Shown: positions 1 to 64,000 of the stretch, one piece after another
How the letters are laid out: every line of letters begins with the position of its first letter
Position numbering within the stretch: the stretch's first letter is position 1
Source of the DNA: Thermodesulfobacteriota bacterium
Lineage (GTDB): Bacteria > Desulfobacterota > Desulfobacteria > Desulfobacterales > SURF-7
Reading direction: 5' to 3'
NCBI GenBank assembly: GCA_049320885.1
Contig: JBMORA010000013.1
Coordinates: 64,001-128,000, forward strand
Length of the DNA: 64,000 bases
Notes under the pieces: model-generated
The model's input: the letters and a program-made list of their open reading frames with translations, nothing else
Database searches by the model: none
Told to the model about the DNA's origin: nothing
Program-made: the position numbers and the translations under genes

Positions 1-395
1 GCGATGGAACGGAAGCCGTCCGTGGTGTGCTTCAGGGAATCGATCACATATACAAAGATATCGTTCCATTCCGAAAATTCAGACTCCGCAATGGTTTCGA
101 TCATCGCTTCCCCTGTCAGGGTTTTATCTGCCAATCGGGACCTCGCGGTTCGCAGCGGTTCCTCAATCTTCTGCTTGATGGGGTCGTCCACTTCCAGGCA
201 ATATTCAGCGGCAGGCAGCTGGTGCGTTTCCCGCACGGCTTTTTCCAGCATGCGGAGATGCCAGGCTTCATCATCTGCCAGCTGAAGCAGAAAATTCTTC
301 ATCGAGCCATCACCTTCCAGAAAGGCGGCTGCCTCCCGGTATATTTCCGATGCGGACCTTTCAATGGTGAGCAACCATTGCACCGTGCTCTTCAT
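1..395 (-). CDS. Ferritin/rubrerythrin-like domain protein (partial, runs off the window)
   Basis: Not in the ORF track; translated by hand: ATG at 395 after GGAGG gives MKSTVQWLLTIERSASEIYREAA...LADDEAWHLRML..., with a rubrerythrin-like E..Y / DExxH pattern; open to position 1. Confidence 0.6.
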   Translation of the reverse strand, partial: MKSTVQWLLTIERSASEIYREAAAFLEGDGSMKNFLLQLADDEAWHLRMLEKAVRETHQLPAAEYCLEVDDPIKQKIEEPLRTARSRLADKTLTGEAMIETIAESEFSEWNDIFVYVIDSLKHTTDGFRSI

Positions 396-646
396 GGCCG
401 GCCTCCCTGAACTCCCTGAGCGTCGACTCACACCGGGAACGTCGCTCCAGAAGGAGGGTCGATTTCCGGATTCATTTGTTTCAAGGTAGGCACCGCCCAT
501 GAATTGTCAATCCATGGGTTTGGCAGCAGCGGTTGTTCAAGGTTCCGGTAGGTGATTGCAGAAACGGCTGGATTGCCGGATCGATTTGTGGCACATTCCG
601 TTCAGACTGACGGACCTTTTCTCCCAAGAAAGGATGCAGGCGCCAT

Positions 647-1561
647 ATGCTGAATCTCTCCACATCCTGGACTTCCCAATCCTGTGGAAGCGGGGACGAA
701 TTGATAAAACGGTTGCGCGCTTTTGATGTCTCCGGGATCGAACTCGAATATCGCCTCCGGCCGGCTGTGGTCGAGTCCATGCGCCCAGCCTTGAGAAATC
801 ATTCCCCTGCCGTTCACAGCATCCATAATTATTTCCCGGCGCCGCCCGAGGAAACCGGCCTGCGGCCCGGGGGGGATATTTTCCGGCTTTCCCATCCGGA
901 CCCGGAGGAACGCCGGAACGCCGTGACCTGGACAGCCCGCAGCATGGAACAGGCCGATGATCTGGAAGCCGGGGTGCTGGTGCTGCATTGCGGATATGTG
1001 GAAATGCCCCATGGATCGAAACAATTGCATGATTTCTATCGAACCGGCCGGCTTGCTTCGGAAACGGCGCAGGCATTTCTCCGGGACCGGATTGCCGAAA
1101 AAGAACGCTTGAAGCCACCGTATCTTGATGGTCTGCTGATGAGCCTGGACCGCCTGATCCCCCTTGCCCTGAAGCGGAATCTGGTATTGGGACTCGAAAA
1201 CCGCTTTGATCATCATGAGTTGCCGGGACCCGACGATTTCGATTCGATTTTCAGGGAATTCAAGGGCGCCCCCATCGGTTACTGGCATGACTGCGGTCAT
1301 GCCCACGCCGCGGAGATCCTGGGATTGGTCGAGCCGTCGGGCCTGTTACAGCGCTACGGCGACCATCTGGTCGGCGTCCACCTGCATGACGCCCTTGGCC
1401 TGGATGACCATCTGGTCCCGGGCCGGGGGGAAATCGACTTTACGCTTCTGAAGCCCTATCTCAAAAACGACATACCTCTGGTGCTCGAACTCAAGCCCGG
1501 CACCACCGATGCGGAGGTGGTCGAAGGCATCCGTTATCTACGGACGGTGCTGGCGGTGTAA
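647..1561 (+). CDS. Sugar phosphate isomerase/epimerase family (xylose-isomerase-like TIM barrel)
   Basis: Motifs SIHNYFP, LVLHCG, LGLENR, WHDCGH, VHLHDA..DDHL.PG.GEIDF, LELKP. Confidence 0.8.
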
Positions 1562-3333
1562 CTCATCCGGATTTGCGGCAACGCCCTTTGTTCATGACCG
1601 TCGGTCCCGCCTGATCGCTTCAATTGAAAACCGCCTAAAAGCGCACGCATCTTGGCGGCCTGGGCGGAAAGCTCCTCTGACGCAGCCGAGGTTTCCTCGG
1701 CGTTGGCCGTGTTTTGCTGCGTAACGCCGTCGATCTGGGAAAGTCCCTGGTTGACCTGGGTGATACCCTGGGCCTGTTCGCTGCTGGCGGCCGCGATTTC
1801 TCCCACCAGATCGGAAGCACGGGCGATCCCCTCCTGGATGGCTGCCAGCGCCGCGCCTGTTTTTTCCATGATATCGCTGCCGTTATCGACGTTCGCAATC
1901 GCCGTTTCAATCAACGCCGCGGTTTCCTGGGCCGCTTTGGCGCTTCTGGCCGCGAGTGTCCGGACTTCCTGGGCCACAACGGCGAAGCCTTTGCCGTGTT
2001 TTCCAGCCCGCGCCGCCTCCACGGCGGCGTTCAAGGCGAGGAGATTGGTCTGGAAGGCGATGTCGTCGATGGTCTTGATGATTTTCGAGATTTCCTTGCT
2101 GGAGGCAGTGATGGCGTCCATGGCCCGTCTCATCTCTTCCATCCGGCGAACCCCGGTGGCGGAATCATCCTTCGCCGAAGCGGCAAGCTGATTCGCCTGG
2201 ACGGCGTTCTCCGCGTTGGTTTTGGTTTGTGTGCCGATTTCAGCCATGGAGCTGGTAATTTCCTCCAGAGAGGAGGCCTGCTCGGTGGCGCCCTGGGAAA
2301 GGGATTGACTGGAGCCGGAAACCTGATTGGAGCCCTCATCGACTTGCTGGGCGGCAAGATAGAGGTCGCCGATCACCTGGTTCAAGCTGGCGACCATATG
2401 GCTCAATGCCGCCCCCAATTGATCGGCATCGGATTTCGTATCCACTTCAATATTGAGATTTCCCCTGGCGATTTCAGAGGCAGCGACGGCTTTTTCCTTC
2501 ATGTATTCGATCAGCTGGGAGAAGGCTCGGCCCGTGTCGCCCAGTTCGTCCCCCCGGGAATTGATGCCGGCGATTGCCTCCATGTCCATTCCTGCAAGGG
2601 CGATATCCCCCATCGAAAACCGCCGCGCCCCTTCGGCGACCATGCGGATGGGTGCGATGATGGAGCGGCTCAGAAGCCATACAATCAGTACGGCGGCAAA
2701 GAGACTGATGCCGGCGACAATGACCAGGATCATCACCATTCGTCGGTAGATGGGTCCGGTGGAACGATAGGCGTCATCGGCCATTTTTCCGCTGATCTCA
2801 ATGAGCTGATCCAGATGTGCGCGCATCGCATCGAATTTTTCCTTGGCCTGGCCCAGCGACAGATCCAGGGCCACCCGCCTGCCATCGCGGGTGTCCGCCA
2901 TTCGTCCGTCCACGATCTGCCGGGAAACGGCCGCCCACTCTTCCCGCGCTTTCTCATATGCGGGAATAACGGCTTTTTCTTCCACGCTGACAGCCAAGGT
3001 TTTATAATTTTCCCAGCGCTGCCGGGCCTGCCTCAGGTTTTCTTCATAATCGGCAGCCAGTTTTTTGAACCCGTCCGTTCCGGTGCTGGCGAAAATCATG
3101 GACCGTTCGGCCACCAACAGCTGTTGCAGATCCCGGTCCGCCTGAACCAGATAATCGATGGCCGGCATATGAACGGTGGCGATGTCGTCCAGTTCAAACT
3201 TGATGGCGCGGATACTCGTGTAACCGGTGATGCCGATAACGGCCAGGAAAAGAATCATGACGCCGAAAGCGAGGGTGAATTTGGCGCTGACCTTTAGATT
3301 ACGGAAACGGTTCACCTTGTCCTCCCCTGTCAT
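1534..3333 (-). CDS. Methyl-accepting chemotaxis protein (periplasmic four-helix sensor, HAMP, signalling domain)
   Basis: Two TM segments; [45 protein letters not shown]. Confidence 0.95.
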
Positions 3334-3417
3334 ACCGTCTCTCCATGCCAGACAAGACGGGGCATACGGGAATAATCCCTGATCGATGACCGGCTGGATG
3401 AAAGGATAAGGATACGG

Positions 3418-3981
3418 TTACTGAACCTTATCGATATCGATGCCGAAGGTGATGGCGCCGACGGCTTTATCGGCGTCCATCACCGGAACCGAAATCTGGA
3501 CCAGATAGGCCTGGGAACTGTCATCGAACTCCACCTCGTCGACAAACACCGCGCCCTGACCTTTATTGAACGATTTTTGGAACTTGTCTTCATCTCCCTG
3601 CCAGTAGTCGGACGTCTTGTCGGTCATGGCCACATTGGCGCCCTGGTTGTCCATTACAAAAATTTCAGCGTAGTACGGAGCGCTCTTCTGAATCGTTCCC
3701 AGGTATTTGCCGCATTCGGAATCCATGAGGGCCTTCATGTAGTCGGCGATCCCGGCCTGGTCCGTCCATTTGGCATCCATGGCCTTGATCTGATCCAGTG
3801 TCTGCCCCTTGGCGTTGGCCTCCTGCACGGCCTTCACAACAATCGGATCAAGGCCTAGTTTCGCCAGGGAGGTGTTGGCGAGATCGACCACTTTTTGGGG
3901 CGCTTTTTCCCCGCTCCAGACCATACCGGAAAAACCGAATACAAACAGGCAAAGGGAAACAACGGCAATGATTCTTTTCAT
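3418..3981 (-). CDS. Secreted stand-alone PDC/Cache-like sensor domain protein
   Basis: AGGAGG RBS, signal peptide MKRIIAVVSLCLFVF, EIFVMDNQGANVA..KTSDYWQGDEDKF..VQISVPV..GAITFGI. Confidence 0.75.
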   Translation of the reverse strand: MKRIIAVVSLCLFVFGFSGMVWSGEKAPQKVVDLANTSLAKLGLDPIVVKAVQEANAKGQTLDQIKAMDAKWTDQAGIADYMKALMDSECGKYLGTIQKSAPYYAEIFVMDNQGANVAMTDKTSDYWQGDEDKFQKSFNKGQGAVFVDEVEFDDSSQAYLVQISVPVMDADKAVGAITFGIDIDKVQ

Positions 3982-4151
3982 GGACAGCCTCCTTTTCGAT
4001 AATAGGGTGATTACGCGCCGGCACTGCGGCTTGAAGCGAAACAATATCAAACAGAATATGGTTGTGATTTCGGGAAATCGGCTGCCGCCCGCCCCGCATG
4101 CTGGGGCACGGCGCTCGTGAGAATCGTGAAATGCTGTTATCGTGTCATTTC

Positions 4152-4180
4152 AGTATATTTAATTGATATCAGGCTGTCAA
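4152..4180 (-). promoter_or_regulatory. Sigma70-type promoter for the Cache-MCP pair
   Basis: Minus strand reads TTGACA-N17-TATACT. Confidence 0.7.
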
Positions 4181-4220
4181 TAAGAATCTGCGCTGACAAG
4201 ATGGGAGGCGGATCCCGGAA

Positions 4221-5456
4221 TCAAAAGGAAACGGAAAACACACTGCGGTCCAGGCACCAGTAGGGCACCGCCTGACCGGCGGAAAGCGTCGTCACCCCTT
4301 CCGGAATTTCCACCAGGGCCTGGGTCCGAAACATGCCCGTCAGCCGGCTTTTCAGTTTCTCTGGCCGCAGAAGCGCCCTGTCTTCCTGTAAAATGATCCG
4401 ACACTGGACGAACTGGGTCCAGTCGGCCTGGCCATTGACGGGTGTTTCCAGCGCGCCGGTCAATCGCAGGTAGGGAAAGCGGGAATGACCGGCCATTTTC
4501 AGGATACCGGGCAGGGCGATCATCAGGAAGGCCATTTCGTTCGAGGTCGGCCCACCGGGAAGACAGAACACCGGCTTGCCGTCCAGGATAGCCAGGCCCA
4601 CCGCTTTTCCAGGTCCCATTCGGACCCGGTGAAAAATCTGCTCGGCGCCCATGGCCGCCAGCACCTTGACGATCAGATCCCGGTCGCCCTTCCAGGCGCC
4701 GCCGGAAGTCACCACGACATCGCTGCGGGAGAGGAGGTCGGCAACGGCCGTCTGGATGGCGCCACCGTCATCAGCGGCATGCAACAGGTTTGTCTCCAGC
4801 TTTTTGGTACGCAGCCAGGCTTCCTGGAGGGCGACATTGCTGGCGAAGAGCTTTCCCTTTTCCAGAATCCGGCCGGGCAGAAGCACCTCGCTGCCGGTGG
4901 CCAGAAGGCCAACCCGCGGATGGGTGAAAACCGGCACGGCGGCGATCCCGCCGGCCACCAGCAGACTGGTCAGGGGAGGCGTGATCACCATGCCCGCATC
5001 GGCCAGTATTTCGCCGGACTTGACATCGGCGCCCTGGGGCAAAATATTTCTCCCTTTGGACGCATCGGCCAGCGCCAATACGGTGTCGCCCTCCGTCCGG
5101 GCGAATTCTTCCGCCAGCACCGCATCGGCCCCGTCCGGAATCGGCGCTCCGCTGAGAATCCGCAGGGCGTTTCCGGGAAGAACCTTCCGGGCGGAGCATT
5201 CTCCAGCAGCCACCCGACCCGACAATGCCAGCCTGACCGGAGCGGTTTCAGAGGCCGTTGTCAGATCCCTGCTGAACACGGCGAATCCGTCCTTGATGGA
5301 GGCGTCCACGGAAGGAGAGTCCACCATGGAATATACCGGTTCCGCGCAAATCCTGCCGGCCGCCTGGAGTATCGGGAGGATTTCCTTACGCGGCGCAGGC
5401 ATGTGCGTAAGGGTCAGCCGAAGGGCCTGTTGAAAGCCGATATCGTATCGTTTCAT
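4221..5456 (-). CDS. moeA: Molybdopterin molybdenumtransferase MoeA
   Basis: SPSVDASIKDGFAV, ILSGAPIPDGADAV, ATGSEV, TSGG..GDRD, MGPGK, LPGGP. Confidence 0.85.
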   Translation of the reverse strand: MKRYDIGFQQALRLTLTHMPAPRKEILPILQAAGRICAEPVYSMVDSPSVDASIKDGFAVFSRDLTTASETAPVRLALSGRVAAGECSARKVLPGNALRILSGAPIPDGADAVLAEEFARTEGDTVLALADASKGRNILPQGADVKSGEILADAGMVITPPLTSLLVAGGIAAVPVFTHPRVGLLATGSEVLLPGRILEKGKLFASNVALQEAWLRTKKLETNLLHAADDGGAIQTAVADLLSRSDVVVTSGGAWKGDRDLIVKVLAAMGAEQIFHRVRMGPGKAVGLAILDGKPVFCLPGGPTSNEMAFLMIALPGILKMAGHSRFPYLRLTGALETPVNGQADWTQFVQCRIILQEDRALLRPEKLKSRLTGMFRTQALVEIPEGVTTLSAGQAVPYWCLDRSVFSVSF

Positions 5457-6163
5457 TCCGCCTCCTCGAAAATTTTCTGGATCATGCGGAGATGAAGAAT
5501 CGGCAGCAGTTTATTGATCACGCCGATGGCGTCCCTGGCCAGCTTCGAGGCCGTGTCCCGGTCGATTCCTTTTCCGGCGATCCGCTTGCTGAACAGCTCC
5601 ACTTCCTTGCGGGCCAGGAATTCGATCAGATCCAGATGGACCCGTAAATGTTCCACCTGGAAATTCAAGTCCTGGCTCAGACCGACCTTTCGCAGTTCCG
5701 CCACGATTTCGGTCAGGCGGATACACTCCCCATCGAAACGGCCTTCCGGACCGGGCAGGATCATTTCCAGCCGCACCATGTCCGCGATTTCCTCCGGAGT
5801 CAAACCCGTATGGTGCGACAGCTCCTCGGCGCTCATGGACGGGGGTTTGCCGTTGGAATGGCCGTTCTCGAAAAGCGGCTTGTCGATCTCCCGGACAAGG
5901 GCCCTGGAATCCCCGCCGTTTGAAAAATCCATATCCGCCAGCAAGGTTTTGATGATATCCAGCGGCAGAAAACGCGTTTTTTGCAATTCCTTGATCACCC
6001 GGATACGCTCAATATAGCTTTCGTCGTAATAGGCCATATTCTTATGGGTTTTCACCGGATGGGGCAGCACTCCCTGATGGATGTAGTAGCGGATGGTGCC
6101 ACCGCTGACCCCGGTGATCTCCGCGAGCTCTTTCATCTTCAACAATTTTTGCTTTTTCATCAC
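5453..6163 (-). CDS. MerR-family transcriptional regulator
   Basis: N-terminal HTH MKELAEITGVSGGTIRYYIHQGVL..YYDESYIERIRVIKELQ..LPLDII; 4-bp overlap with moeA. Confidence 0.9.
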   Translation of the reverse strand: MMKKQKLLKMKELAEITGVSGGTIRYYIHQGVLPHPVKTHKNMAYYDESYIERIRVIKELQKTRFLPLDIIKTLLADMDFSNGGDSRALVREIDKPLFENGHSNGKPPSMSAEELSHHTGLTPEEIADMVRLEMILPGPEGRFDGECIRLTEIVAELRKVGLSQDLNFQVEHLRVHLDLIEFLARKEVELFSKRIAGKGIDRDTASKLARDAIGVINKLLPILHLRMIQKIFEEAE

Positions 6164-6181
6164 AGGCGTTTTGTTTGATGG

Positions 6182-7207
6182 CTATTTGCCGAACGGACAG
6201 ACCGGAAAACGGCATTCCGGGCAGTCCAGACATAACCCGCCGTGTCCCATAACGGCGAGTTCCGTCCGATCGACGGTTTCACCTGCCAGGATCCTCGGCA
6301 GGATCAGATCCAGCACGGTGGTTTTGTGGTAGATGCCGCAGGCGGGAACCCCCAGGACAGGAACGTCGCCGATATAGGCCAGCATGAACATGGCTCCGGG
6401 CAGTATCGGCGCTCCATACAACAATCGCCGGCCGCCGGCCTGCTGAACGGCCGCGCGGGTAACATCGTCCGGATCCACGGACATGCCTCCGGTGGTCAGA
6501 ATCAAATCCAGCTCGTCCTCAATGAAGGACAAGAGTCGTTTCCGGATGACCGCCGTGTCGTCCGTTACGATTTCAACCCGCAACACCCGGGCTCCGAGAT
6601 CGGTGAGCTTGCTTCTCAGGATCCCTTCGAAACGATCCGGAATCAAGCCCTCGGCGATTTCGCTTCCGGTGATCAGAATCCCCACCCGGGCCTTCCGGAG
6701 GGGCTTTATCGCCAGCAGCCCGGAGCAGTCCCCGGCGATATCCACGGCCTGTTCCACGATCTCCTTGCGAATCAGGAGCGGAATGGCGCGGGTGGCGGCG
6801 ATGATATCACCCTTGTGCACCACGGTGCCATGGTGTCGGGTGGCGCACATGACCTCGCCGAGCAGGTTGATGCGGGTCAGGGCGTCAATCTGGACGGCTA
6901 ACAGGCCGTCCTCCAAGGCGCAAAGCTTCAGCTTGCCCTCCACCGGCTCTCCATTCCAACCGACGCCGTCGCCGCAGAAGGCTTCGGCCATGACCATCAC
7001 CGCATTGTCCTCATGCAGGTAATCGTCCGGCTGATCGATGACAAAAATATGGCGCTTGCCGAGCCGTTGCAGGTGGCACAGATCGTCGTCGCAGATGCGA
7101 TGACCTTTTTTGAAGGCCCGGCCTTTGAATTCGCCGGGTCTGATTTCCGTGATATCATGAGCCAGAATGTGGCCCACGGCTTCCTCGGTTCTGATGGTTT
7201 TCAGCAT
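6182..7207 (-). CDS. MoeA-like molybdopterin-binding protein with Cys-rich C-terminus
   Basis: AVGHILAHDITEI..KGRAFKKGH, TGSE, TGGMSVDPDDVT, YGAPILPG, GHGGLCLDCPECRFPVCPFGK; alternative TTG start at 7219. Confidence 0.8.
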   Translation of the reverse strand: MLKTIRTEEAVGHILAHDITEIRPGEFKGRAFKKGHRICDDDLCHLQRLGKRHIFVIDQPDDYLHEDNAVMVMAEAFCGDGVGWNGEPVEGKLKLCALEDGLLAVQIDALTRINLLGEVMCATRHHGTVVHKGDIIAATRAIPLLIRKEIVEQAVDIAGDCSGLLAIKPLRKARVGILITGSEIAEGLIPDRFEGILRSKLTDLGARVLRVEIVTDDTAVIRKRLLSFIEDELDLILTTGGMSVDPDDVTRAAVQQAGGRRLLYGAPILPGAMFMLAYIGDVPVLGVPACGIYHKTTVLDLILPRILAGETVDRTELAVMGHGGLCLDCPECRFPVCPFGK

Positions 7208-7301
7208 GGTTTCACTCAATCTGTTTCCGAACCGCTCAAGCGACCGCCCGGGAACCTTCCGTCTCCGGTGGTCGGCAACCCGTTCCCCGAGCGGTTACCG
7301 G

Positions 7302-9902
7302 TTACGGTTGTTCCACTGGTTCCGTCCGGCAGGGTTGATACCGAACCGTTGCCAGGGACGGGTCGTCCACTCCGTCAAAAATCAGTTCCTCGATATCCAC
7401 GCCGCCGGGGCCGCCCCAAAAGCATTGCAGGGCCTCGAAGGCCGGCTGTCCAGCCGGATTGGCGTTAAACAGCTGAAAGCCACTGTTGCCGTAGATATCA
7501 TTATATTCGAACACCATGGCGCCGTTCAAATAAATTCCGCCCACGCCATCATGGATCGCGGATTGATTGGCCACGACCCGGTTTCGGGTGAAGTTTTCAT
7601 TTTTAATACTGACTCCCCAAAAATTCAAGTAAGCGGCGCCACCATGTTTCCCGGATATCCGGTTGTCGCTGATCCGGTTGCGGTTCAGGGAGCTGTTGGC
7701 CTCGGCGAACACCCCGCCCCCCTGCTCCGCCCGGTTGGAAAAGATATCATTGTTTTCCACCAGTGCAAAGGTGGAAAATATGCCGCCGCCGTTTCCCCGG
7801 CACTGGTTGTTCTCAATCCGATTTTCCATCACGCCGGCCCTTGAGGCCCAGACGCCCCCGCCGTCGCCGCCGCCGCGGTTGTTTTCGATCCGGTTGTTCA
7901 GGATGTTGACGGCCGTATTGGAATGGTACCCATAGGCAAAAATGCCGGCGCCGTCCTCTTCGGCCTGGTTGTCCTCAATTGCATTTTCCTGGATTCGGAT
8001 CGGTCTGCTGCCATAGGCGTAAATCCCGCCGCCGTTGCTGGGACTCCGGTTCCGCATGATCCGGTTCTGGTGGATGGTGACGGCCGCGTTACGGATGGTG
8101 ATGCCGCTGCCAAGATTGTCGCGGATGAGGCACTGTTGAATCCGCGGCCCGGTTTCCTCCATGACGATTCCTCTGCCGTGTTCGATGATGCAATGCCGCA
8201 GAATTCCGCTTTGGTCGGCCGGCCGGTTTTCGCCGGCCGGATCGGAGGACGCCGCATCGGCGAGACTTTTCCGCTCGAAGAGCAGATGCCCCCAGGGCTG
8301 TTCGGACGAACCGGTAAAAAGGATCGGGCGTGACGCTTCTCCCTCGGCCTGCAGGACTCCTCGGGTTCGAATGATACTGCCCGGTGCAAGATGCAGAACG
8401 GCGCCGGGCAGAATTCTGACGGTTGCGTTTTCGGCGATGAACAGGTTGCCGGAAACGGTCAGCGGCCTTCCCGGGACCGACCCGATCACCTGGTCGGCGA
8501 CAATGGCGCCGGATAAAACCTCCGGTGATGGCGGCGGCAGCACTCGGTCGACCTGGGCCCCCCCGCCCGGGAGCGCCGGAGGCGCTTCGGTAATCCAGGC
8601 CATGGCCGGTGCCCGGCGATCCACCAGCCCGACGTTCGAATCCTTCAGCCAGTCGAAGATGAGGGCATCGATGATGGCCGGATCGGCGGTTCCCCAATAA
8701 TTTCCCATTGCGTTCAGATCCGTCGCCAGGCTATGCGTCTGGACCCTGACGGCATAACCGCCTGGAGCGATGATGTTGTTGCGCGTCAGCAGGGGATTGC
8801 CGGACACCGCTATGGTTTCTCCGGTTTGGGAATGGGGCGGGGTGTTACCCAGGAAGGTGTTGTTTTCAATGCAGCCTTCACCGAAATAAAACAGGCCGCT
8901 GCCTTTTCCCGGCGCCGCCTGATTGTCCGCTACGGTGTTGCCCTGGAGAATTCCTTTCTCCGCATACACCCCCCCGCCGCAATCCGCCCGGTTTTTTTGA
9001 ACCTGGTTGTTTTTCAAGGTGGAGCGCACGGCGTAAATCCCGCCCCCGCTATGATCGGCCTGGTTGTCGAACACCCGGTTGTCTTCAACCCGGCACGCAT
9101 AGGCTACCAAACCACCGCCGTAACGGTCGCTGCGGTTTTTTTCAATGAGATTGCGCCGGACGGCAACCGTGCCGGTATCATAGGCGAAGGCGAAAATGCC
9201 GCCGCCGCCGTCGCGCCCGCCGCTGGACTGATTGCCATACACGTGATTATCGGCGATCAGGAAGGACTTGTCGGTATAAACCATAATACCGGCTCCGTTG
9301 CCGGCGGCGGTATCCTGAACCGTGCTGTTGTCGCTGATCCGGTTCGCAATGATTTTTCCCGTACCGTATTCAATACGCACCGCCGAGGACACATGGTTGC
9401 GCAGGATGCAGTCCTCGATATGGACGGCGGCAGCCCGGATGGTGATTCCCCGGCCCCCTTCGATAATGCAATGCCGGAACAGATTGACGGGCAGGCTCCC
9501 GTCTTCCAGAAGCCAGCCGCCGAAGCAATCGAAATGATCCCAGGGTTCCCGGCCCAGCGGGCCGATACGAATCGGCTCCGCTGCCGTGCCTTCGGCGATG
9601 ATGCGCCCCTGGCTTCTGATCTGGACCCCGGGTGCCAGCAGCACCTGAACGCCGGGTTCGATGGTCAGGGTCACTTCCGGCAGGATGAAGATGTTCTCCA
9701 TGATCCGGCAGGGGCTGTTTCCCTTTTTCCAGACCGTATCGGAAACCAAAATGGTATTGAAACCGGGAATTTCGAGTGGCTGGACATGCTGCAATATCAA
9801 ACCGCGGCAGGCGGCGACCCCCAGAAGCAACAGGACGACGGGGATCACCCGGACCGCGGTCCGGCAAGGATTCCTGGTTGCATAGCGTCCGTATGACCGC
9901 AT
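7302..9902 (-). CDS. Right-handed parallel beta-helix repeat lipoprotein, internally duplicated
   Basis: Hydrophobic leader with lipobox-like VAAC; many N-x(n)-GGG(I/V) repeats; two homologous halves; start placed at MRSYGR because the longer ORF overlaps the cytochrome gene. Confidence 0.7.
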   Translation of the reverse strand: MRSYGRYATRNPCRTAVRVIPVVLLLLGVAACRGLILQHVQPLEIPGFNTILVSDTVWKKGNSPCRIMENIFILPEVTLTIEPGVQVLLAPGVQIRSQGRIIAEGTAAEPIRIGPLGREPWDHFDCFGGWLLEDGSLPVNLFRHCIIEGGRGITIRAAAVHIEDCILRNHVSSAVRIEYGTGKIIANRISDNSTVQDTAAGNGAGIMVYTDKSFLIADNHVYGNQSSGGRDGGGGIFAFAYDTGTVAVRRNLIEKNRSDRYGGGLVAYACRVEDNRVFDNQADHSGGGIYAVRSTLKNNQVQKNRADCGGGVYAEKGILQGNTVADNQAAPGKGSGLFYFGEGCIENNTFLGNTPPHSQTGETIAVSGNPLLTRNNIIAPGGYAVRVQTHSLATDLNAMGNYWGTADPAIIDALIFDWLKDSNVGLVDRRAPAMAWITEAPPALPGGGAQVDRVLPPPSPEVLSGAIVADQVIGSVPGRPLTVSGNLFIAENATVRILPGAVLHLAPGSIIRTRGVLQAEGEASRPILFTGSSEQPWGHLLFERKSLADAASSDPAGENRPADQSGILRHCIIEHGRGIVMEETGPRIQQCLIRDNLGSGITIRNAAVTIHQNRIMRNRSPSNGGGIYAYGSRPIRIQENAIEDNQAEEDGAGIFAYGYHSNTAVNILNNRIENNRGGGDGGGVWASRAGVMENRIENNQCRGNGGGIFSTFALVENNDIFSNRAEQGGGVFAEANSSLNRNRISDNRISGKHGGAAYLNFWGVSIKNENFTRNRVVANQSAIHDGVGGIYLNGAMVFEYNDIYGNSGFQLFNANPAGQPAFEALQCFWGGPGGVDIEELIFDGVDDPSLATVRYQPCRTEPVEQP

Positions 9903-9934
9903 GGCGGCACCTCGTTTGAAATGGGTTGACTGGT

Positions 9935-12184
9935 TTAATAACTGGTCCAATCCACATCGCTTCCGGGACGGACCGCTTCCATCTGTTGGTCTTCCTGGAT
10001 TTCGGGAACTTTGTCCATGAACATCAGGAAGCGGGCCGTGTACTCGATCCACATTTCCGGGTCCGGAATCCGCGGCACCTTGTCCGGGGTATAATACACA
10101 TACGGCATTTTGGTACCCCGGCCCGCATAGACATCCGGATCACGCAAAAAATTCTTGATCCAATCGAACCGCAGCCGAGACTTGGAGAGCATCAGGTTGA
10201 TGGACAGATCCTCGACCTTGACATCCGGGGGCAGCGTGCCGTCGAGGGCTACCGGATGGCATTGCATGCATTTGTCACTGAGCACGCGGTATTCCCCCAT
10301 CTGTATGGTTTCCGCCTCATAATCGGTTCTTACCGGGAGCAGCACGTAAGGGGCGCGGGGTTGAATCGATTCGGACGGCGGCGCCTGCAATACGAAATGC
10401 TCGATCAGTTCCGTTTTGTCCGCATAGCGGAAGGCAAACTCCGGCATGCGCATTTTCAGCCAGGGCCGCATCTCGGTGGGCCGGCTGAGAAACTGAAAAA
10501 GCCATTGGGGCTGGACCCGTTCGCCTTCGCCCAGCAGGCGGGGCGGAATCATGGATTTCAACGCCAGATGTTCGCTGATGCGCGGAGCCTGGTCTTCGGC
10601 CAGCTGATGACATCCCGCGCAGTTGTAATGGCCCAGGAGCCATGTGCCTTGCCGGCGGATGCGCATCTCGGGACGGGTGGCGGACAGGTAGCCGGCCGGC
10701 AGATCATAGGCGTCCTGGTGCAGGTAAAAAATACCAAGGGCCTCGATTTCGGCATCCCCAAAAACGGACTTGCGCACATAATCGGGCATTTTCAGGGGCA
10801 TGTCCTCGGTGGCAAACAGATCGGGCTGCCGGATCTTGGACAAGAGCCAATCCCATTTGGTGCGCGGCACGGTGGTGTCGTTGCCGAAGGGCAATTCTTC
10901 GAGACGCTTGTGGGCGACTTCCGCCACGTCAAGGCCGGCCTTGGGCAATTTGCTCAGGGATTCGATGGGGTGGCAGCCATAACAGCCGTAGGTCTGCACC
11001 GCCGACCGGCCTTCGGCCGCATCGCCTCCGGATAGCTGTTCCGGTAAAACCCCGCCGAGCCGTTGAGCGACCTGTTGCTCCCGCAAACCGTCGAGATAGA
11101 GGCACAAATGACCGATGTCTGCCTCCGTCAGCATCATTTTCGGCATGGCGGTCCGGGAAATGAGTGCGCCAGGATTGCGCAGCCAGGCGGCCGTCCAGCC
11201 GGAATCCAGCTTCAAACCGGCATCCGCCAGGTTGGGCACCCGGTCCGCCAGTGACCCCTGATCCGGCAGCACGCTGTGGCAGGCGATACATCCTTTGTCC
11301 GTAAACAGCGTTCGTCCCAGGTCCCTGTTTCCCGCTGGTTTTCCGCCGGTGTTTACCGCCGGATCGATGGTACGCAGGGTGGTCAGATAGGCGACGATAT
11401 GGCGCACGGTGTCTTCGGTCAGCCGAAAACCCGGCATAAGCGTCCGCCGGCGGATGGCCGAAGGTTCCGTTATCCAACTGAACAACCAGGCCGGAGTCCG
11501 GATCTTGAGGCCAATGCCGTCAAGGGCGGTGGACATGGGCGGCAGGTTTTCGGCCGCGGGAGTTGCGTGGCAGCCGTAACAGCCATGTTCGACAAAAAGG
11601 GTCTCGCCATAGGCAGCTTTTTCAGCCCCCGCAAGGCCGAAGGCGCTGTCATGGCATCCATAGCAAAGACCCTGGATAAGGTTCAAGGGCACGCGCGGCC
11701 TGGGCCAGTTGGCCTCATGGCCATGGGCTTTCGCACTGGTGAGCGCAGTTCCCTGGCCATGATGGCAGAGGGTGCATCCGAAGCGGTTGGGCGGGTGATG
11801 GTGGAGCATCTCGGCCGGATGGGAGCGCAGGGGAAGCTCCGCGTCTCGGAAAAGGGAATTCTCCATTCCCAGATGGCAGGTTCCGCACAGATCCCGGACA
11901 CCGGCGTCCGGCAGAAAAATCTGCCGGATGGTGACCTCCTCATCGGACCGGACCTCCTGATACAGCTTCCGCCATTTCATCAGGTCTCCCTCGTTTCCGG
12001 ACGCTTCGGCGGTTTCCACCTTTTCCCTCAGCCTCTGGGAATACGCTTTCCGGTAGTCCCGCTGAATGGCTTTCCACTCCTGCCGTTCGTCGGTCTTAAT
12101 GGTCGCCAGCACCAGGAGCAGCAAGCCGCTCGACAGGATCAGAAACAGAATGCGATGGGATGGTTTTGATCGAATGGGAGCCAT
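9935..12184 (-). CDS. Membrane-anchored octaheme cytochrome c
   Basis: N-terminal TM helix; eight CxxCH motifs (CGTCH, CTLCH, CYGCH x3, CIACH, CAGCH, CMQCH); repeated distal MP motifs. Confidence 0.9.
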   Translation of the reverse strand: MAPIRSKPSHRILFLILSSGLLLLVLATIKTDERQEWKAIQRDYRKAYSQRLREKVETAEASGNEGDLMKWRKLYQEVRSDEEVTIRQIFLPDAGVRDLCGTCHLGMENSLFRDAELPLRSHPAEMLHHHPPNRFGCTLCHHGQGTALTSAKAHGHEANWPRPRVPLNLIQGLCYGCHDSAFGLAGAEKAAYGETLFVEHGCYGCHATPAAENLPPMSTALDGIGLKIRTPAWLFSWITEPSAIRRRTLMPGFRLTEDTVRHIVAYLTTLRTIDPAVNTGGKPAGNRDLGRTLFTDKGCIACHSVLPDQGSLADRVPNLADAGLKLDSGWTAAWLRNPGALISRTAMPKMMLTEADIGHLCLYLDGLREQQVAQRLGGVLPEQLSGGDAAEGRSAVQTYGCYGCHPIESLSKLPKAGLDVAEVAHKRLEELPFGNDTTVPRTKWDWLLSKIRQPDLFATEDMPLKMPDYVRKSVFGDAEIEALGIFYLHQDAYDLPAGYLSATRPEMRIRRQGTWLLGHYNCAGCHQLAEDQAPRISEHLALKSMIPPRLLGEGERVQPQWLFQFLSRPTEMRPWLKMRMPEFAFRYADKTELIEHFVLQAPPSESIQPRAPYVLLPVRTDYEAETIQMGEYRVLSDKCMQCHPVALDGTLPPDVKVEDLSINLMLSKSRLRFDWIKNFLRDPDVYAGRGTKMPYVYYTPDKVPRIPDPEMWIEYTARFLMFMDKVPEIQEDQQMEAVRPGSDVDWTSY

Positions 12185-12190
12185 AACGCA

Positions 12191-12919
12191 CTAAACTGAA
12201 AAATGAGTGGTTGTAATAATGTATTTCAGGTGAAAAAAAATCCGCAGCAGCATTTTACCGGGAATGCTGAACATCAGAAGAATCAACACCCAGGCGAACA
12301 GGAATTTGAGGCGATCCGCCTGTTGGAACCGCTTCCTGGCATATAAAGCCGAAAGCAGCAGTCCCGCTCCGAAGTAAGCCGCTATCAGCGACAAACCGGT
12401 ACTGTTGGGCAGGCTGGACAGCGGCGGTTCAGGAGGCTTGACGATGCTCCAGTCCTCCCACGGCCAATAGAAATGCCAGCTGGGTCCGCGTAAAAACTGC
12501 CCGATGAGGATCAGGCCGAACCAGAGGGCATATCCGCAGAGGAAAATGGATATGGCCAGGCGCCGCCCTCGGAAACCATAACTGCCGACCCCTTTTGGAT
12601 TGGGGTCGATGTAAGGGAGACACATCAGTCCGAAAATGATGAAAAAGGGAAGGCACACGCCGGCGATCCACGGGTCGAAATACACCAGAACCTCCTGAAG
12701 ACCGACAAAATACCAGGGGGCTTTGGCCGGATTTTCCGTCCAATTGGGGTCGGCGATTTCCTTCAGCGGTGCGTCCACAAACAGGGACCAGACGCACAAA
12801 ACGATCATGGCGGCAAGAATCGCCAGCAACTCCTTATATACCAAATCCGGAAAGGTGAAGATTTCGTTTTCTTTTTCCGCTTCGTTCCGGATTTCAGAAC
12901 CCGTTATCAGTGTCTTCAC
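12191..12919 (-). CDS. Cytochrome b C-terminal part / subunit IV-like protein
   Basis: GTG start; FPDLV, DAPL..IADP..TENPAKAPWYF.GLQE, PYIDPNP. Confidence 0.85.
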   Translation of the reverse strand: MKTLITGSEIRNEAEKENEIFTFPDLVYKELLAILAAMIVLCVWSLFVDAPLKEIADPNWTENPAKAPWYFVGLQEVLVYFDPWIAGVCLPFFIIFGLMCLPYIDPNPKGVGSYGFRGRRLAISIFLCGYALWFGLILIGQFLRGPSWHFYWPWEDWSIVKPPEPPLSSLPNSTGLSLIAAYFGAGLLLSALYARKRFQQADRLKFLFAWVLILLMFSIPGKMLLRIFFHLKYIITTTHFSV

Positions 12920-12984
12920 GAGCGCCTTCCTTGTTTCCTGTCATCAATTGCCGGATACCATATGCATCCAACCATCGGCCTCCG

Positions 12985-13734
12985 TTACAGTGGCCGCGAA
13001 ATGCCGCCGTCCTTGCGCACCCGCCAGAAATGAACCAGCATCAGGAGGGCGCACAAAAGCGGTAGAAGAACACAATGCAGCACATAAAAGCGCAACAAGG
13101 CATTCCCCCCCACTTCCGAATCCCCCAGCAGCAGATATTTCATGTCGTTGGCCCCATGAATCCCCAACAGTTCGTGAAACGGTCCCTCCACGCCCAAAAA
13201 CGGCGTGGCCGCCGCCATTTTCGAACCCACGGTGATGGCCCAGAAGGCGATCTGGTCCCAGGGGAGCAGATAACCGGTGAAACTGAGCAGCAGCGTCGTC
13301 ACCAGCAGGAGAACTCCCACCACCCAGTTGAATTCCCTCGGGGGTTTGTAGGAACCGGTCAAAAAAACCCGCAGCATGTGCAGCATGACCAGCAACACCA
13401 TGGCATGGGCCGCCCAGCGGTGCATGTTGCGCAGGAACAGGCCGAAACGGACCGTGTGCTCCAGCAGTTTCATGTCGAGATAGGCATATTCCGGCAAGGG
13501 CCGGTAATAGAACATCAGGAGAATGCCCGTGACGGTTTCCACCAGAAACATAAAGAGCGTCAGTCCGCCCAGGCAGAAAGTGAAACGCACCCTCGCCGCC
13601 GTTCGCGGAATGGTCACCGGATGCAGGTGCAGAAAGACGTTTGCCGAAACCGCCAGAGAACGATTTCGGGGCGTGTCCTTGAATGGATGGCGGAACACCG
13701 AACGCCAGAGCCGTGTCGCGGTTATCTTCTCCAT
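12985..13734 (-). CDS. Cytochrome b6-like N-terminal subunit of a Rieske/cytb complex
   Basis: [14 protein letters not shown]...[32 protein letters not shown]...VHF; four heme His residues. Confidence 0.95.
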
Positions 13735-13746
13735 GGGCGCTTTCCG

Positions 13747-14478
13747 TTAGGGGGCCAGCAGGGTTTTCAGGTACCGGCAATCCGCTGCCAGAAACTCGTG
13801 GGTCAATTGAAAAAGCGCCTCGTAAAAGTGAAATACCTCCAGGCAGGCGTCCTCCGAGTCCGGCAGATTTTTCTCCAGCCGGCGGCAGCTTTCCAACAGT
13901 TGGCCGGTCCAAAGCAGGGGATGCCGTTCCAGAAAATCCTGCTCCGCCCTCATATAGGGAAACACATCCCGGTCGCTCTGCAGGGCCATTAATTCCTTGA
14001 AGGTCAAAAAATGCAGGAACTCCATTTGATAGCAGATATGATCCGGCCGGTCCTCCATGCTGCCTTCGCCGTAACTCAATCCGAAATGATTGTAAAACAG
14101 AATGAGCTCCCGGAAGATCGCCTGACGGTCTTCCCGGTAGAGCCCTTCCAACAGGGGTATCGGCGGACTGCCCGGTCCGGCTTCAAACAGCCGGATGAAT
14201 TCCACTTCGATGTTTTCATCGGAGACCGTTGCCAGTCCGCGGAGTCGGGCTTTTTCCTTTTCCCGCCACTCAAAAGGGTAGGGAAGATTTTCCGTCAGGC
14301 GACCCAGGGCCTGTTCCAGATCACCGTTTTGGGCCTGACGACGGAAGGGTTCGTCCGGATACCGGAATATTTCCGCGATGAGCGAGTACATGCGGCTGCG
14401 ATTGGCAGTGGTGATCTCCGCCTGGTTTTTCAGCTGGTCGGTAAAGAGAGCTTCCATGGAAATATCCTTTATGATCAT
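13747..14478 (-). CDS. TorD/DmsD-family chaperone (EbdD-like delta subunit)
   Basis: EFIRLFEAG, FYNHFGL, RPDHICYQMEFLHFL, FLERH. Confidence 0.85.
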   Translation of the reverse strand: MIIKDISMEALFTDQLKNQAEITTANRSRMYSLIAEIFRYPDEPFRRQAQNGDLEQALGRLTENLPYPFEWREKEKARLRGLATVSDENIEVEFIRLFEAGPGSPPIPLLEGLYREDRQAIFRELILFYNHFGLSYGEGSMEDRPDHICYQMEFLHFLTFKELMALQSDRDVFPYMRAEQDFLERHPLLWTGQLLESCRRLEKNLPDSEDACLEVFHFYEALFQLTHEFLAADCRYLKTLLAP

Positions 14479-15608
14479 GTTTGTTTCGGTTTTCGCTGCA
14501 ACAGGGCCGGATCCTGTCCAAAAGGACCGAACATGGCCTTCCAGTCCTTGGCGATCAGAAGTTCCATCAGTTCGGATTTCCCGCCTTTTCGGACCTTTTC
14601 CATTTCCTGCTTCATGGTTGTGAGGGCCGTTTCGACCTCGGGGCCGAACAGGAACCGCAGATAGGCCATGGGAATGCGGTCCTTGGTGGGTTCGATGCGG
14701 CCCTGTTCATCAATGGCAGGCGGCGAAAGGGGCGGCACATAAAAAACATTGGGCTCCGTGCCGTATTCCGGATGAAGGGGCAGGGCCACCTTCCACACAT
14801 GGACGAGCTTGTGGATAATCCCCTGCTTGTCGTCCAGGAATCCCACGAAGCGCACCCGTCCGGTGCATTGACGCGCGCAGGCGTTGGCGACCTTTTCCTC
14901 CAGACGGGGATAGCAGAAGATGCACTTCATGCTCGTCTTGGTAAGGAAATTGAAGTAAATGACTTTATACGGGCAGGCCTCCAGGCAGAACCGGTACCCC
15001 TTGCAGCGTTCCTGGTCGATGACCACGGCACCGTCCGCTTCCCGTTTATAAATCGCATTCCGGGGACAGGCATCCACGCAAGCCGGATAGGCGCAGTGGT
15101 TGCAAATTCTCGGCAGGTAGAAATAAAAAGAGTTCGGATACTTCCCGCCGCCCTGATCTTCATCCCAATTCATACCCCAGTTGGGCGTGGAACCGTCCGG
15201 GTTGCGGGCCTCCAGATGTTTATCGCCGGCCTTGGAAGTAAACACTTCGTCGTAGTTGAACTGCCAATTGTCCCCGAAATCCGTGCGGGTGGGAAGCTGG
15301 CCTCTGACCGGATCCCGGACCTTGCCGCCGAAGAGCACCTTGTAGCCCCCGCCCATTCTTTCCCAGTCTTTGGGAGAGCCTTTCCCGGGTTGGGTGTTCA
15401 CCTTGTTCCACCACATATATTCGCGTCCCTCGATCTGGGTCCAGAGGGTTTTGCAGGCCATGGAGCATAGCTGGCAGCCGATGCATTTGTTTAGATCCAT
15501 CACCATGGCCACCTGTTTTTTGCATTCGCGCAATTTGTCCTTGGAGGCCTGAAATTCATTGGCCAATTCCTTCTCGCGATCCGATAGTTCTTTTTGATCA
15601 ACCGGCAT
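14475..15608 (-). CDS. Fe-S beta subunit of a type II DMSO-reductase-family enzyme (EbdB/AhyB-like)
   Basis: CIGCQLCSMACK, YMWWNKV, WDEDQGGG, CNHCAYPACVDACP, CKGYRFCLEACPY (3Fe-4S type), CIFCYPR..ACARQC, EYGTEPNVFYVPP; AGGAG RBS. Confidence 0.92.
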   Translation of the reverse strand: MPVDQKELSDREKELANEFQASKDKLRECKKQVAMVMDLNKCIGCQLCSMACKTLWTQIEGREYMWWNKVNTQPGKGSPKDWERMGGGYKVLFGGKVRDPVRGQLPTRTDFGDNWQFNYDEVFTSKAGDKHLEARNPDGSTPNWGMNWDEDQGGGKYPNSFYFYLPRICNHCAYPACVDACPRNAIYKREADGAVVIDQERCKGYRFCLEACPYKVIYFNFLTKTSMKCIFCYPRLEEKVANACARQCTGRVRFVGFLDDKQGIIHKLVHVWKVALPLHPEYGTEPNVFYVPPLSPPAIDEQGRIEPTKDRIPMAYLRFLFGPEVETALTTMKQEMEKVRKGGKSELMELLIAKDWKAMFGPFGQDPALLQRKPKQT

Positions 15609-15619
15609 GTGAAGTCTCC

Positions 15620-16294
15620 TTATTCCAAAATTAGTTTCCGCCACTCCTTGCTGAAGGCCTTGACGCCGCCGCGTTCGCCGTTGCCCCCTTCCCATACCGC
15701 AAAGCCGATGACCGTTTCCGAACCCGGCGCAAGGTTCACCGCTTCCTCCTTGACGGAAAGCGGCCGGGCGATCACCACCCGCCAGGTCTTGCCCTCCCAT
15801 TTGGAGCCGGATACCAGGGACGATTCCTCGGTATACAGGGAGGTGGAAAGGCCGTGGGCGATCTGGTTTTTCGGCTTCTCCTCAAAATCCGGACGCCAGT
15901 ACCAGCTGTTGGTGGGAAAATCCTTGGAGCCCATTTCCTTGATTGGGGTTTGATCCGCCGATTTGAAGGGCAGCAGCAGGGAGACGCCGTCCGGGAAGGT
16001 GCCCACGTCACCGATGGTGTAATTGGGAGTTTCACTGCCCCACTCCAACCGGAAAAAAATATCCTGCCCGTTATGGGCCGCTTTGACCTGTAATTCCTTG
16101 ACGGCGCCGATGACCTTTTCATCGAAAGTCGCCTTTATATACGGTGACGGCTGGTTGGCCAGCGGAGTAGCCGCCGTTTCGACCAGCAGGCTGTTCAGCC
16201 GGCTCCATACGACCGCCCCGGGATCCAGCATTTCCTTGCGGGGGGCGGACAGTTTTTTGGCGATGATTTGCTGATTCTGGTTTTCATTGCTCAT
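15620..16294 (-). CDS. Soluble heme b gamma subunit (EbdC/AhyC-like, DOMON-like fold)
   Basis: VKAAHNG..IFFRLEW, FPDGV, EMGS...WYW (Met ligand), W.VVIARPL, FAVWEGGNGERGGVK (Lys ligand). Confidence 0.9.
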   Translation of the reverse strand: MSNENQNQQIIAKKLSAPRKEMLDPGAVVWSRLNSLLVETAATPLANQPSPYIKATFDEKVIGAVKELQVKAAHNGQDIFFRLEWGSETPNYTIGDVGTFPDGVSLLLPFKSADQTPIKEMGSKDFPTNSWYWRPDFEEKPKNQIAHGLSTSLYTEESSLVSGSKWEGKTWRVVIARPLSVKEEAVNLAPGSETVIGFAVWEGGNGERGGVKAFSKEWRKLILE

Positions 16295-16342
16295 CTTTCG
16301 ATCTCCTTTTGAACCACCCTGTAAGTATTGGAAAGCGGCGCA

Positions 16343-19258
16343 TCAAACCTTCGCTTTTTCGACTTCCACGGCTATGGCGCGGTCCACCGGCTGCAGGCAC
16401 CAGTTCCAACGCCAGAAATTCAGATGTCCGTACCCTCCCGCCAGATCCAGCCATTTGATCATGCCGGGAATGGCAGCGTCATAGCTTTTCCATTTTTTGA
16501 ACATGTAGGGCTCCCAGGCGTGATAGACAATCACTTGTCCGGGCTGCGATCCTTTGCCGGGCTTGGCCGCGGCGGTGAGTTTCACATGGATGTAGAAATC
16601 GTCGAAATCATTATAGACATGTACGTAGTCATCATTTTTGATTCCACGTTTTTCCGCGTCCTCCGGGTTCATGAACATAAAGGGCCGGCCCTGGTGGGTG
16701 CGCAGCAATTGCTGCCCGGTGACCCAGATGGAATGGATGCTCCAGCGCTGATGCCCGCTGGTCATGGTGAGGGGGTAGTTCCCGCCGATGTTCGGATTGG
16801 GTTTGTGAACCGGCAGCTGCTCCTTGGCTTCCACAAACCAGGGATGATCGATATAGAACTGGATCCTGCGGTTATAGGTCGGGTAAGGGATTTTCTTGCC
16901 CGTATGCCAGGTCAGGGGAATGATGGGTTCATCGGGCTTGATGTCCGTCGCCAGGTTCATGCTCACCGCATCGAAGGGCGAAACCCCCACAAAGCGCACG
17001 ATGCCTTCCTGGCGCATACGGGCGACATTGGTTCCCTTGGGCAGGTTGCCCAGGAGAACGCTGGCCTCCAAGGCATCTTCCATGATTTCCTCGAAGTTAT
17101 TGGCTTCCATGGCCTGGACTTTTCCGAGATTTTTCAGGTTGATTTTCCGTCCGTCGCGGAGCGTGAACTCCGTCTTGCCTCGTTTCTCGGCCGCGGCTTC
17201 GATCTTTTCCGCCAGCATGCGGCAGATATCCCATTCCGGCTTGGACTCCCCGATGGGCTTGACAGCCTGATCGGTGAGGGTCAGCCAGGGCACATGGGGG
17301 GTGGGAAACCGGGTGTCCAGCTTTTCATAAAAGCCGGCGCCGGGGAGGGCGTAGTCCGAATACAACAGGGTCGTGCTCCAGCGGGTTTCGAAACCGAAGA
17401 TCAGGTTGAACTTGGGCCATAGCGAGGTCAGGATGTTTTTGTTGAATCCGCGGTTTTTTCTGGCCGGATTGGTGCCCATATAGAAATAGACCTGGGGCTT
17501 TTGATCCCTGGCCGGCTTGACGAAGCCGTCCCACCAGCCTTTGGTGATGGCCTCCTCCATATATTCCGGGAATTCCCGTTTCATCGTGGGGCAATGCCAG
17601 GACTTTCGATCCCAGGCGGCCTTGTAATCGGAATGGAAATACCAGAGGAAGTTCGGAACGGTCCAGTTCAGCTCCTTGCGATCCCGTTCACGTTCCAGGT
17701 GGATGGACAGCATTTCATCGGTCAGGGTCGGATCCAGCCGTTTGAAATGCGCCATGATTTTTTTATCCTTGGGAAGATGTTGGATGGTGGCCATATTGCC
17801 GATCCGCGGTTTCATGATCTGCAGCAGGGCACCCTCAAAAAGGGATTCGTTCCAGCCGCGGATGCCGCTGCCTTTCTTGCCGAAACTGCCGGTGAGCGCC
17901 AGCACCAGACACATGCTTCGCTCAATCAAATCTCCATGATAGTATTTCGGTGAATTCCATCCCACCATGACCTGGATATGCCCCATGGCATTGGCGCACT
18001 TCTGCGCCAGCCGCCGGATGGTGTCCGGGTGGGTATTGCACAGCTTGGCCGCTTTTTCCGGTGTATAGTCGCGGTTGAGCAGCTCCTTGAGCTCATTGAA
18101 CGTCGGTTGCACCTTGACGGCAGAGCCGTCTTTCAGTGTGACCGTGAAGACCCCGGTCAATGCCGGATCGCAGGACAGCGTCAGGGTTTCCAGGGCGGCC
18201 TTTACCGGTTTGCCGGTTTTGGCGTCCCAGTAGTAGAACTGATCGTCGCGTCCGCCCGCCTCCATATCGGCCACCCGCAAGAAACGCTGATTGTCCATCC
18301 GGACCAGCAGCGGCAGGTCGGTCTGCTCCTTGACAAAGGGCGTATCGATCTGGTTCTTTTCGATAAGCACCTGGCAGACAGCGAGTCCCAGGGCCGTATC
18401 GCCCCCGGGATCCACCGGCACCCATTCGTCGGCATGCATGGCGCTGGGGGAGTAATCCGGTGCGATGGTGATGACTTCCGCGCCGTTGTAACGCGCCTCG
18501 GCGATGAAATGGTAACAGGGAATCCGGGTATACACCGGATTCATGTGCCAGATCAGCAGGAGCTTGCCGAAAAACCAGCCGTCGGCGGAGTCCATGAACT
18601 GAAATTTGCCCATGGTTTCATACACTCCCCGGTTGAAATCGCCGATGGTGGTGTTCGTGTCGAGGGAAACCGCTCCCAGCAGCACGGAAAGACGGTGAAC
18701 GGCGATAATGTGCAGGTACCCGCCGTTGCCCGGACCGTTCTCGTTGATAATGGATTCCGGACCTTCTTTTTCCATGGCGTCCAGTATCCCTTCGGCGATA
18801 TCTCCCAGGGCTTCATCCCAGCTGATTTTTTTCCATTTGCCGCTGCCGCGTTCGCCCACGCGCTTCATGGGATATTTCAGCCGGTCCGGGTTGTACATCA
18901 TCAAGCTGTAAGAGGCGCCCTTCTGGCAGCCGCGGGGATTGAAATCCGGTCCGGTGGGATCCACCACCGGGTATTTGGCCGCCTGCTCCTCGCGAAAAAC
19001 CACCCCGTCCTTTGAATACACCCGCCAGAGGCAGTTGCCTGGATAACAATCCACCAGATGGGTGCCGAAGGTGACCCGGTCCCAGGTCCATTCCTTGCGG
19101 TGCAGATCTTCCCAGCGGCCGTAGTCCCATTCGTTGAGCACTTTTTCCGCTGCATTGGCATTACCACCTAGAAACCCCAAGGAATTCAATGACAGCATCA
19201 CGGCCGAGGCTCCCGTAATCTTTAAAAACTCCCGCCGATTCAGTTCCAATTGACGCAT
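16343..19258 (-). CDS. Mo-bisPGD catalytic alpha subunit, ethylbenzene-dehydrogenase class; probable alkane C2-methylene hydroxylase AhyA-like
   Basis: Tat signal NRREFLK; FS0 motif THLVDCYPGNC...NPRGCQKG; IGD Asp Mo ligand; NPVYTRIP..HFIAEARYNGA; SGHQRWSIHS. The Ahy assignment rests on recalled similarity only. Confidence 0.85.
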   Translation of the reverse strand: MRQLELNRREFLKITGASAVMLSLNSLGFLGGNANAAEKVLNEWDYGRWEDLHRKEWTWDRVTFGTHLVDCYPGNCLWRVYSKDGVVFREEQAAKYPVVDPTGPDFNPRGCQKGASYSLMMYNPDRLKYPMKRVGERGSGKWKKISWDEALGDIAEGILDAMEKEGPESIINENGPGNGGYLHIIAVHRLSVLLGAVSLDTNTTIGDFNRGVYETMGKFQFMDSADGWFFGKLLLIWHMNPVYTRIPCYHFIAEARYNGAEVITIAPDYSPSAMHADEWVPVDPGGDTALGLAVCQVLIEKNQIDTPFVKEQTDLPLLVRMDNQRFLRVADMEAGGRDDQFYYWDAKTGKPVKAALETLTLSCDPALTGVFTVTLKDGSAVKVQPTFNELKELLNRDYTPEKAAKLCNTHPDTIRRLAQKCANAMGHIQVMVGWNSPKYYHGDLIERSMCLVLALTGSFGKKGSGIRGWNESLFEGALLQIMKPRIGNMATIQHLPKDKKIMAHFKRLDPTLTDEMLSIHLERERDRKELNWTVPNFLWYFHSDYKAAWDRKSWHCPTMKREFPEYMEEAITKGWWDGFVKPARDQKPQVYFYMGTNPARKNRGFNKNILTSLWPKFNLIFGFETRWSTTLLYSDYALPGAGFYEKLDTRFPTPHVPWLTLTDQAVKPIGESKPEWDICRMLAEKIEAAAEKRGKTEFTLRDGRKINLKNLGKVQAMEANNFEEIMEDALEASVLLGNLPKGTNVARMRQEGIVRFVGVSPFDAVSMNLATDIKPDEPIIPLTWHTGKKIPYPTYNRRIQFYIDHPWFVEAKEQLPVHKPNPNIGGNYPLTMTSGHQRWSIHSIWVTGQQLLRTHQGRPFMFMNPEDAEKRGIKNDDYVHVYNDFDDFYIHVKLTAAAKPGKGSQPGQVIVYHAWEPYMFKKWKSYDAAIPGMIKWLDLAGGYGHLNFWRWNWCLQPVDRAIAVEVEKAKV

Positions 19259-19280
19259 ATCCCCTCCTGATAAATTGACG

Positions 19281-19574
19281 TTACGGTTCCGCCGCCGCGA
19301 CCAGACGGATGGCGTTCCACGGGCATCCGGTCACATGACTGCTGTCCGGTCCGCCGGTTTGACAATTCCCGCAACCGCTGCACCGTGATGAATCCACCTG
19401 CATTTTCTTGAACGGATAATTCTCCGGGTCTTCCATCAGCCGCAGGGCGTCGCGGCTGCAAAAAATCCGGCAGATCGGGCTGCCGCCACAGCCGGTGCAG
19501 CCCTCCGTCACCCGGGCAATCTTCCTGGTCCCGGTGCGGAGGAGGCGCTTCTTTTCCGCCGGTCCCGGATCCAT
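19281..19574 (-). CDS. Small 2x[4Fe-4S] ferredoxin-like protein
   Basis: CTGCGGSPICRIFC and CSGCGNC...GCPWNAI; ATG directly follows the Rieske stop codon (TAAATG). Confidence 0.8.
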   Translation of the reverse strand: MDPGPAEKKRLLRTGTRKIARVTEGCTGCGGSPICRIFCSRDALRLMEDPENYPFKKMQVDSSRCSGCGNCQTGGPDSSHVTGCPWNAIRLVAAAEP

Positions 19575-20180
19575 TTACGCCTTCACCTGGATGTAAATTC
19601 GTTTTTCTTCAAACTCCGCGGCAGAATAAATCTTGCGGGTGTCCACGAGTATATACCCCTCCGCATCCTCACGGATGCTCAAACGATCCAGGGGTCTGGG
19701 TGCCGGTCCGGCGAACTGCCGGCCGTCGGAATGAAATTCGCTGCCATGGCATGGGCATTTGAAGGTTTTGATCCCGGGAAACCAATTCACCGTGCATCCC
19801 AGGTGGGTGCAACGGGCATACAGGGCATATATCCGGTCGGCTTCCCGGATGACGAAAAACCGGTGTTCGGTTTTGAAGCGGTCATCCACGGCGATCACCC
19901 CATGGGCGTCCGGCGCGCCTGCGGCGATGAATTCGGCCAGGGGACCGATTCTGAATTGGCTGGGAGGCTGGAACACGACCGAAGGGAAAAAAAATGTAAC
20001 GGCTTCAAAAGTCGCTGCGCCCGTGCACACAAAAAACGCGCCCCAGCCGCCGGCTGAAAGACATTTGTGCAGGAATTCCCGCCGCGACGCCGGCGGCAGG
20101 GAGGATCGGGCCTGGGCAGCCGCCCGAAGCAGACCCTCGATGTTCCCATTTCCCGGATTGAGCTCCCCACCATTTTTCAT
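19575..20180 (-). CDS. Rieske [2Fe-2S] subunit of a quinol:cytochrome c oxidoreductase
   Basis: SRREFL Tat motif plus TM anchor; CTHLGC, CPCHGS, GPAPRPL. Confidence 0.95.
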   Translation of the reverse strand: MKNGGELNPGNGNIEGLLRAAAQARSSLPPASRREFLHKCLSAGGWGAFFVCTGAATFEAVTFFFPSVVFQPPSQFRIGPLAEFIAAGAPDAHGVIAVDDRFKTEHRFFVIREADRIYALYARCTHLGCTVNWFPGIKTFKCPCHGSEFHSDGRQFAGPAPRPLDRLSIREDAEGYILVDTRKIYSAAEFEEKRIYIQVKA

Positions 20181-20564
20181 GACGACCTTTCCGCCCTCGC
20201 GGTTTCGTCTTCAACCGGGCGCTGCCTGAACCGAACGGCTCGTCCCGGCGACCGGTCCCTTCCTGTTTCGGCAGGCATGCCGCAGAACCCGCCAGCGCCT
20301 TGCCGAACAACCCATCGCCCTTGTGCGCCGGGCATTAGTGAATAGTTTAGCTTTTTACTTTGCAAATAGATCAGCTCGAATCTCTTTGTCAAGAAAAAAA
20401 TATGGAATGAATATCCAATTAAATAACAAAAACTTGAAAAACCGCCCGCCCGGAGCGGGACTCCAGCCCGCGATAACTCATAGTTGACATATTCACTATA
20501 TGATAATATGAAGGGACCAGCTGTTCCACCCGATGACGCTTTTCCATATGAAAGGAGGGTTTCC

Positions 20565-20828
20565 ATGACATCCGCCAGGATTTCCATTCTCGGCATCACC
20601 GGCCTGTCCGCGCTTTTCGCCCTGGTTTACGCCGGTCTTTTCCTTGCTGTCTCCAACATATCCTATTGGTATTTCACCCATACATTTCTATATGCCGAAC
20701 TCTTCAACAATCCCGGATATCACCTGTACGACTGGCTCTGGAATCTTGTGGGAACCGCCGCCACCCTGGTCTGCACCTTTTTCATCGAATTCCTGCGCGG
20801 ATTTTTCCGCCGTCGAACAACGGTCTGA
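20565..20828 (+). CDS. Small two-TM hypothetical protein
   Basis: AGGAGG RBS, 87 aa, two hydrophobic stretches. Confidence 0.5.
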   Translation: MTSARISILGITGLSALFALVYAGLFLAVSNISYWYFTHTFLYAELFNNPGYHLYDWLWNLVGTAATLVCTFFIEFLRGFFRRRTTV

Positions 20829-21057
20829 CCCTCCCGTCCCCTCCGCCGCGACGCCAACCGGTCCTTTTGCCCACCGCTGGACGACCTTGCCATCGGAAGT
20901 TGTTTTTTCTTCGAAAACGTGTAAACTGAATGCGTCCAAAAAACGGCTTCCGTCATTCCGACGAAACGCGGGTGTGCTCGCAACCGGTAAACGCATCAGA
21001 CAGGTGACACCCCGGCGAAGCCCCGGTTCACTTTCATTCAATAAGGAGTATGCCATC

Positions 21058-21669
21058 ATGATCAGACATCTGCTCGTTGTTGCCGGCTGCCTGTGCGTTG
21101 CCGGCTTCCTGCCGGTTTCCTGCGCAACCACCAAGGTGGAACGGATCGCCGTGGACGAAACCGTGGACATCAGCGGGAATTGGAACGACAGCGATTCCCG
21201 GATGGTATCCGAGGAAATGATTGCGGATGTATTGAGCCGCAGCTGGCTCGATGTTTTTAAATCCACCCACCAGGGCCAGGCGCCCACGGTGATCGTCGGA
21301 ACCGTCCGGAACCGCAGTGACGAACACATCAACACCCGGACCTTTGTCAAGGATCTGGAGCGCTCGCTGATTAATTCCGGCCAGGTCGAGTTTGTCGCCT
21401 CCCAGGGCGAACGGGAGGAAATCCGGGAGGAACGCAAGGACCAGGCCACCCATGCATCCGAAGCCACCGCCAAGGAGGAAGGCCAGGAAATCGGGGCGGA
21501 TTTCATGCTCCAGGGCTCCATCAATACCATAACGGACCGGCTGGAAGACAAACAGGTCAAATATTATCAGGTCAACCTGGAAATGATCCATATCGAAACC
21601 CATAAAAAGGTCTGGATCGGAGAAAAAAAGATCAAGAAGCTGGTCGAAAAAAGCAGCTTCGGCATATGA
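21058..21669 (+). CDS. LpoB/CsgG-like lipoprotein
   Basis: AGGAG RBS; lipobox PVSC; DISGNWNDSD, VRNRSDEHINT, GADFMLQGSI, YYQVNLEM...VWIGEKKIKK. Confidence 0.8.
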   Translation: MIRHLLVVAGCLCVAGFLPVSCATTKVERIAVDETVDISGNWNDSDSRMVSEEMIADVLSRSWLDVFKSTHQGQAPTVIVGTVRNRSDEHINTRTFVKDLERSLINSGQVEFVASQGEREEIREERKDQATHASEATAKEEGQEIGADFMLQGSINTITDRLEDKQVKYYQVNLEMIHIETHKKVWIGEKKIKKLVEKSSFGI

Positions 21670-21727
21670 TCGGGCAACACCACACGATGCCGGGCGATGC
21701 CATTAGATGTTGCGGAAGACCGATCCC

Positions 21728-23044
21728 ATGCGCCGAATCCTGATACCAACCCTGGCGTTGGCGCTTACGGTGCTGACGAGCGCCTGCGGTCCGAGCGCGG
21801 CCTACCACCAGCGCCTCACGGGCCACCTGGCGGCCGGCGAATGCGAAAAAGCCGCGGAACTGGTGGAAGAAAGCCGGGACGACTATGGCGCCAACGCCGA
21901 GCTGCTGTATCTGCTGGATGGGGCCATGGTGAATTTCAACTGCGGCGATCAGGAACGGGCCCAGCGGCAATTCCAGGAAGCGGATCAGCTGGCGGAGCGT
22001 TTGTGGACGGAAAGCATCAGCGCCAATACCCTGGCCCTGGTCACCAACGATTATCTTCTGCCTTACGCCGGCGAGGATTTCGAACGGGTCATGATCCATC
22101 TGCTTGCCGCCCTGAGCTATCTCAAGTCGGATCAATTGGATGAAGCCCTGGTGGAATGCCGCAGGCTCGATTCCCTGCTGACGCTATACAGATCAAAATA
22201 TGAAGAAGCGAGTGTCTACAAGGAAGACGCTTTTGCCCGCTATCTCAGCGGCATGCTGAACGAGGATGATCAGGCCATGGACGATGCCTATATCGATTAC
22301 GCCAAGGCATATGGGATCTATGCAGACTATAAGGCCGCCTACGGGACGCCGGCCCCGCCCATCCTCGTCGAAGACCTGCTGCGGACGGCCAAAACCGTGG
22401 ATCGCGTCGAGGATGCCGAAAAACTCGTTCCCAAGGAGGACCGGCAACGCCATCTCAGCCGCACCGAGGCCCGGGATATGGGGCGCATTGTGTTGATTCA
22501 TCTGAACGGTGAGGCGCCGCAAAAGCAGGAGGACCGAATCTACCTTCCCACCTTTGGATACGGACCTCTGACCATCGCGTTTCCACGGATGGAGATTTTA
22601 CCGCCGGACTGCCGAAAATGCCGGCTTATCCTGACAGCGACGACCGGCATGCGGATCACGGCGGAAGGATTTCTGGCCGAGGACATCAATCGTATCGCGG
22701 TCAAGGATCTGGATGATCGCAAGGCCCGGATTCTGCTGAAAGCCGCGGCCCGGGCAGCCGCCAAACAGGTGGCCATCCACCAGATCGCCAATACCAGCAA
22801 GGACCGCGACAGCCGCAACCTGATCGTGACGGCCTTCAATATCGTCAATATCTTTCTGGAACAGGCGGACACCCGATCCTGGCGCACCCTTCCCGGCGAA
22901 ATCTATCTGGCCAGGGCCTACGTCCCACCCGGGACTTACAAGGTGGCGGTGGGAACCTGCCATGGGGCCGGCAAACCAATGGACCAGGTCCGGGTTGCCG
23001 CCGGTGAAACACGCTATCTGATTGTTGACGGACGCTATGAATGA
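21728..23044 (+). CDS. COG3014-like TPR lipoprotein
   Basis: Lipobox LTSAC; LPYAGEDFE, EALVECRR, ADTRSWRTLP. Confidence 0.75.
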   Translation: MRRILIPTLALALTVLTSACGPSAAYHQRLTGHLAAGECEKAAELVEESRDDYGANAELLYLLDGAMVNFNCGDQERAQRQFQEADQLAERLWTESISANTLALVTNDYLLPYAGEDFERVMIHLLAALSYLKSDQLDEALVECRRLDSLLTLYRSKYEEASVYKEDAFARYLSGMLNEDDQAMDDAYIDYAKAYGIYADYKAAYGTPAPPILVEDLLRTAKTVDRVEDAEKLVPKEDRQRHLSRTEARDMGRIVLIHLNGEAPQKQEDRIYLPTFGYGPLTIAFPRMEILPPDCRKCRLILTATTGMRITAEGFLAEDINRIAVKDLDDRKARILLKAAARAAAKQVAIHQIANTSKDRDSRNLIVTAFNIVNIFLEQADTRSWRTLPGEIYLARAYVPPGTYKVAVGTCHGAGKPMDQVRVAAGETRYLIVDGRYE

Positions 23045-23089
23045 TGACCGGGAACTGTCAGACGGAAACCAACCCGAATGGGGGCAACC

Positions 23090-24094
23090 ATGAATATAAA
23101 ACAGTGGTTCGTCATTGGATGGGGAGTTTTTCTGCTGGGTGCCTGCGCCGGTTCGGCTACAGCGCCGACCACCGCAAGGGAACCGGACTTTCCGGCGCAA
23201 AGATATCTGACCGCCGTCGGCATTGCTGCGACCGAAGCGGAGGCGCGGCGGCAGGCGGTGGTGGAGATGTCCCATATTTTCGAGTCCAGGGTTTTTGCGG
23301 AAACCTATGCCTCGGTTCAATCCGTTATCAATGAAACCGACCAGGAAGTCTTCTCCCGGGAAGCGGAATCCAGGGTACGGACCGTTTCCGAAGTTGAACT
23401 GAAAGGCGTCCGGATCGGGAAAACCTGGCAGGACTCAACCAGCGGCCAGGTTCATGCCATGGCCGTACTGGACAAATTTCAGGCCCGACGATCCTGGGAG
23501 GGAGAGATCGAAGCCATTGAAACCGCCATGGAAGGAACCCGAAGCTCCCTGGCCGCCGCCCGCAGCGATTTTCGAAAGCTCCAGGCCCAAAACCAGCTTA
23601 TGAGCTTCTGGTTGCAGCGGGAGTCCATCCGCAGCCGCTTGCGCGTGATCGGTTTCGCAGGAATACAGGAGGAGGAGGAGGAAATTCACGACATCGTCAG
23701 GGCCAATGCCGAAATTCGCGGCAGACTGAAAATCCTCATCGACATTTCAGGGAAAAAAGGCCCTGCCGTGATCAGCACCGTGGGGCAGCGTCTCACGGAA
23801 AACGGCTATAACCTCGTATTGACCGGCCAGGAGCCCGATATCGTGCTCCAGGGTGAAATCCGAACGGAAAACGTGAACCTGCCGAACCCCCAGGTCCGGT
23901 TTGTGCGGGCCCAGGTAATCCTTCAGCTGATCGACCGTGTTGAAGGGAGACAGGTGGCTGAAATCAAAGAAGATATCCGCAAAGGTCATGTCGACCGGAA
24001 AGAGGCCGCCCGCAATGCCGTCGAAGGTGTCGCCGGAATGACGGCCGCCCGGGTGATCGCGGTTTTTGGGCAGGTCGACGCATCCCGGGACTGA
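23090..24094 (+). CDS. LPP20-family lipoprotein
   Basis: Lipobox LGAC; FP..RYLTAVG...EARRQA..EMS.IFESRV. Confidence 0.65.
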   Translation: MNIKQWFVIGWGVFLLGACAGSATAPTTAREPDFPAQRYLTAVGIAATEAEARRQAVVEMSHIFESRVFAETYASVQSVINETDQEVFSREAESRVRTVSEVELKGVRIGKTWQDSTSGQVHAMAVLDKFQARRSWEGEIEAIETAMEGTRSSLAAARSDFRKLQAQNQLMSFWLQRESIRSRLRVIGFAGIQEEEEEIHDIVRANAEIRGRLKILIDISGKKGPAVISTVGQRLTENGYNLVLTGQEPDIVLQGEIRTENVNLPNPQVRFVRAQVILQLIDRVEGRQVAEIKEDIRKGHVDRKEAARNAVEGVAGMTAARVIAVFGQVDASRD

Positions 24095-24163
24095 AGCCAT
24101 GAATTGCATTTTATCAAACCGGCAACCGGCCGGGTTGAACAGAAACCATAAGGAGGGTTAACC

Positions 24164-24754
24164 ATGAACCACAAGCGCATGGCGTTGATCATGATCCTGT
24201 TCGTGCTGGCGGCAGTTCTGGCGGGTTGCAGCAAGGCCCAGGTGGCCAATGAAGCCCTTTCCGAGGAATTCGAAGATGCACCGGATTGGGTGCTGGGGGA
24301 ACAATCATCCGAAGCCGGCGCCCTGACCGCCGTCGGTTCCGCCAAGGTCGGCAAAGGCGGCGTGCAGTTCGCGCGCACCGAAGCCATGGCCCATGCCCGC
24401 ACCGAACTGTCCCAGCAGTTGGCAGTCAAGGTCAAGGCCTTGGTGAGCAATTTTTCCCAGCAGGTCGGCATGGGGGAGGGTCAGAGTCTGGATATGTTCA
24501 CCGAACAGATCTCCAAACAGGTTACCAATGAAACCATCAGCGGGTCCAAACAGAAAGAACTTTGGATCTCACCGGCTTCCGATTTGTATGTGCTCGTTTG
24601 CATCGATCCGGAAATGGTCAAGGCTTCGGTGAAAAATCGCATCATCACCAGCTTTAAAGGGGATGAAATCCGCTGGCAGAAATTTCAGGCCCAGAACGGC
24701 AGCGACGCCCTGGACAAGGAAATCGAAAAAACATTCGGTACCGAAGGAAAATGA
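24164..24754 (+). CDS. LPP20-family lipoprotein
   Basis: AGGAGG RBS; lipobox LAGC; APDWVL, AVGSA, A..HARTELSQQL.VKV, LYVLV. Confidence 0.8.
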   Translation: MNHKRMALIMILFVLAAVLAGCSKAQVANEALSEEFEDAPDWVLGEQSSEAGALTAVGSAKVGKGGVQFARTEAMAHARTELSQQLAVKVKALVSNFSQQVGMGEGQSLDMFTEQISKQVTNETISGSKQKELWISPASDLYVLVCIDPEMVKASVKNRIITSFKGDEIRWQKFQAQNGSDALDKEIEKTFGTEGK

Positions 24755-24776
24755 TGGTTCTGAGCGTCGCGATTTC

Positions 24777-25883
24777 TTACGAGCCCGGATAATAGGTCTC
24801 GCCGCTCTTCAAATCCACCCAGCTGTCCAACAGCCCCGCCGCCGCCAATTCCCGACGCAGATGCCTGGGTGGGAAATGCACCGGTTCATCGCCCAGCCGG
24901 AACGCCCCCCAGTGGACGATCATCAGCTTCCGGGCCTTCAGTTCCCGGAAGGCCTGCACGGTCTCCCGGGGGTTGATATGGCTCTGGGCCATGAACCAGC
25001 GGGGTTCATAGGCCCCCAGGTTGAAAATCGCCAGATCGATGTCATAGGCTGCGCCGATCTGCTCGAACCCGTCGAAATAAGCGGTATCGCCGGAAACATA
25101 AATGGTATAGCCCTGGGAGGTGCGGATCAGGTAGGAGCCCCACAGGGAGGTGTTCGGCCCCTGGATGGGGCTGCGCATGGTCCAGTGATTGCACGGCAGC
25201 AGGGTGATTTCCAGCCGGTTGTCCGTATAGCTGTCAAACCAATCCAGCTGGGTCCGATCCTGGACGCCCAGGGAGGTGAATTCCTCCTCGTATCCCAGGG
25301 GGCTGATCATATGGGTGGTTTTGCCGAAGGCGCCCAGGCTGGGCAAATCCAGGTGATCATAATGACCGTGGGTGATCAGAATATGGTCCGGTTTCGGGAT
25401 GGTATCCGTTTTCATGGCCGGCGGGTTGAAATCTTCGATAAACCAGAAGATATCGTCCAAGATCGGGTCAACCAGCAGGCGGCGTTCCTGATCTTGGATC
25501 AACAGTCCGGCATGCTTCAGGAAGGTGATGGACAGTCCGGCCGTATCCCGGATGGCCTCCCAGTTGACGGAAAAGGGCGTCATCGGCTGCTCATCCAGAT
25601 ATTTCCCGAATTGGTTGGCGGAAAACAATTTCCAGCGCATGAGATCCAGGAAGCGCCCATCCTGGGACAGGCCCATGGGGTTGTGGAAACGATTTGGTCC
25701 GTGATGGTGTTTTTTCCGGGCGATATCCCGCAGGAGGGTTCCGTTCAACGGCTGATAAAACAGCTGGGTCTCCAAATTCGGTTCCTGGACCGCCAGGGCG
25801 GAGAAACCCGGAGCCGTAAGGGGCAGGGATGCCAGCCCGGTCACTATTCGCTTCAAGAATTTCCTGCGTCCCATGGTCGTCAT
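24777..25883 (-). CDS. Tat-exported MBL-fold hydrolase (NAPE-PLD/RomA-like)
   Basis: GRRKFLK; RFHNP, THGHYDHLD, HW..R, SGDTAY, GAYEPRWFM..HINP, HWGAF. Confidence 0.85.
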   Translation of the reverse strand: MTTMGRRKFLKRIVTGLASLPLTAPGFSALAVQEPNLETQLFYQPLNGTLLRDIARKKHHHGPNRFHNPMGLSQDGRFLDLMRWKLFSANQFGKYLDEQPMTPFSVNWEAIRDTAGLSITFLKHAGLLIQDQERRLLVDPILDDIFWFIEDFNPPAMKTDTIPKPDHILITHGHYDHLDLPSLGAFGKTTHMISPLGYEEEFTSLGVQDRTQLDWFDSYTDNRLEITLLPCNHWTMRSPIQGPNTSLWGSYLIRTSQGYTIYVSGDTAYFDGFEQIGAAYDIDLAIFNLGAYEPRWFMAQSHINPRETVQAFRELKARKLMIVHWGAFRLGDEPVHFPPRHLRRELAAAGLLDSWVDLKSGETYYPGS

Positions 25884-26125
25884 CCCTTCCTCCTGCCGTC
25901 GTTCCCATCAGCTCCTTGAAAAGGCCGGTCATTTTACCGGTCTTGGCATACAATAATCATGATCGGTCATTTGAAAAGACCCGGAATGCCGCTGGATGGT
26001 ACTTGACAATGCCGCCGGGGACGGATTAGGGGAGTCCATTTGTTTTCATGGTTGCGGGGCAACCGTATCGCTCACGGTCAGCATTTCCCCATGATCGATA
26101 TAACATAACGAAAGGTAATCAAAAC

Positions 26126-26713
26126 ATGATGAATCCGGAATGGATGAACAAAAAGGAACGCTTGAAACAACTGTTGACGGAAAAATCCTTTCAATACAGT
26201 GACACCCCGAAATTCAAACTGGTATCGGGCGCCGTCAGCCAGTATTATATCGACTGCAAAATGACCACCCTGCTGTCCCATGGCAAAGTGCTCATCGGCG
26301 AAATTCTCTTTGAAATGATCAAGAGCCTGAATATCAAGGGGATCGGCGGACTGACCCTGGGGTCCGACCCCATCGCCAACGCCGTGGCCTTTGTGGCCGG
26401 GCTGCATGGGCTGGACATGATTTCCTTTGTGATCCGCAAGGAGGCCAAAAAGCACGGCACCCAAAAATGGATTGAAGGCGACATGCGGGCCGGTGACCGG
26501 GTGGTGGTCATCGACGATGTCATCACCACCGGCGGGTCCACGATCAAGGCCATCGACCGGGCCGAGGAGGCCGGACTGACCATTTTGAAAACCATCGTCC
26601 TGGTGGACCGGGAGGAAGGCGGCCGGGAAAACATCCTCGCCCGGGGTTACGATGTGGAAGCGGTTTTTACCAAATCGGAGCTCAGAGCCGCGTTTGAAAA
26701 AAGGCGCGGTTGA
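26126..26713 (+). CDS. pyrE: Orotate phosphoribosyltransferase
   Basis: FKLVSG..SQYYIDCK, IRKEAKKHGT, VVIDDVITTGGS, VDREEGG. Confidence 0.95.
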   Translation: MMNPEWMNKKERLKQLLTEKSFQYSDTPKFKLVSGAVSQYYIDCKMTTLLSHGKVLIGEILFEMIKSLNIKGIGGLTLGSDPIANAVAFVAGLHGLDMISFVIRKEAKKHGTQKWIEGDMRAGDRVVVIDDVITTGGSTIKAIDRAEEAGLTILKTIVLVDREEGGRENILARGYDVEAVFTKSELRAAFEKRRG

Positions 26714-28251
26714 TACAAGGCCCGGGCCTTGCGACCGAAGGGGATGCCCAGTTTGCGCATCTTCTGACGTAGGGTGGCCGGATGGATGTTCAGGAGGGCG
26801 GCGGCGCCGTTGGGCCCCTCAATGCGCCCGCGGGTCCGGTCCAGTGTTTTCCGGATATGGGCGGTGATAACGGCGTCCAGCTGGGAAACCACCGGGAAAG
26901 GCGGCTCGTTTTCCGCCGGATGATCCATTCCGCAGGATCGTTGCAGGTCGCTGAACGTCAGCGGCTGCCGCCCGCAGATGATCAGGGCCCGTTCCACCGC
27001 ATTTTCCAGCTCCCGCACATTACCGGGCCAATCATAGGCCATCAGTCCATCCAAGGCGCCCGGCGACAGGGTCGGCATCCCGGGAATGGCCAACTCTTTG
27101 GCTTTTTCCCGCAGAAAATGCTGGACCAGGGCGGGGATATCCAATTTGCGGCGCCTCAACGGCGGTATTTCAAGGGGAAACACCTTGAGCCGGAAATACA
27201 GATCCTCCCGGAATTGCCCGTGCCGGATCATCTGCTCCAGATCGCGATGCGTAGCGGCGATGACGCGGCTGTCCACTGCCATGGGGGCTTCTCCGCCGAC
27301 TCTTTCAATCTCCTTGTCCTGGAGCACCCGCAATAACCTGACCTGGGCTTCCAGCGGCAATTCACCGATTTCATCCAAAAAAATCGTGCCGCCGTCGGCC
27401 CGCTCGAAGCGTCCGCGCTTGCCGGCCACCGCGCCGGTAAAGGCGCCTTTCTCATGGCCGAAAAGCTCGCTGTCGATCAGGGACTCCGTGATGGCACCGC
27501 AATTGACCGTAATGAACGGTCCCTCCCGCCGGGGGGAGCTGTTGTGAATGGCCTTGGCGATCACTTCCTTGCCCACGCCGGTTTCCCCGAGGAGCAGCAC
27601 CGGGCTGCCGGACGGGGCCACCTTTCGGACCGCCTCCATGACGGCTTTCAGTCCGCCGGCGGAGCCGATGATTTGTTGCCCCTTCATCCGGAAGAGTTCA
27701 TCCTGAAGATAACGCTTGTCATCGGCCAGCAGGTTTTTCAGTTCGCGGACTTTCCGGTATCGCAGGCTGTTGGTCAAGGCGATTCCCAGGGGTTCATTCA
27801 GGAGCTTCAACAGGCGGACATGATCCGACGTATAGGGTGTCTGCTTTTCATTGATGATGATCAGGGCGCCCATGCGTTTGCCGGTGAGCACCATTTCCAT
27901 GGCGATGGAAGCGCCGTAGGGCCAATGAAGATGCCGGATCAGGGCCTGGGCCGCGTCGTCTTTGCCGATCCTGTTGGTTACCGTAATCCGGGGTTCGGTG
28001 ATGTCGGTGCGCAGCTGGCGCCGATGCTGGGGGGGAACCGGCACCAGGACGGGCAGGGTGTTGCTGCCGTCCAGATATGCCGCGGCAATGGTTTCATAGC
28101 TTTCCTGCTCCGGCAGGTACACCACAAACCCCATGAAATCCGCCGGGATGTACTCCCGGATATAGAGCAGGCAGGACCGCAGGGCTTTGTCGATTTCCAG
28201 ATTTCCGCAAATCCGCAGCGTGGCTTCGCGGAAAAATTCATTTTCATCCAT
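26647..28251 (-). CDS. Sigma54-dependent enhancer-binding protein (GAF-AAA+-HTH)
   Basis: GETGVGKE, SELFGHEKGAFTGA, FLDEIGE, WPGNVRELEN, C-terminal Fis-type HTH. Confidence 0.95.
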   Translation of the reverse strand: MDENEFFREATLRICGNLEIDKALRSCLLYIREYIPADFMGFVVYLPEQESYETIAAAYLDGSNTLPVLVPVPPQHRRQLRTDITEPRITVTNRIGKDDAAQALIRHLHWPYGASIAMEMVLTGKRMGALIIINEKQTPYTSDHVRLLKLLNEPLGIALTNSLRYRKVRELKNLLADDKRYLQDELFRMKGQQIIGSAGGLKAVMEAVRKVAPSGSPVLLLGETGVGKEVIAKAIHNSSPRREGPFITVNCGAITESLIDSELFGHEKGAFTGAVAGKRGRFERADGGTIFLDEIGELPLEAQVRLLRVLQDKEIERVGGEAPMAVDSRVIAATHRDLEQMIRHGQFREDLYFRLKVFPLEIPPLRRRKLDIPALVQHFLREKAKELAIPGMPTLSPGALDGLMAYDWPGNVRELENAVERALIICGRQPLTFSDLQRSCGMDHPAENEPPFPVVSQLDAVITAHIRKTLDRTRGRIEGPNGAAALLNIHPATLRQKMRKLGIPFGRKARALYQPRLFSNAALSSDLVKTASTS

Positions 28252-28446
28252 TCCCCTGGTTCCTCCCCCATCGAATACCTGAAACTTGATTATGCGACAG
28301 TTTATCAGCTACCTGTACTATTTTCCAGAAATAACTGTCATATTCCACAGAAATCACTGTGCGTACCGGCGGCCGGCCCTGGACTGAAAACCAATGGACG
28401 GCATAACAACTCGGATTCTCGATAAATTCAATCAATATACCTTCAA

Positions 28447-28462
28447 TGGCATCCTTCCTGCT
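28447..28462 (+). promoter_or_regulatory. Sigma54 -24/-12 promoter
   Basis: TGGCAT-CCTTC-CTGCT (GG-N10-GC), ~70 bp upstream of 28531 and divergent from the enhancer-binding protein gene. Confidence 0.7.
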
Positions 28463-28530
28463 TTACACCTCAGCCAACCGGACGGTGATGTGGCACAACG
28501 CCGTCCCCATCCCCGACCAAAGGAGACGCC

Positions 28531-30531
28531 ATGTATCGGTATCTGTTCAGCCCCATCCGGATCAACAACTGCGAGATCAAAAACCGGATCGCCTATCCGG
28601 CCCTGGGGCTGCTGTATTCCCACGACCGCAAGCTGAATGACAAGTATCTGAATTATTACACGGAGAGAGCCAGAGGCGGCGTCGGCTTGCTGACCGTCGG
28701 TCCGGTGGGCGTCGATTTTCTGGGTTCCGGGTATCTGGCCCTGGCCCTGGACAACGACGACGCCATCCCCGCTTTTCAATCCCTGACCCGGGCGATCAAA
28801 AATGAAGGCGCCAGCCCCTGGATCCAGCTCTTTCACGCCGGCGGCTATTCGCATCCCATCCTGATCGACGGCCGGCAACCCATGGCGCCCTCGGCGGTGT
28901 TTTCCAGCTATGCCAAAACCACGCCCCGGGAAATGACCCGGGAAGATATCGCCGCCGTGCAACAGGCGTTTGCCAAAGCGGCGGTCCGCGCCCGGGAGGC
29001 GGGCTTTGCGGGCGTGGAGATCATCGCCTCGGCCGGATACCTGCTCACCCAGTTTCTCTCGCCGGTCAAAAATATTCGCACCGACGAATATGGCGGCAGT
29101 TTTGAAAACCGCGTCCGCTTCCCCGAAGAGCTCATCCGGCTGGTCCGGAAACACCTCGGCCCGGATTATCCCCTGACCGTCCGCATGGCGGGGAATGATT
29201 TCGTCACCGGCAGCAACACCGACGCCGAAACCCCGAAAATCGCCCGGATATACGAAGCCGCCGGGGTGGACGCCATCAATGTGACCGGCGGCTGGCACGA
29301 GGCCCGGGTGCCGCAGCTCCCCATGGATCTGCCGCGTTCCGCCTTTGCCTTTCTGGCCCTCAACATCAAAAAGGCGGTTTCCATTCCGGTGATGGCCTCC
29401 AATCGCATCGCCACCCCCGCCGAAGCGGAAAAAATCCTGCGCAACGGATATGCCGACATGGTGAATCTGGGCCGGGTGCTCATCGCCGATCCGGAATGGC
29501 CGAAAAAGGCCTTCGCAGGAAGAGCGGATGAAATCCGGCCCTGCACCGCCTGTTCCCAGGGTTGCACGGATCAGGTGTTTCAGGGGAAGCCGGTTTTCTG
29601 CGTGGGCAATCCCCTGGCCGGTTGCGAGTCCGAACGCCGAATCCGCAGAAGCGACCGCCCCAAAAACGTGATGATCATCGGGGCCGGCGCCGCCGGATTG
29701 GAAGCGGCCGTGACCGCCGCGCTGGCCGGACACCGGGTCCGTCTGTATGATAAAGGTCCGGATATCGGCGGCCAGTTGTGGGCTGCCGGCGCTCCGCCCC
29801 ATAAGCAGGAGCTCTGGGAATACATCCGCTACTACCGGGCCATGCTCCGGAAATATCCCATCGACCTGCATCTGAATACGGAGGTGACGCCGGAACTGAT
29901 TCGGGCGACGAATCCAGACCATATCATCGTCGCCGAAGGCGCTAGGCCCCTGCTTCCGCCCATCAAAGGGGTGCGGGACCCCGGCGTATTGACTTCCTGG
30001 GAAGTACTCCAGGACAATCCCCGGCTGGGGAAAAACGTGGCCGTGATCGGCGGCGGCGCCGTTGGGCTGGAAACCGCCCTGTTCGTGGCCGCCAAGGGCA
30101 CCATGAGTCCCGAGATCCTGCATTTCCTGTTCTCCTATGACGCGGTCCCTCCGGAGCGCCTGAGAGAGCTGATGGTCCAAGGCAGCAGCCGGGTGACGGT
30201 GTTCGAGATGCTGCCCAAGGCCGGAAAGGACGTGGGCCGCTCCACCAAATGGGTGCTGTTCGACAACCTGAAAAAATTCGGCGTGGCCATCATCACCAAC
30301 GCCAGGGTCGCGGCCGTTGAAGGCGGCCGTGTCCAGTATGAAAAGGACAACGCGGCCCATGAGCAACGATTCGACAACGTCATCGTCGCCTCGGGCTCCC
30401 AGCCGGTGCGGACCGTCACCGAACAGCTGCAACAGGCCGGCATTCCCCACACGGCCATCGGCGACTGCCTCCGGCCGGGGAAAATCGGCGACGCCATCCA
30501 TGGCGGCTTCCTGGCGGCCATGAATCTATGA
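28531..30531 (+). CDS. FadH-like NADH:flavin oxidoreductase / 2,4-dienoyl-CoA reductase
   Basis: OYE barrel (QLFHAG, GYLLTQFLSP..N.RTDEYGGS.ENR, GWHEARVP), CTACSQGC..C cluster motif, GAGAAG and GGGAVG. Confidence 0.85.
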   Translation: MYRYLFSPIRINNCEIKNRIAYPALGLLYSHDRKLNDKYLNYYTERARGGVGLLTVGPVGVDFLGSGYLALALDNDDAIPAFQSLTRAIKNEGASPWIQLFHAGGYSHPILIDGRQPMAPSAVFSSYAKTTPREMTREDIAAVQQAFAKAAVRAREAGFAGVEIIASAGYLLTQFLSPVKNIRTDEYGGSFENRVRFPEELIRLVRKHLGPDYPLTVRMAGNDFVTGSNTDAETPKIARIYEAAGVDAINVTGGWHEARVPQLPMDLPRSAFAFLALNIKKAVSIPVMASNRIATPAEAEKILRNGYADMVNLGRVLIADPEWPKKAFAGRADEIRPCTACSQGCTDQVFQGKPVFCVGNPLAGCESERRIRRSDRPKNVMIIGAGAAGLEAAVTAALAGHRVRLYDKGPDIGGQLWAAGAPPHKQELWEYIRYYRAMLRKYPIDLHLNTEVTPELIRATNPDHIIVAEGARPLLPPIKGVRDPGVLTSWEVLQDNPRLGKNVAVIGGGAVGLETALFVAAKGTMSPEILHFLFSYDAVPPERLRELMVQGSSRVTVFEMLPKAGKDVGRSTKWVLFDNLKKFGVAIITNARVAAVEGGRVQYEKDNAAHEQRFDNVIVASGSQPVRTVTEQLQQAGIPHTAIGDCLRPGKIGDAIHGGFLAAMNL

Positions 30532-30649
30532 ACCGCCGGACAGATGACGACATTCGGGCGATTTGAAAAAGACGGACGGATCTGATAGGTTACACTCCAA
30601 CCATGAAAACTCCGGAAACGGTTCCGGGACGAACAGGAAAGGAAGCGCA

Positions 30650-31747
30650 ATGGCACAAACCGTATATCAAAAATTGAGAGCCCAGCTGGATCAGTATTCC
30701 ACCGGTTTTCCGGAAACCGCCTCGGGAATCGAATATCGGATTCTGAAACGCCTGTTCACGGAAGAAGAGGCGGCCATGTATCTGGATTTGACGATGATGC
30801 TCGAATCCCCCGCCTCCATTGCCGAACGCACCGGTCGGGATCCGGTGAAAACCGAAACCATGCTCCGACAGATGGTCGAAAAAGGCCTTATCTTCCGGGT
30901 CCGGAAAAACGACGCGGCCCGATATGCGGCGGTGCCTTTTGTCATCGGCTCCTATGAATTCCAGTTGAACCGCATGGACCGGGAACTGGCGGAAATGACC
31001 GAAACCTATTTCGAGGAAGCCCTCATGCCCCATCTCGTGGGGAATGTGCCCCCCCTGCGGACCATCCCGGTCCAAAAATCCGTGGACGTGGCTCACAAGG
31101 TCGCCCCTTACGCCGACGCCAAGGCCATTGTCGCCGACAAGGAGAAAATCGCGGTGGCGGAATGCATCTGCCGCAAGCAGCAGGGCTTGCTGGAAAAAGG
31201 CTGCGGAAAACCCAGGGAGGTCTGCCTGGTGTTCGGCTCCCATGCCGATTATTATGTGGACAAGGGCATGGCGCGGTTCATCGAAAAGACGGAAGCCTAT
31301 GCGATTCTGGATCAGTGCGAAAAGGCGGGATTGGTGAACCAGCCGGCCAACATGGTCAATCCCGGCGGCATGTGCAACTGCTGCGGCGACTGTTGCGGTG
31401 TGCTGCGGGGGCTCAACCAACTGCCCAAACCCGCCGAAATGGTCTGCAACAATTATGTGGCCGCCGTGAATGCGGAGGAGTGCACCGGCTGCGGCGTTTG
31501 CGAGGAGCGCTGCCAGATGGCGGCCGTGGCCGTGAACGACGATTCCATCGCCGCGGTGAATCCCGACCGCTGCATCGGCTGCGGTCTCTGCGTAACCACC
31601 TGCCCCACGGAGGCGATCCGGTTGCAGGTCAAGCCCGAGCACCTGCAACGCACACCGCCAGCAAGCGGCCGGGAGCTCATGGACATGACCGCCAGAATCC
31701 GCGGCACCTCCCTGATGCCGCTGTTCATGACGGCGCCGAAATCATGA
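30650..31747 (+). CDS. 4Fe-4S dicluster-binding protein with N-terminal helical domain
   Basis: CICRKQ, CNCCGDCC, CTGCGVCEERC, CIGCGLCVTTCP. Confidence 0.8.
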   Translation: MAQTVYQKLRAQLDQYSTGFPETASGIEYRILKRLFTEEEAAMYLDLTMMLESPASIAERTGRDPVKTETMLRQMVEKGLIFRVRKNDAARYAAVPFVIGSYEFQLNRMDRELAEMTETYFEEALMPHLVGNVPPLRTIPVQKSVDVAHKVAPYADAKAIVADKEKIAVAECICRKQQGLLEKGCGKPREVCLVFGSHADYYVDKGMARFIEKTEAYAILDQCEKAGLVNQPANMVNPGGMCNCCGDCCGVLRGLNQLPKPAEMVCNNYVAAVNAEECTGCGVCEERCQMAAVAVNDDSIAAVNPDRCIGCGLCVTTCPTEAIRLQVKPEHLQRTPPASGRELMDMTARIRGTSLMPLFMTAPKS

Positions 31748-31760
31748 GGACACCAAGGAC

Positions 31761-32066
31761 GTGGATGGAGACAACCCGAAACTAATAAGGAGTCAGAAGT
31801 CAGGAGTCAGGAGTCAGCATAAAATACGGACGCCGGCCTACCTATTTTTCTATATGCTGTTTTCTCCCGACACATGGCGTGTGGTGATCGGGATTATCGT
31901 TGCTTATTTTCTGGCGCCGCTGATTCTGCCCCCGGAATTGCCACCCGCCGGCATCGTCCTGCTGTATGTCATGCTTGCCGTCATCGGATACACCGGTAGC
32001 AGAATACCTGCCGGGTGGATCACCCGAGCGATCAAACAGCTCATATTGGGTGACAAAAGACCCTGA
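31761..32066 (+). CDS. Small membrane hypothetical protein (start uncertain)
   Basis: Hydrophobic C-terminal two thirds; the N-terminal part is encoded by a heptamer repeat. Confidence 0.5.
   Translation: MDGDNPKLIRSQKSGVRSQHKIRTPAYLFFYMLFSPDTWRVVIGIIVAYFLAPLILPPELPPAGIVLLYVMLAVIGYTGSRIPAGWITRAIKQLILGDKRP
31789..31817. repeat. Heptamer tandem repeat (GRAGTCA)x4
   Basis: GGAGTCA GAAGTCA GGAGTCA GGAGTCA G. Confidence 0.8.
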
Positions 32067-32209
32067 ATCTGAATGTCAGCGATCGGTAAATCCCGCTGTT
32101 TCAGGATCAAACCGGCCAGCACCGGCAAAACCGCTCCATACGGATAAAGGAAGATGAATTCCTGCGGCCGGGAAAGCATGAGGGCATCATGGATATGCCG
32201 TCCTGTTTT

Positions 32210-34015
32210 CTATTTGGTTTCATGAGCCTGAAGCAAGGACTTGAACTCGGATTCAAACAGCACTTCCTTATGCAACAGCTCTTCCGCCACCGCCTCCAGG
32301 GCCGCTTTGCGCTCGGTCAGCAGGGCGGTGACGCGCTGCTCTCTCGCCGCCAGAATCGCCTTTATCTCCTCATCCAGCCGGGAAGCCGTCTGTTCGCTGT
32401 ATTCACGCCCCCCGGGGACGGACTGGTCCGTGCTCAGGAAAACGGGGTTCCGTTGCCGGGGATAGGTGGAAAGTCCCAGGGTCTGGCCCATGCCGTATTC
32501 AGCCGACATGGCCCGGGCGATATCGGTGGCCCTCATCAGGTCGTTGCCGGCGCCCGTGGTCACATCCCCGAAAATGAGTTTTTCCGCCACCCTGCCCCCC
32601 AGCAGCACGTCGATCTTGGACAACAGCTCCTCCCGGCTCATGAGATAGCGGTCTTCCGTGGGCCGCTGCTGGGTGTAGCCCAGCGCCGCCAGCCCCCGGG
32701 GGATGATGGAAATTTTATGGACCGGATCACTTCCCGGGGTCAGGGCCGCCACCAGGGCATGACCGACTTCATGATAGGCCACGATCTTTTTTTCCTTGGG
32801 GTTGATGACCCGGTTTTTCTTCTCCAGGCCGCCGATGAGCCGGTCGGCGGCCTCGTCCAGCTCGATCATACCCACGTCCTTTTTCCGCTTGCGGGCGGCC
32901 AGCAGGGCGGCCTCATTAACGAGGTTGGCCAGATCCGCCCCGGAAAATCCCGGTGTTTTCTGCGCGAGTTCGGTCAGGTTGACATCAGCGGCCATTTTGA
33001 TATTGCGGGCATGGATTTTCAGGATCGCCTCCCGGCCCTTCACATCCGGCCGGTCCACCAGCACCTGCCGGTCGAAACGGCCGGAGCGCAACAAGGCTGA
33101 ATCCAGCACCTCCGGACGATTGGTGGCCGCCATGATCACCACGCCTTTGCGGCTGTCGAATCCGTCCATTTCCACCAGCAGCTGATTCAATGTCTGTTCG
33201 CGTTCGTCATGCCCGCCCACCATGCCGACCCCTCTTGCCTTGCCGATGGCGTCCAGCTCGTCGATGAAAATGATGCAGGGGGCCTTTTCCCGGGCCTGGG
33301 TGAAGAGGTCCCGCACCCGCGCCGCGCCCATGCCCACGAACATTTCCACGAAATCCGATCCGCTGATGGAAAAAAACGGCGCCCGCGCCTCGCCGGCCAC
33401 GGCCCGGGCCAGCAAGGTTTTACCGGTTCCCGGCGGCCCCACCAGCAGGACCCCCTTGGGCATCTGCCCGCCCAGTTCCTGATAGACATGCGGCTCGGTT
33501 AAAAAATTGACGATTTCCTGAAGTTCCTCTTTGGCTTCGTCCGCACCGGCCACATCGGGAAAACGGGTGGAAATATCGCTTTCCCCCACCACCTTGGCCT
33601 TGTTTTTTCCGAAGGTCATCATTCCGGCAGCACCTGCCTGCATGCGCCGCATCAGGAGAAACCAGACACCATAAAACAAGGCGATGGGCAGCAACCAGGA
33701 GACCAGGATCTTGAAAAACGTATTCTCCACCTGGCCGGTGAATTTGACGCCGTGTTCCGACAACAGTTTCGACAGATCATTATCCACCCGGATGGTTTTG
33801 AACAGGATCTCGCTCCCCGCGTCTTTCATGTGGCCGTGAATCTCCTTTTCCGACACACTGATGTCGATCACCCGCCCCTCCGAAACCGCCTGGATGAACT
33901 CGCTATAGGGGATCACCCGGGGGGCGAGCTGGCCCACGATCATGTTTTGGAGCACCAGCACGCCGAACATGGCCAGAACGATATAGTAGACATTGAATTT
34001 GGTTTTGTTTTCCAT
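32210..34015 (-). CDS. ftsH: ATP-dependent zinc metalloprotease FtsH
   Basis: Two TMs, [46 protein letters not shown] before MENKTKF. Confidence 0.97.
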
Positions 34016-34077
34016 TGCCTCCTCCTGAAATTCAGTATCGTTCGGGGAATGCCCCTCTATTTCACACAACCCGCTCC

Positions 34078-37000
34078 CTATGGATTGGCCCGCACCGTAT
34101 TGAAAATATCCTTGGCCAGGATGGGAAAGGCGGTTTCTTGAAATTCGCTGTCGGCCATGTAACGCGTTACGATCCGGTCGTTTTCCGTCATGCGTTCGAG
34201 CATCAGATCTTCAATGAGCTTACGGATGCCCAGCACGAATTTATCCAGCGGATTGGCCAGCGCCGTTTGAACCACCTGATCGTTCTTGCAGGCCTTTTCC
34301 TTGATCTGCTGAAAAAAGAGCCGGTCCTCCTCGGAAAACTGCGTGCCGAACCGCTCGTTGAGGACTTCGATGATCTCGGATAGCGGCGCTTTTTCATCCG
34401 TGACGTTGCCGGTGCCCACGTCCGTCGGACTTTTTACGAACTGTTGTTCGCCGTCCTTCAGCGTAATAGGGCCCGCAAAAACCCGCTCCATCCGGTAATA
34501 TTGCAACGCCACGTCCTCCCCTACCTTGATGATCAGGGCATCGCGGTCCATGGGCAGGTGCGGACCGAGGAAGCGGCCGAAACTGTAAAGCATTTCCAGC
34601 TCGGGATCGGCATAGGGAATGATCTGGCTCAGAAAGGCATACACCCGCACGAAGCCGCCCAATTTATCGCGAAACTCCCGGCGTTTCTCCGGGTCCTGAA
34701 GGCTTTTAAAACGATCCACCGCCGGTTGCAGGTGCCGCTGCATATGGGCGTGGTCCGCGGCATTCTGAAGGGCGATGGGTTTGTAAAAGATCCGGGCAAA
34801 GGCCGTAACTTCGCTCCAATGGTAAATCTGGGTCTGGTCCAGTTCATGCTTCAGGCTTTCGAGCCGGGCCGGGTCGGAAGGCTCTCTCAAGCCGGTCTTG
34901 TCGTAATAGGGCTTGAAGGCCCGGTAGATATCCTCGGTCTCGTTGATAAAATCCAGCACAAAGGGCGCATCCTTGCCGGGAATCATACGGTTGAGCCGGG
35001 AAAGGGTCTGCACTGCCTGGACCCCGTCCAGGCGTTTGTCCACATACATGGTGTGCAGCAGCGGCTGGTCAAAACCGGTCTGGTATTTGTTGGCCACCAG
35101 CAGGAGATGATAGTCCGGGGAATTGAATCGTTCGGGCAGGCGGGATTCACTGATGGATTTGCCGGTCACCAAATCCGTGTTCATGCCCGGCCCCGTGTAT
35201 TTGATCCCGGTTTCCGGGTCTTTTACCGTGCCGCTGAAAGCCACCAGGGGCCGGACGTCGCTATAACCGTTTTCAGCAATATAGCGCTGAAAGGCGATCA
35301 TATAGCGCACGGCATGCAGCCGCGAGGAGGTCACCACCATGGCCTTGGCCCGGCCGCCGAGCCGATGCCGGACAACCCGGCGGAAATGCTCCACCATCAC
35401 TTCGGTCTTTTGTTCGATGTTGTGGGGATGCAGGCTTATGAACTTGGCCAAGCTCCTCACCGCCCGTTTTTTCGGCAGGTTCGGATCGTCCTCGGCCGCC
35501 TTCAGCAAGCGGTAATAAACGGCATAGGTGGTGTAGTTGGCCAATACGTCCAGGACAAAGCGCTCCTCGATGGCCTGGCGCATGCTGTAAATATGGAAAG
35601 CTTCATGAATGCCGTCCGTGCCGGGCCGGCCGAACAGCTCGATGGTTTTGCCCTTGGGCGTGGCCGTGAAGGCAAAAAAGCTCAGGTTGGGCTGGGGGCC
35701 GCGGGACAACATCACCTGGCTCAGCCGGTCTTCCCAGTCCGCCTCGCCTTCCTCGGTTTCATCCGGCACCGCTCCCAGAATGGACTTCAACTCCCGGGCC
35801 GTTTCCCCGGTCTGGCTGGAATGGGCTTCATCCACGATGACCGCGTACTTCCGGGCGGCGATGGCGGCCTCCCATTCCCCGGCCTTTTGCTTTTCCGCAT
35901 CCGTGGCTTTTTCCCGGCTCTCGGCGCCGGCGGCATGCAAAAGGCCGCGCAGCACGAACGGAAATTTCTGCAAGGTCGTGATCACGATCTGGGTCCCGTC
36001 GATGAGCGCTTCCGAAAGTTGCCTGGAATCCTGATCAATGGCCTTTACCACGCCCTGGGCATGCTCGATCTGATAAACCGCGTCCTGAAGCTGCCGGTCC
36101 AGAATGCGCCGGTCGGTGATGACGATGACGCAATTGAAAATCTTGCGGTCCTCCCCGTCATGCAGGCTCGCCAAACGATGGGACAACCAGGAGATGCTGT
36201 TGGTCTTGCCGCTGCCGGCCGAGTGCTGGATCAGGTAATTGCGCCCCGTCCCTTCCGTCCGGGCGGTGGCCACTATCCGGCGCACCGCGTCGAGCTGGTG
36301 AAAACGGGGAAAAATCAGGGTCTCCTTGACCGCGCGCCGCTTGCCGCCGAGCCCGTCGTCGACCTTTTCGTCTTTTTTTTCTATAAACATGAAATGGCCG
36401 AGAACATCGAGAAAACTGTCACGCTGGAGTACTTCCTCCCAAAAATAACCCGTGCGATAGCCGGACGGATGCAGGGGATTGCCCGCCCCGCATTGGACCC
36501 TGCCTGGTTGGCTGCCACGGTTGAACGGCAAAAAGTGGGTGGCCTCCTTTTGCAGGCGCGTGGTCATGTGGACTTCATCCGGATCAACGGCGAAATGAAC
36601 CAAGGCCCTTGTCTTGAATCCGAAAAGGGGCGCGCGCGGGTCCCGGTCCTCTTTATATTGCTGCACGGCCTTGCGCCAGGTTTGCCCGGTGCCGGGATTC
36701 TTGAGTTCGCAGGTCGCCACCGGCAGACCGTTGAGCGCCAGAAGCATATCCACGGTTTCCTGCCCGCCCGGCCGGCAAGGCGCCTGCCGCGTCACCGTCA
36801 ACCGGTTCCGGGCGTAAAGCGCCGCCACCTCCTCGTTCAAGCCATGGGCGGGCTTGAAATAGGCCATTCGGAAAATCCTGCCGTAGAACTTGAATCCATG
36901 TCGAAGAATGTGCAAAGTGCCCTTGAGATTCAGCTCCTTGACCAGGGTATTCAGTATCAGATTTTCCAAACCGGCTCCGTGCAGGCCCTGCATATCGGCC

Positions 37001-37161
37001 CAAAGCCGGGGCTGGGTTTCCCGCAGGAATGCGCAAATCCGCGCCGGAAACAAGGCCCGCTCCACGTCCCACCCGGCTTTTGATTCCCCGACCCAGCCGG
37101 AGCGGGTTAAAAGCGTTTGTTCGATATAGGTCTCAAAGGCCTGCTCGGAGGTTGGTTTCAT
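34078..37161 (-). CDS. hsdR: Type I restriction endonuclease subunit R
   Basis: D..NGLPVATCELKN nuclease motif, IQHSAGSGKT, DEAH, FTATP, TGFDQP, QTLSRLNR. Confidence 0.95.
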   Translation of the reverse strand: MKPTSEQAFETYIEQTLLTRSGWVGESKAGWDVERALFPARICAFLRETQPRLWADMQGLHGAGLENLILNTLVKELNLKGTLHILRHGFKFYGRIFRMAYFKPAHGLNEEVAALYARNRLTVTRQAPCRPGGQETVDMLLALNGLPVATCELKNPGTGQTWRKAVQQYKEDRDPRAPLFGFKTRALVHFAVDPDEVHMTTRLQKEATHFLPFNRGSQPGRVQCGAGNPLHPSGYRTGYFWEEVLQRDSFLDVLGHFMFIEKKDEKVDDGLGGKRRAVKETLIFPRFHQLDAVRRIVATARTEGTGRNYLIQHSAGSGKTNSISWLSHRLASLHDGEDRKIFNCVIVITDRRILDRQLQDAVYQIEHAQGVVKAIDQDSRQLSEALIDGTQIVITTLQKFPFVLRGLLHAAGAESREKATDAEKQKAGEWEAAIAARKYAVIVDEAHSSQTGETARELKSILGAVPDETEEGEADWEDRLSQVMLSRGPQPNLSFFAFTATPKGKTIELFGRPGTDGIHEAFHIYSMRQAIEERFVLDVLANYTTYAVYYRLLKAAEDDPNLPKKRAVRSLAKFISLHPHNIEQKTEVMVEHFRRVVRHRLGGRAKAMVVTSSRLHAVRYMIAFQRYIAENGYSDVRPLVAFSGTVKDPETGIKYTGPGMNTDLVTGKSISESRLPERFNSPDYHLLLVANKYQTGFDQPLLHTMYVDKRLDGVQAVQTLSRLNRMIPGKDAPFVLDFINETEDIYRAFKPYYDKTGLREPSDPARLESLKHELDQTQIYHWSEVTAFARIFYKPIALQNAADHAHMQRHLQPAVDRFKSLQDPEKRREFRDKLGGFVRVYAFLSQIIPYADPELEMLYSFGRFLGPHLPMDRDALIIKVGEDVALQYYRMERVFAGPITLKDGEQQFVKSPTDVGTGNVTDEKAPLSEIIEVLNERFGTQFSEEDRLFFQQIKEKACKNDQVVQTALANPLDKFVLGIRKLIEDLMLERMTENDRIVTRYMADSEFQETAFPILAKDIFNTVRANP

Positions 37162-37176
37162 CAGGATGTCCTTGCT

Positions 37177-37401
37177 GCCATCAAATAACCGTCAAATAAA
37201 CCCGATCTTGCGTAAATTATCTTATTACAAATAGTTAAACAAAATATATAGTGACCGATATCTGTTATTCAACCGGATCCATCAAAATGCCATCAAATAA
37301 ACTGTGAGAAATGTAAATTGTTTAATTACAAATTGTTACCAATAAATCACCATGCGACTACCTCCATCACTCACCCCACTCCATCAAAATGCCATCAAAT
37401 A
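37177..37401. repeat. Periodic intergenic array: three pairs of 11-bp repeats spaced 101-102 bp apart, with a conserved AT-rich 26-mer
   Basis: TCCATCAAAATGCCATCAAATA exact at 37278 and 37380, variant at 37177; 26-mer at 37212 and 37313 matching at 22/26. Confidence 0.85.
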
Positions 37402-37419
37402 GAAAATCCATGCCGGCAA

Positions 37420-38886
37420 TCAGCCCCAAAATGGAACATATTTGGCATATTTACGCCACGCCTCGGGATTATGGAGCCGAATCAGGCCCTCCTCGATGGT
37501 GTCGCGGATGATACGCGAGGCCGTAGCGCTGTTTTTCGCCTCAATACCGAAACGGTCTCTCAATGTCGTATTGGTCATGTAGTCCCGGTTCACATATTTC
37601 AGACAGGCATGCAGGTAGCAGGCCCGGATACGGTCGTCTTTTTCCATGTCACCAAGAGCGCGCGGGGTGTACAAGATTGTTCGCGTATGCTCGTCGGTCA
37701 CTTCGAATATGGGGGCCGGTAATTGGTGATATTCGGTTTGAAAGACCACCTTGTCGATGCCGCTGCCGCGTTCCTCGCAAATTCCGACCCTTCTCATGAA
37801 AGAAGTCAGAGCCTCGTTGCGCGACTTGGGCGGGCTGTCCAGAAACCGCTCGGTTTTTACCAGGGGCAGGCCCGGATTGGTGATTTCCATGCGATTCGAG
37901 AAAATTTCAATCATCGGTCCGGTGCCGCGAATGAAAAAATCCTGATGAAGGATGGCATTGGCCACTAGTTCGCGCACCGCCGGTTCGGGGAATACCAGAA
38001 CTTCCCGGCGCAGGGCCTGACCGATGACCTCATTGCTCGGCAAAAGGGTGTTGATGTAATCCATCAGCGCTCCAAATCCTGCCGCATAGCCCTTGACGCC
38101 GACCTGCTCGCGAATGGTTTCCAGGCGGCTCCCATTTTTATAGACGATAACCCGCACGGCCTTGCGCTTTAGATTCTTGAAATCATCCAGCCTTTTGGCG
38201 AACAGGATCGCGCCCATATTGGTGATGTTCCAACCCCCGGCTTCGCAAGGCGAAATCATTTCGTCTTCGGCCAGGCGCTCCAGAATCCCCTTTCGATTTT
38301 CCGGAAGACCGAGTCCCAACAGATCGAAATAGGCCGGGTAGTCCAACAGGCGCAAGACTTCCTCAGCGGCGAGGCAATCGGCGGCCGGCAGTTGTTCAAA
38401 GGGGGTTTGATCAAAAATGCGCCACAGCGCCCGCTCTTTTTCCGGATACTCCTTGAGCCTCTTTTTGTAGGAGCCCACCCGGATGAACTCCCGCCCCTGG
38501 AACTGCACCGGGTTGCTGGATGCCCGGCTGATCTCCAGAATCACCACCGGCGCGTCTTCGAAATTGATTTCATGAAAACTGAAATGAATGCGCGGGCTCA
38601 ACAAGCGCAGCAGCCAGCTTTCCAGTTCCTCACTACCCTTCCTGGCCCGGGCCGGACAAAAGGCGGTTCCCTTGACTTCATGGGACTGATCGTCGATGCC
38701 CCACACCAGATACCCATTGGCTTTGCCGCACAGGGCCGCCGAGTTGCTCAGGGCGGAAATATATTCGCCGATTTCCTGGGGATCGGCAAAATTGGCCTTG
38801 AACTCCACCCATTCGGTCTCTTTGGGCAAGGCCCGCAGCTCCCGCAGCAAGCCGGTCAGATAGGCCCGGGTTCGGTCCATGTTCAT
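37420..38886 (-). CDS. AlbA_2 (Schlafen-like) domain + HATPase_c_4/RecG-C-like + wHTH protein
   Basis: ETEWVEFK, ISALSN, YLVWGIDD, AVRELVANAILHQD, RMEITNPG, SRNE, CEERGSGIDK; ATGA overlap with the hsdS stop. Confidence 0.85.
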   Translation of the reverse strand: MNMDRTRAYLTGLLRELRALPKETEWVEFKANFADPQEIGEYISALSNSAALCGKANGYLVWGIDDQSHEVKGTAFCPARARKGSEELESWLLRLLSPRIHFSFHEINFEDAPVVILEISRASSNPVQFQGREFIRVGSYKKRLKEYPEKERALWRIFDQTPFEQLPAADCLAAEEVLRLLDYPAYFDLLGLGLPENRKGILERLAEDEMISPCEAGGWNITNMGAILFAKRLDDFKNLKRKAVRVIVYKNGSRLETIREQVGVKGYAAGFGALMDYINTLLPSNEVIGQALRREVLVFPEPAVRELVANAILHQDFFIRGTGPMIEIFSNRMEITNPGLPLVKTERFLDSPPKSRNEALTSFMRRVGICEERGSGIDKVVFQTEYHQLPAPIFEVTDEHTRTILYTPRALGDMEKDDRIRACYLHACLKYVNRDYMTNTTLRDRFGIEAKNSATASRIIRDTIEEGLIRLHNPEAWRKYAKYVPFWG

Positions 38887-40244
38887 GCAGCGACCTCCCT
38901 GACATCGATTTTACCCGTTACGGCGGCGGTGATCAGGGCTGTGCGGTATTCCCGGAGTCGTTCGATGATGATTTCGATCTTGTCGACCGATTGGTCGATT
39001 TTGGCAGTTTCGCGATTGAGAAAATTCGCGATGGCGTTTTGCTCTGGTAATGGAGGCTTTGGAAACCGGTAACGACGAAGTTTCTCTCCAGTGAGATGAT
39101 GAATGGTGTTTGGATTGCCTTCAGAAATAAATACCCCTTTTTGTGAAGCCCAGAAAAAAACATAGAACATGAACCGTGGTACTTCCTTACCATTTAGTGG
39201 CCGCATCCTGTGAAGTGCTTTTTGGTATCCTATTGAAGAGCCTTTTTGTTTGACAATTGCAGCTCTTCCGACCTCACCTCCTTCACAAACCAAGATATCG
39301 CCATCTTCTATTGTATATCTTTTTCTCTCATCATCTCTAATGTCCATTTCAGGTAAATCGTCGAAGTTGATATTGTCCCATTGGACATCAATATTACGAA
39401 GGTAGGGAACCAAACACTCGCCTGTTATTCGATTTTCATTCAGCATCTTGCCGAGTTCTATCGAATAGCGGGTATATAGCGGTGGTGTTTCCCAATGCTC
39501 TGGTACATCGCCGAGCCATTCTATGCCGGAAGGTTTGAGCTTGGGGTACGGATCGAGGCCGGCAGCGCGGGCTGCTTCAGGCGGGAGTCCTCGGGTGACC
39601 GTGCGCGAGATGAGTGCGGTGCGCTTTTCCTTCAGCTTCTCGATCAACTCTCGCTTTTTCGATAACAGCTTGTCGATCTTTGCAGTTTCTCGATCGAGAA
39701 AAATAGCGATGGTGTCCTGTTCGAGCATACAAGGAACAGATATAAATAAGTCTGTATATTTCTCAGCGCTTACATTCTGAATAGTAGTTTGTATATATAC
39801 TGAAGATAACCATTGCCAGTAGCTATTCGAAGCTGTAAAATATCGGACATAAGCAGGAAGTGCTTTCTTACTATGAAGCCTGGCTCTAATCAAATAGCCT
39901 GCATATGCGCAATTTCCCCAGCTTTTTTTATATAGAAAAGTCTTCCCGGCAGTGGCCCCACTTCTAGCAAAGAGCAAGTCCCCCTCTTTTAGTAAAAACG
40001 GCGAAGCAACTTCATTTGGAAGAGAACGGAATGTTTCATCACGCAAATTACCAAGCTCGTCAATATCCGTTATTCTTATATAGCGGGGCAAATCTGGATC
40101 ATCCAATTCAGCTGACTCATTAGCACCATATTTGAGAACTTCGACAAGTAAAAACTTCAGCCGCTTCACTCCCCAACCCTCCGGCACATCCCCCAGCCAT
40201 TCGACACCGCTGGGCTTGTATTTGGGATAGGCAGGATATTTCAT
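38883..40244 (-). CDS. hsdS: Type I RM specificity subunit
   Basis: Repeated KPSG(V/I)EWLGDVPE.W and EQ..IA.FL.RETAKID; ends ALITAAVTGKIDVR; two AT-rich TRDs. Confidence 0.95.
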   Translation of the reverse strand: MKYPAYPKYKPSGVEWLGDVPEGWGVKRLKFLLVEVLKYGANESAELDDPDLPRYIRITDIDELGNLRDETFRSLPNEVASPFLLKEGDLLFARSGATAGKTFLYKKSWGNCAYAGYLIRARLHSKKALPAYVRYFTASNSYWQWLSSVYIQTTIQNVSAEKYTDLFISVPCMLEQDTIAIFLDRETAKIDKLLSKKRELIEKLKEKRTALISRTVTRGLPPEAARAAGLDPYPKLKPSGIEWLGDVPEHWETPPLYTRYSIELGKMLNENRITGECLVPYLRNIDVQWDNINFDDLPEMDIRDDERKRYTIEDGDILVCEGGEVGRAAIVKQKGSSIGYQKALHRMRPLNGKEVPRFMFYVFFWASQKGVFISEGNPNTIHHLTGEKLRRYRFPKPPLPEQNAIANFLNRETAKIDQSVDKIEIIIERLREYRTALITAAVTGKIDVREVAA

Positions 40245-40344
40245 TCCATGCCCCCGGATTGCCCCAATTCGTGTTCGATTTTCCTGATAATAAGAGAAGA
40301 AGCATATTCTAATATACCTTTTATACGGAATCTAATTTTAAAAA

Positions 40345-40444
40345 TTTTCACCACGAAGGACACGAAGGAAAGCTCTATATATGAAGCATATCCTGGAAAA
40401 TCTTCGTGACCTTCGTGTACTTCAGCGAAGCGGGTGGTGGAAAA
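40345..40444. repeat. Palindromic REP-like element between hsdM and hsdS
   Basis: CACGAAGGACACGAAG ... CTTCGTGACCTTCGTG (15/16 complementary); outer TTTTCACCAC / GTGGTGGAAAA. Confidence 0.7.
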
Positions 40445-40572
40445 TATTGTGACATTCTTTTTCCTGTAAAACCATATGGTAGTAATTACAAGATCCCTTA
40501 GCAGAACGAACATCTGCAATTGTGCCGCGCCCTTTGGCACAATTGAACGTGTTTCCATTTTGCCGGACTTTT

Positions 40573-42669
40573 TCACGCCGTCACCTCTTTCAGCAAAGCC
40601 AGTATCTCACCTTCCAGCGTCTTGATCTCCGCTTCGATGACCTCTAGGGGGCGCGGCGGTTCGTAGCAATAGAAATGCCGGTTAAGCGGAATCTCATAGC
40701 CGATCTTGGTTTTGTCGTGGTCGATCCAGGCGTCCGGCACATGGGGCAGGACTTCGCGCTGAAAATAGGCCGCGATATTCTCCTTGAGGGGCACGCTCTC
40801 GGTGTCGCGCAGTTCGGGATCGGGTTCGGGATTGCCGTGCTTGTCCACACAGATTTCGGCGGTTTCGTCGCGCTCGCCCAGGGCGCTCTGGATGGCCTTG
40901 AGTTCCGCGCCGGAAAGACGCACACCCTGCTTGCGATCGATCTCCCGCAAATCCTGGAGAAACGTATTGCGGTCCTTGTACAGCTTGCCCTTGCCGGATG
41001 CGGCAAGCGCTCCCAGCAGGTCGCGGATTTGCTGCTGCCGTTGACGGCCGGTCTCGATTTCCGCCTGGGCCGCGGTCTCGCTTTTCTTGTTGCTGGCGGC
41101 CAAATTCTTGAAGGCGGTTTCCGTTTCCAATCGTTCCATGCGCTCGGCCGTCACCTGAAAATTGAGCCGTAGGGGGCGTTCCACCGTGATCTTGTGAAAG
41201 CCGAAGTCCGCGTTTTCGAATACCTTGCTCACCACCCGGGTCTTCTGAAGGCCGTTGGTGCTGAAATTCCAGGTTTCGCCATCCTGGAAATTGCCGAAGA
41301 TGCGCGCGATATCGCCGATCTGATCCGGTTCACCCTCATCCGTGTCGCCGATCTTGTTGCGCTTGTTGCCCAGGCTCTTGCGCATCTTGATGAAAAACTG
41401 CCGGGCGTCGATGAGTTGAATCCTGCCCTTGCGCGGGGATTCCTTGCGGTTGGTCAAAATCCAGATATAGGTGAAAATGCCGGTGTTGTAAAAAAGCTGG
41501 TCGGGCAGGGCCACCACGGCCTCCAGCCAGTCGTTCTCGATGATCCACTGGCGGATGTTGCTTTCACCGCTGCCTGCGTCGCCGGTGAAGAGCGGCGAGC
41601 CGTTGAAGACGATGGCGATGCGGCTGCCGCCGTCCTTGGGGCCGCGCATCTTGGAAATCATGTGCTGGAGGAAAAGCAGGGAGCCGTCGTTGATGCGCGG
41701 CAGCCCGGCCCCGAAGCGGCCTTCGTATCCCAGGGTCTCGCTTTCCTTTTTGATGTCCTTTAATTGTTGCTTCCATTCCACGCCGAAAGGCGGATTGGCC
41801 AGCATATAATCAAAGGTGATCCGTTTGCCGTCGGCGGAGCGGTCGAAACCGTCCCGGGTAAAGGTGTCGCCCAGGCGGATGTTGTCGGCGTCCTCGCCTT
41901 TTATGAGCATGTCGGACTTGCAGACGGCCCAGGCTTCATCGTTCCAGTCCTGGCCGAAAAGCAGGGGATTGGCCTGGGAGTTGAGGTTGCGGATGTAATT
42001 CTCGGCCACCGACAGCATGCCGCCGGTGCCGCAGGCCGGGTCATAAATGGTTTTCACCACATGGCTGCGGCGCAGATCCTTTTCCGGGGAAAGCAGCAGG
42101 TTGACCATCAGCTTGATCACCTCCCTGGGGGTGAAATGCTCCCCGGCCTCCTCATTGGCTTGCTCCGCGCCGATCCGGATCAGTTCCTCGAAAACATACC
42201 CCATCTGCAGGCTGTCGACCCGTTCGGAAAGATCGATCTTGGCAAACGCCTTGATCACCTCATACAGCAAATTCTTCTCGGCCATGCGCGCAATCTGCTG
42301 GTCAAAGGCGAAACGTTCCATGATCTCGCGCACGTTCTTGGAAAACCCGTTGATGTAGGCGTTCAAATTCGGTGCAAGTTGCGGCGAGTCGTCGAGCAAT
42401 TTCGGCAGATCCAGTTTGGAGAGGTTATAAAACGGCTTCCCGGTGATTTTCTCCAGCAGGCTGCGCACGACGTTTTCCGGTTTGGCCTGGATAGCAGCGT
42501 ACTCTTTCAGCACCTTGTCCTTGGTGGGTGCCAGCAGACAATCAAAGCGCCGCAACACGGTCAACGGCAGGATGACCTTGCGGTATTCATTGCGTTTATA
42601 GGGTCCCCTGAGGAGGTTGCAGATGCTCCAGATGAAATTGGCCAGCTGGGAGTGGGTTGCTTCGTTCAT
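40573..42669 (-). CDS. hsdM: Type I RM N6-adenine methyltransferase
   Basis: GEHFTPREV, YDPACGTGGML, NPPF, GSPLFTGDAGSGES, GYEIP. Confidence 0.97.
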   Translation of the reverse strand: MNEATHSQLANFIWSICNLLRGPYKRNEYRKVILPLTVLRRFDCLLAPTKDKVLKEYAAIQAKPENVVRSLLEKITGKPFYNLSKLDLPKLLDDSPQLAPNLNAYINGFSKNVREIMERFAFDQQIARMAEKNLLYEVIKAFAKIDLSERVDSLQMGYVFEELIRIGAEQANEEAGEHFTPREVIKLMVNLLLSPEKDLRRSHVVKTIYDPACGTGGMLSVAENYIRNLNSQANPLLFGQDWNDEAWAVCKSDMLIKGEDADNIRLGDTFTRDGFDRSADGKRITFDYMLANPPFGVEWKQQLKDIKKESETLGYEGRFGAGLPRINDGSLLFLQHMISKMRGPKDGGSRIAIVFNGSPLFTGDAGSGESNIRQWIIENDWLEAVVALPDQLFYNTGIFTYIWILTNRKESPRKGRIQLIDARQFFIKMRKSLGNKRNKIGDTDEGEPDQIGDIARIFGNFQDGETWNFSTNGLQKTRVVSKVFENADFGFHKITVERPLRLNFQVTAERMERLETETAFKNLAASNKKSETAAQAEIETGRQRQQQIRDLLGALAASGKGKLYKDRNTFLQDLREIDRKQGVRLSGAELKAIQSALGERDETAEICVDKHGNPEPDPELRDTESVPLKENIAAYFQREVLPHVPDAWIDHDKTKIGYEIPLNRHFYCYEPPRPLEVIEAEIKTLEGEILALLKEVTA

Positions 42670-42748
42670 CCGTATTCCCTTTGAAATGCAATAATGGTCG
42701 CGCTGTAATTATTAGGTTCATAATCAAATCCCTCCGATGTGTCAATTT

Positions 42749-42873
42749 TGATGAAATGGTAACAAGTCTTCTTTCCGTCACTCCCGCGAAGGCGGGAGTC
42801 CAGAACTATATGAAAGAACTGGATTCCCGCCTTCGCGGGAATGACAGAATATGGACTTGTTACCATTTCATCA
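42749..42873. mobile_element. Miniature inverted-repeat element enclosing a REP/dRS3-like palindrome pair
   Basis: Perfect 20-bp inverted ends TGATGAAATGGTAACAAGTC / GACTTGTTACCATTTCATCA; inner GTCACTCCCGCGAAGGCGGGAGTCCAG / CTGGATTCCCGCCTTCGCGGGAATGAC. Confidence 0.7.
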
Positions 42874-42970
42874 CCTTTCCCCTGGCCATTATTTGTGATT
42901 GACAGGTAGTCTGACCGATCATAAATCCATATAATCTGGCTGGACTCAAGATCGGACAAGGCATTTGAGA

Positions 42971-43900
42971 ATGATGGATGATATTATTCCACTGACCGAA
43001 AGACTGCATCTGGTTGGTTCTCCCACGAAGGGCAAATTCCCCCAGGCCTTTTCCTTTCTGGTCATGGGCACGGACACCCATGCCCTGATCGATACGGGCT
43101 GCGGTGAAAAGGCCTGCCGGGAGGTGATGGAAACCCATGGCGTGGACCTGATCATCAATTCCCACTGCCACCCGGACCATGTATCCGGCAATCACCTGTT
43201 CGCCGGCAAGGAACTCTGGGTGCCCCGGGAACGCGCGGCGGAAACCGGCGCCATCGAACGCCTCGCCGGCCGGCTGGTCGGCCCGGACCCGATCATCATG
43301 GACGCCTGGAAACATTTCGTCCGCAAGGACCTCGGGATGCGCGATTACCGCCACACCGGCACCTTCGGCGACAAGCAGCGCCTGGATTTCGGCGGCATAT
43401 CCCTCCTGGCGATCCACACCCCCGGCCACCTGGACGACCATTATTGTTTCCTGGAACCGGAAAACAATGTGCTCCTGACTTTTGATGTGGATCTCACCAC
43501 CTTCGGCCCTTTTTATGGAAATCCGGAAGCCGATCTCCCTTCTTTCAGGGCCTCCCTGGAAAAGATCCGGGCCATCGCGCCCAGCATGGTGGCATCCTCC
43601 CACCGCCTGCCGGTGCGCGACCGGATCGCGGAAGAACTCCAGGGCTTCGCGGTAAAAATCGACAGAAATCAAGCCAGGGTAGCCGCCGTGCTGGATGTGC
43701 CGCGCAGTCTGGATGACATCTGCGCACTGAAGCCGATCTATGGAAAATACATCCCGGGTCTGGAAGTTATCTACGGTTTTTTCGAACGCCAGATGGTGGA
43801 AAAGCATTTGCAGGAAATGGCAGCGGCCGGACTGGTGGCGAACCGGGGAAATGCATTTGTTCTGATTGCTCAACACACACCCGGTTCCCGGGCGAGCTGA
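42971..43900 (+). CDS. MBL-fold metallo-hydrolase
   Basis: LIDTG, SHCHPDH, HTPGH, FGPFYGN, SSH. Confidence 0.85.
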   Translation: MMDDIIPLTERLHLVGSPTKGKFPQAFSFLVMGTDTHALIDTGCGEKACREVMETHGVDLIINSHCHPDHVSGNHLFAGKELWVPRERAAETGAIERLAGRLVGPDPIIMDAWKHFVRKDLGMRDYRHTGTFGDKQRLDFGGISLLAIHTPGHLDDHYCFLEPENNVLLTFDVDLTTFGPFYGNPEADLPSFRASLEKIRAIAPSMVASSHRLPVRDRIAEELQGFAVKIDRNQARVAAVLDVPRSLDDICALKPIYGKYIPGLEVIYGFFERQMVEKHLQEMAAAGLVANRGNAFVLIAQHTPGSRAS

Positions 43901-44073
43901 GCAAAGAGTGATTTTCGTTGTTAACCGGCATGTTGATTCCATATCCGGTTCCGGATTTCCCCTTCGGCCGCGATTGACATTTTTTCTCGATTCCATTAAT
44001 AAGTTCTATGTTCATGGATCGCTGAGGATACACAACGGCAACGGGGAGCCTGTTTCCCGACGGAGAACCGGTC

Positions 44074-44919
44074 ATCGAAATCATTTCATCCATTCAACAG
44101 ATGCAGGATCGCTCCAACCGCCTGCGCCGAAACGGAAAAACCATTGTTTTCGTACCAACCATGGGCTTTCTGCACGACGGCCACCTGACCCTGCTGCGGG
44201 AAGGAAAAAAGCTGGGGGATGATCTGGTGCTGAGTATTTTCGTCAACCCGACCCAGTTCGGGCCCGCGGAGGATTTCGACGCCTACCCGCGGAACATGGA
44301 GCGGGATCTGGCCCTGGCCGAGGGGGCCGGCGTGAATGCCGTCTTCACACCCGACCGGTCTGATCTTTATGGCGCCGGCTACCAGACATATGTCCAATTG
44401 GAAAATCTTCCCAACCACCTGTGTGGAATTTCCCGGCCGACCCATTTCCGGGGCGTCGCGACCGTTGTCGCCAAGCTCTTCAACATCGTCAAACCCCAGA
44501 TCGCGATCTTCGGTCAAAAGGATTATCAGCAACTGGCTGTTATCCGGCGGATGGCCCGGGACCTGAACTTTGACATCGACATCCAGGGCAGCCCGACGGT
44601 GCGGGAAACCGACGGCCTGGCCATGAGCTCCCGCAACGCCTACCTATCCAGCGAGCAGCGGAAAAAAGCCGTCTGCCTTTTCCAGGCGTTGAACAAGGCC
44701 GGGGAATTGGTGAAAAATGGAGAAACATCCGCCGCAGTGATTCTGGACATGGTTCGGGGGTTGATTCTTTCTCAAACGGAAACCCGCATCGATTATATTT
44801 CCCTCTGCGACCCGGACACCCTGGAGGAGATGACGGCCATCGACAGGCCCGCGCTCCTTGCCCTGGCGGTTTTTATGGGGAAAACCCGCCTGATTGACAA
44901 CAAGCTGCTGGCTTTCTGA
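44074..44919 (+). CDS. panC: Pantoate--beta-alanine ligase (probable ATC start at 44074; first ATG at 44101)
   Basis: [51 protein letters not shown]. Confidence 0.95.
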
Positions 44920-44980
44920 AGGGCGGCTGAGATCGGTTTATGAATACCATCACCCCCAACAACGTTTCAAAGGAGACAGT

Positions 44981-46150
44981 ATGAGCAACGACAGTTATTT
45001 TTTTACTTCCGAATCGGTTACCGAAGGTCATCCGGATAAAGTCGCCGATGCGATCTCGGACTCGATTCTCGACGCCATAATGGCCAAGGACAAGAAATGC
45101 CGGGTGGCTTGTGAAACCCTGGTCACCACCGGTATCGCCTTCATCGCCGGCGAAATCACCACCGAATGTTACGTGGATATGCCCCAGATCGTCCGGGACA
45201 CCATCAAGGAAATCGGCTACCATTCTTCGCAAATGGGTTTCGACTGGCGGACCTGCTCGGTGATCACCAGTATCGACCATCAGAGCGAAGACATCGCCAT
45301 CGGCGTCAACGTCGATCAAGGTCTTTTCAAGGAGCAGGGCGCCGGCGATCAGGGATTGATGTTCGGCTATGCCACCGATGAAACTCCCGAGCTGATGCCC
45401 ATGCCCATCATGTTCGCCCACAAGCTGACCAAGCGGCTCGCCACGGTTCGGAAAAACGGGGCCCTCGATTTCCTGAGACCGGACGGCAAATCCCAGGTCA
45501 CCATCCAGTATGAGGGTGACGATCCGAAACGGGTGGATACGGTGGTGGTTTCCACCCAGCACAAACCCGACATCACCTACGAGGATCTCAAGGAAGCCGT
45601 CATCGAAGAGGTCATCAAGAAAGTGATCCCCCCGGAATTGATTGACGGCGACACGCGCTATTTCATCAATCCCACCGGAAAATTCATCATCGGCGGCCCC
45701 ATGGGCGACTGCGGCCTGACCGGCAGAAAAATCATCGTCGATACCTATGGCGGGCAGGGAAGGCACGGCGGCGGTTGTTTTTCCGGCAAGGACCCCTCCA
45801 AGGTGGACCGCAGCGCAGCCTATATGGGCAGATATATCGCCAAGAACATCGTTGCCGCCGGACTGGCCAGAAAATGCGAGATCCAGGTGGCCTATGCCAT
45901 CGGCGTGGCCCAGCCGGTATCCATCCTGGTCAATACCATGGGTACGGAAAAAATTCCGCGGAACCGGATTGTCGAAATCGTCCGGGAAGTATTCGACCTG
46001 CGACCCGCGGCGATCATCGAAAAGCTCGATCTGCTGCGGCCCATCTACCGCAAGACGGCCGCTTACGGGCATTTCGGCCGCTCGGAACCGGAATTCAGCT
46101 GGGAAAAAACCGATATGATCGATATCATCAAGGGCAAAGCGGGGAAATAA
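44981..46150 (+). CDS. metK: S-adenosylmethionine synthetase
   Basis: [43 protein letters not shown]. Confidence 0.98.
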
Positions 46151-46156
46151 TAAACT

Positions 46157-46187
46157 GGCGGAAGATGGCAGGCTGCCATCTTCCGCC
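46157..46187. terminator. Hairpin between convergent genes (probable terminator)
   Basis: GGCGGAAGATGGCAG-G-CTGCCATCTTCCGCC perfect inverted repeat; no strong U tract. Confidence 0.65.
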
Positions 46188-46196
46188 CCTCTATTA

Positions 46197-47006
46197 TTAT
46201 TCTTTCACTTTTTCATCCCGTACTTTATTCCAGCGCACCCATTCGTTTTCATCCGCCTGAATGGAAAACCGGAACGGTTTCGAGGTCGTACCGTCCGGAT
46301 GAATGTTGATCTGCTGCATGTTTTTCAGAATATGCATCCATTCCGTCACGGATACGCGCCGCGGTCCGGGTATGGGGCGGGGACCGCCCACCGGACGGGG
46401 TCCGGAAACCGGCTTGGACTCTTTCAGCTGCTGAAAAGCGGCGGTTGTCTCATCTGCCTGGGCCCTGCTTTGAACCACGACCTCACCCCGGTACACCTTC
46501 ACCTCCGCCGAATCATCCGCATTGACATTCATCCGGTAGGTCGTCCCGCGAACACCGGCGACCGCCGTCTTGGTGCTCAGGGCAAACCGGCCGCGGTTGG
46601 AAAACAGACGCGACACCTTGGCCCAGGCCTTTCCCAGGATGACCCGGACACGGATATCCCGCCGTTGATCCGTTTGGTCCAAGTCCACGGTTTCCAGTTC
46701 AAAGGAGGTGTCTTCATCAAAGCGGATAAAACTGTTGTCCGGCAGTTTGACTTCAATCCGGGAGTTTTTTCCGGTTCGAATCCGGTCTCCCCGGGAAAGG
46801 GTCTGACCCTGGGACAGGGACTTGATGATCTGACCGTCTATTGAAATCAGGGTCGCCGTTCCCGAAAGATAGGTGATGGTTGCATTGCCCCGCCCCATTT
46901 TGATGACGGCGGGCTGACCGGCGGACACCGGATGGTTGTGCGACACACCGGCCGCCATCATCCCGAACACCGCAATCCACGCAATCCATATGATCCTTTG
47001 ATTCAT
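46197..47006 (-). CDS. Secreted FecR-domain protein
   Basis: Signal peptide; GDRIRTG..SRIEVKLPDNSFIRFDEDT, TKTAVAGVRGT, VKVYRGEVVV. Confidence 0.85.
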   Translation of the reverse strand: MNQRIIWIAWIAVFGMMAAGVSHNHPVSAGQPAVIKMGRGNATITYLSGTATLISIDGQIIKSLSQGQTLSRGDRIRTGKNSRIEVKLPDNSFIRFDEDTSFELETVDLDQTDQRRDIRVRVILGKAWAKVSRLFSNRGRFALSTKTAVAGVRGTTYRMNVNADDSAEVKVYRGEVVVQSRAQADETTAAFQQLKESKPVSGPRPVGGPRPIPGPRRVSVTEWMHILKNMQQINIHPDGTTSKPFRFSIQADENEWVRWNKVRDEKVKE

Positions 47007-47025
47007 GTCTCTCCTTGTTTGATGC

Positions 47026-47880
47026 TCAATTCATTGCAATCATGACCCGGCACTGCTTCAGCAGAGAAAGATTTTCGGAAGAACTCCTCAATTTAGCGGC
47101 ATCGGCATTGCTGATGACGATATCCGACCGCCCCTCCCCTTCCGCCCGCAGCCCCTTGACCACCAAAGGGTTGCCCGCCACGCGGGAATCCTCCATGGCG
47201 CTTTTGAGCTCGGTGGCGTATCCGCACATGCCCTGCTGAATCGCATTTTCCCGGCTGACATAGGCGGCGCCGTAGACTTCCTGCCCGCCCTCATCCAGAA
47301 TTCGCGGCGACATGGCCGGTTTGGCGCCTAGCCCGAGGGCGTCCACCACCAATCCGGTGAATCCCTGAGCCAGACTTCCGGATTCCGTTCCCGCAGCCCC
47401 GGTTGCCGGCGGCTGGGTTTTGATCGGTTCAACCTGTTTTATATCCTGGGGCAGCATCAATTGGGCGAACCCGCCGCCCAGATTCATTTCCACGGTTACC
47501 TCCACCGTGCCGTCTTCAAAATACTCCGTCTTGGTGACCCGAGCGCCCTGGATCATACCGTTCACCTGGGTGCGAACGGTATCGTCCGTCAGCATGAAAT
47601 TCTCAACCGTGGTACTGGATTGAAGCTGAATCCCCTTGACCACCTCCATCAGATTCCGGTAGGCCACGATTCGGGCCGCGGTGATGGCCATGGGCCGGGC
47701 CTGGGGTTTTCCATAGGACCATTCCGGCGGCGCGCCGATACCCACCGCGCTCACGATATTGCTGCTCCAGTTGACGCTGCCATTGTCCATTTTTTCCACA
47801 TACTGGCCTTGATCCCCGCAAAAACCTGTCTGCAAAAAAAACAGCCAGACTGCAATCACGATTACCGCAAGACGTTTCAT
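47026..47880 (-). CDS. LPP20-like secreted protein
   Basis: Signal peptide; VNWS....A.GIGAPP, AARIVAYRNLME.VKG, FTGLVVDA.GL..KPAMSPRILDE.G.EVYG. Confidence 0.7.
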   Translation of the reverse strand: MKRLAVIVIAVWLFFLQTGFCGDQGQYVEKMDNGSVNWSSNIVSAVGIGAPPEWSYGKPQARPMAITAARIVAYRNLMEVVKGIQLQSSTTVENFMLTDDTVRTQVNGMIQGARVTKTEYFEDGTVEVTVEMNLGGGFAQLMLPQDIKQVEPIKTQPPATGAAGTESGSLAQGFTGLVVDALGLGAKPAMSPRILDEGGQEVYGAAYVSRENAIQQGMCGYATELKSAMEDSRVAGNPLVVKGLRAEGEGRSDIVISNADAAKLRSSSENLSLLKQCRVMIAMN

Positions 47881-47928
47881 ATGCCCCCCTTCTTCTGCGT
47901 ATCCAAATCATTCCGCTTGGATGATGTA

Positions 47929-48621
47929 TCAGCCCGTTGCGTTGGTATATTTTCGTTTCAGTTTCTGCAAATCCAGAATCTGGATATGATTGCCCTTCAT
48001 GGTGATCACCTTTTTCTCCTTCAGGGCGCGCAGTTCCTTGTTGATGCTCTCGCGCGTCGCGCCGATCATGTCCCCTAGCTCCTTCTGGGTAAGGGACAGC
48101 TCGATGTGGATTCCCGTCTCGTCTTTCCGGCCATGGGAAAGCGCCAGCTCCACAAGCTTTTTGGCCAGGCGGATGGAAATGCTTAAAAAACAAGTGTCTT
48201 CCAGCATTTCATCCGTGGAGCGCAACCGTTTCGACAACAGGGCCAGAATGGACTTGATGGCATTGAGATTGGATTGAAGAAAATGCAAAAAGTCGTTTCG
48301 GCGCAATACCAGCACTTCCGACGCGTCGATGGCGATGGCATCCGCCGATCGCGGTTCACCGTCCAGCAGCGACATCTCCCCGAAAAACTCCCCTTCCGGT
48401 AAAATGGTCACAATGATTTCATCGCCGATGCGGGACGGCAATACGATTTTAATGGTCCCGCGCCGGACGATATACAACGCCGTGCCCTCATCACCCTTAT
48501 GAAACAAGGTCTGGCCGGGTTTGAGGGACATGAGTCGTGTCGATGTGGCCAGGCTGGTCAGATCCGACTCCTCCAGCGACGCGAAAAGCGGAATCTGCCT
48601 TATCAGGTCTATCGTTCCCAC
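47929..48621 (-). CDS. Crp/Fnr-family transcriptional regulator (start uncertain, GTG at 48621)
   Basis: IPLFASL, FFGEMSLLDGEPRSADA cNMP pocket, LTQKELGDMIGATRESINK HTH. Confidence 0.92.
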   Translation of the reverse strand: MGTIDLIRQIPLFASLEESDLTSLATSTRLMSLKPGQTLFHKGDEGTALYIVRRGTIKIVLPSRIGDEIIVTILPEGEFFGEMSLLDGEPRSADAIAIDASEVLVLRRNDFLHFLQSNLNAIKSILALLSKRLRSTDEMLEDTCFLSISIRLAKKLVELALSHGRKDETGIHIELSLTQKELGDMIGATRESINKELRALKEKKVITMKGNHIQILDLQKLKRKYTNATG

Positions 48622-48775
48622 AATTATTGAACCTTTCTGAATCCAAACAGCTTCGGTTTGCCCTGGGTGTTTTCTGCCAACCTCCACCGGAAATCCGGTC
48701 CCGGATTCCATCCCGGATGGAACAAACCCGGAAACCGCTCCATGGACTTGTTTTTATCGTCTTTCCATAAATCCA

Positions 48776-50368
48776 TCAACTGTTCAATGAAACAATTTGG
48801 ATTCCATGGTAATAATATGTTAAAATATCTCGATAATTCGACCCAAGCCGGGCCATTTGTTTGGCCCCCCACTGGCTCATGCCGACTCCATGGCCGTATC
48901 CGCGACCCTTAAGCCGGACGCCTCCGACGGAAGGCAGGATATGGAACAGCGTGCTTTTGACGATGTTCTCTCCCATGGTCATTCGGAAATTACTGCTGGA
49001 AAAAGGCGTTATCCCCTTATCCGATACCACCAGAACCCGCAGATTCCGTCCGGAACGTGACTTCCCCTCCAAATTCAATTGCGCCACCTTTCCAATCCCC
49101 AAGCCGCAGCGTCTCAACCGCCGGGTAATTTCCTCATATGTCAAAAAGCACTCCCAGTCCTCATTGGTGGAACCGTTGCTGAACCGGTCGGGGATGCCGC
49201 GCAGATATGGAATTCTGGCGTTCCAGACATGGCGGGGGTCTTCCGTGTGCCCCCCGCTGTTGGAATGATAATAAGCGGCGATCAGGCGGCCATCATGGGT
49301 CATGACCTGCCCCCTGGTTTTATCCACTGCCCGATTGGTCCGCCTGGTTTCCGCAAGCAGACCGCCGTAAACCTGGGAAACCGTATTTGCCGCCACATCA
49401 TACGGATTCCGCTCATTTTTTTCCTTCATGTACAAGGCGTATGTCCTGGCGGCCACGGCCTGGGCCATCAGGGCTTCCATGGGCCAATCGGACGGCATCT
49501 CCCCCGGAATGACACCATACAGATACTGCTCCGTGGGAACATGGTTGACAGCCATAAGGCCGCCGGCAGTCGCTGAAACGGTAATGTCGCCCCGGTAGGA
49601 TCGGCCGTTCACTTCCAGCTCCCGGGCGGCGGATATCACCCGGCAATGAGCGGCCGAAATGGGTCGGCCGTTCAGGATCAAGTGCTTGGATCGCCGGCCC
49701 AGAATGACGGGCCCCCAGCCGGAGTAAACCCGTTTTCGCCCGTCAGCCGAAGTGGCCAGTAACGGCTGGGTGGAAGAAATTCGAATGCTGTCGGCATCCT
49801 TGTGCGTGAGTACCCGCAAAACCGGTTCCATCCCCGCCCGGAGACGTGCCTTGGGTTTTGCCGGCTTTGGATGGGAGGACACCATCGCCTTGACGGGAGC
49901 TGCAGGCTTCATCAGCGGCTCGGCAATATCGGCCCATACGGCGGCGGATTTGAAGCGCATGCCGTCCGGATACTCCCGGCGGTATCGAGTAAAGACGCTG
50001 TGGGCGTTTGTGTAGTCCCCCTTGTTGAAATAGGTCATGCCGCTGCTGAAGAGGGCGTCCGACGCGGCCGGACTCCCCGGATAGGTTGCCATGATATTGT
50101 CAAAATATGCCAGGGCGATATCATGTTGATCCAGGTAGGAGCCGTAGGTCTCGCCGATGAGCAGGAGCGCCTTTGCCTTGATGTCCGGATCGGTGGTATG
50201 TTCGACCAGTTCCTGGAGGCGGCCGAGGGCTTCCAAATACCAGCCCTTGTTCAGCAGGGTCTCCGCGCGCTGGATCAAGGCGGCATCATTTCCGGCAAAA
50301 GCCGGTTCCAGCAGCAGGAAAAAGCAGATCAGCCATAGTCCTGCTCGAAAAAAAAAGGTCGGATTCAT
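48776..50368 (-). CDS. TPR + SpoIID/LytB lytic transglycosylase domain protein
   Basis: Signal peptide; BamD-like TPRs (YPGSPAASDAL); YLYGVIPGEMP..WP.EAL.AQAVAARTYA, GYGHGVGMSQWGA. Confidence 0.88.
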   Translation of the reverse strand: MNPTFFFRAGLWLICFFLLLEPAFAGNDAALIQRAETLLNKGWYLEALGRLQELVEHTTDPDIKAKALLLIGETYGSYLDQHDIALAYFDNIMATYPGSPAASDALFSSGMTYFNKGDYTNAHSVFTRYRREYPDGMRFKSAAVWADIAEPLMKPAAPVKAMVSSHPKPAKPKARLRAGMEPVLRVLTHKDADSIRISSTQPLLATSADGRKRVYSGWGPVILGRRSKHLILNGRPISAAHCRVISAARELEVNGRSYRGDITVSATAGGLMAVNHVPTEQYLYGVIPGEMPSDWPMEALMAQAVAARTYALYMKEKNERNPYDVAANTVSQVYGGLLAETRRTNRAVDKTRGQVMTHDGRLIAAYYHSNSGGHTEDPRHVWNARIPYLRGIPDRFSNGSTNEDWECFLTYEEITRRLRRCGLGIGKVAQLNLEGKSRSGRNLRVLVVSDKGITPFSSSNFRMTMGENIVKSTLFHILPSVGGVRLKGRGYGHGVGMSQWGAKQMARLGSNYRDILTYYYHGIQIVSLNS

Positions 50369-50434
50369 CCGGGAACGATGCCGGGTTCTCTTCCAACAAT
50401 TCATGGTGACCCTGTGCTTCATGGGGGGAGACAT

Positions 50435-52708
50435 TTATTTGCTGCTCAAGGAAAAGGCGCCGCTCCAATCTGCGGGAGGCGGCTGCTGCTGATATGCCTC
50501 GGCTCGACGCAACATGGTTTTGCTGGGACCATCCTGGGGAACGATTTCCAGCGCTTTCTGAAAACAGTCGCAAGCCCGCTGCCATTCCCTGGACCGGTAT
50601 GCGGACAATCCCCGGGCATACAGATCCGCCATTTCCGTGGTCGCACGGCTCACGTTTTCGGGGAAACCAAGGGGTTCGTAAATGGTGATGGGTTTCTGCT
50701 TTCCCACCACGAGGATGCTGTCGATTTCCCGGCAGATGATTTGGTCTTCCAGACGCGCCCTCGTCGAATCACCGATCAGGATATACACGCCGTAGACTTT
50801 GTTGACACCCTCGAGGCGGGCGGCGGTATTCACCGTGTCCCCCATCATCGTATAGTCCATCCGGTTTTTCGATCCCATGTTTCCCACCACCGCCGGACCG
50901 GAGCAGAGTCCGATCCGCATGTTCATTTCCGGCCAGCGTTTTTCGCGCCACTGCGTTCGCAGGGTGACAAGGCGCGCCTGCATTTCCAGGCTGGCAACGG
51001 TTGCTGTCCGGGCGTGATTCGCAAGGACGTTGGGCGCCCCGAAAAACGCGATGATGGCGTCCCCCTCGAATTTGTCCACCGTGCCTTCATGCCGTAAAAT
51101 AATATCGGTCATTTCCGTCAAAAACTCGTTCAGCAATTCCACCAGCGACGTGGGTGACATGCTTTCGGAGATGCTGGTAAACCCCTGAACATCTGAAAAA
51201 AATGCCGTTATATCCCGTTGTTCGCCCCCCAATTCCACCCGGTCGGGGGACTCGATCAGCTGCTTTACCACCGTGGGAGCCAGGTATTTTGAAAACGTAT
51301 TCTGAATGAACCGTTTTTTCCCCTCTTCCACGAAGTATTTATAGGCAGTAACCCCCATATAGACCAGCAGAATCGTCAGCACCGGGTACACCAGGCTCAG
51401 GACCATCCCAAGAGCGGCAAAGAGCCAGACACCCAGAAAGACATACCCCGTCACCAGGAGGATACCGGTGACGGCGCCGAAAACCACCCCTGCCCGGGTC
51501 AGGACAAATCCCAGGAAAAGGCCGCAGACCAGGATCACCAGAGCCTCCAGAATCTGATAGTACTCCGGTCGATAGAGAAAATCCTGCGCCAGGATGCTGT
51601 CGATCACCGTGGCGTGAATTTCCGGTCCCGGATAAGTGGCGGAAAAAGGGGTCGCCCTTATGTCGCCCGTCGCCACGGCCGTGGCTCCCACAATAACGAT
51701 CTTGTCGCGCAATTCTTCGGCTGGTATGCGGCCATGGAGAATATCGGTGACGGATTTATACGGAAACAGATGGTCCTCTCCCCGGAAATTAATCATCATA
51801 CGTCCATGACCATCCGTCGGTATGCAAATCCGGTCGCCGATGCAGGCGGACAGCACCTGACCGTAATCCCCGATTTCCAGATGCAGCGGGAGATCGAAAT
51901 ACGCGGAAAGCGCCATGAGCGACAGCGGTGCATAGAATTTCCCTTCGTTGTACTGCAGCACCGTCTCCAGCCGGCGGGTGATTCCGTCCATGTCCGGAGA
52001 AAAATTGAAATATCCGGTGTACCCGGCCGCCTCGGAAAGCAGCCGGATCACCGGCTCCGGAAAAATGGTCATCACCTTTTCCAGATCAAGGCCCACTCCG
52101 GTTTCGGATAAATGGGTGTATTGATACCGTGAAAAACGGATATCCTCTTCCTTGCGCTGAATGTCGGCCGCATCCAGGTGTTTGACATCTTGGATTCCCT
52201 TTGCCTTGTGAAAAAACCAACCCAGCACCACCTTGGCCTTGGAGTTTTGGATGGCCGTGGCCAGCAACCGGTCGTTATCCGATTGCGTCTTGATCTCTTC
52301 CAGATAGGCATTCAATTCGGATGGGCAGGATTTTTTCCAGGCGGCATGGGACTGAATTCGCTCTATGGCCAGAATCACCCGCTGGTCATCCGGCTCATTG
52401 AAGCCGATATCAAAGGCAACGACCCTGGCCCCGGCTTCGGACAACCGATCGATCAGGGCGGCGATCTTGGATCGGGGCCATACCCAGCGGCCTTCCTGAT
52501 CCAGGCTTTTTTCATCAATGGCGGCCAGCACCACCTCCGGCCCCGGTTTTTTTTCAGCCCGCAGCTGAAACCGCAGATCGATGGTTTTATAATCAACAAT
52601 TTCTATAAATTCGAATGGAAAAAAATAAACCAGCAGTACAGTCACGGTCAGAAAACCAGCGATCAGCAATACCGGATGGCGGGTGAATATATTCGGATGC
52701 CTGGCCAT
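50435..52708 (-). CDS. CHASE2-domain class III adenylate cyclase with C-terminal TPR
   Basis: IDEKSL...GRWVWPRS, PGPEIHAT, three TMs, FSDVQGFT, DKFEGDA, GDTVNTAARLEG. Confidence 0.93.
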   Translation of the reverse strand: MARHPNIFTRHPVLLIAGFLTVTVLLVYFFPFEFIEIVDYKTIDLRFQLRAEKKPGPEVVLAAIDEKSLDQEGRWVWPRSKIAALIDRLSEAGARVVAFDIGFNEPDDQRVILAIERIQSHAAWKKSCPSELNAYLEEIKTQSDNDRLLATAIQNSKAKVVLGWFFHKAKGIQDVKHLDAADIQRKEEDIRFSRYQYTHLSETGVGLDLEKVMTIFPEPVIRLLSEAAGYTGYFNFSPDMDGITRRLETVLQYNEGKFYAPLSLMALSAYFDLPLHLEIGDYGQVLSACIGDRICIPTDGHGRMMINFRGEDHLFPYKSVTDILHGRIPAEELRDKIVIVGATAVATGDIRATPFSATYPGPEIHATVIDSILAQDFLYRPEYYQILEALVILVCGLFLGFVLTRAGVVFGAVTGILLVTGYVFLGVWLFAALGMVLSLVYPVLTILLVYMGVTAYKYFVEEGKKRFIQNTFSKYLAPTVVKQLIESPDRVELGGEQRDITAFFSDVQGFTSISESMSPTSLVELLNEFLTEMTDIILRHEGTVDKFEGDAIIAFFGAPNVLANHARTATVASLEMQARLVTLRTQWREKRWPEMNMRIGLCSGPAVVGNMGSKNRMDYTMMGDTVNTAARLEGVNKVYGVYILIGDSTRARLEDQIICREIDSILVVGKQKPITIYEPLGFPENVSRATTEMADLYARGLSAYRSREWQRACDCFQKALEIVPQDGPSKTMLRRAEAYQQQPPPADWSGAFSLSSK

Positions 52709-52946
52709 GAATCCCCGTTTTTAGATTCTATCCTGTTGACCTGATTCACATTTTATATTGTAAGACGCCATCGAAGTCAACCATTGCATGCCGACGCCGG
52801 AGGAAGGGCGATGGAAATGCCGCCCATTGGGATTTCGGAGCCGGATCATCCCCCATCCAAAAACGGGCGCGGCCATCAATTCTTCATTTTCTCCCCGCTG
52901 AATTTTTGATATACACACAGACCATGTCATTTAATGAGGATCACCG

Positions 52947-53348
52947 ATGAATACCCTGTATCTGAGCGTTGCGGGATGTTTTTTACTGGGCTCCGGCGGA
53001 TATGTCCTGTTTCATTTCTGGCTGCGCCCGATCTGGCGATACCGTTCCATCAAACATCAGGTGGTCCGGGATATCGCCGCCTATTTGAATTCCATCAGCG
53101 ACGAAATCGAAGGAGTCTTCGTCAGCACCAGCGCCAATGAAAAAATCGCGGCCATCCGGCATCATGCTGCGGCGCTTACGGATTGCTACCGGGAGGCCCT
53201 GCCGGATTGGTACCGGGTGCTGCTGAACAGCCGCGGAGAATCTCCGGAGGACGCGGCCAAACATCTGTTCGGCCTCTCCAACACGCGCAATTACGAGCAC
53301 GCCAGAAGCCGGGTCGGAAAAATCAGACATACCCTGAAAATCGGATAA
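52947..53348 (+). CDS. Hypothetical protein with N-terminal TM helix
   Basis: 133-aa ORF with GAGG RBS filling the gap between flanking genes. Confidence 0.6.
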   Translation: MNTLYLSVAGCFLLGSGGYVLFHFWLRPIWRYRSIKHQVVRDIAAYLNSISDEIEGVFVSTSANEKIAAIRHHAAALTDCYREALPDWYRVLLNSRGESPEDAAKHLFGLSNTRNYEHARSRVGKIRHTLKIG

Positions 53349-53371
53349 CCCAGCCCCAGTACCGGCAACCG

Positions 53372-54598
53372 TCAGGCCAGTTCCCGTGACGCTTCCCGCA
53401 TCAACCGGGCGATGGCCATCTTCTGGGGGCAGATGCTCTCCGCCGCGGTATAGTCCATGGTTTGCATGTTCCTGCGCAGGTCGGCCGGTATGCCGCCGAA
53501 CATCTCCCTGGCATGCTCCCGATCACCATACGTTCTGGCATACATCAGATACCGCATGACATCGCTGATCGGCAGGCAACCTCCCACCTGACTTTCACAC
53601 AGGTGCGCGCAGCCGGCGCAATAGCCGGAAGCTGTCTCCCGGGCATATCGGTCCAGCAGGGCTTTGTCCGCATCCGCCAGCTTGGTTTTATCCAAGGCAG
53701 CGGAAATGTTCGACATCAGAATCGTCAGGTTCGGCATCTGGGAACAGATGCTGGCGATGTTCGGATTTTCCCAGACCGCCTTGAGCTTTGCCTGCTTGTC
53801 GGTAAAACCGCGCCCCAGAAACCGGCCGGCCAAGGCCAATTCCGTTTCGGTAGCAATGGTCACTGCTCCGCCGCCCTGGGTTTTCATGGCTGTCAATCCA
53901 ATGCCGGCGGCAACACAGGCGTCCACCGCTTTCTTCATCTGGTCGGTATGCATCAACCGATAATTGTAGCTCATCATGATGCCGTCGATCCAGCCGAGTT
54001 TCGCGGCCGCCTCCAGGCAGGTCTCCATATTACGGTGGGTGCTGAAGCCAAACAGACGGATTTTGCCCTGGGTTTTGGCTTTTTCCGCCCACTTCCGGGT
54101 TTCCTCGGTCAACTCGTCGATATCGCTGATTCCGTGAACAAAATACAGATCGATATAGGAGGTGTTCAAGCGCTCCAATGATCGATCCAGCAATCGGCTC
54201 AACCCGTCCGGATCGCGATCATCCGATTTGGTAACCAGAAAAATCCGGGAACGGTCATCCGGATATTTCGCGAAATACTGGCCGATGCCCTTTTCACTGG
54301 CGCCGCCCCCATAGCAGTCCGCCGTGTCCCAGTAAGTCACCCCCCAGCGCAGGGCCTGCTTCAGCAAAAGCTGGTTGGACGGAATGTCGAACATGCCTCC
54401 CAGGGACAGGATCGAAACGGTTCGGCCGCTTTTACCAAAAGGCCGCCCCGGCACCTGTTTTGGTGACGGGCTCGCTCCCGGCCCCTCCCCGGCGGCATTC
54501 GCCGCTCCGCCTCCGGCCAACATGGCGGCGCCCAGCCCGGCCTGGCCGGTCATTTTCAAAAAATCCCTTCTGGACCATTTGCGTTTTCCATCAGACAT
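53372..54598 (-). CDS. Tat-signal aldo/keto reductase with C-terminal Fe-S motif
   Basis: SRRDFLK; WDTADCY, LVTK, SLERL..YIDLYFVHG, GFSTH, AMKTQ, YCAGCAHLC...CPQ. Confidence 0.88.
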   Translation of the reverse strand: MSDGKRKWSRRDFLKMTGQAGLGAAMLAGGGAANAAGEGPGASPSPKQVPGRPFGKSGRTVSILSLGGMFDIPSNQLLLKQALRWGVTYWDTADCYGGGASEKGIGQYFAKYPDDRSRIFLVTKSDDRDPDGLSRLLDRSLERLNTSYIDLYFVHGISDIDELTEETRKWAEKAKTQGKIRLFGFSTHRNMETCLEAAAKLGWIDGIMMSYNYRLMHTDQMKKAVDACVAAGIGLTAMKTQGGGAVTIATETELALAGRFLGRGFTDKQAKLKAVWENPNIASICSQMPNLTILMSNISAALDKTKLADADKALLDRYARETASGYCAGCAHLCESQVGGCLPISDVMRYLMYARTYGDREHAREMFGGIPADLRRNMQTMDYTAAESICPQKMAIARLMREASRELA

Positions 54599-54690
54599 GT
54601 TCCGTTCCTCCTTCTGGAATCAGCCGCTATCCAAGGCGGTCATCGCTGCTCCGGATGCGGCATCCGCAACAGTGATCTGCACAGCCCGTG

Positions 54691-56409
54691 CTACAACAGC
54701 AGGGAGTGTTCCTGTTCCCGGGTTTCGTTTTCCGCCGTAATCCGGATCGCCCTTTCCCCTGCTACGGGGCATTCATGTTCACAGATGCCGCAGCCGATAC
54801 ACCGGGACGGTTCGACCCAGGGTCGTTGCAGCCGGATCAGAATTTCCACCTGCCCTCCGGTCGGAAGCGTCGCCATGACCGGGGCATCCGGACCCATGGT
54901 AAGGCTTCCGGCATCGTTTCCCATTATCGGCCGGGGAGTTGCGGCAGGGCTGGAGATAACCCGGCAGAAATAATCTCCACCACCCAGTCGACGATCTTCC
55001 AGCTCTTCACCGTGTACTCTCAGCACGGAGCCTTCCATGGATACCACCTGCAAAGGCGGGATATCCGCAATCCGGCTGTAGACCTCTTCTGTCTGAATCG
55101 CCTTGGGGCTCACCGGACAGTTTTCCTGGCAGACAATGCAGGGTCGATTCATGGCCCACGGCAGACAGCGCCCCCGGTCCACAAAAGCCAGCCCGATCCG
55201 GATCGGCCCGCTTTCCCGGTATTCATCCCGTCCGAGTTTCCGATCCAGCGCCAGGGGACGGATGGCGCCGGTGGGACAGACATGCCCGCAGGCAATACAG
55301 TTGAGCTGGCAACCGCTGGTTCCGATCCGGAAATTCAACACCGGCGTCCACAGGTCTTCCAGCCCGGAGCCCCATGCGGACGGTTGGATCACATTGGTGG
55401 GGCAGATACGCATGCACTGGCCGCATTTGATGCAGCGATCCAGAAACGCCTTTTCCGCAAGCGCCCCCGGCGGGCGGACCTTCCTTGGATTCCAGTTTGC
55501 TCCCAGGCTCCCCCCCAGCCGCTGGATCGGTATCAAGGCAACTCCGGTCAGAAGCGCGACGCCGAACTGGCGGCGGCTGACTTCCGGCAACGGCATTTCC
55601 CCGGCGGCCGAGGGCGCCGGTTGAAATGCCACCAGCGCATACTCACATGCCGGCCGGCAGTTCATGCACAGAACGCATTCACCGACCCGAAATTTTCCGG
55701 ATGGGTTGCAGGCCCCTTCGCATAGGCTTTCGCAATGCATGCAATCCGGGCAGGTTTCGGTCTTTTTGCCCATGCGCCATATGGACAAAAAGGCGGCCAG
55801 TCCCATCAGGGCGCCCAATGGACAGACAAATCGGCAATAGAAGCGCGGAATCATCGCATTCAAGCCCAGGGACAGCAGAAACGGAATCCCGATGGACAGG
55901 GCGCTCTGGTAATAACCGGCCCCCACTGTTCCCAACAAGGGCAGCACGATCAGGTTCACCGAACGGTGCAGGAACGGAATGGGATCCAGCAACCCGGTTT
56001 GCAGCGACCCGGTGGCGGCGCCCAGGAAAAAAAACAGAAAGAGATATTTGAGGCGCTGCAATGGGTGGTAGCGGTTCAGCCGGACTTTTTGGGACAATGA
56101 CTTGCGGCGATGGGCTGAATATCCGATGACCTGATGAAGCGTGCCGAAAGGGCAAATCCAACCGCAGAAAAACCGCCCGAACAGGATCGTCAAGGTCAGG
56201 GTGACAAGCCCCCACATCAACCCCTGATGAAGAACACCGGTGGCCAGGACCGAGCCCAGGCCGACCAGGGGATCGAGCTGCAACAGCCAATTCACCGGCC
56301 ACCCGCGCAACTCCCAAAAGGCGTCACCGATCTCCATGACCACACAGAACCAGAGAAACAACCCCCCAAAAAAGATCTGTGACATCCGTCTGGCAGCGAT
56401 AATCGTCAT
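54691..56409 (-). CDS. Membrane polyferredoxin (NapH/MauN-like fused to NapG/MauM-like)
   Basis: GRFFCGWICPFG, RFYCRFVCPLG, RPPGAL.E..FLDRCIKCGQCMRICP, CIVCQENCP, CIGCGICEHECP. Confidence 0.88.
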   Translation of the reverse strand: MTIIAARRMSQIFFGGLFLWFCVVMEIGDAFWELRGWPVNWLLQLDPLVGLGSVLATGVLHQGLMWGLVTLTLTILFGRFFCGWICPFGTLHQVIGYSAHRRKSLSQKVRLNRYHPLQRLKYLFLFFFLGAATGSLQTGLLDPIPFLHRSVNLIVLPLLGTVGAGYYQSALSIGIPFLLSLGLNAMIPRFYCRFVCPLGALMGLAAFLSIWRMGKKTETCPDCMHCESLCEGACNPSGKFRVGECVLCMNCRPACEYALVAFQPAPSAAGEMPLPEVSRRQFGVALLTGVALIPIQRLGGSLGANWNPRKVRPPGALAEKAFLDRCIKCGQCMRICPTNVIQPSAWGSGLEDLWTPVLNFRIGTSGCQLNCIACGHVCPTGAIRPLALDRKLGRDEYRESGPIRIGLAFVDRGRCLPWAMNRPCIVCQENCPVSPKAIQTEEVYSRIADIPPLQVVSMEGSVLRVHGEELEDRRLGGGDYFCRVISSPAATPRPIMGNDAGSLTMGPDAPVMATLPTGGQVEILIRLQRPWVEPSRCIGCGICEHECPVAGERAIRITAENETREQEHSLLL

Positions 56410-56424
56410 GGTTTTTCTTCGCGG

Positions 56425-57417
56425 TTACAGGGAAATAAAAACCGGATTCAAGGAACGATAATCCGCCGTTCCCGAACCGGCGGCTTCCGCCTGCCGGATG
56501 AACCCGAGGGTCTGGAGATCTTTCTCCAGCAAACCGGCGCCCAACGCATCCACCGCCACCTGATCCGTGCCGACAATCAGGGTGCCGGTCTGCTTGAGGT
56601 CGCTCAGCGAACCTCCGGTGGGGCCGTTTTGCATCAAGGCAACCGTGCCGTCCAGGATCACGAAAGTGGGCGTCACCATCCGGGATAGTTCCATGATGGT
56701 ACGATGAATATCCTGGTGCAAGACATTACGCCGCCCCCCCAGCAGTCCATACCAGTTCTTCATGGTCATGGACGCGCCGCTGCGGAAATGGTCCTTCAGA
56801 GGCGCCAGACCTATGATTTTATTTATATTATTGAACGGCCGGCAAAAAACGGGCCACCCGTCGATACACCGGCCATCCTGCAGCGACAGCGGTTTGAAAT
56901 CACGGGGACCCGGCATGACCACCGTCCCTCCGGCCTTCCGGGCCGCGCCTTCAATTCCGGTCAGCGCGAAACAACTGGTCGGATCGTTAATCGGGTTGTC
57001 GGCCACAAGGACCTCCCCGGCGCCGGCCTTTCGGCAAAGTCGTATCAATTCAGCAACCAGTTCGGGATGGGTCGTGGCCCCGATCAAAGGGGGCGAGGCG
57101 AAAGCCGCATTGACTTTCAACAGCACCCGATCGGCCGGATGAATAAACGACTCAATGCCCCCCAGCGCCGCAAGAGCCTTCTCCAGCGCCTCGGCTCGAT
57201 TTCCACCGGTTACGGCCACCAGTTTGCCCGCCATCCCCGGTATGGAACAGACCGGGAATCGGAAGGAAGGCGTGGCAGAAACCGCCGGTCCATCTCCCCT
57301 GCGCCCCAGCCAGAAACCCGCGGCCCACAGCAGCCCGATGGCGCCGCCGGCTTTCGCCAGGCGTGTTAGCCATTGTCTTCTATCCATGGCGCGGCCGTTA
57401 TCGGAATCATTCACCAT
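56425..57417 (-). CDS. DUF362 domain protein with Tat-like leader
   Basis: DRRQWL + hydrophobic stretch; LGGIESFI...VLLKVN, ATTHPELV, LKDH, MKNWYG, LHQDI, GPTGG, DQVAVDA. Confidence 0.82.
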   Translation of the reverse strand: MVNDSDNGRAMDRRQWLTRLAKAGGAIGLLWAAGFWLGRRGDGPAVSATPSFRFPVCSIPGMAGKLVAVTGGNRAEALEKALAALGGIESFIHPADRVLLKVNAAFASPPLIGATTHPELVAELIRLCRKAGAGEVLVADNPINDPTSCFALTGIEGAARKAGGTVVMPGPRDFKPLSLQDGRCIDGWPVFCRPFNNINKIIGLAPLKDHFRSGASMTMKNWYGLLGGRRNVLHQDIHRTIMELSRMVTPTFVILDGTVALMQNGPTGGSLSDLKQTGTLIVGTDQVAVDALGAGLLEKDLQTLGFIRQAEAAGSGTADYRSLNPVFISL

Positions 57418-58411
57418 GCCGGATCAACTCCTGTTGGATCAGCCTGGCCAATTGCAGCGCGGCTTGCGGATCTTCCGCTTCCCGTACTCCGGCCAAAATC
57501 CGGTTGGAAGTGAAAACGATTTCATACGTGTCCATTATCGATACCGCTTTGGCGTTGGGAATATCCAGCGGGATTCCAGCCTCCTCTCCGCCGAAATCGA
57601 GCAGAAACCGATGATATTTTTCCAGCAGGGCGACGGCCTCCTGACCCGTGGGACGAATGGACAGAAAGGCGGTTAAGCGTTTTTCCCCCGCTTGATAATC
57701 GGCGGTGAAGATGTTGGTGAATTGATCAAAACCAAAAGCGTCCGCGGCAATCAGTTTCACGCTCTCCGCCACGCGGCCCGGCTCCGGAAACAATCCGGGC
57801 TCCAGGATTTCCCCCGCCGGCGCCGGATGCTTGCGGATGAATTGCAGCGCGGCCGACCGCATCCGCTCCATGGCGTCGTCCGATACGCGGGTTGCAATCA
57901 TCTCCACATAATGGCGACCATGGGCGAAAAACAAAGCGTTTTCCGCCCGATAGGAAAAGGGTGTGATATCCAGTCCCACCGCCCCGCTACGGCGCTGGAG
58001 GCTGAAGACGGCAAAGGCGTTCCGGGCGCTTCCCATGTCGTATGAGAACACCTCCATGAAGAAGTCGCCGTCATCCCGCGCAACAAATCTGCGGCAATAC
58101 AATTCTTGAAAACCGGAAGCCAGATAGAGGTCGGCCTTTCCGTTGATTTTATCCGCAAGATTGCTGGCGGAAAACCTCTCGGGGGGGGTTCGCGACATCA
58201 TTCCCGGTGGGACGGGAATGATGGTATCTGCATCCTCACCCCGGGATGGAAGCAAGGGTGATCCGGACCCGGCCGGTTGCTGAAGAATCCGGACCGCCGG
58301 GTTATAGCGCAAGTGTTCCCTGTATACGAACGCCCCGATTCCCGCCAGCAGAACCAATATCATCCAGCTCAGCCGGCATTCTCCTGCACCAGGTGCTTTC
58401 TGTCGCGGCAT
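57407..58411 (-). CDS. DUF6599-like membrane-anchored periplasmic protein
   Basis: N-terminal TM helix; NLADKINGKADLYL..GF, YDMGS..NAFAVFS. Confidence 0.65.
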   Translation of the reverse strand: MPRQKAPGAGECRLSWMILVLLAGIGAFVYREHLRYNPAVRILQQPAGSGSPLLPSRGEDADTIIPVPPGMMSRTPPERFSASNLADKINGKADLYLASGFQELYCRRFVARDDGDFFMEVFSYDMGSARNAFAVFSLQRRSGAVGLDITPFSYRAENALFFAHGRHYVEMIATRVSDDAMERMRSAALQFIRKHPAPAGEILEPGLFPEPGRVAESVKLIAADAFGFDQFTNIFTADYQAGEKRLTAFLSIRPTGQEAVALLEKYHRFLLDFGGEEAGIPLDIPNAKAVSIMDTYEIVFTSNRILAGVREAEDPQAALQLARLIQQELIRHGE

Positions 58412-58441
58412 GGGCCCCCTCTCGGATAACCGGCGGACCTG

Positions 58442-60466
58442 TCAGGACTTCAGCATTTTCATCGCATGCTGAACGATGGTCTCCGCCCGGAAGCCGAATT
58501 TGTTCATGACGACATCGCCGGGGGCGGATGCGCCGAAGGTGTTGATGCCGATGGAAAGGCCTTTCTCGCCGACATAGCGCGCCCATCCCATGGTGATGCC
58601 GGCTTCAATGGAAATCCTGGCGCGCACCCGGCCGGGCAGAACCGATTCCTGGTATTGCCTGGATGTTTTTTCAAACAATTCCCAGCTCGGCATGCTGACC
58701 ACCCGGGCGGAAATCTGGCTGGCGGCCAGCAGTTTCCGGGCCTGCACCGCCAGGTGAACCTCCGATCCGCTGGCGATCAGGATAATGTCGGGTTCTCCTT
58801 CCGTGTCTTCCAGTATATAAGCCCCCCGGCTCAACCTGTTGTCCGCCGAGACCTTTGAATGATCGAGGATCGGCAGATTCTGGCGGCTCAGGATCAGGGC
58901 GATGGGGCTGTTCTGGGTCTGAAGGGCCAGACGCCAGGCCTCCGCCGTCTCAACGGCATCGGCCGGGCGGATCACCGTGACGTTGGGTATGGAACGCAGG
59001 GACGCCAACTGTTCGACGGGTTGGTGGGTCGGCCCGTCTTCCCCCACGGCGATACTGTCGTGGGTGAAAACATAGATCACCGGCAGTTTCATCAACGCGG
59101 CCGCCCGTATCGCCGGCCGCAGGTAGTCGGCGAAAACCAGAAAAGTGCCTCCGTAAGGACGAACGCCGCCATGCAAAAAAAGCCCGTTCATGATGGCTCC
59201 CATGGCATGTTCCCGGACCCCGAAGCGGACATTGCGGCCGGCATAGCTGCCTTTTTGAAAATCCGGGGAAAAAGGGAGATAGGTATTGTTCGATGGCGCC
59301 AGATCCGCCGAGCCGCCCATCAGGGTCGGCAATTTCCGGGCAATGGCGTTCAGCACTTTGCCGGATGCGGCCCGGGTGGCAACGGCGCCGTCGGAAGGTT
59401 TGAACAGGGGAATTTCCGAATCCCATTCGTTTGGAAGATAACCGCTGAGGGCATCGACCCAGTTCGCGGCCAGGTCGGCATATCGTTTTACATAGGCGGA
59501 ATAACGCGCCTGCCAGGACTCCTCGGCCGTCTTTCCCCTTGCCAGACATTTGCGAAATTCGGTCAGGGCATCCGCAGGGACGCAAAATTCCGCATTTCTG
59601 TCGCACCCCAGGGCTTCCTTGGTCAAGGCGACTTCCTCCTTACCCAGCGGTGCGCCGTGGGCTTCCGACGAATCCTGCTTGTTCGGGCTGCCGTAAGCAA
59701 TATGGGATCGCAGCATGATCAATGTCGGTTTTTCCGTTTCCGCCTTGGCGGCTGCAAGCGCGCGGTCGATTGCTTCCGTATCGTTTCCATCGGAAACCGT
59801 CAGCACCTCCCAGCCATAAGCCCGGAAGCGCTGGCCGACGTCTTCACTGAACGTAATATCCGTACCGCCCTCGATGGTGATCCGGTTATCGTCATATAGG
59901 CAGATCAGCTTTCCAAGTCCCAGATGCCCGGCCAGTGACGCAGCCTCCGCCGCCACGCCTTCCATCAAATCCCCGTCACCGCACATGACATAGGTATGGT
60001 GATCGACGATATCGTGTCCGTCCCTGTTGAAACGGGCCGCCAGATGTCTTTCGGCCATCGCCATCCCGACGGCATTGGCGAATCCCTGCCCCAGCGGCCC
60101 CGTGGTCGTCTCCACGCCCGGGGTATGCCCGTATTCCGGGTGACCGGGTGTTTTGCTGCCCCATTGCCTGAATTGTTTGATATCTTCCAGATGGAGATCA
60201 TACCCGGTGAGATACAGCAGACTGTAGAGCAGCATGGAGGCATGCCCGCCGGACAGGACAAAGCGATCCCGATCCGGCCACCCGGGATTCGCCGGATTGT
60301 GCTTTAGAAACCGGGTCCATAATACATACGCGGCCGGCGCCATTCCCATGGGCGCCCCCGGATGACCGGAATTGGCTTTCTGGACCGCATCCATGGCAAG
60401 GGTTCGAATGGTGTTGACACAACGGTCCTGGACGGTTTGGCGGCTCATGGGCAAGCCTTCTTTCAT
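58442..60466 (-). CDS. tkt: Transketolase
   Basis: [51 protein letters not shown]. Confidence 0.98.
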
Positions 60467-60560
60467 GGTCTGGTCTCCTTAGCTGATATCGAACATTTCG
60501 GTTACATGGGTTCCCGTATTGTTTGCGGTCAGGATCGTTCGCCGGACATGTGGTTTCGGA

Positions 60561-61430
60561 TCAAAGAGCCCGCAGATATTCCGGTTTCAAGGCGATTTTT
60601 CCGGCCAAGGCCGCATCTATCAATGCAATCGTGCGTGCCTGATCCTTGGGAAGACGGGCCCGGATCGGCAAATAATTGGAGGCGTGATTGGCATGGAAAA
60701 GCCCGTCGGTCAAATGCGTATGGGCGATCATGGTTCTGAGTTCTCTCAACATTTCCTCCGGCTCCAACAATGGAAACCGCCCCTGTTCATAGTCCTGATA
60801 CAGGGGTGTTCCGGGGATCAACATCAGACTCAGTGCGCCGACAAATTCCGGATCGATGGCGGACAATACCCGGCCGGTTTCCATCGCGTGCCGGTGGGAT
60901 CCGCTCCGGCCGGCGATTCCCAGCAGGACCGTTATGGAAAGCTTCATCCCCGCCTCCCGGATTTTCCGTCCCGCATCGATCATCCGATCCGCATCGGCGC
61001 CTTTGTTGACCCGCGCCAGCGTTTCGCTGTCGCCGGTTTCAAGCCCCATGTAAATGATTTCCAGCCCATGCTTTTTCAGCAGCTGCAATTCCTCCGGCGT
61101 TTTCATACGGATGCTTTTGGTGTTCGCATAAGCGCCCACCCTCTCCACCCATGGCAGCTGCTTTTCGATTTCGGTCAGAATGGAGAGCAACCTGGGCTGC
61201 GGAATGATCAGGGCATCCCCGTCACAGATGAACAACCGGTTCTGACGGCGGCAATAGCGTGATGCAAAGGCGATATCCGCAAAGATAATGTCATCCGGTT
61301 TGATCTTGAAGCGCTCGCCCTTATAAGCGCCGCAAAAAGTGCACTTGTTATGCGAACATCCGACGGTGGCCTGAAGCAAGATGCTGTCGGCCTCGCTTGG
61401 CGGCCGGATCATGTTTCCTTCATAATGCAT
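60561..61430 (-). CDS. Radical SAM protein
   Basis: MHYEGNMIRPPSEA, CSHNKCTFC (CxxxCxxC), YMGLETG, NHASNY. Confidence 0.9.
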   Translation of the reverse strand: MHYEGNMIRPPSEADSILLQATVGCSHNKCTFCGAYKGERFKIKPDDIIFADIAFASRYCRRQNRLFICDGDALIIPQPRLLSILTEIEKQLPWVERVGAYANTKSIRMKTPEELQLLKKHGLEIIYMGLETGDSETLARVNKGADADRMIDAGRKIREAGMKLSITVLLGIAGRSGSHRHAMETGRVLSAIDPEFVGALSLMLIPGTPLYQDYEQGRFPLLEPEEMLRELRTMIAHTHLTDGLFHANHASNYLPIRARLPKDQARTIALIDAALAGKIALKPEYLRAL

Positions 61431-61687
61431 GACGCAACTCCTGATCATTGCAGCTTCGGCAACCCGCAACCATTTTGCGGAACGCCGCCGAAACCGGCGG
61501 TATCTTTTTTCCGGCGATCAAAACAATGTCTCCAGATTATGACCGCGGAGATCTTCTTACCCCAAGATGATCCGCATGCGCAACAATTTTTCCAGCAGGC
61601 CGGGGCCCAGGGATCGGTTGACATCCCTGTTTTCATGTATTATTTGTGGCCAGACCTGAATTGTATTGAGTTGTATCGAGGCAACGG

Positions 61688-62365
61688 ATGAAACAGCTTC
61701 ATGATCAAGAAAGAGAACAGTTCAAAAAATTGTTCAAACAGGAAGGCATTGATCGCTTTGACGATCGCTACGCGGTGCTGGAGGCATTCCTGCAAACCGA
61801 GGGCCACGTTACAATGGCCGAACTGACCCAGCGGCTATCCGAAAACGGGCATGATTTCCAGCCGGCGTTTTTGCGTGAAACCCTTCGGCAGATGTGCGAT
61901 TTCGGCTTCGCCCGCCAGAATCAATTTGAGGACGGCCAAATTTCATATGAACACAGGCATTTGGGGGATCACCATGATCACCTGATCTGCACGAAATGTC
62001 ACAAAATAGTCGAATTTACAAACGATGAAATGGAAAGCCTGCAACTGAAAATCGCGGAAGCCAATGGATTCCATATGCTTCAGCACCGCATGGAAATTTA
62101 TGGTATTTGCGCGGAATGCGCCAAGGATCGCGCCAAACGGATGCCGCTTACCATGGCCAAACCAGGAGAAAAATTAAAGATTCTGGATTTTTCAGGCGGC
62201 TCCAGCGCCCGGATGCGGCTGACCGCCATGGGATTCCGCATCGGAGATGAAATCGAAGTCGTTACCAATCAGAACACCGGTCAACTGGTTATCGCCCTTG
62301 ATTTCAAACGATATATCCTCGGCCGAGGGCTGGCACAAAAGATAACGGTCACCCCGTTCAAGTAG
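61688..62365 (+). CDS. Fur-family regulator fused to a C-terminal FeoA domain
   Basis: HHDHLICTKC..IVEF, HRMEIYGICAEC, then PL..AKPGE...RLTAMGFRIG..IEV..LGRGLAQKI.V. Confidence 0.88.
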   Translation: MKQLHDQEREQFKKLFKQEGIDRFDDRYAVLEAFLQTEGHVTMAELTQRLSENGHDFQPAFLRETLRQMCDFGFARQNQFEDGQISYEHRHLGDHHDHLICTKCHKIVEFTNDEMESLQLKIAEANGFHMLQHRMEIYGICAECAKDRAKRMPLTMAKPGEKLKILDFSGGSSARMRLTAMGFRIGDEIEVVTNQNTGQLVIALDFKRYILGRGLAQKITVTPFK

Positions 62366-62457
62366 AACCCTGACGGGGCGGCCAGCGGAAACAGTCTCCC
62401 GTTGGCATCAAAAGACCATTTACAACAGCGGCGATCGATAGTAGTCAGGCGGTCATC

Positions 62458-63093
62458 ATGGAAAGAATTTTTGCGATAGGCGACATCCACGGCTGTTTCG
62501 ACAAGCTGCAAGCGCTGATGAGTGTCGTCGATATCCATCCCAGCAAGGACACCCTTGTTTTTCTGGGAGATTATATTGACCGCGGGCCGTCATCCCATGA
62601 AGTGGTTGAATATCTGATCACGCTGAAAAAGCGTTTTGAAAAGCTGGTTTTTCTGAAAGGCAACCACGAGGAAATGCTGCTCAACTATCTTCAAGGAATC
62701 AATCGATTGGCCTACCTTGCAAACGGTGGCCAGCAGACGATCGACAGTTATATAAAGGCGGGAAGATCGCCTTCCACCGGACTGATTCCCCAAAATCATC
62801 TGGACTTTTTTAATTCTCTTGATCTTTTTTATCAGACCGATAATTATGTTTTTGTGCATGCCGGCCTGGTGGACAAAATTCCGGTTGAGCAACAACATGT
62901 GGAGGATATCTTGTGGATTCGCAACCGCTTTATCAAATCAGCCTATGATTTCGGCCGGCAAGTAGTTTTCGGCCACACCCCATTGCCGGAACCGCTTGTG
63001 CAATCCAATAAAATCGGCATTGATACAGGTGCCGTTTATGGCAACAAACTGACCTGTGTCCTGTTGCCGGCGCTGACTTTTTATCAAGCATAA
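62458..63093 (+). CDS. PPP-family metallophosphoesterase (Ser/Thr phosphatase-like)
   Basis: GDIHG, GDYIDRG, GNHE, VHAG, FGHTP, IDTG. Confidence 0.92.
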   Translation: MERIFAIGDIHGCFDKLQALMSVVDIHPSKDTLVFLGDYIDRGPSSHEVVEYLITLKKRFEKLVFLKGNHEEMLLNYLQGINRLAYLANGGQQTIDSYIKAGRSPSTGLIPQNHLDFFNSLDLFYQTDNYVFVHAGLVDKIPVEQQHVEDILWIRNRFIKSAYDFGRQVVFGHTPLPEPLVQSNKIGIDTGAVYGNKLTCVLLPALTFYQA

Positions 63094-63096
63094 ACC

Positions 63097-63573
63097 ATGG
63101 GAGTTTCCATGACCTCATTCAACGATCGTTCGGTACGAAAATCATGCGTTCTGGTTGCAGGCCTTCTGCTTCTCATGCTCTGCTTTCCGGATTTTTCCCG
63201 GGCGGAACGATTGGCGGTCGGTGTCCAGAAAGCCAATGTCCGCTCCGGACCGGGGAGCCAGTTTGATGTGATCTGGGAAGTGGAGCAGTATCACCCATTT
63301 GAAGTGATCACGAAGAAAGGCGAATGGATTCGAATCCGGGATTTTGAAAAAGATGAGGCCTGGATTCACCAATCCCTGTTGCAAAAAATCGATACGGTGA
63401 TCACCAGCAAGGATCAATGCAACGTCCGATCCGGTCCCGGTTCGAATTTCGATATTATCTTCACCACGGAAAAAGGAATTCCGTTCAAGGTCATTTCAAG
63501 ACAGGACCAATGGCTGCAGATCGAACACGCTGACAAGGACCGGGGTTGGATCCATCAGTCCCTGGTCTGGTGA
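63097..63573 (+). CDS. Secreted tandem bacterial SH3 domain protein
   Basis: Signal peptide; two repeats of NVRSGPG...W...WIHQSL. Confidence 0.88.
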   Translation: MGVSMTSFNDRSVRKSCVLVAGLLLLMLCFPDFSRAERLAVGVQKANVRSGPGSQFDVIWEVEQYHPFEVITKKGEWIRIRDFEKDEAWIHQSLLQKIDTVITSKDQCNVRSGPGSNFDIIFTTEKGIPFKVISRQDQWLQIEHADKDRGWIHQSLVW

Positions 63574-63586
63574 AAAGGCTGACCGC

Positions 63587-64000
63587 ATGATGATACCTGG
63601 AAACAAACGGATTGCCGGTTTGGGATCGGCTCTGGTGGACATCCTGATCCATGAAAGCGACGAATTTCTAGCGGAGCTGGATGCCCCAAAAGGGGGAATG
63701 GTCCTGGTGGATAAAGAACGCATCGACGAAATCTTGTCCAAAACCCAAGCGACATCCGCCATCGTTCCCGGCGGCTCGGCGTGCAATACGGTTGTCGGTG
63801 TTTCCCGCCTCGGCGGTAAGAGCCGGTTTATCGGAAAATGCAGCCAGGACGAATTCGGCCATCTTTTTGAAACCGGCCTGGTTCATCAGCACGTCGAACC
63901 CCGTCTCTTCCGGTCCACATCGCCCACCGGGCGGGTGCTTTCCGTTATCACGCCGGATGCCCAGAGGACCATGCTGACCTATTTGGGCGCTTCGGCCGAA
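63587..64000 (+). CDS. PfkB-family (adenosine) kinase, partial
   Basis: Hand translation: GLGSALVDIL..KGGM.LVD..PGGSACNT..GKC..DEFG..PTG..ITPDAQRTMLTYLGAS; open to the end of the window. Confidence 0.9.
   Translation, partial: MMIPGNKRIAGLGSALVDILIHESDEFLAELDAPKGGMVLVDKERIDEILSKTQATSAIVPGGSACNTVVGVSRLGGKSRFIGKCSQDEFGHLFETGLVHQHVEPRLFRSTSPTGRVLSVITPDAQRTMLTYLGASAE

What the first reader, a model, noticed from the sequence alone, without database searches (positions are those of the whole stretch)
4221..20180. Anaerobic hydrocarbon-hydroxylase operon wired to its own Rieske/cytochrome b/octaheme complex
Seen: 13 tightly packed co-directional genes: Rieske, ferredoxin, Mo alpha, gamma, beta, delta, cyt b6, subunit IV, octaheme c, beta-helix lipoprotein, MoeA-like, MerR, MoeA. 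Known: EBDH-class enzymes hydroxylate alkyl carbons with water and release electrons at relatively high potential via heme b to cytochrome c. That suits denitrifiers, but it is a problem for a sulfate reducer using menaquinone/APS, and Rieske/cytb complexes are uncommon in sulfate reducers. Inference: this is a complete activation module in which electrons go gamma heme b -> octaheme c -> Rieske -> cyt b and reduce menaquinone by a pmf-driven reverse Q-cycle, with dedicated cofactor insertion and regulation. I cannot tell whether this full architecture has already been described for Ahy loci.
Basis: partly seen in the sequence, partly recalled or inferred. Interest (0 to 1): 0.9.

Follow-up and report, generated by a model that had tools for sequence, protein, structure and literature searches.

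The report
Alkane-hydroxylase operon with own cytochrome complex
A sulfate-reducing bacterium carries the genes for an oxygen-free hydrocarbon-hydroxylating molybdenum enzyme in one conserved operon with its own membrane cytochrome complex, which probably passes the enzyme's electrons into the cell's quinone pool.

Summary
Thirteen co-directional minus-strand genes fill 4221-20180, with gaps of at most 82 nt. The Mo alpha subunit falls in the clade of the published AhyA reference OQX63933.1 (70-73% identity, support 100). It keeps EbdA Asp223 and Lys450 and has Pro at His192, as published for ahyA. It lies far from the chlorate/DMS-annotated, pNarG-annotated and NarG sequences.

The order Rieske-ferredoxin-alpha-gamma-beta-delta-cyt b6-subunit IV-octaheme c-beta-helix recurs in 13 of 16 Desulfobacterales loci I fetched, and in two other lineages. 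All 19 alpha-bearing genomes of 401 sampled also carry this cyt b6 orthologue. In this genome it is the only Rieske/cyt b complex. The genome has dsrAB, aprA, cyt bd, NrfA and a quinol-type NO reductase, but no cytochrome c oxidase, NarG, NapA or NirS was found.

The direction of electron flow (enzyme to menaquinone, uphill) is inference. Two results weigh against it: related complexes elsewhere sit beside NxrA-like enzymes, and cyt b homologues are common in this order (145 of 401).

This scan noted the same module before on other DNA (e1-1429395). I found no paper describing the wiring, but I could not read the key subscription reviews.

The parts
19575..20180 (-). Rieske [2Fe-2S] subunit, bc/b6f type, with a Tat-like SRREFL motif and a membrane helix; cluster boxes CTHLGC and CPCHGSEF
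   Evidence: PF00355 at 42.3 bits. Hits to b6f and bc1 Rieske NCBIfam models are below their cut-offs. Sequence. Single copy in the genome.
19281..19574 (-). Small 2x[4Fe-4S] ferredoxin with a basic N-terminal tail and no signal peptide; probably cytoplasmic
   Evidence: PF12838. All 8 Cys are invariant in 18 orthologues. It stays between Rieske and cyt b6 in the rearranged locus L027.
16343..19258 (-). AhyA-type molybdopterin alpha subunit (971 aa) with a twin-arginine signal
   Evidence: PF00384 and PF01568. EbdA 2ivf_A scores 746 bits against PcrA at 497 and NarG at 183. D207, K438 and P176 align with EbdA D223, K450 and H192. It sits in a clade with OQX63933.1.
15620..16294 (-). Gamma subunit, EB_dh heme b protein
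   Evidence: PF09459 at 116 bits. M121 and K212 align with EbdC Met108 and Lys201.
14475..15608 (-). Beta subunit, four-cluster Fe-S protein
   Evidence: TIGR03478 at 504.1 bits, above its cut-off of 480.7. The start is placed at the Met 11 nt after the gamma stop.
13747..14478 (-). Delta subunit, NarJ/EbdD-type assembly chaperone
   Evidence: PF02613 at 55.7 bits. TIGR03482 at 134.6 bits, below its cut-off of 152.3.
12985..13734 (-). Cytochrome b6 (249 aa) with four heme-ligand His and the FCLGG Cys
   Evidence: PF00033 at 144.6 bits. ExtP model at 275.7 bits, below its cut-off of 290. Nearest solved chains are b6f cytochrome b6 at 166 bits; bc1 cytochrome b scores 90. H105, H119, H220, H235 and C54 are invariant in 19 orthologues.
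12191..12919 (-). Subunit IV-like membrane protein with an APWY motif
   Evidence: PF00032 at 17.3 bits, below its cut-off of 20.7. ExtQ at 46 bits, below its cut-off of 150. Conserved in 18 orthologues with 66% mean column identity. No solved relative was found with the profile.
9935..12184 (-). Membrane-anchored octaheme cytochrome c: three N-terminal hemes plus five class-I-like domains
   Evidence: 8 CxxCH motifs. PF00034 and PF13442. Single copy in the genome. Conserved after subunit IV in all complete loci.
7302..9902 (-). Lipoprotein with two NosD-like right-handed beta-helix domains; role unknown
   Evidence: PF13229 at 108 bits. NosD family hit below cut-off. Lipobox VAAC. Atlas neighbours are all NosD/Beta_helix clusters. 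Conserved in 13 of 16 loci.
6182..7219 (-). MoCF_biosynth-domain protein without the MoeA N-terminal domain, with a Cys-rich C-terminus
   Evidence: PF00994 at 80 bits. A paralogue with 47% identity lies on contig C46. Kept at this position only in the same genus (L101, L102).
5453..6163 (-). MerR-family regulator
   Evidence: PF13411 at 71 bits. MerR genes lie upstream of Rieske in relatives.
4221..5456 (-). MoeA molybdopterin molybdotransferase
   Evidence: PF03453, PF00994 and PF03454. MoeA follows the beta-helix gene in L103 and L109.
20181..20643 (.). Upstream intergenic region shared with a divergent lipoprotein gene; the likely promoter region
   Evidence: An AT-rich stretch with a TTGACA hexamer is visible in the sequence. 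No site in this region passed the sigma-70 scan or the simple sigma-54 pattern. The promoter is not identified.

Best explanation
This is an AhyABCD-type operon: a periplasmic, Tat-exported molybdenum enzyme of the ethylbenzene-dehydrogenase family that hydroxylates an alkyl carbon with water. It is genetically fused to a dedicated b6f-like complex made of a Rieske protein, cytochrome b6 with the heme cn cysteine, subunit IV, a membrane-anchored octaheme cytochrome c and a small cytoplasmic ferredoxin.

The likely working order is substrate, then Mo-bisMGD, then the five Fe-S clusters of alpha and beta, then the Met/Lys-ligated heme b of gamma, then the octaheme c, then Rieske, then the Qo site. 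There menaquinone is reduced. Because the enzyme releases electrons at a potential above menaquinone, the complex must run against its usual direction. It would pay with membrane potential, with a low-potential electron, or with both.

- **Shown:** gene content, family membership, the conserved residues, the fixed synteny, the co-occurrence, and the absence of another Rieske/cyt b complex or a cytochrome c oxidase in this genome.
- **Inferred:** substrate class, contacts between the proteins, direction of flow and the energy source.
For: **Identity**
- The alpha subunit is 70-73% identical to loci of the AhyA reference clade. It groups with OQX63933.1 at support 100 in FastTree (117 rows) and IQ-TREE (45 rows).
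- That accession is one of the two ahyA references of PMC7803848 (passages read). Its sequence is identical to the alpha of L104, which has the full gene order.
- Asp and Lys are kept and His192 is Pro, as that paper states for ahyA.
- Gamma keeps the Met and Lys heme ligands of EbdC.

**Hydroxylase rather than reductase**
- Chlorate/DMS-annotated, pNarG-annotated and NarG representatives are far outside the clade.
- Lone extra alpha copies occur without beta or gamma: 11 of 30 superclade loci, plus L108 and L116.
- In L024 a Zn alcohol dehydrogenase gene lies between the ferredoxin and alpha genes.

**Dedicated coupling**
- 13 of 16 fetched loci have all ten genes. One more is cut by a contig end.
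- 12 of 74 MAG loci carry the module, all within the alpha superclade, in three lineages.
- All 19 alpha-bearing genomes of 401 have a cyt b6 of at least 76% identity. One further genome (79% complete) has the cyt b6 without a detected alpha.
- Rieske, b6, subunit IV and the octaheme are single-copy here.

**Host**
- dsrAB and aprA are present.
- The sole heme-copper protein is a NorB with the cytochrome c-like N-domain, next to Hcp and Crp.
- No NapA over cut-off, no NirS and no NarG-like hit.

**Precedent**
- The Rieske/split b/octaheme operon is described for Nitrospina, Kuenenia and M. oxyfera, within a discussion of reverse electron transport in Nitrospina (PMC3578206, passages).
Against: - No expression, co-transcription or biochemical data exist for this organism. 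No RNA run was listed.
- The alkane role of AhyABC itself rests on proteomics cited second-hand in reviews.
- This alpha is only 70-73% identical to the reference clade, so its substrate may differ.
- The nearest other modules of this cyt b6 family in the order (57-64% identity) lie beside EB_dh gamma/beta/delta genes. L128 there has an NxrA-like alpha (589 bits to Kuenenia NXR). L129 and L130 carry GltD-like flavoproteins. In those loci quinol-to-enzyme flow is the natural reading.
- Rieske/cyt b complexes are reversible, so gene order cannot give direction.
- The redox potentials of the AhyC heme, the octaheme and the Rieske cluster are unknown.
- The Rieske box CPCHGSEF matches Kustd1480, measured at +335 mV (PMC12954380). 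If the same holds here, a simple reverse Q cycle to menaquinone (about -70 mV) would need more than one membrane charge per electron.
- The host has NrfA and cyt bd.
Confidence: 0.6

Rival explanations
1. Forward flow. The Rieske/b6/octaheme complex oxidises menaquinol by a normal Q cycle and feeds electrons through gamma and beta to a molybdenum enzyme that reduces a periplasmic oxidant. This is the arrangement described for haloarchaeal pNar, where Rieske and cytochrome b genes lie in the nar cluster (recalled, not checked here).
For: - Related modules in other Desulfobacterales (cyt b6 57-64% identical) lie next to gamma/beta/delta genes, and L128 has an NxrA-like alpha.
- The complex type is reversible.
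- The Rieske box resembles a high-potential anammox Rieske.
- The genome has nitrite- and NO-handling enzymes.
Against: - The alpha subunit is nested in the AhyA clade, nearer to the EbdA-model-like sequence than to the chlorate/DMS-annotated, pNarG-annotated or NarG representatives.
- It carries the published ahyA residue pattern.
- The many lone alpha paralogues resemble, by recollection, the multiple alpha isoenzymes of steroid C25 dehydrogenase. I know no such pattern for respiratory reductases.
- An alcohol dehydrogenase gene lies inside the L024 operon.
- No member of this clade is known as a reductase (recalled).
Confidence: 0.12
2. Co-location without direct coupling. The cytochrome complex serves another periplasmic redox task, such as detoxification or a cytochrome c pool, and only shares regulation or cofactor-assembly needs with the hydroxylase.
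For: - No contact between gamma and the octaheme was tested.
- The beta-helix lipoprotein and the ferredoxin have no assigned role.
- Cytochrome b homologues are widespread in the order (145 of 401).
Against: - This particular cyt b6 orthologue group is found in all 19 alpha-bearing genomes and in only one other sampled genome, which is incomplete.
- The genes are interleaved: Rieske and ferredoxin lie before alpha, and b6, subunit IV and the octaheme lie after delta. Gaps are 0-65 nt.
- The interleaving is kept across at least four families of the order and two other lineages.
Confidence: 0.06
3. Same wiring but a different substrate. The enzyme hydroxylates another alkyl compound, such as isoprenoid, sterol-like or alkyl-aromatic side chains, and not n-alkanes.
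For: - Identity to the reference AhyA clade is 70-73%, and the window's genus forms its own branch.
- The sister lineage has many diverged lone alpha copies.
- No alkane-pathway genes were seen elsewhere in the window.
- Six uncharacterised glycyl-radical enzymes elsewhere in the genome could serve hydrocarbon activation.
Against: - Gene order is fully shared with the reference clade.
- The His192-to-Pro change reported for ahyA sequences is present.
Confidence: 0.2

Closest known systems
AhyABC, the putative alkane C2-methylene hydroxylase of Desulfococcus oleovorans Hxd3 and Desulfococcus sp. 4484_241 (OQX63933.1), as described in PMC7803848 and PMC3653055
   Same: - The alpha subunit shares a clade at support 100.
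- The Asp, Lys and Pro residue pattern is the same.
- The gamma, beta and delta set is the same.
- The locus whose alpha is identical to OQX63933.1 (L104) has the same ten-gene order.
   Different: - Identity is 70-73% and the protein is about 20 residues shorter (971 against 991-993 aa).
- It comes from a different family of the order (f1 against f67).
- MerR and the MoCF genes lie downstream here and not upstream.
- The papers I could read name only ahyABC and do not mention the cytochrome genes. 'Rieske' occurs 0 times and 'cytochrome' once in PMC7803848.
Ethylbenzene dehydrogenase EbdABCD of Aromatoleum aromaticum (PDB 2IVF)
   Same: - Same enzyme family and subunit set.
- 746 bits to EbdA.
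- The Mo-ligand Asp and the Lys are kept.
- The Met and Lys ligands of the gamma heme b are kept.
   Different: - It is not an EbdA equivalog: NF042978 scores 798 bits against a cut-off of 2000.
- His192 is replaced by Pro.
- EBDH hands its electrons to a soluble cytochrome c in a denitrifier (recalled) and has no Rieske/cyt b genes in its operon (recalled).
Rieske / split cytochrome b / octaheme c operons of Nitrospina gracilis, Ca. Kuenenia stuttgartiensis and Ca. Methylomirabilis oxyfera (PMC3578206; PMC12954380)
   Same: - A b6-type four-helix cytochrome b plus subunit IV, with an octaheme cytochrome c in place of cytochrome f or c1.
- The Ser/Phe pattern after the second Rieske box matches Kustd1480.
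- In Nitrospina the operon is discussed under reverse electron transport.
   Different: - Here the complex is embedded in the operon of a Mo hydroxylase.
- It carries a small ferredoxin and not the NAD(P) oxidoreductase of the two anammox complexes.
- Sequence relatedness of the octaheme proteins was not tested, because no named sequences were available.
Geobacter ext cluster proteins ExtP, ExtQ and ExtS (NCBIfam NF040969-NF040971)
   Same: These are the best NCBIfam hits for cyt b6 (275.7 bits), subunit IV (46.1) and the octaheme (39.0).
   Different: All three are below the curated cut-offs of 290, 150 and 100. The context is a hydroxylase operon and not a selenite/tellurite reduction operon.
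Uphill bc1 complexes of chemolithotrophs, such as the petI operon of Acidithiobacillus ferrooxidans (recalled, not checked here)
   Same: The proposed principle is the same: a dedicated Rieske/cyt b complex takes high-potential electrons from a periplasmic oxidation and pushes them to the quinone pool at the cost of membrane potential.
   Different: - That complex is a bc1-type with ubiquinone in an aerobe.
- It is not encoded inside the operon of the substrate-oxidising enzyme.
- It has no ferredoxin and no heme cn.

Membership tests
AhyA clade of EBDH-type (type II DMSO reductase family) hydroxylases | The alpha subunit groups with a published AhyA reference and apart from the EbdA-like and oxyanion-reductase branches | tested here: met
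   The clade with OQX63933.1 has support 100 in FastTree (117 rows) and IQ-TREE quick (45 rows). Outgroups were labelled by NCBIfam scores and source annotations.
AhyA clade of EBDH-type (type II DMSO reductase family) hydroxylases | Mo-ligand Asp (EbdA 223) and Lys450 are kept; His192 is replaced, by Pro in ahyA | tested here: met
   D207, K438 and P176 in the phmmer alignment to 2ivf_A. The residue statement comes from PMC7803848 passages.
AhyA clade of EBDH-type (type II DMSO reductase family) hydroxylases | Heme b gamma subunit of the EB_dh family with Met/Lys ligation, a four-cluster beta subunit and a NarJ-type delta subunit | tested here: met
   PF09459. M121 and K212 align with EbdC M108 and K201. 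TIGR03478 is above its cut-off. PF02613 is above its cut-off. The ligand numbering of EbdC is recalled.
AhyA clade of EBDH-type (type II DMSO reductase family) hydroxylases | Oxygen-independent hydroxylation of n-alkanes at C2 | not testable with these tools
   No biochemical or expression data are available. The role is also only proposed for the reference strain.
Ethylbenzene dehydrogenase proper (NCBIfam equivalogs NF042978-NF042981) | Score above the curated equivalog cut-offs | tested here: not met
   Alpha 798 against 2000, gamma 115 against 400, beta 458 against 740, delta 108 against 360.
b6f-type Rieske/cytochrome b complex | Rieske boxes CxHxGC and CxCHxS; cytochrome b6 with two His pairs for hemes bp and bn | tested here: met
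   CTHLGC and CPCHGS. H105, H119, H220 and H235 are invariant in 19 orthologues. PF00033 scores 144.6 bits.
b6f-type Rieske/cytochrome b complex | Cys of the YCLGG-type motif that binds heme cn covalently | tested here: met
   C54 in FCLGG aligns with the Cys of YCLGG in cyanobacterial cytochrome b6 chain 7r0w_I and is invariant. That this Cys binds heme cn is recalled knowledge. Heme attachment itself is not testable here.
b6f-type Rieske/cytochrome b complex | Separate subunit IV carrying the PEWY-type Qo motif | tested here: inconclusive
   PF00032 scores 17.3 bits, below its cut-off of 20.7. The APWY motif is present and conserved. The profile finds no solved relative.
Geobacter Ext selenite/tellurite-operon cytochromes (ExtP/Q/S) | Score above the NCBIfam equivalog cut-offs | tested here: not met
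   275.7 against 290, 46.1 against 150, 39.0 against 100.
Nar/Nxr-type enzyme with its own Rieske/cyt b (forward-feeding reductase) | The alpha subunit is of the NarG or NxrA type | tested here: not met
   NarG scores 183 bits and NxrA 142 bits, against EbdA at 746 bits. The NarG and pNarG-annotated representatives are the most distant rows of both trees.

The most novel reading that the evidence does not exclude
The conserved cytoplasmic ferredoxin is an n-side subunit of the b6 complex. The complex then works as a reversed bifurcating device at the Qo site. One high-potential electron arrives from the hydroxylase through the octaheme c and Rieske. One low-potential electron arrives from reduced ferredoxin through heme cn, bn and bp. 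Together they reduce menaquinone.

A sulfate reducer could then re-use electrons released at around +250 to +330 mV without a full pmf-driven reverse Q cycle. This would be the mirror image of the NAD(P)H-forming mechanism proposed for the anammox complexes.

Consistent observations:
- All 8 ferredoxin Cys are invariant.
- The ferredoxin moves with Rieske and b6 in L027.
- The heme cn Cys is present.
- The Rieske box is of the Kustd1480 type.
- GltD-like flavoprotein genes lie in two related module loci, L129 and L130.

Binding of the ferredoxin to the complex is not shown.
Probability: 0.2. Interest if true: 0.85.

Novelty: new member of a known kind. Interest (0 to 1): 0.6.

Why it matters
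Oxygen-independent hydroxylation of unactivated alkyl carbons releases electrons at a potential that suits denitrifiers. Sulfate reduction and the menaquinone pool operate near or below -70 mV. How a sulfate reducer disposes of those electrons has been an open point since the hydroxylation route was proposed for alkane-degrading Desulfococcus.

In every complete locus I examined, the AhyA-type enzyme comes with its own b6f-like complex, an octaheme cytochrome and a ferredoxin. That points to a specific set of proteins to test, and turns the question into experiments on strains that already exist in culture.

The wiring could also help gene surveys of oil reservoirs and sediments. The ahyA-plus-cyt b6 pair might mark this pathway more specifically than ahyA-like sequences alone, because many of those are lone paralogues or belong to lineages without the complex.

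Tried and rejected
- **Complex prediction.** A job with cyt b6, subunit IV and the ferredoxin as partner gave no verdict (score 0.05 against a mark of 0.32). It counts neither for nor against binding.
- **Sequencing runs.** No RNA holder was listed. Ten DNA metagenome runs hold part or all of the stretch. I laid no reads, so nothing can be said on expression or co-transcription.
- **Literature.**
  - 'AhyA'+'Rieske'+'alkane' gave 2 unrelated papers.
  - 'Hxd3'+'cytochrome b'+'hydroxylase'+'molybdenum' gave 0.
  - 'oleovorans'+'alkane'+'hydroxylase'+'cytochrome bc' gave 3 unrelated papers.
  - 'AhyABC' gave 3 papers, none mentioning the cytochrome genes in the passages I saw.
  - 'Dole_0194' gave 0.
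  - Two subscription reviews asked for by DOI are not held.
  - PMC7701123 has no passage on Hxd3 or Ahy.
- **Named references.** The genome-contig scan returned only MAG records among its best 80. The tree therefore has no named EbdA, CmdA, S25dA, PcrA or SerA.
- **ORF 20177-20599.** I rejected it as a 14th gene.
- **ORF 12944-13912.** I rejected it in favour of 12985-13734.
- **Promoter.** The sigma-54 pattern gave no site upstream of the operon (13 sites in the window, 13.6 expected). The sigma-70 and terminator scans were at chance level.
- **Glycyl-radical enzymes.** NCBIfam did not class any of the six as fumarate-adding.
- **Atlas look-ups.** The ferredoxin and the beta-helix protein returned only generic ferredoxin and NosD-like clusters.
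- **Subunit IV profile.** It found no solved structure, so the proposed Glu ligand of heme cn could not be checked.
- **Ferredoxin versus the L129 flavoprotein.** Only weak similarity in the cluster motifs (E 2e-4 over 40 residues).

Full report
**Observation**

The stretch 4221-20180 holds 13 genes, all on the minus strand. In order of transcription they are:

1. Rieske protein, 19575-20180.
2. A 97-aa 2x[4Fe-4S] ferredoxin, 19281-19574.
3. Molybdopterin alpha subunit, 16343-19258 (971 aa, twin-arginine signal).
4. EB_dh heme-b gamma subunit, 15620-16294.
5. Fe-S beta subunit, 14475-15608.
6. NarJ-type delta subunit, 13747-14478.
7. Cytochrome b6, 12985-13734.
8. Subunit IV-like protein, 12191-12919.
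9. A membrane-anchored cytochrome c with exactly eight CxxCH, 9935-12184.
10. A lipoprotein with two NosD-like beta-helix domains, 7302-9902.
11. A MoCF-domain protein, 6182-7219.
12. MerR, 5453-6163.
13. MoeA, 4221-5456.

Gaps run from a 4-nt overlap to 82 nt. I made two corrections. The cytochrome b6 gene is the 249-aa frame 12985-13734, not the longer overlapping ORF, which has no family hit. The beta and beta-helix genes start later than the longest ORFs suggest. The subunit IV call is the weakest: PF00032 is below its cut-off. An ORF upstream of Rieske (20177-20599) does not look like a gene.

**What the molybdenum enzyme is**

Among solved structures, the alpha subunit is closest to ethylbenzene dehydrogenase alpha (2ivf_A, 746 bits). 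Perchlorate reductase follows at 497, NarG at 183 and NxrA at 142. It does not reach the EbdA equivalog cut-off (798 against 2000).

In the large protein collection, a cluster 71% identical to the window's alpha contains OQX63933.1 from Desulfococcus sp. 4484_241. PMC7803848 names that accession and WP_012173623.1 of strain Hxd3 as the two ahyA reference sequences (passages).

In the alignment to 2ivf_A, the Mo-ligand Asp223 and Lys450 are kept (D207, K438) and His192 is Pro176. The same paper says Asp and Lys are conserved and His192 is proline in ahyA sequences (passages). The gamma subunit keeps the residues aligned with Met108 and Lys201 of EbdC. By recollection these are the ligands of the high-potential heme b.

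**Phylogeny**

I built a FastTree tree of 117 alphas. It held 80 from fetched loci and the window, 35 representatives of 50% clusters from the exhaustive search, and 2 named proteins. I also built an IQ-TREE quick tree of 45 of these. Both give the same picture:

- The window's alpha lies in a Thermodesulfobacteriota clade with OQX63933.1 (support 100).
- Its sister is a clade from uncultured bacteria, including Abyssubacteria and Poribacteria records (100).
- Next comes one Deltaproteobacteria MAG (L027; 100).
- Chloroflexota and other clades follow.
- A representative that scores highest on the EbdA model (P0163, 1235 bits) is further out.
- The most distant rows are representatives whose clusters are annotated as chlorate reductase or DMS dehydrogenase (P0190, P0191), one annotated as nitrate reductase (P0192), and a true NarG (P0306, over the TIGR01580 cut-off).

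One limit applies. I could not obtain named EbdA, CmdA, S25dA, PcrA or SerA sequences, so the outgroup labels rest on model scores and source annotations.

**Synteny**

Among 74 loci from named MAGs, 30 have an alpha of the superclade (57% identity or more). They break down as follows:

- 12 carry the cytochrome b6 module in the same order.
- 7 are cut by contig ends before the place where it would lie.
- 11 are lone alpha genes with no beta or gamma in the available flanks.

None of the 44 loci outside the superclade has the module. One has an unrelated cytochrome b hit at 35% on the other strand.

In a sample of 401 genomes of the window's order, 19 have the alpha at E<=1e-100. I fetched 16 loci from them, with this result:

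- 13 have all ten genes from Rieske to the beta-helix protein.
- One has nine genes up to its contig end.
- Two are second, lone alpha copies in genomes that also have a full locus.

The alpha of L104 is identical to OQX63933.1, so the published reference itself sits in this architecture. In L027 the order is alpha-gamma-beta-delta-Rieske-ferredoxin-b6-subunit IV-octaheme. There the ferredoxin stays with the cytochrome complex and not with alpha.

**Co-occurrence**

Searching the same 401 genomes with cytochrome b6 gave 20 genomes with a copy of at least 76% identity. These are all 19 alpha-bearing genomes plus one genome that is 79% complete. The next best hits drop to 64% and lower.

In the window's own genome, Rieske, b6, subunit IV and the octaheme have no paralogue. 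This is therefore its only Rieske/cytochrome b complex.

Some cytochrome b homologue at E<=1e-20 occurs in 145 of the 401 genomes.

**Flanks in relatives**

Flanking genes in relatives are MoaA, MobA, MoeA, TatA, FmdE-like and one or two MerR genes. In L024 a zinc alcohol dehydrogenase gene lies between the ferredoxin and alpha genes. That fits an enzyme whose product is an alcohol. The rest of the 64-kb window shows no obvious downstream alkane-pathway genes.

**The host**

The genome is 5.6 Mb and 98% complete. Its respiratory inventory:

- dsrAB and aprA are present.
- A cytochrome bd oxidase and an NrfA are present.
- There is one heme-copper family protein. It is a NorB with the N-terminal cytochrome c-like domain, a quinol-type NO reductase by that architecture. 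It lies beside a hybrid-cluster protein and a Crp regulator.
- No NapA passes its cut-off.
- No cytochrome cd1 was found.
- No NarG-like sequence was found with the alpha as query.

I found no cytochrome c oxidase and no denitrification chain that could take high-potential electrons from a periplasmic cytochrome c.

**The cytochrome complex**

- Cytochrome b6 is closest to b6f cytochrome b6 chains (166 bits) and less close to bc1 cytochrome b (90 bits).
- The four heme-ligand His and the Cys aligned with the YCLGG cysteine of cyanobacterial b6 are invariant in 19 orthologues. By recollection that Cys binds heme cn.
- The Rieske second box reads CPCHGSEF: Ser is present and Phe stands where Tyr is usual. 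PMC12954380 reports the same pattern for Kustd1480 and a measured midpoint of +335 mV, in an organism whose menaquinone is near -70 mV (passages).
- The octaheme protein has an N-terminal membrane helix, three closely spaced hemes, and five cytochrome c class-I-like units, each with an MP motif downstream.
- PMC3578206 describes the same kind of operon (Rieske, split cytochrome b, octaheme c) in Nitrospina gracilis, Kuenenia and M. oxyfera. It does so in a section on reverse electron transport (passages).
- The ferredoxin has eight invariant Cys, a basic N-terminal tail and no signal peptide.

**Most likely mechanism**

- **Shown:** the parts and their fixed association.
- **Established knowledge of the family (recalled):** EBDH-type enzymes oxidise an alkyl carbon with water in the periplasm and pass electrons through five Fe-S clusters to the gamma heme b. 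In EBDH that heme titrates near +250 mV.
- **Inferred:** in AhyA-type loci the acceptor is the octaheme cytochrome of the encoded b6-type complex. The electrons reach menaquinone through Rieske and the Qo site, against the usual direction. The complex pays with membrane potential, as in the reverse electron transport that PMC3578206 discusses for the nitrite oxidiser Nitrospina.

I put 0.6 on this whole chain. I put about 0.9 on the identity and dedicated-coupling part.

**Evidence against, and rivals**

Direction cannot be read from genes. The five nearest other members of this cytochrome b6 family in the order (57-64% identity) were fetched with two more, with these results:

- Three of the seven loci (L127, L128, L130) place a Rieske/b6/subunit IV/multiheme module beside EB_dh gamma, beta and delta genes.
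- The alpha of L128 matches Kuenenia nitrite oxidoreductase A at 589 bits.
- Two loci (L129, L130) carry GltD-like NAD(P)H flavoproteins, and one (L129) a cytochrome c peroxidase.

In anaerobes an NXR-like enzyme would most simply work as a nitrate reductase fed by quinol. The module family as a whole therefore looks like a general coupler between the menaquinone pool and periplasmic heme-b-bearing molybdoenzymes, with the direction set by the enzyme. For the AhyA clade I still favour outflow from the enzyme, for four reasons: the clade membership, the residue pattern, the lone alpha paralogues, and the alcohol dehydrogenase in L024.

A further caution concerns energetics. If the Rieske cluster here is as high in potential as Kustd1480, a plain reverse Q cycle would be costly. 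That makes the ferredoxin interesting. It could supply the low-potential electron at the n-side, so that one high- and one low-potential electron together reduce menaquinone at Qo. This is my most novel reading (0.2). The structure-prediction job on ferredoxin binding gave no verdict and counts neither way.

**Novelty**

AhyABC is a named, proposed enzyme, and Rieske/split b/octaheme complexes are described. This scan already noted the same module in another genome (e1-1429395). Its pointer to Nitrospina led me to the paper I then read.

In the searchable library I found no paper that mentions the cytochrome genes of ahy loci. I could not read the two subscription reviews most likely to show the gene cluster, and I saw no supplements. 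I therefore file the locus as a new member of a known kind.

The points I could not find in print are these:

- The hydroxylase is always encoded with its own b6-type complex.
- A ferredoxin is a fixed part of that complex.
- The pairing extends to lineages outside the sulfate reducers.
- A sister module pairs with NXR-like enzymes.

Noticed in passing
L127, L128, L130 (genomes G139, G383, G226); also L126, L129, L131, L132: A second family of Rieske/b6/subunit IV/multiheme c modules (cyt b6 55-64% identical to the window's) occurs in other Desulfobacterales. It lies beside EB_dh gamma, beta and delta genes, and L128 has an NxrA-like alpha (589 bits to Kuenenia NXR). L129 and L130 carry GltD-like NAD(P)H flavoproteins. 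L126, L127 and L128 have a 197-aa CarboxypepD_reg-like gene before Rieske. L132 has a multiheme c fused to an EB_dh domain.
   Followed up: partly
L008, L015, L016, L018-L020, L022, L023, L026, L028, L052, L108, L116: Lone AhyA-like alpha genes without beta, gamma or delta in the available flanks, often several per MAG. One uncultured-bacterium MAG has four alphas (L016, L018, L020, L024) and only L024 has the full operon. This suggests substrate-diversified alpha isoenzymes that share one beta/gamma set.
   Followed up: partly
L024:8869-9945: A zinc-dependent alcohol dehydrogenase gene is inserted between the ferredoxin and alpha genes of the operon in an uncultured-bacterium MAG.
   Followed up: no
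G000 contigs C28, C17, C53, C46, C9, C25 (L119-L124): The genome encodes six PFL-like glycyl-radical enzymes. One nearly reaches the sulfopropanediol dehydratase HpsG cut-off (991.7 against 1000). None could be classed as a fumarate-adding (alkyl- or benzylsuccinate) synthase with NCBIfam.
   Followed up: partly
L125 (G000:C9:362000-380000): A Crp-family regulator, a hybrid-cluster protein and a quinol-type NO reductase lie in a row, next to a molybdate transporter and a ModE-like TOBE protein. This is probably a nitrosative-stress cluster.
   Followed up: partly
window 34078-42669 (minus strand): A type I restriction-modification system (HsdR, HsdS, HsdM) with a Schlafen/AlbA_2-HATPase_c_4 gene inserted between R and S. 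GC content drops to about 0.51 at 38-40 kb.
   Followed up: no
window 20644-25919 (plus strand): Divergent from the operon lies a row of lipoprotein genes: LpoB-like, an unassigned 445-aa protein, two LPP20 proteins and an unassigned 418-aa protein. Their function is unknown.
   Followed up: no
window 54691-58411 (minus strand): A polyferredoxin-like membrane protein (Fer4_5), DUF362 and DUF6599 genes lie in a row upstream of transketolase. I did not examine them further.
   Followed up: no
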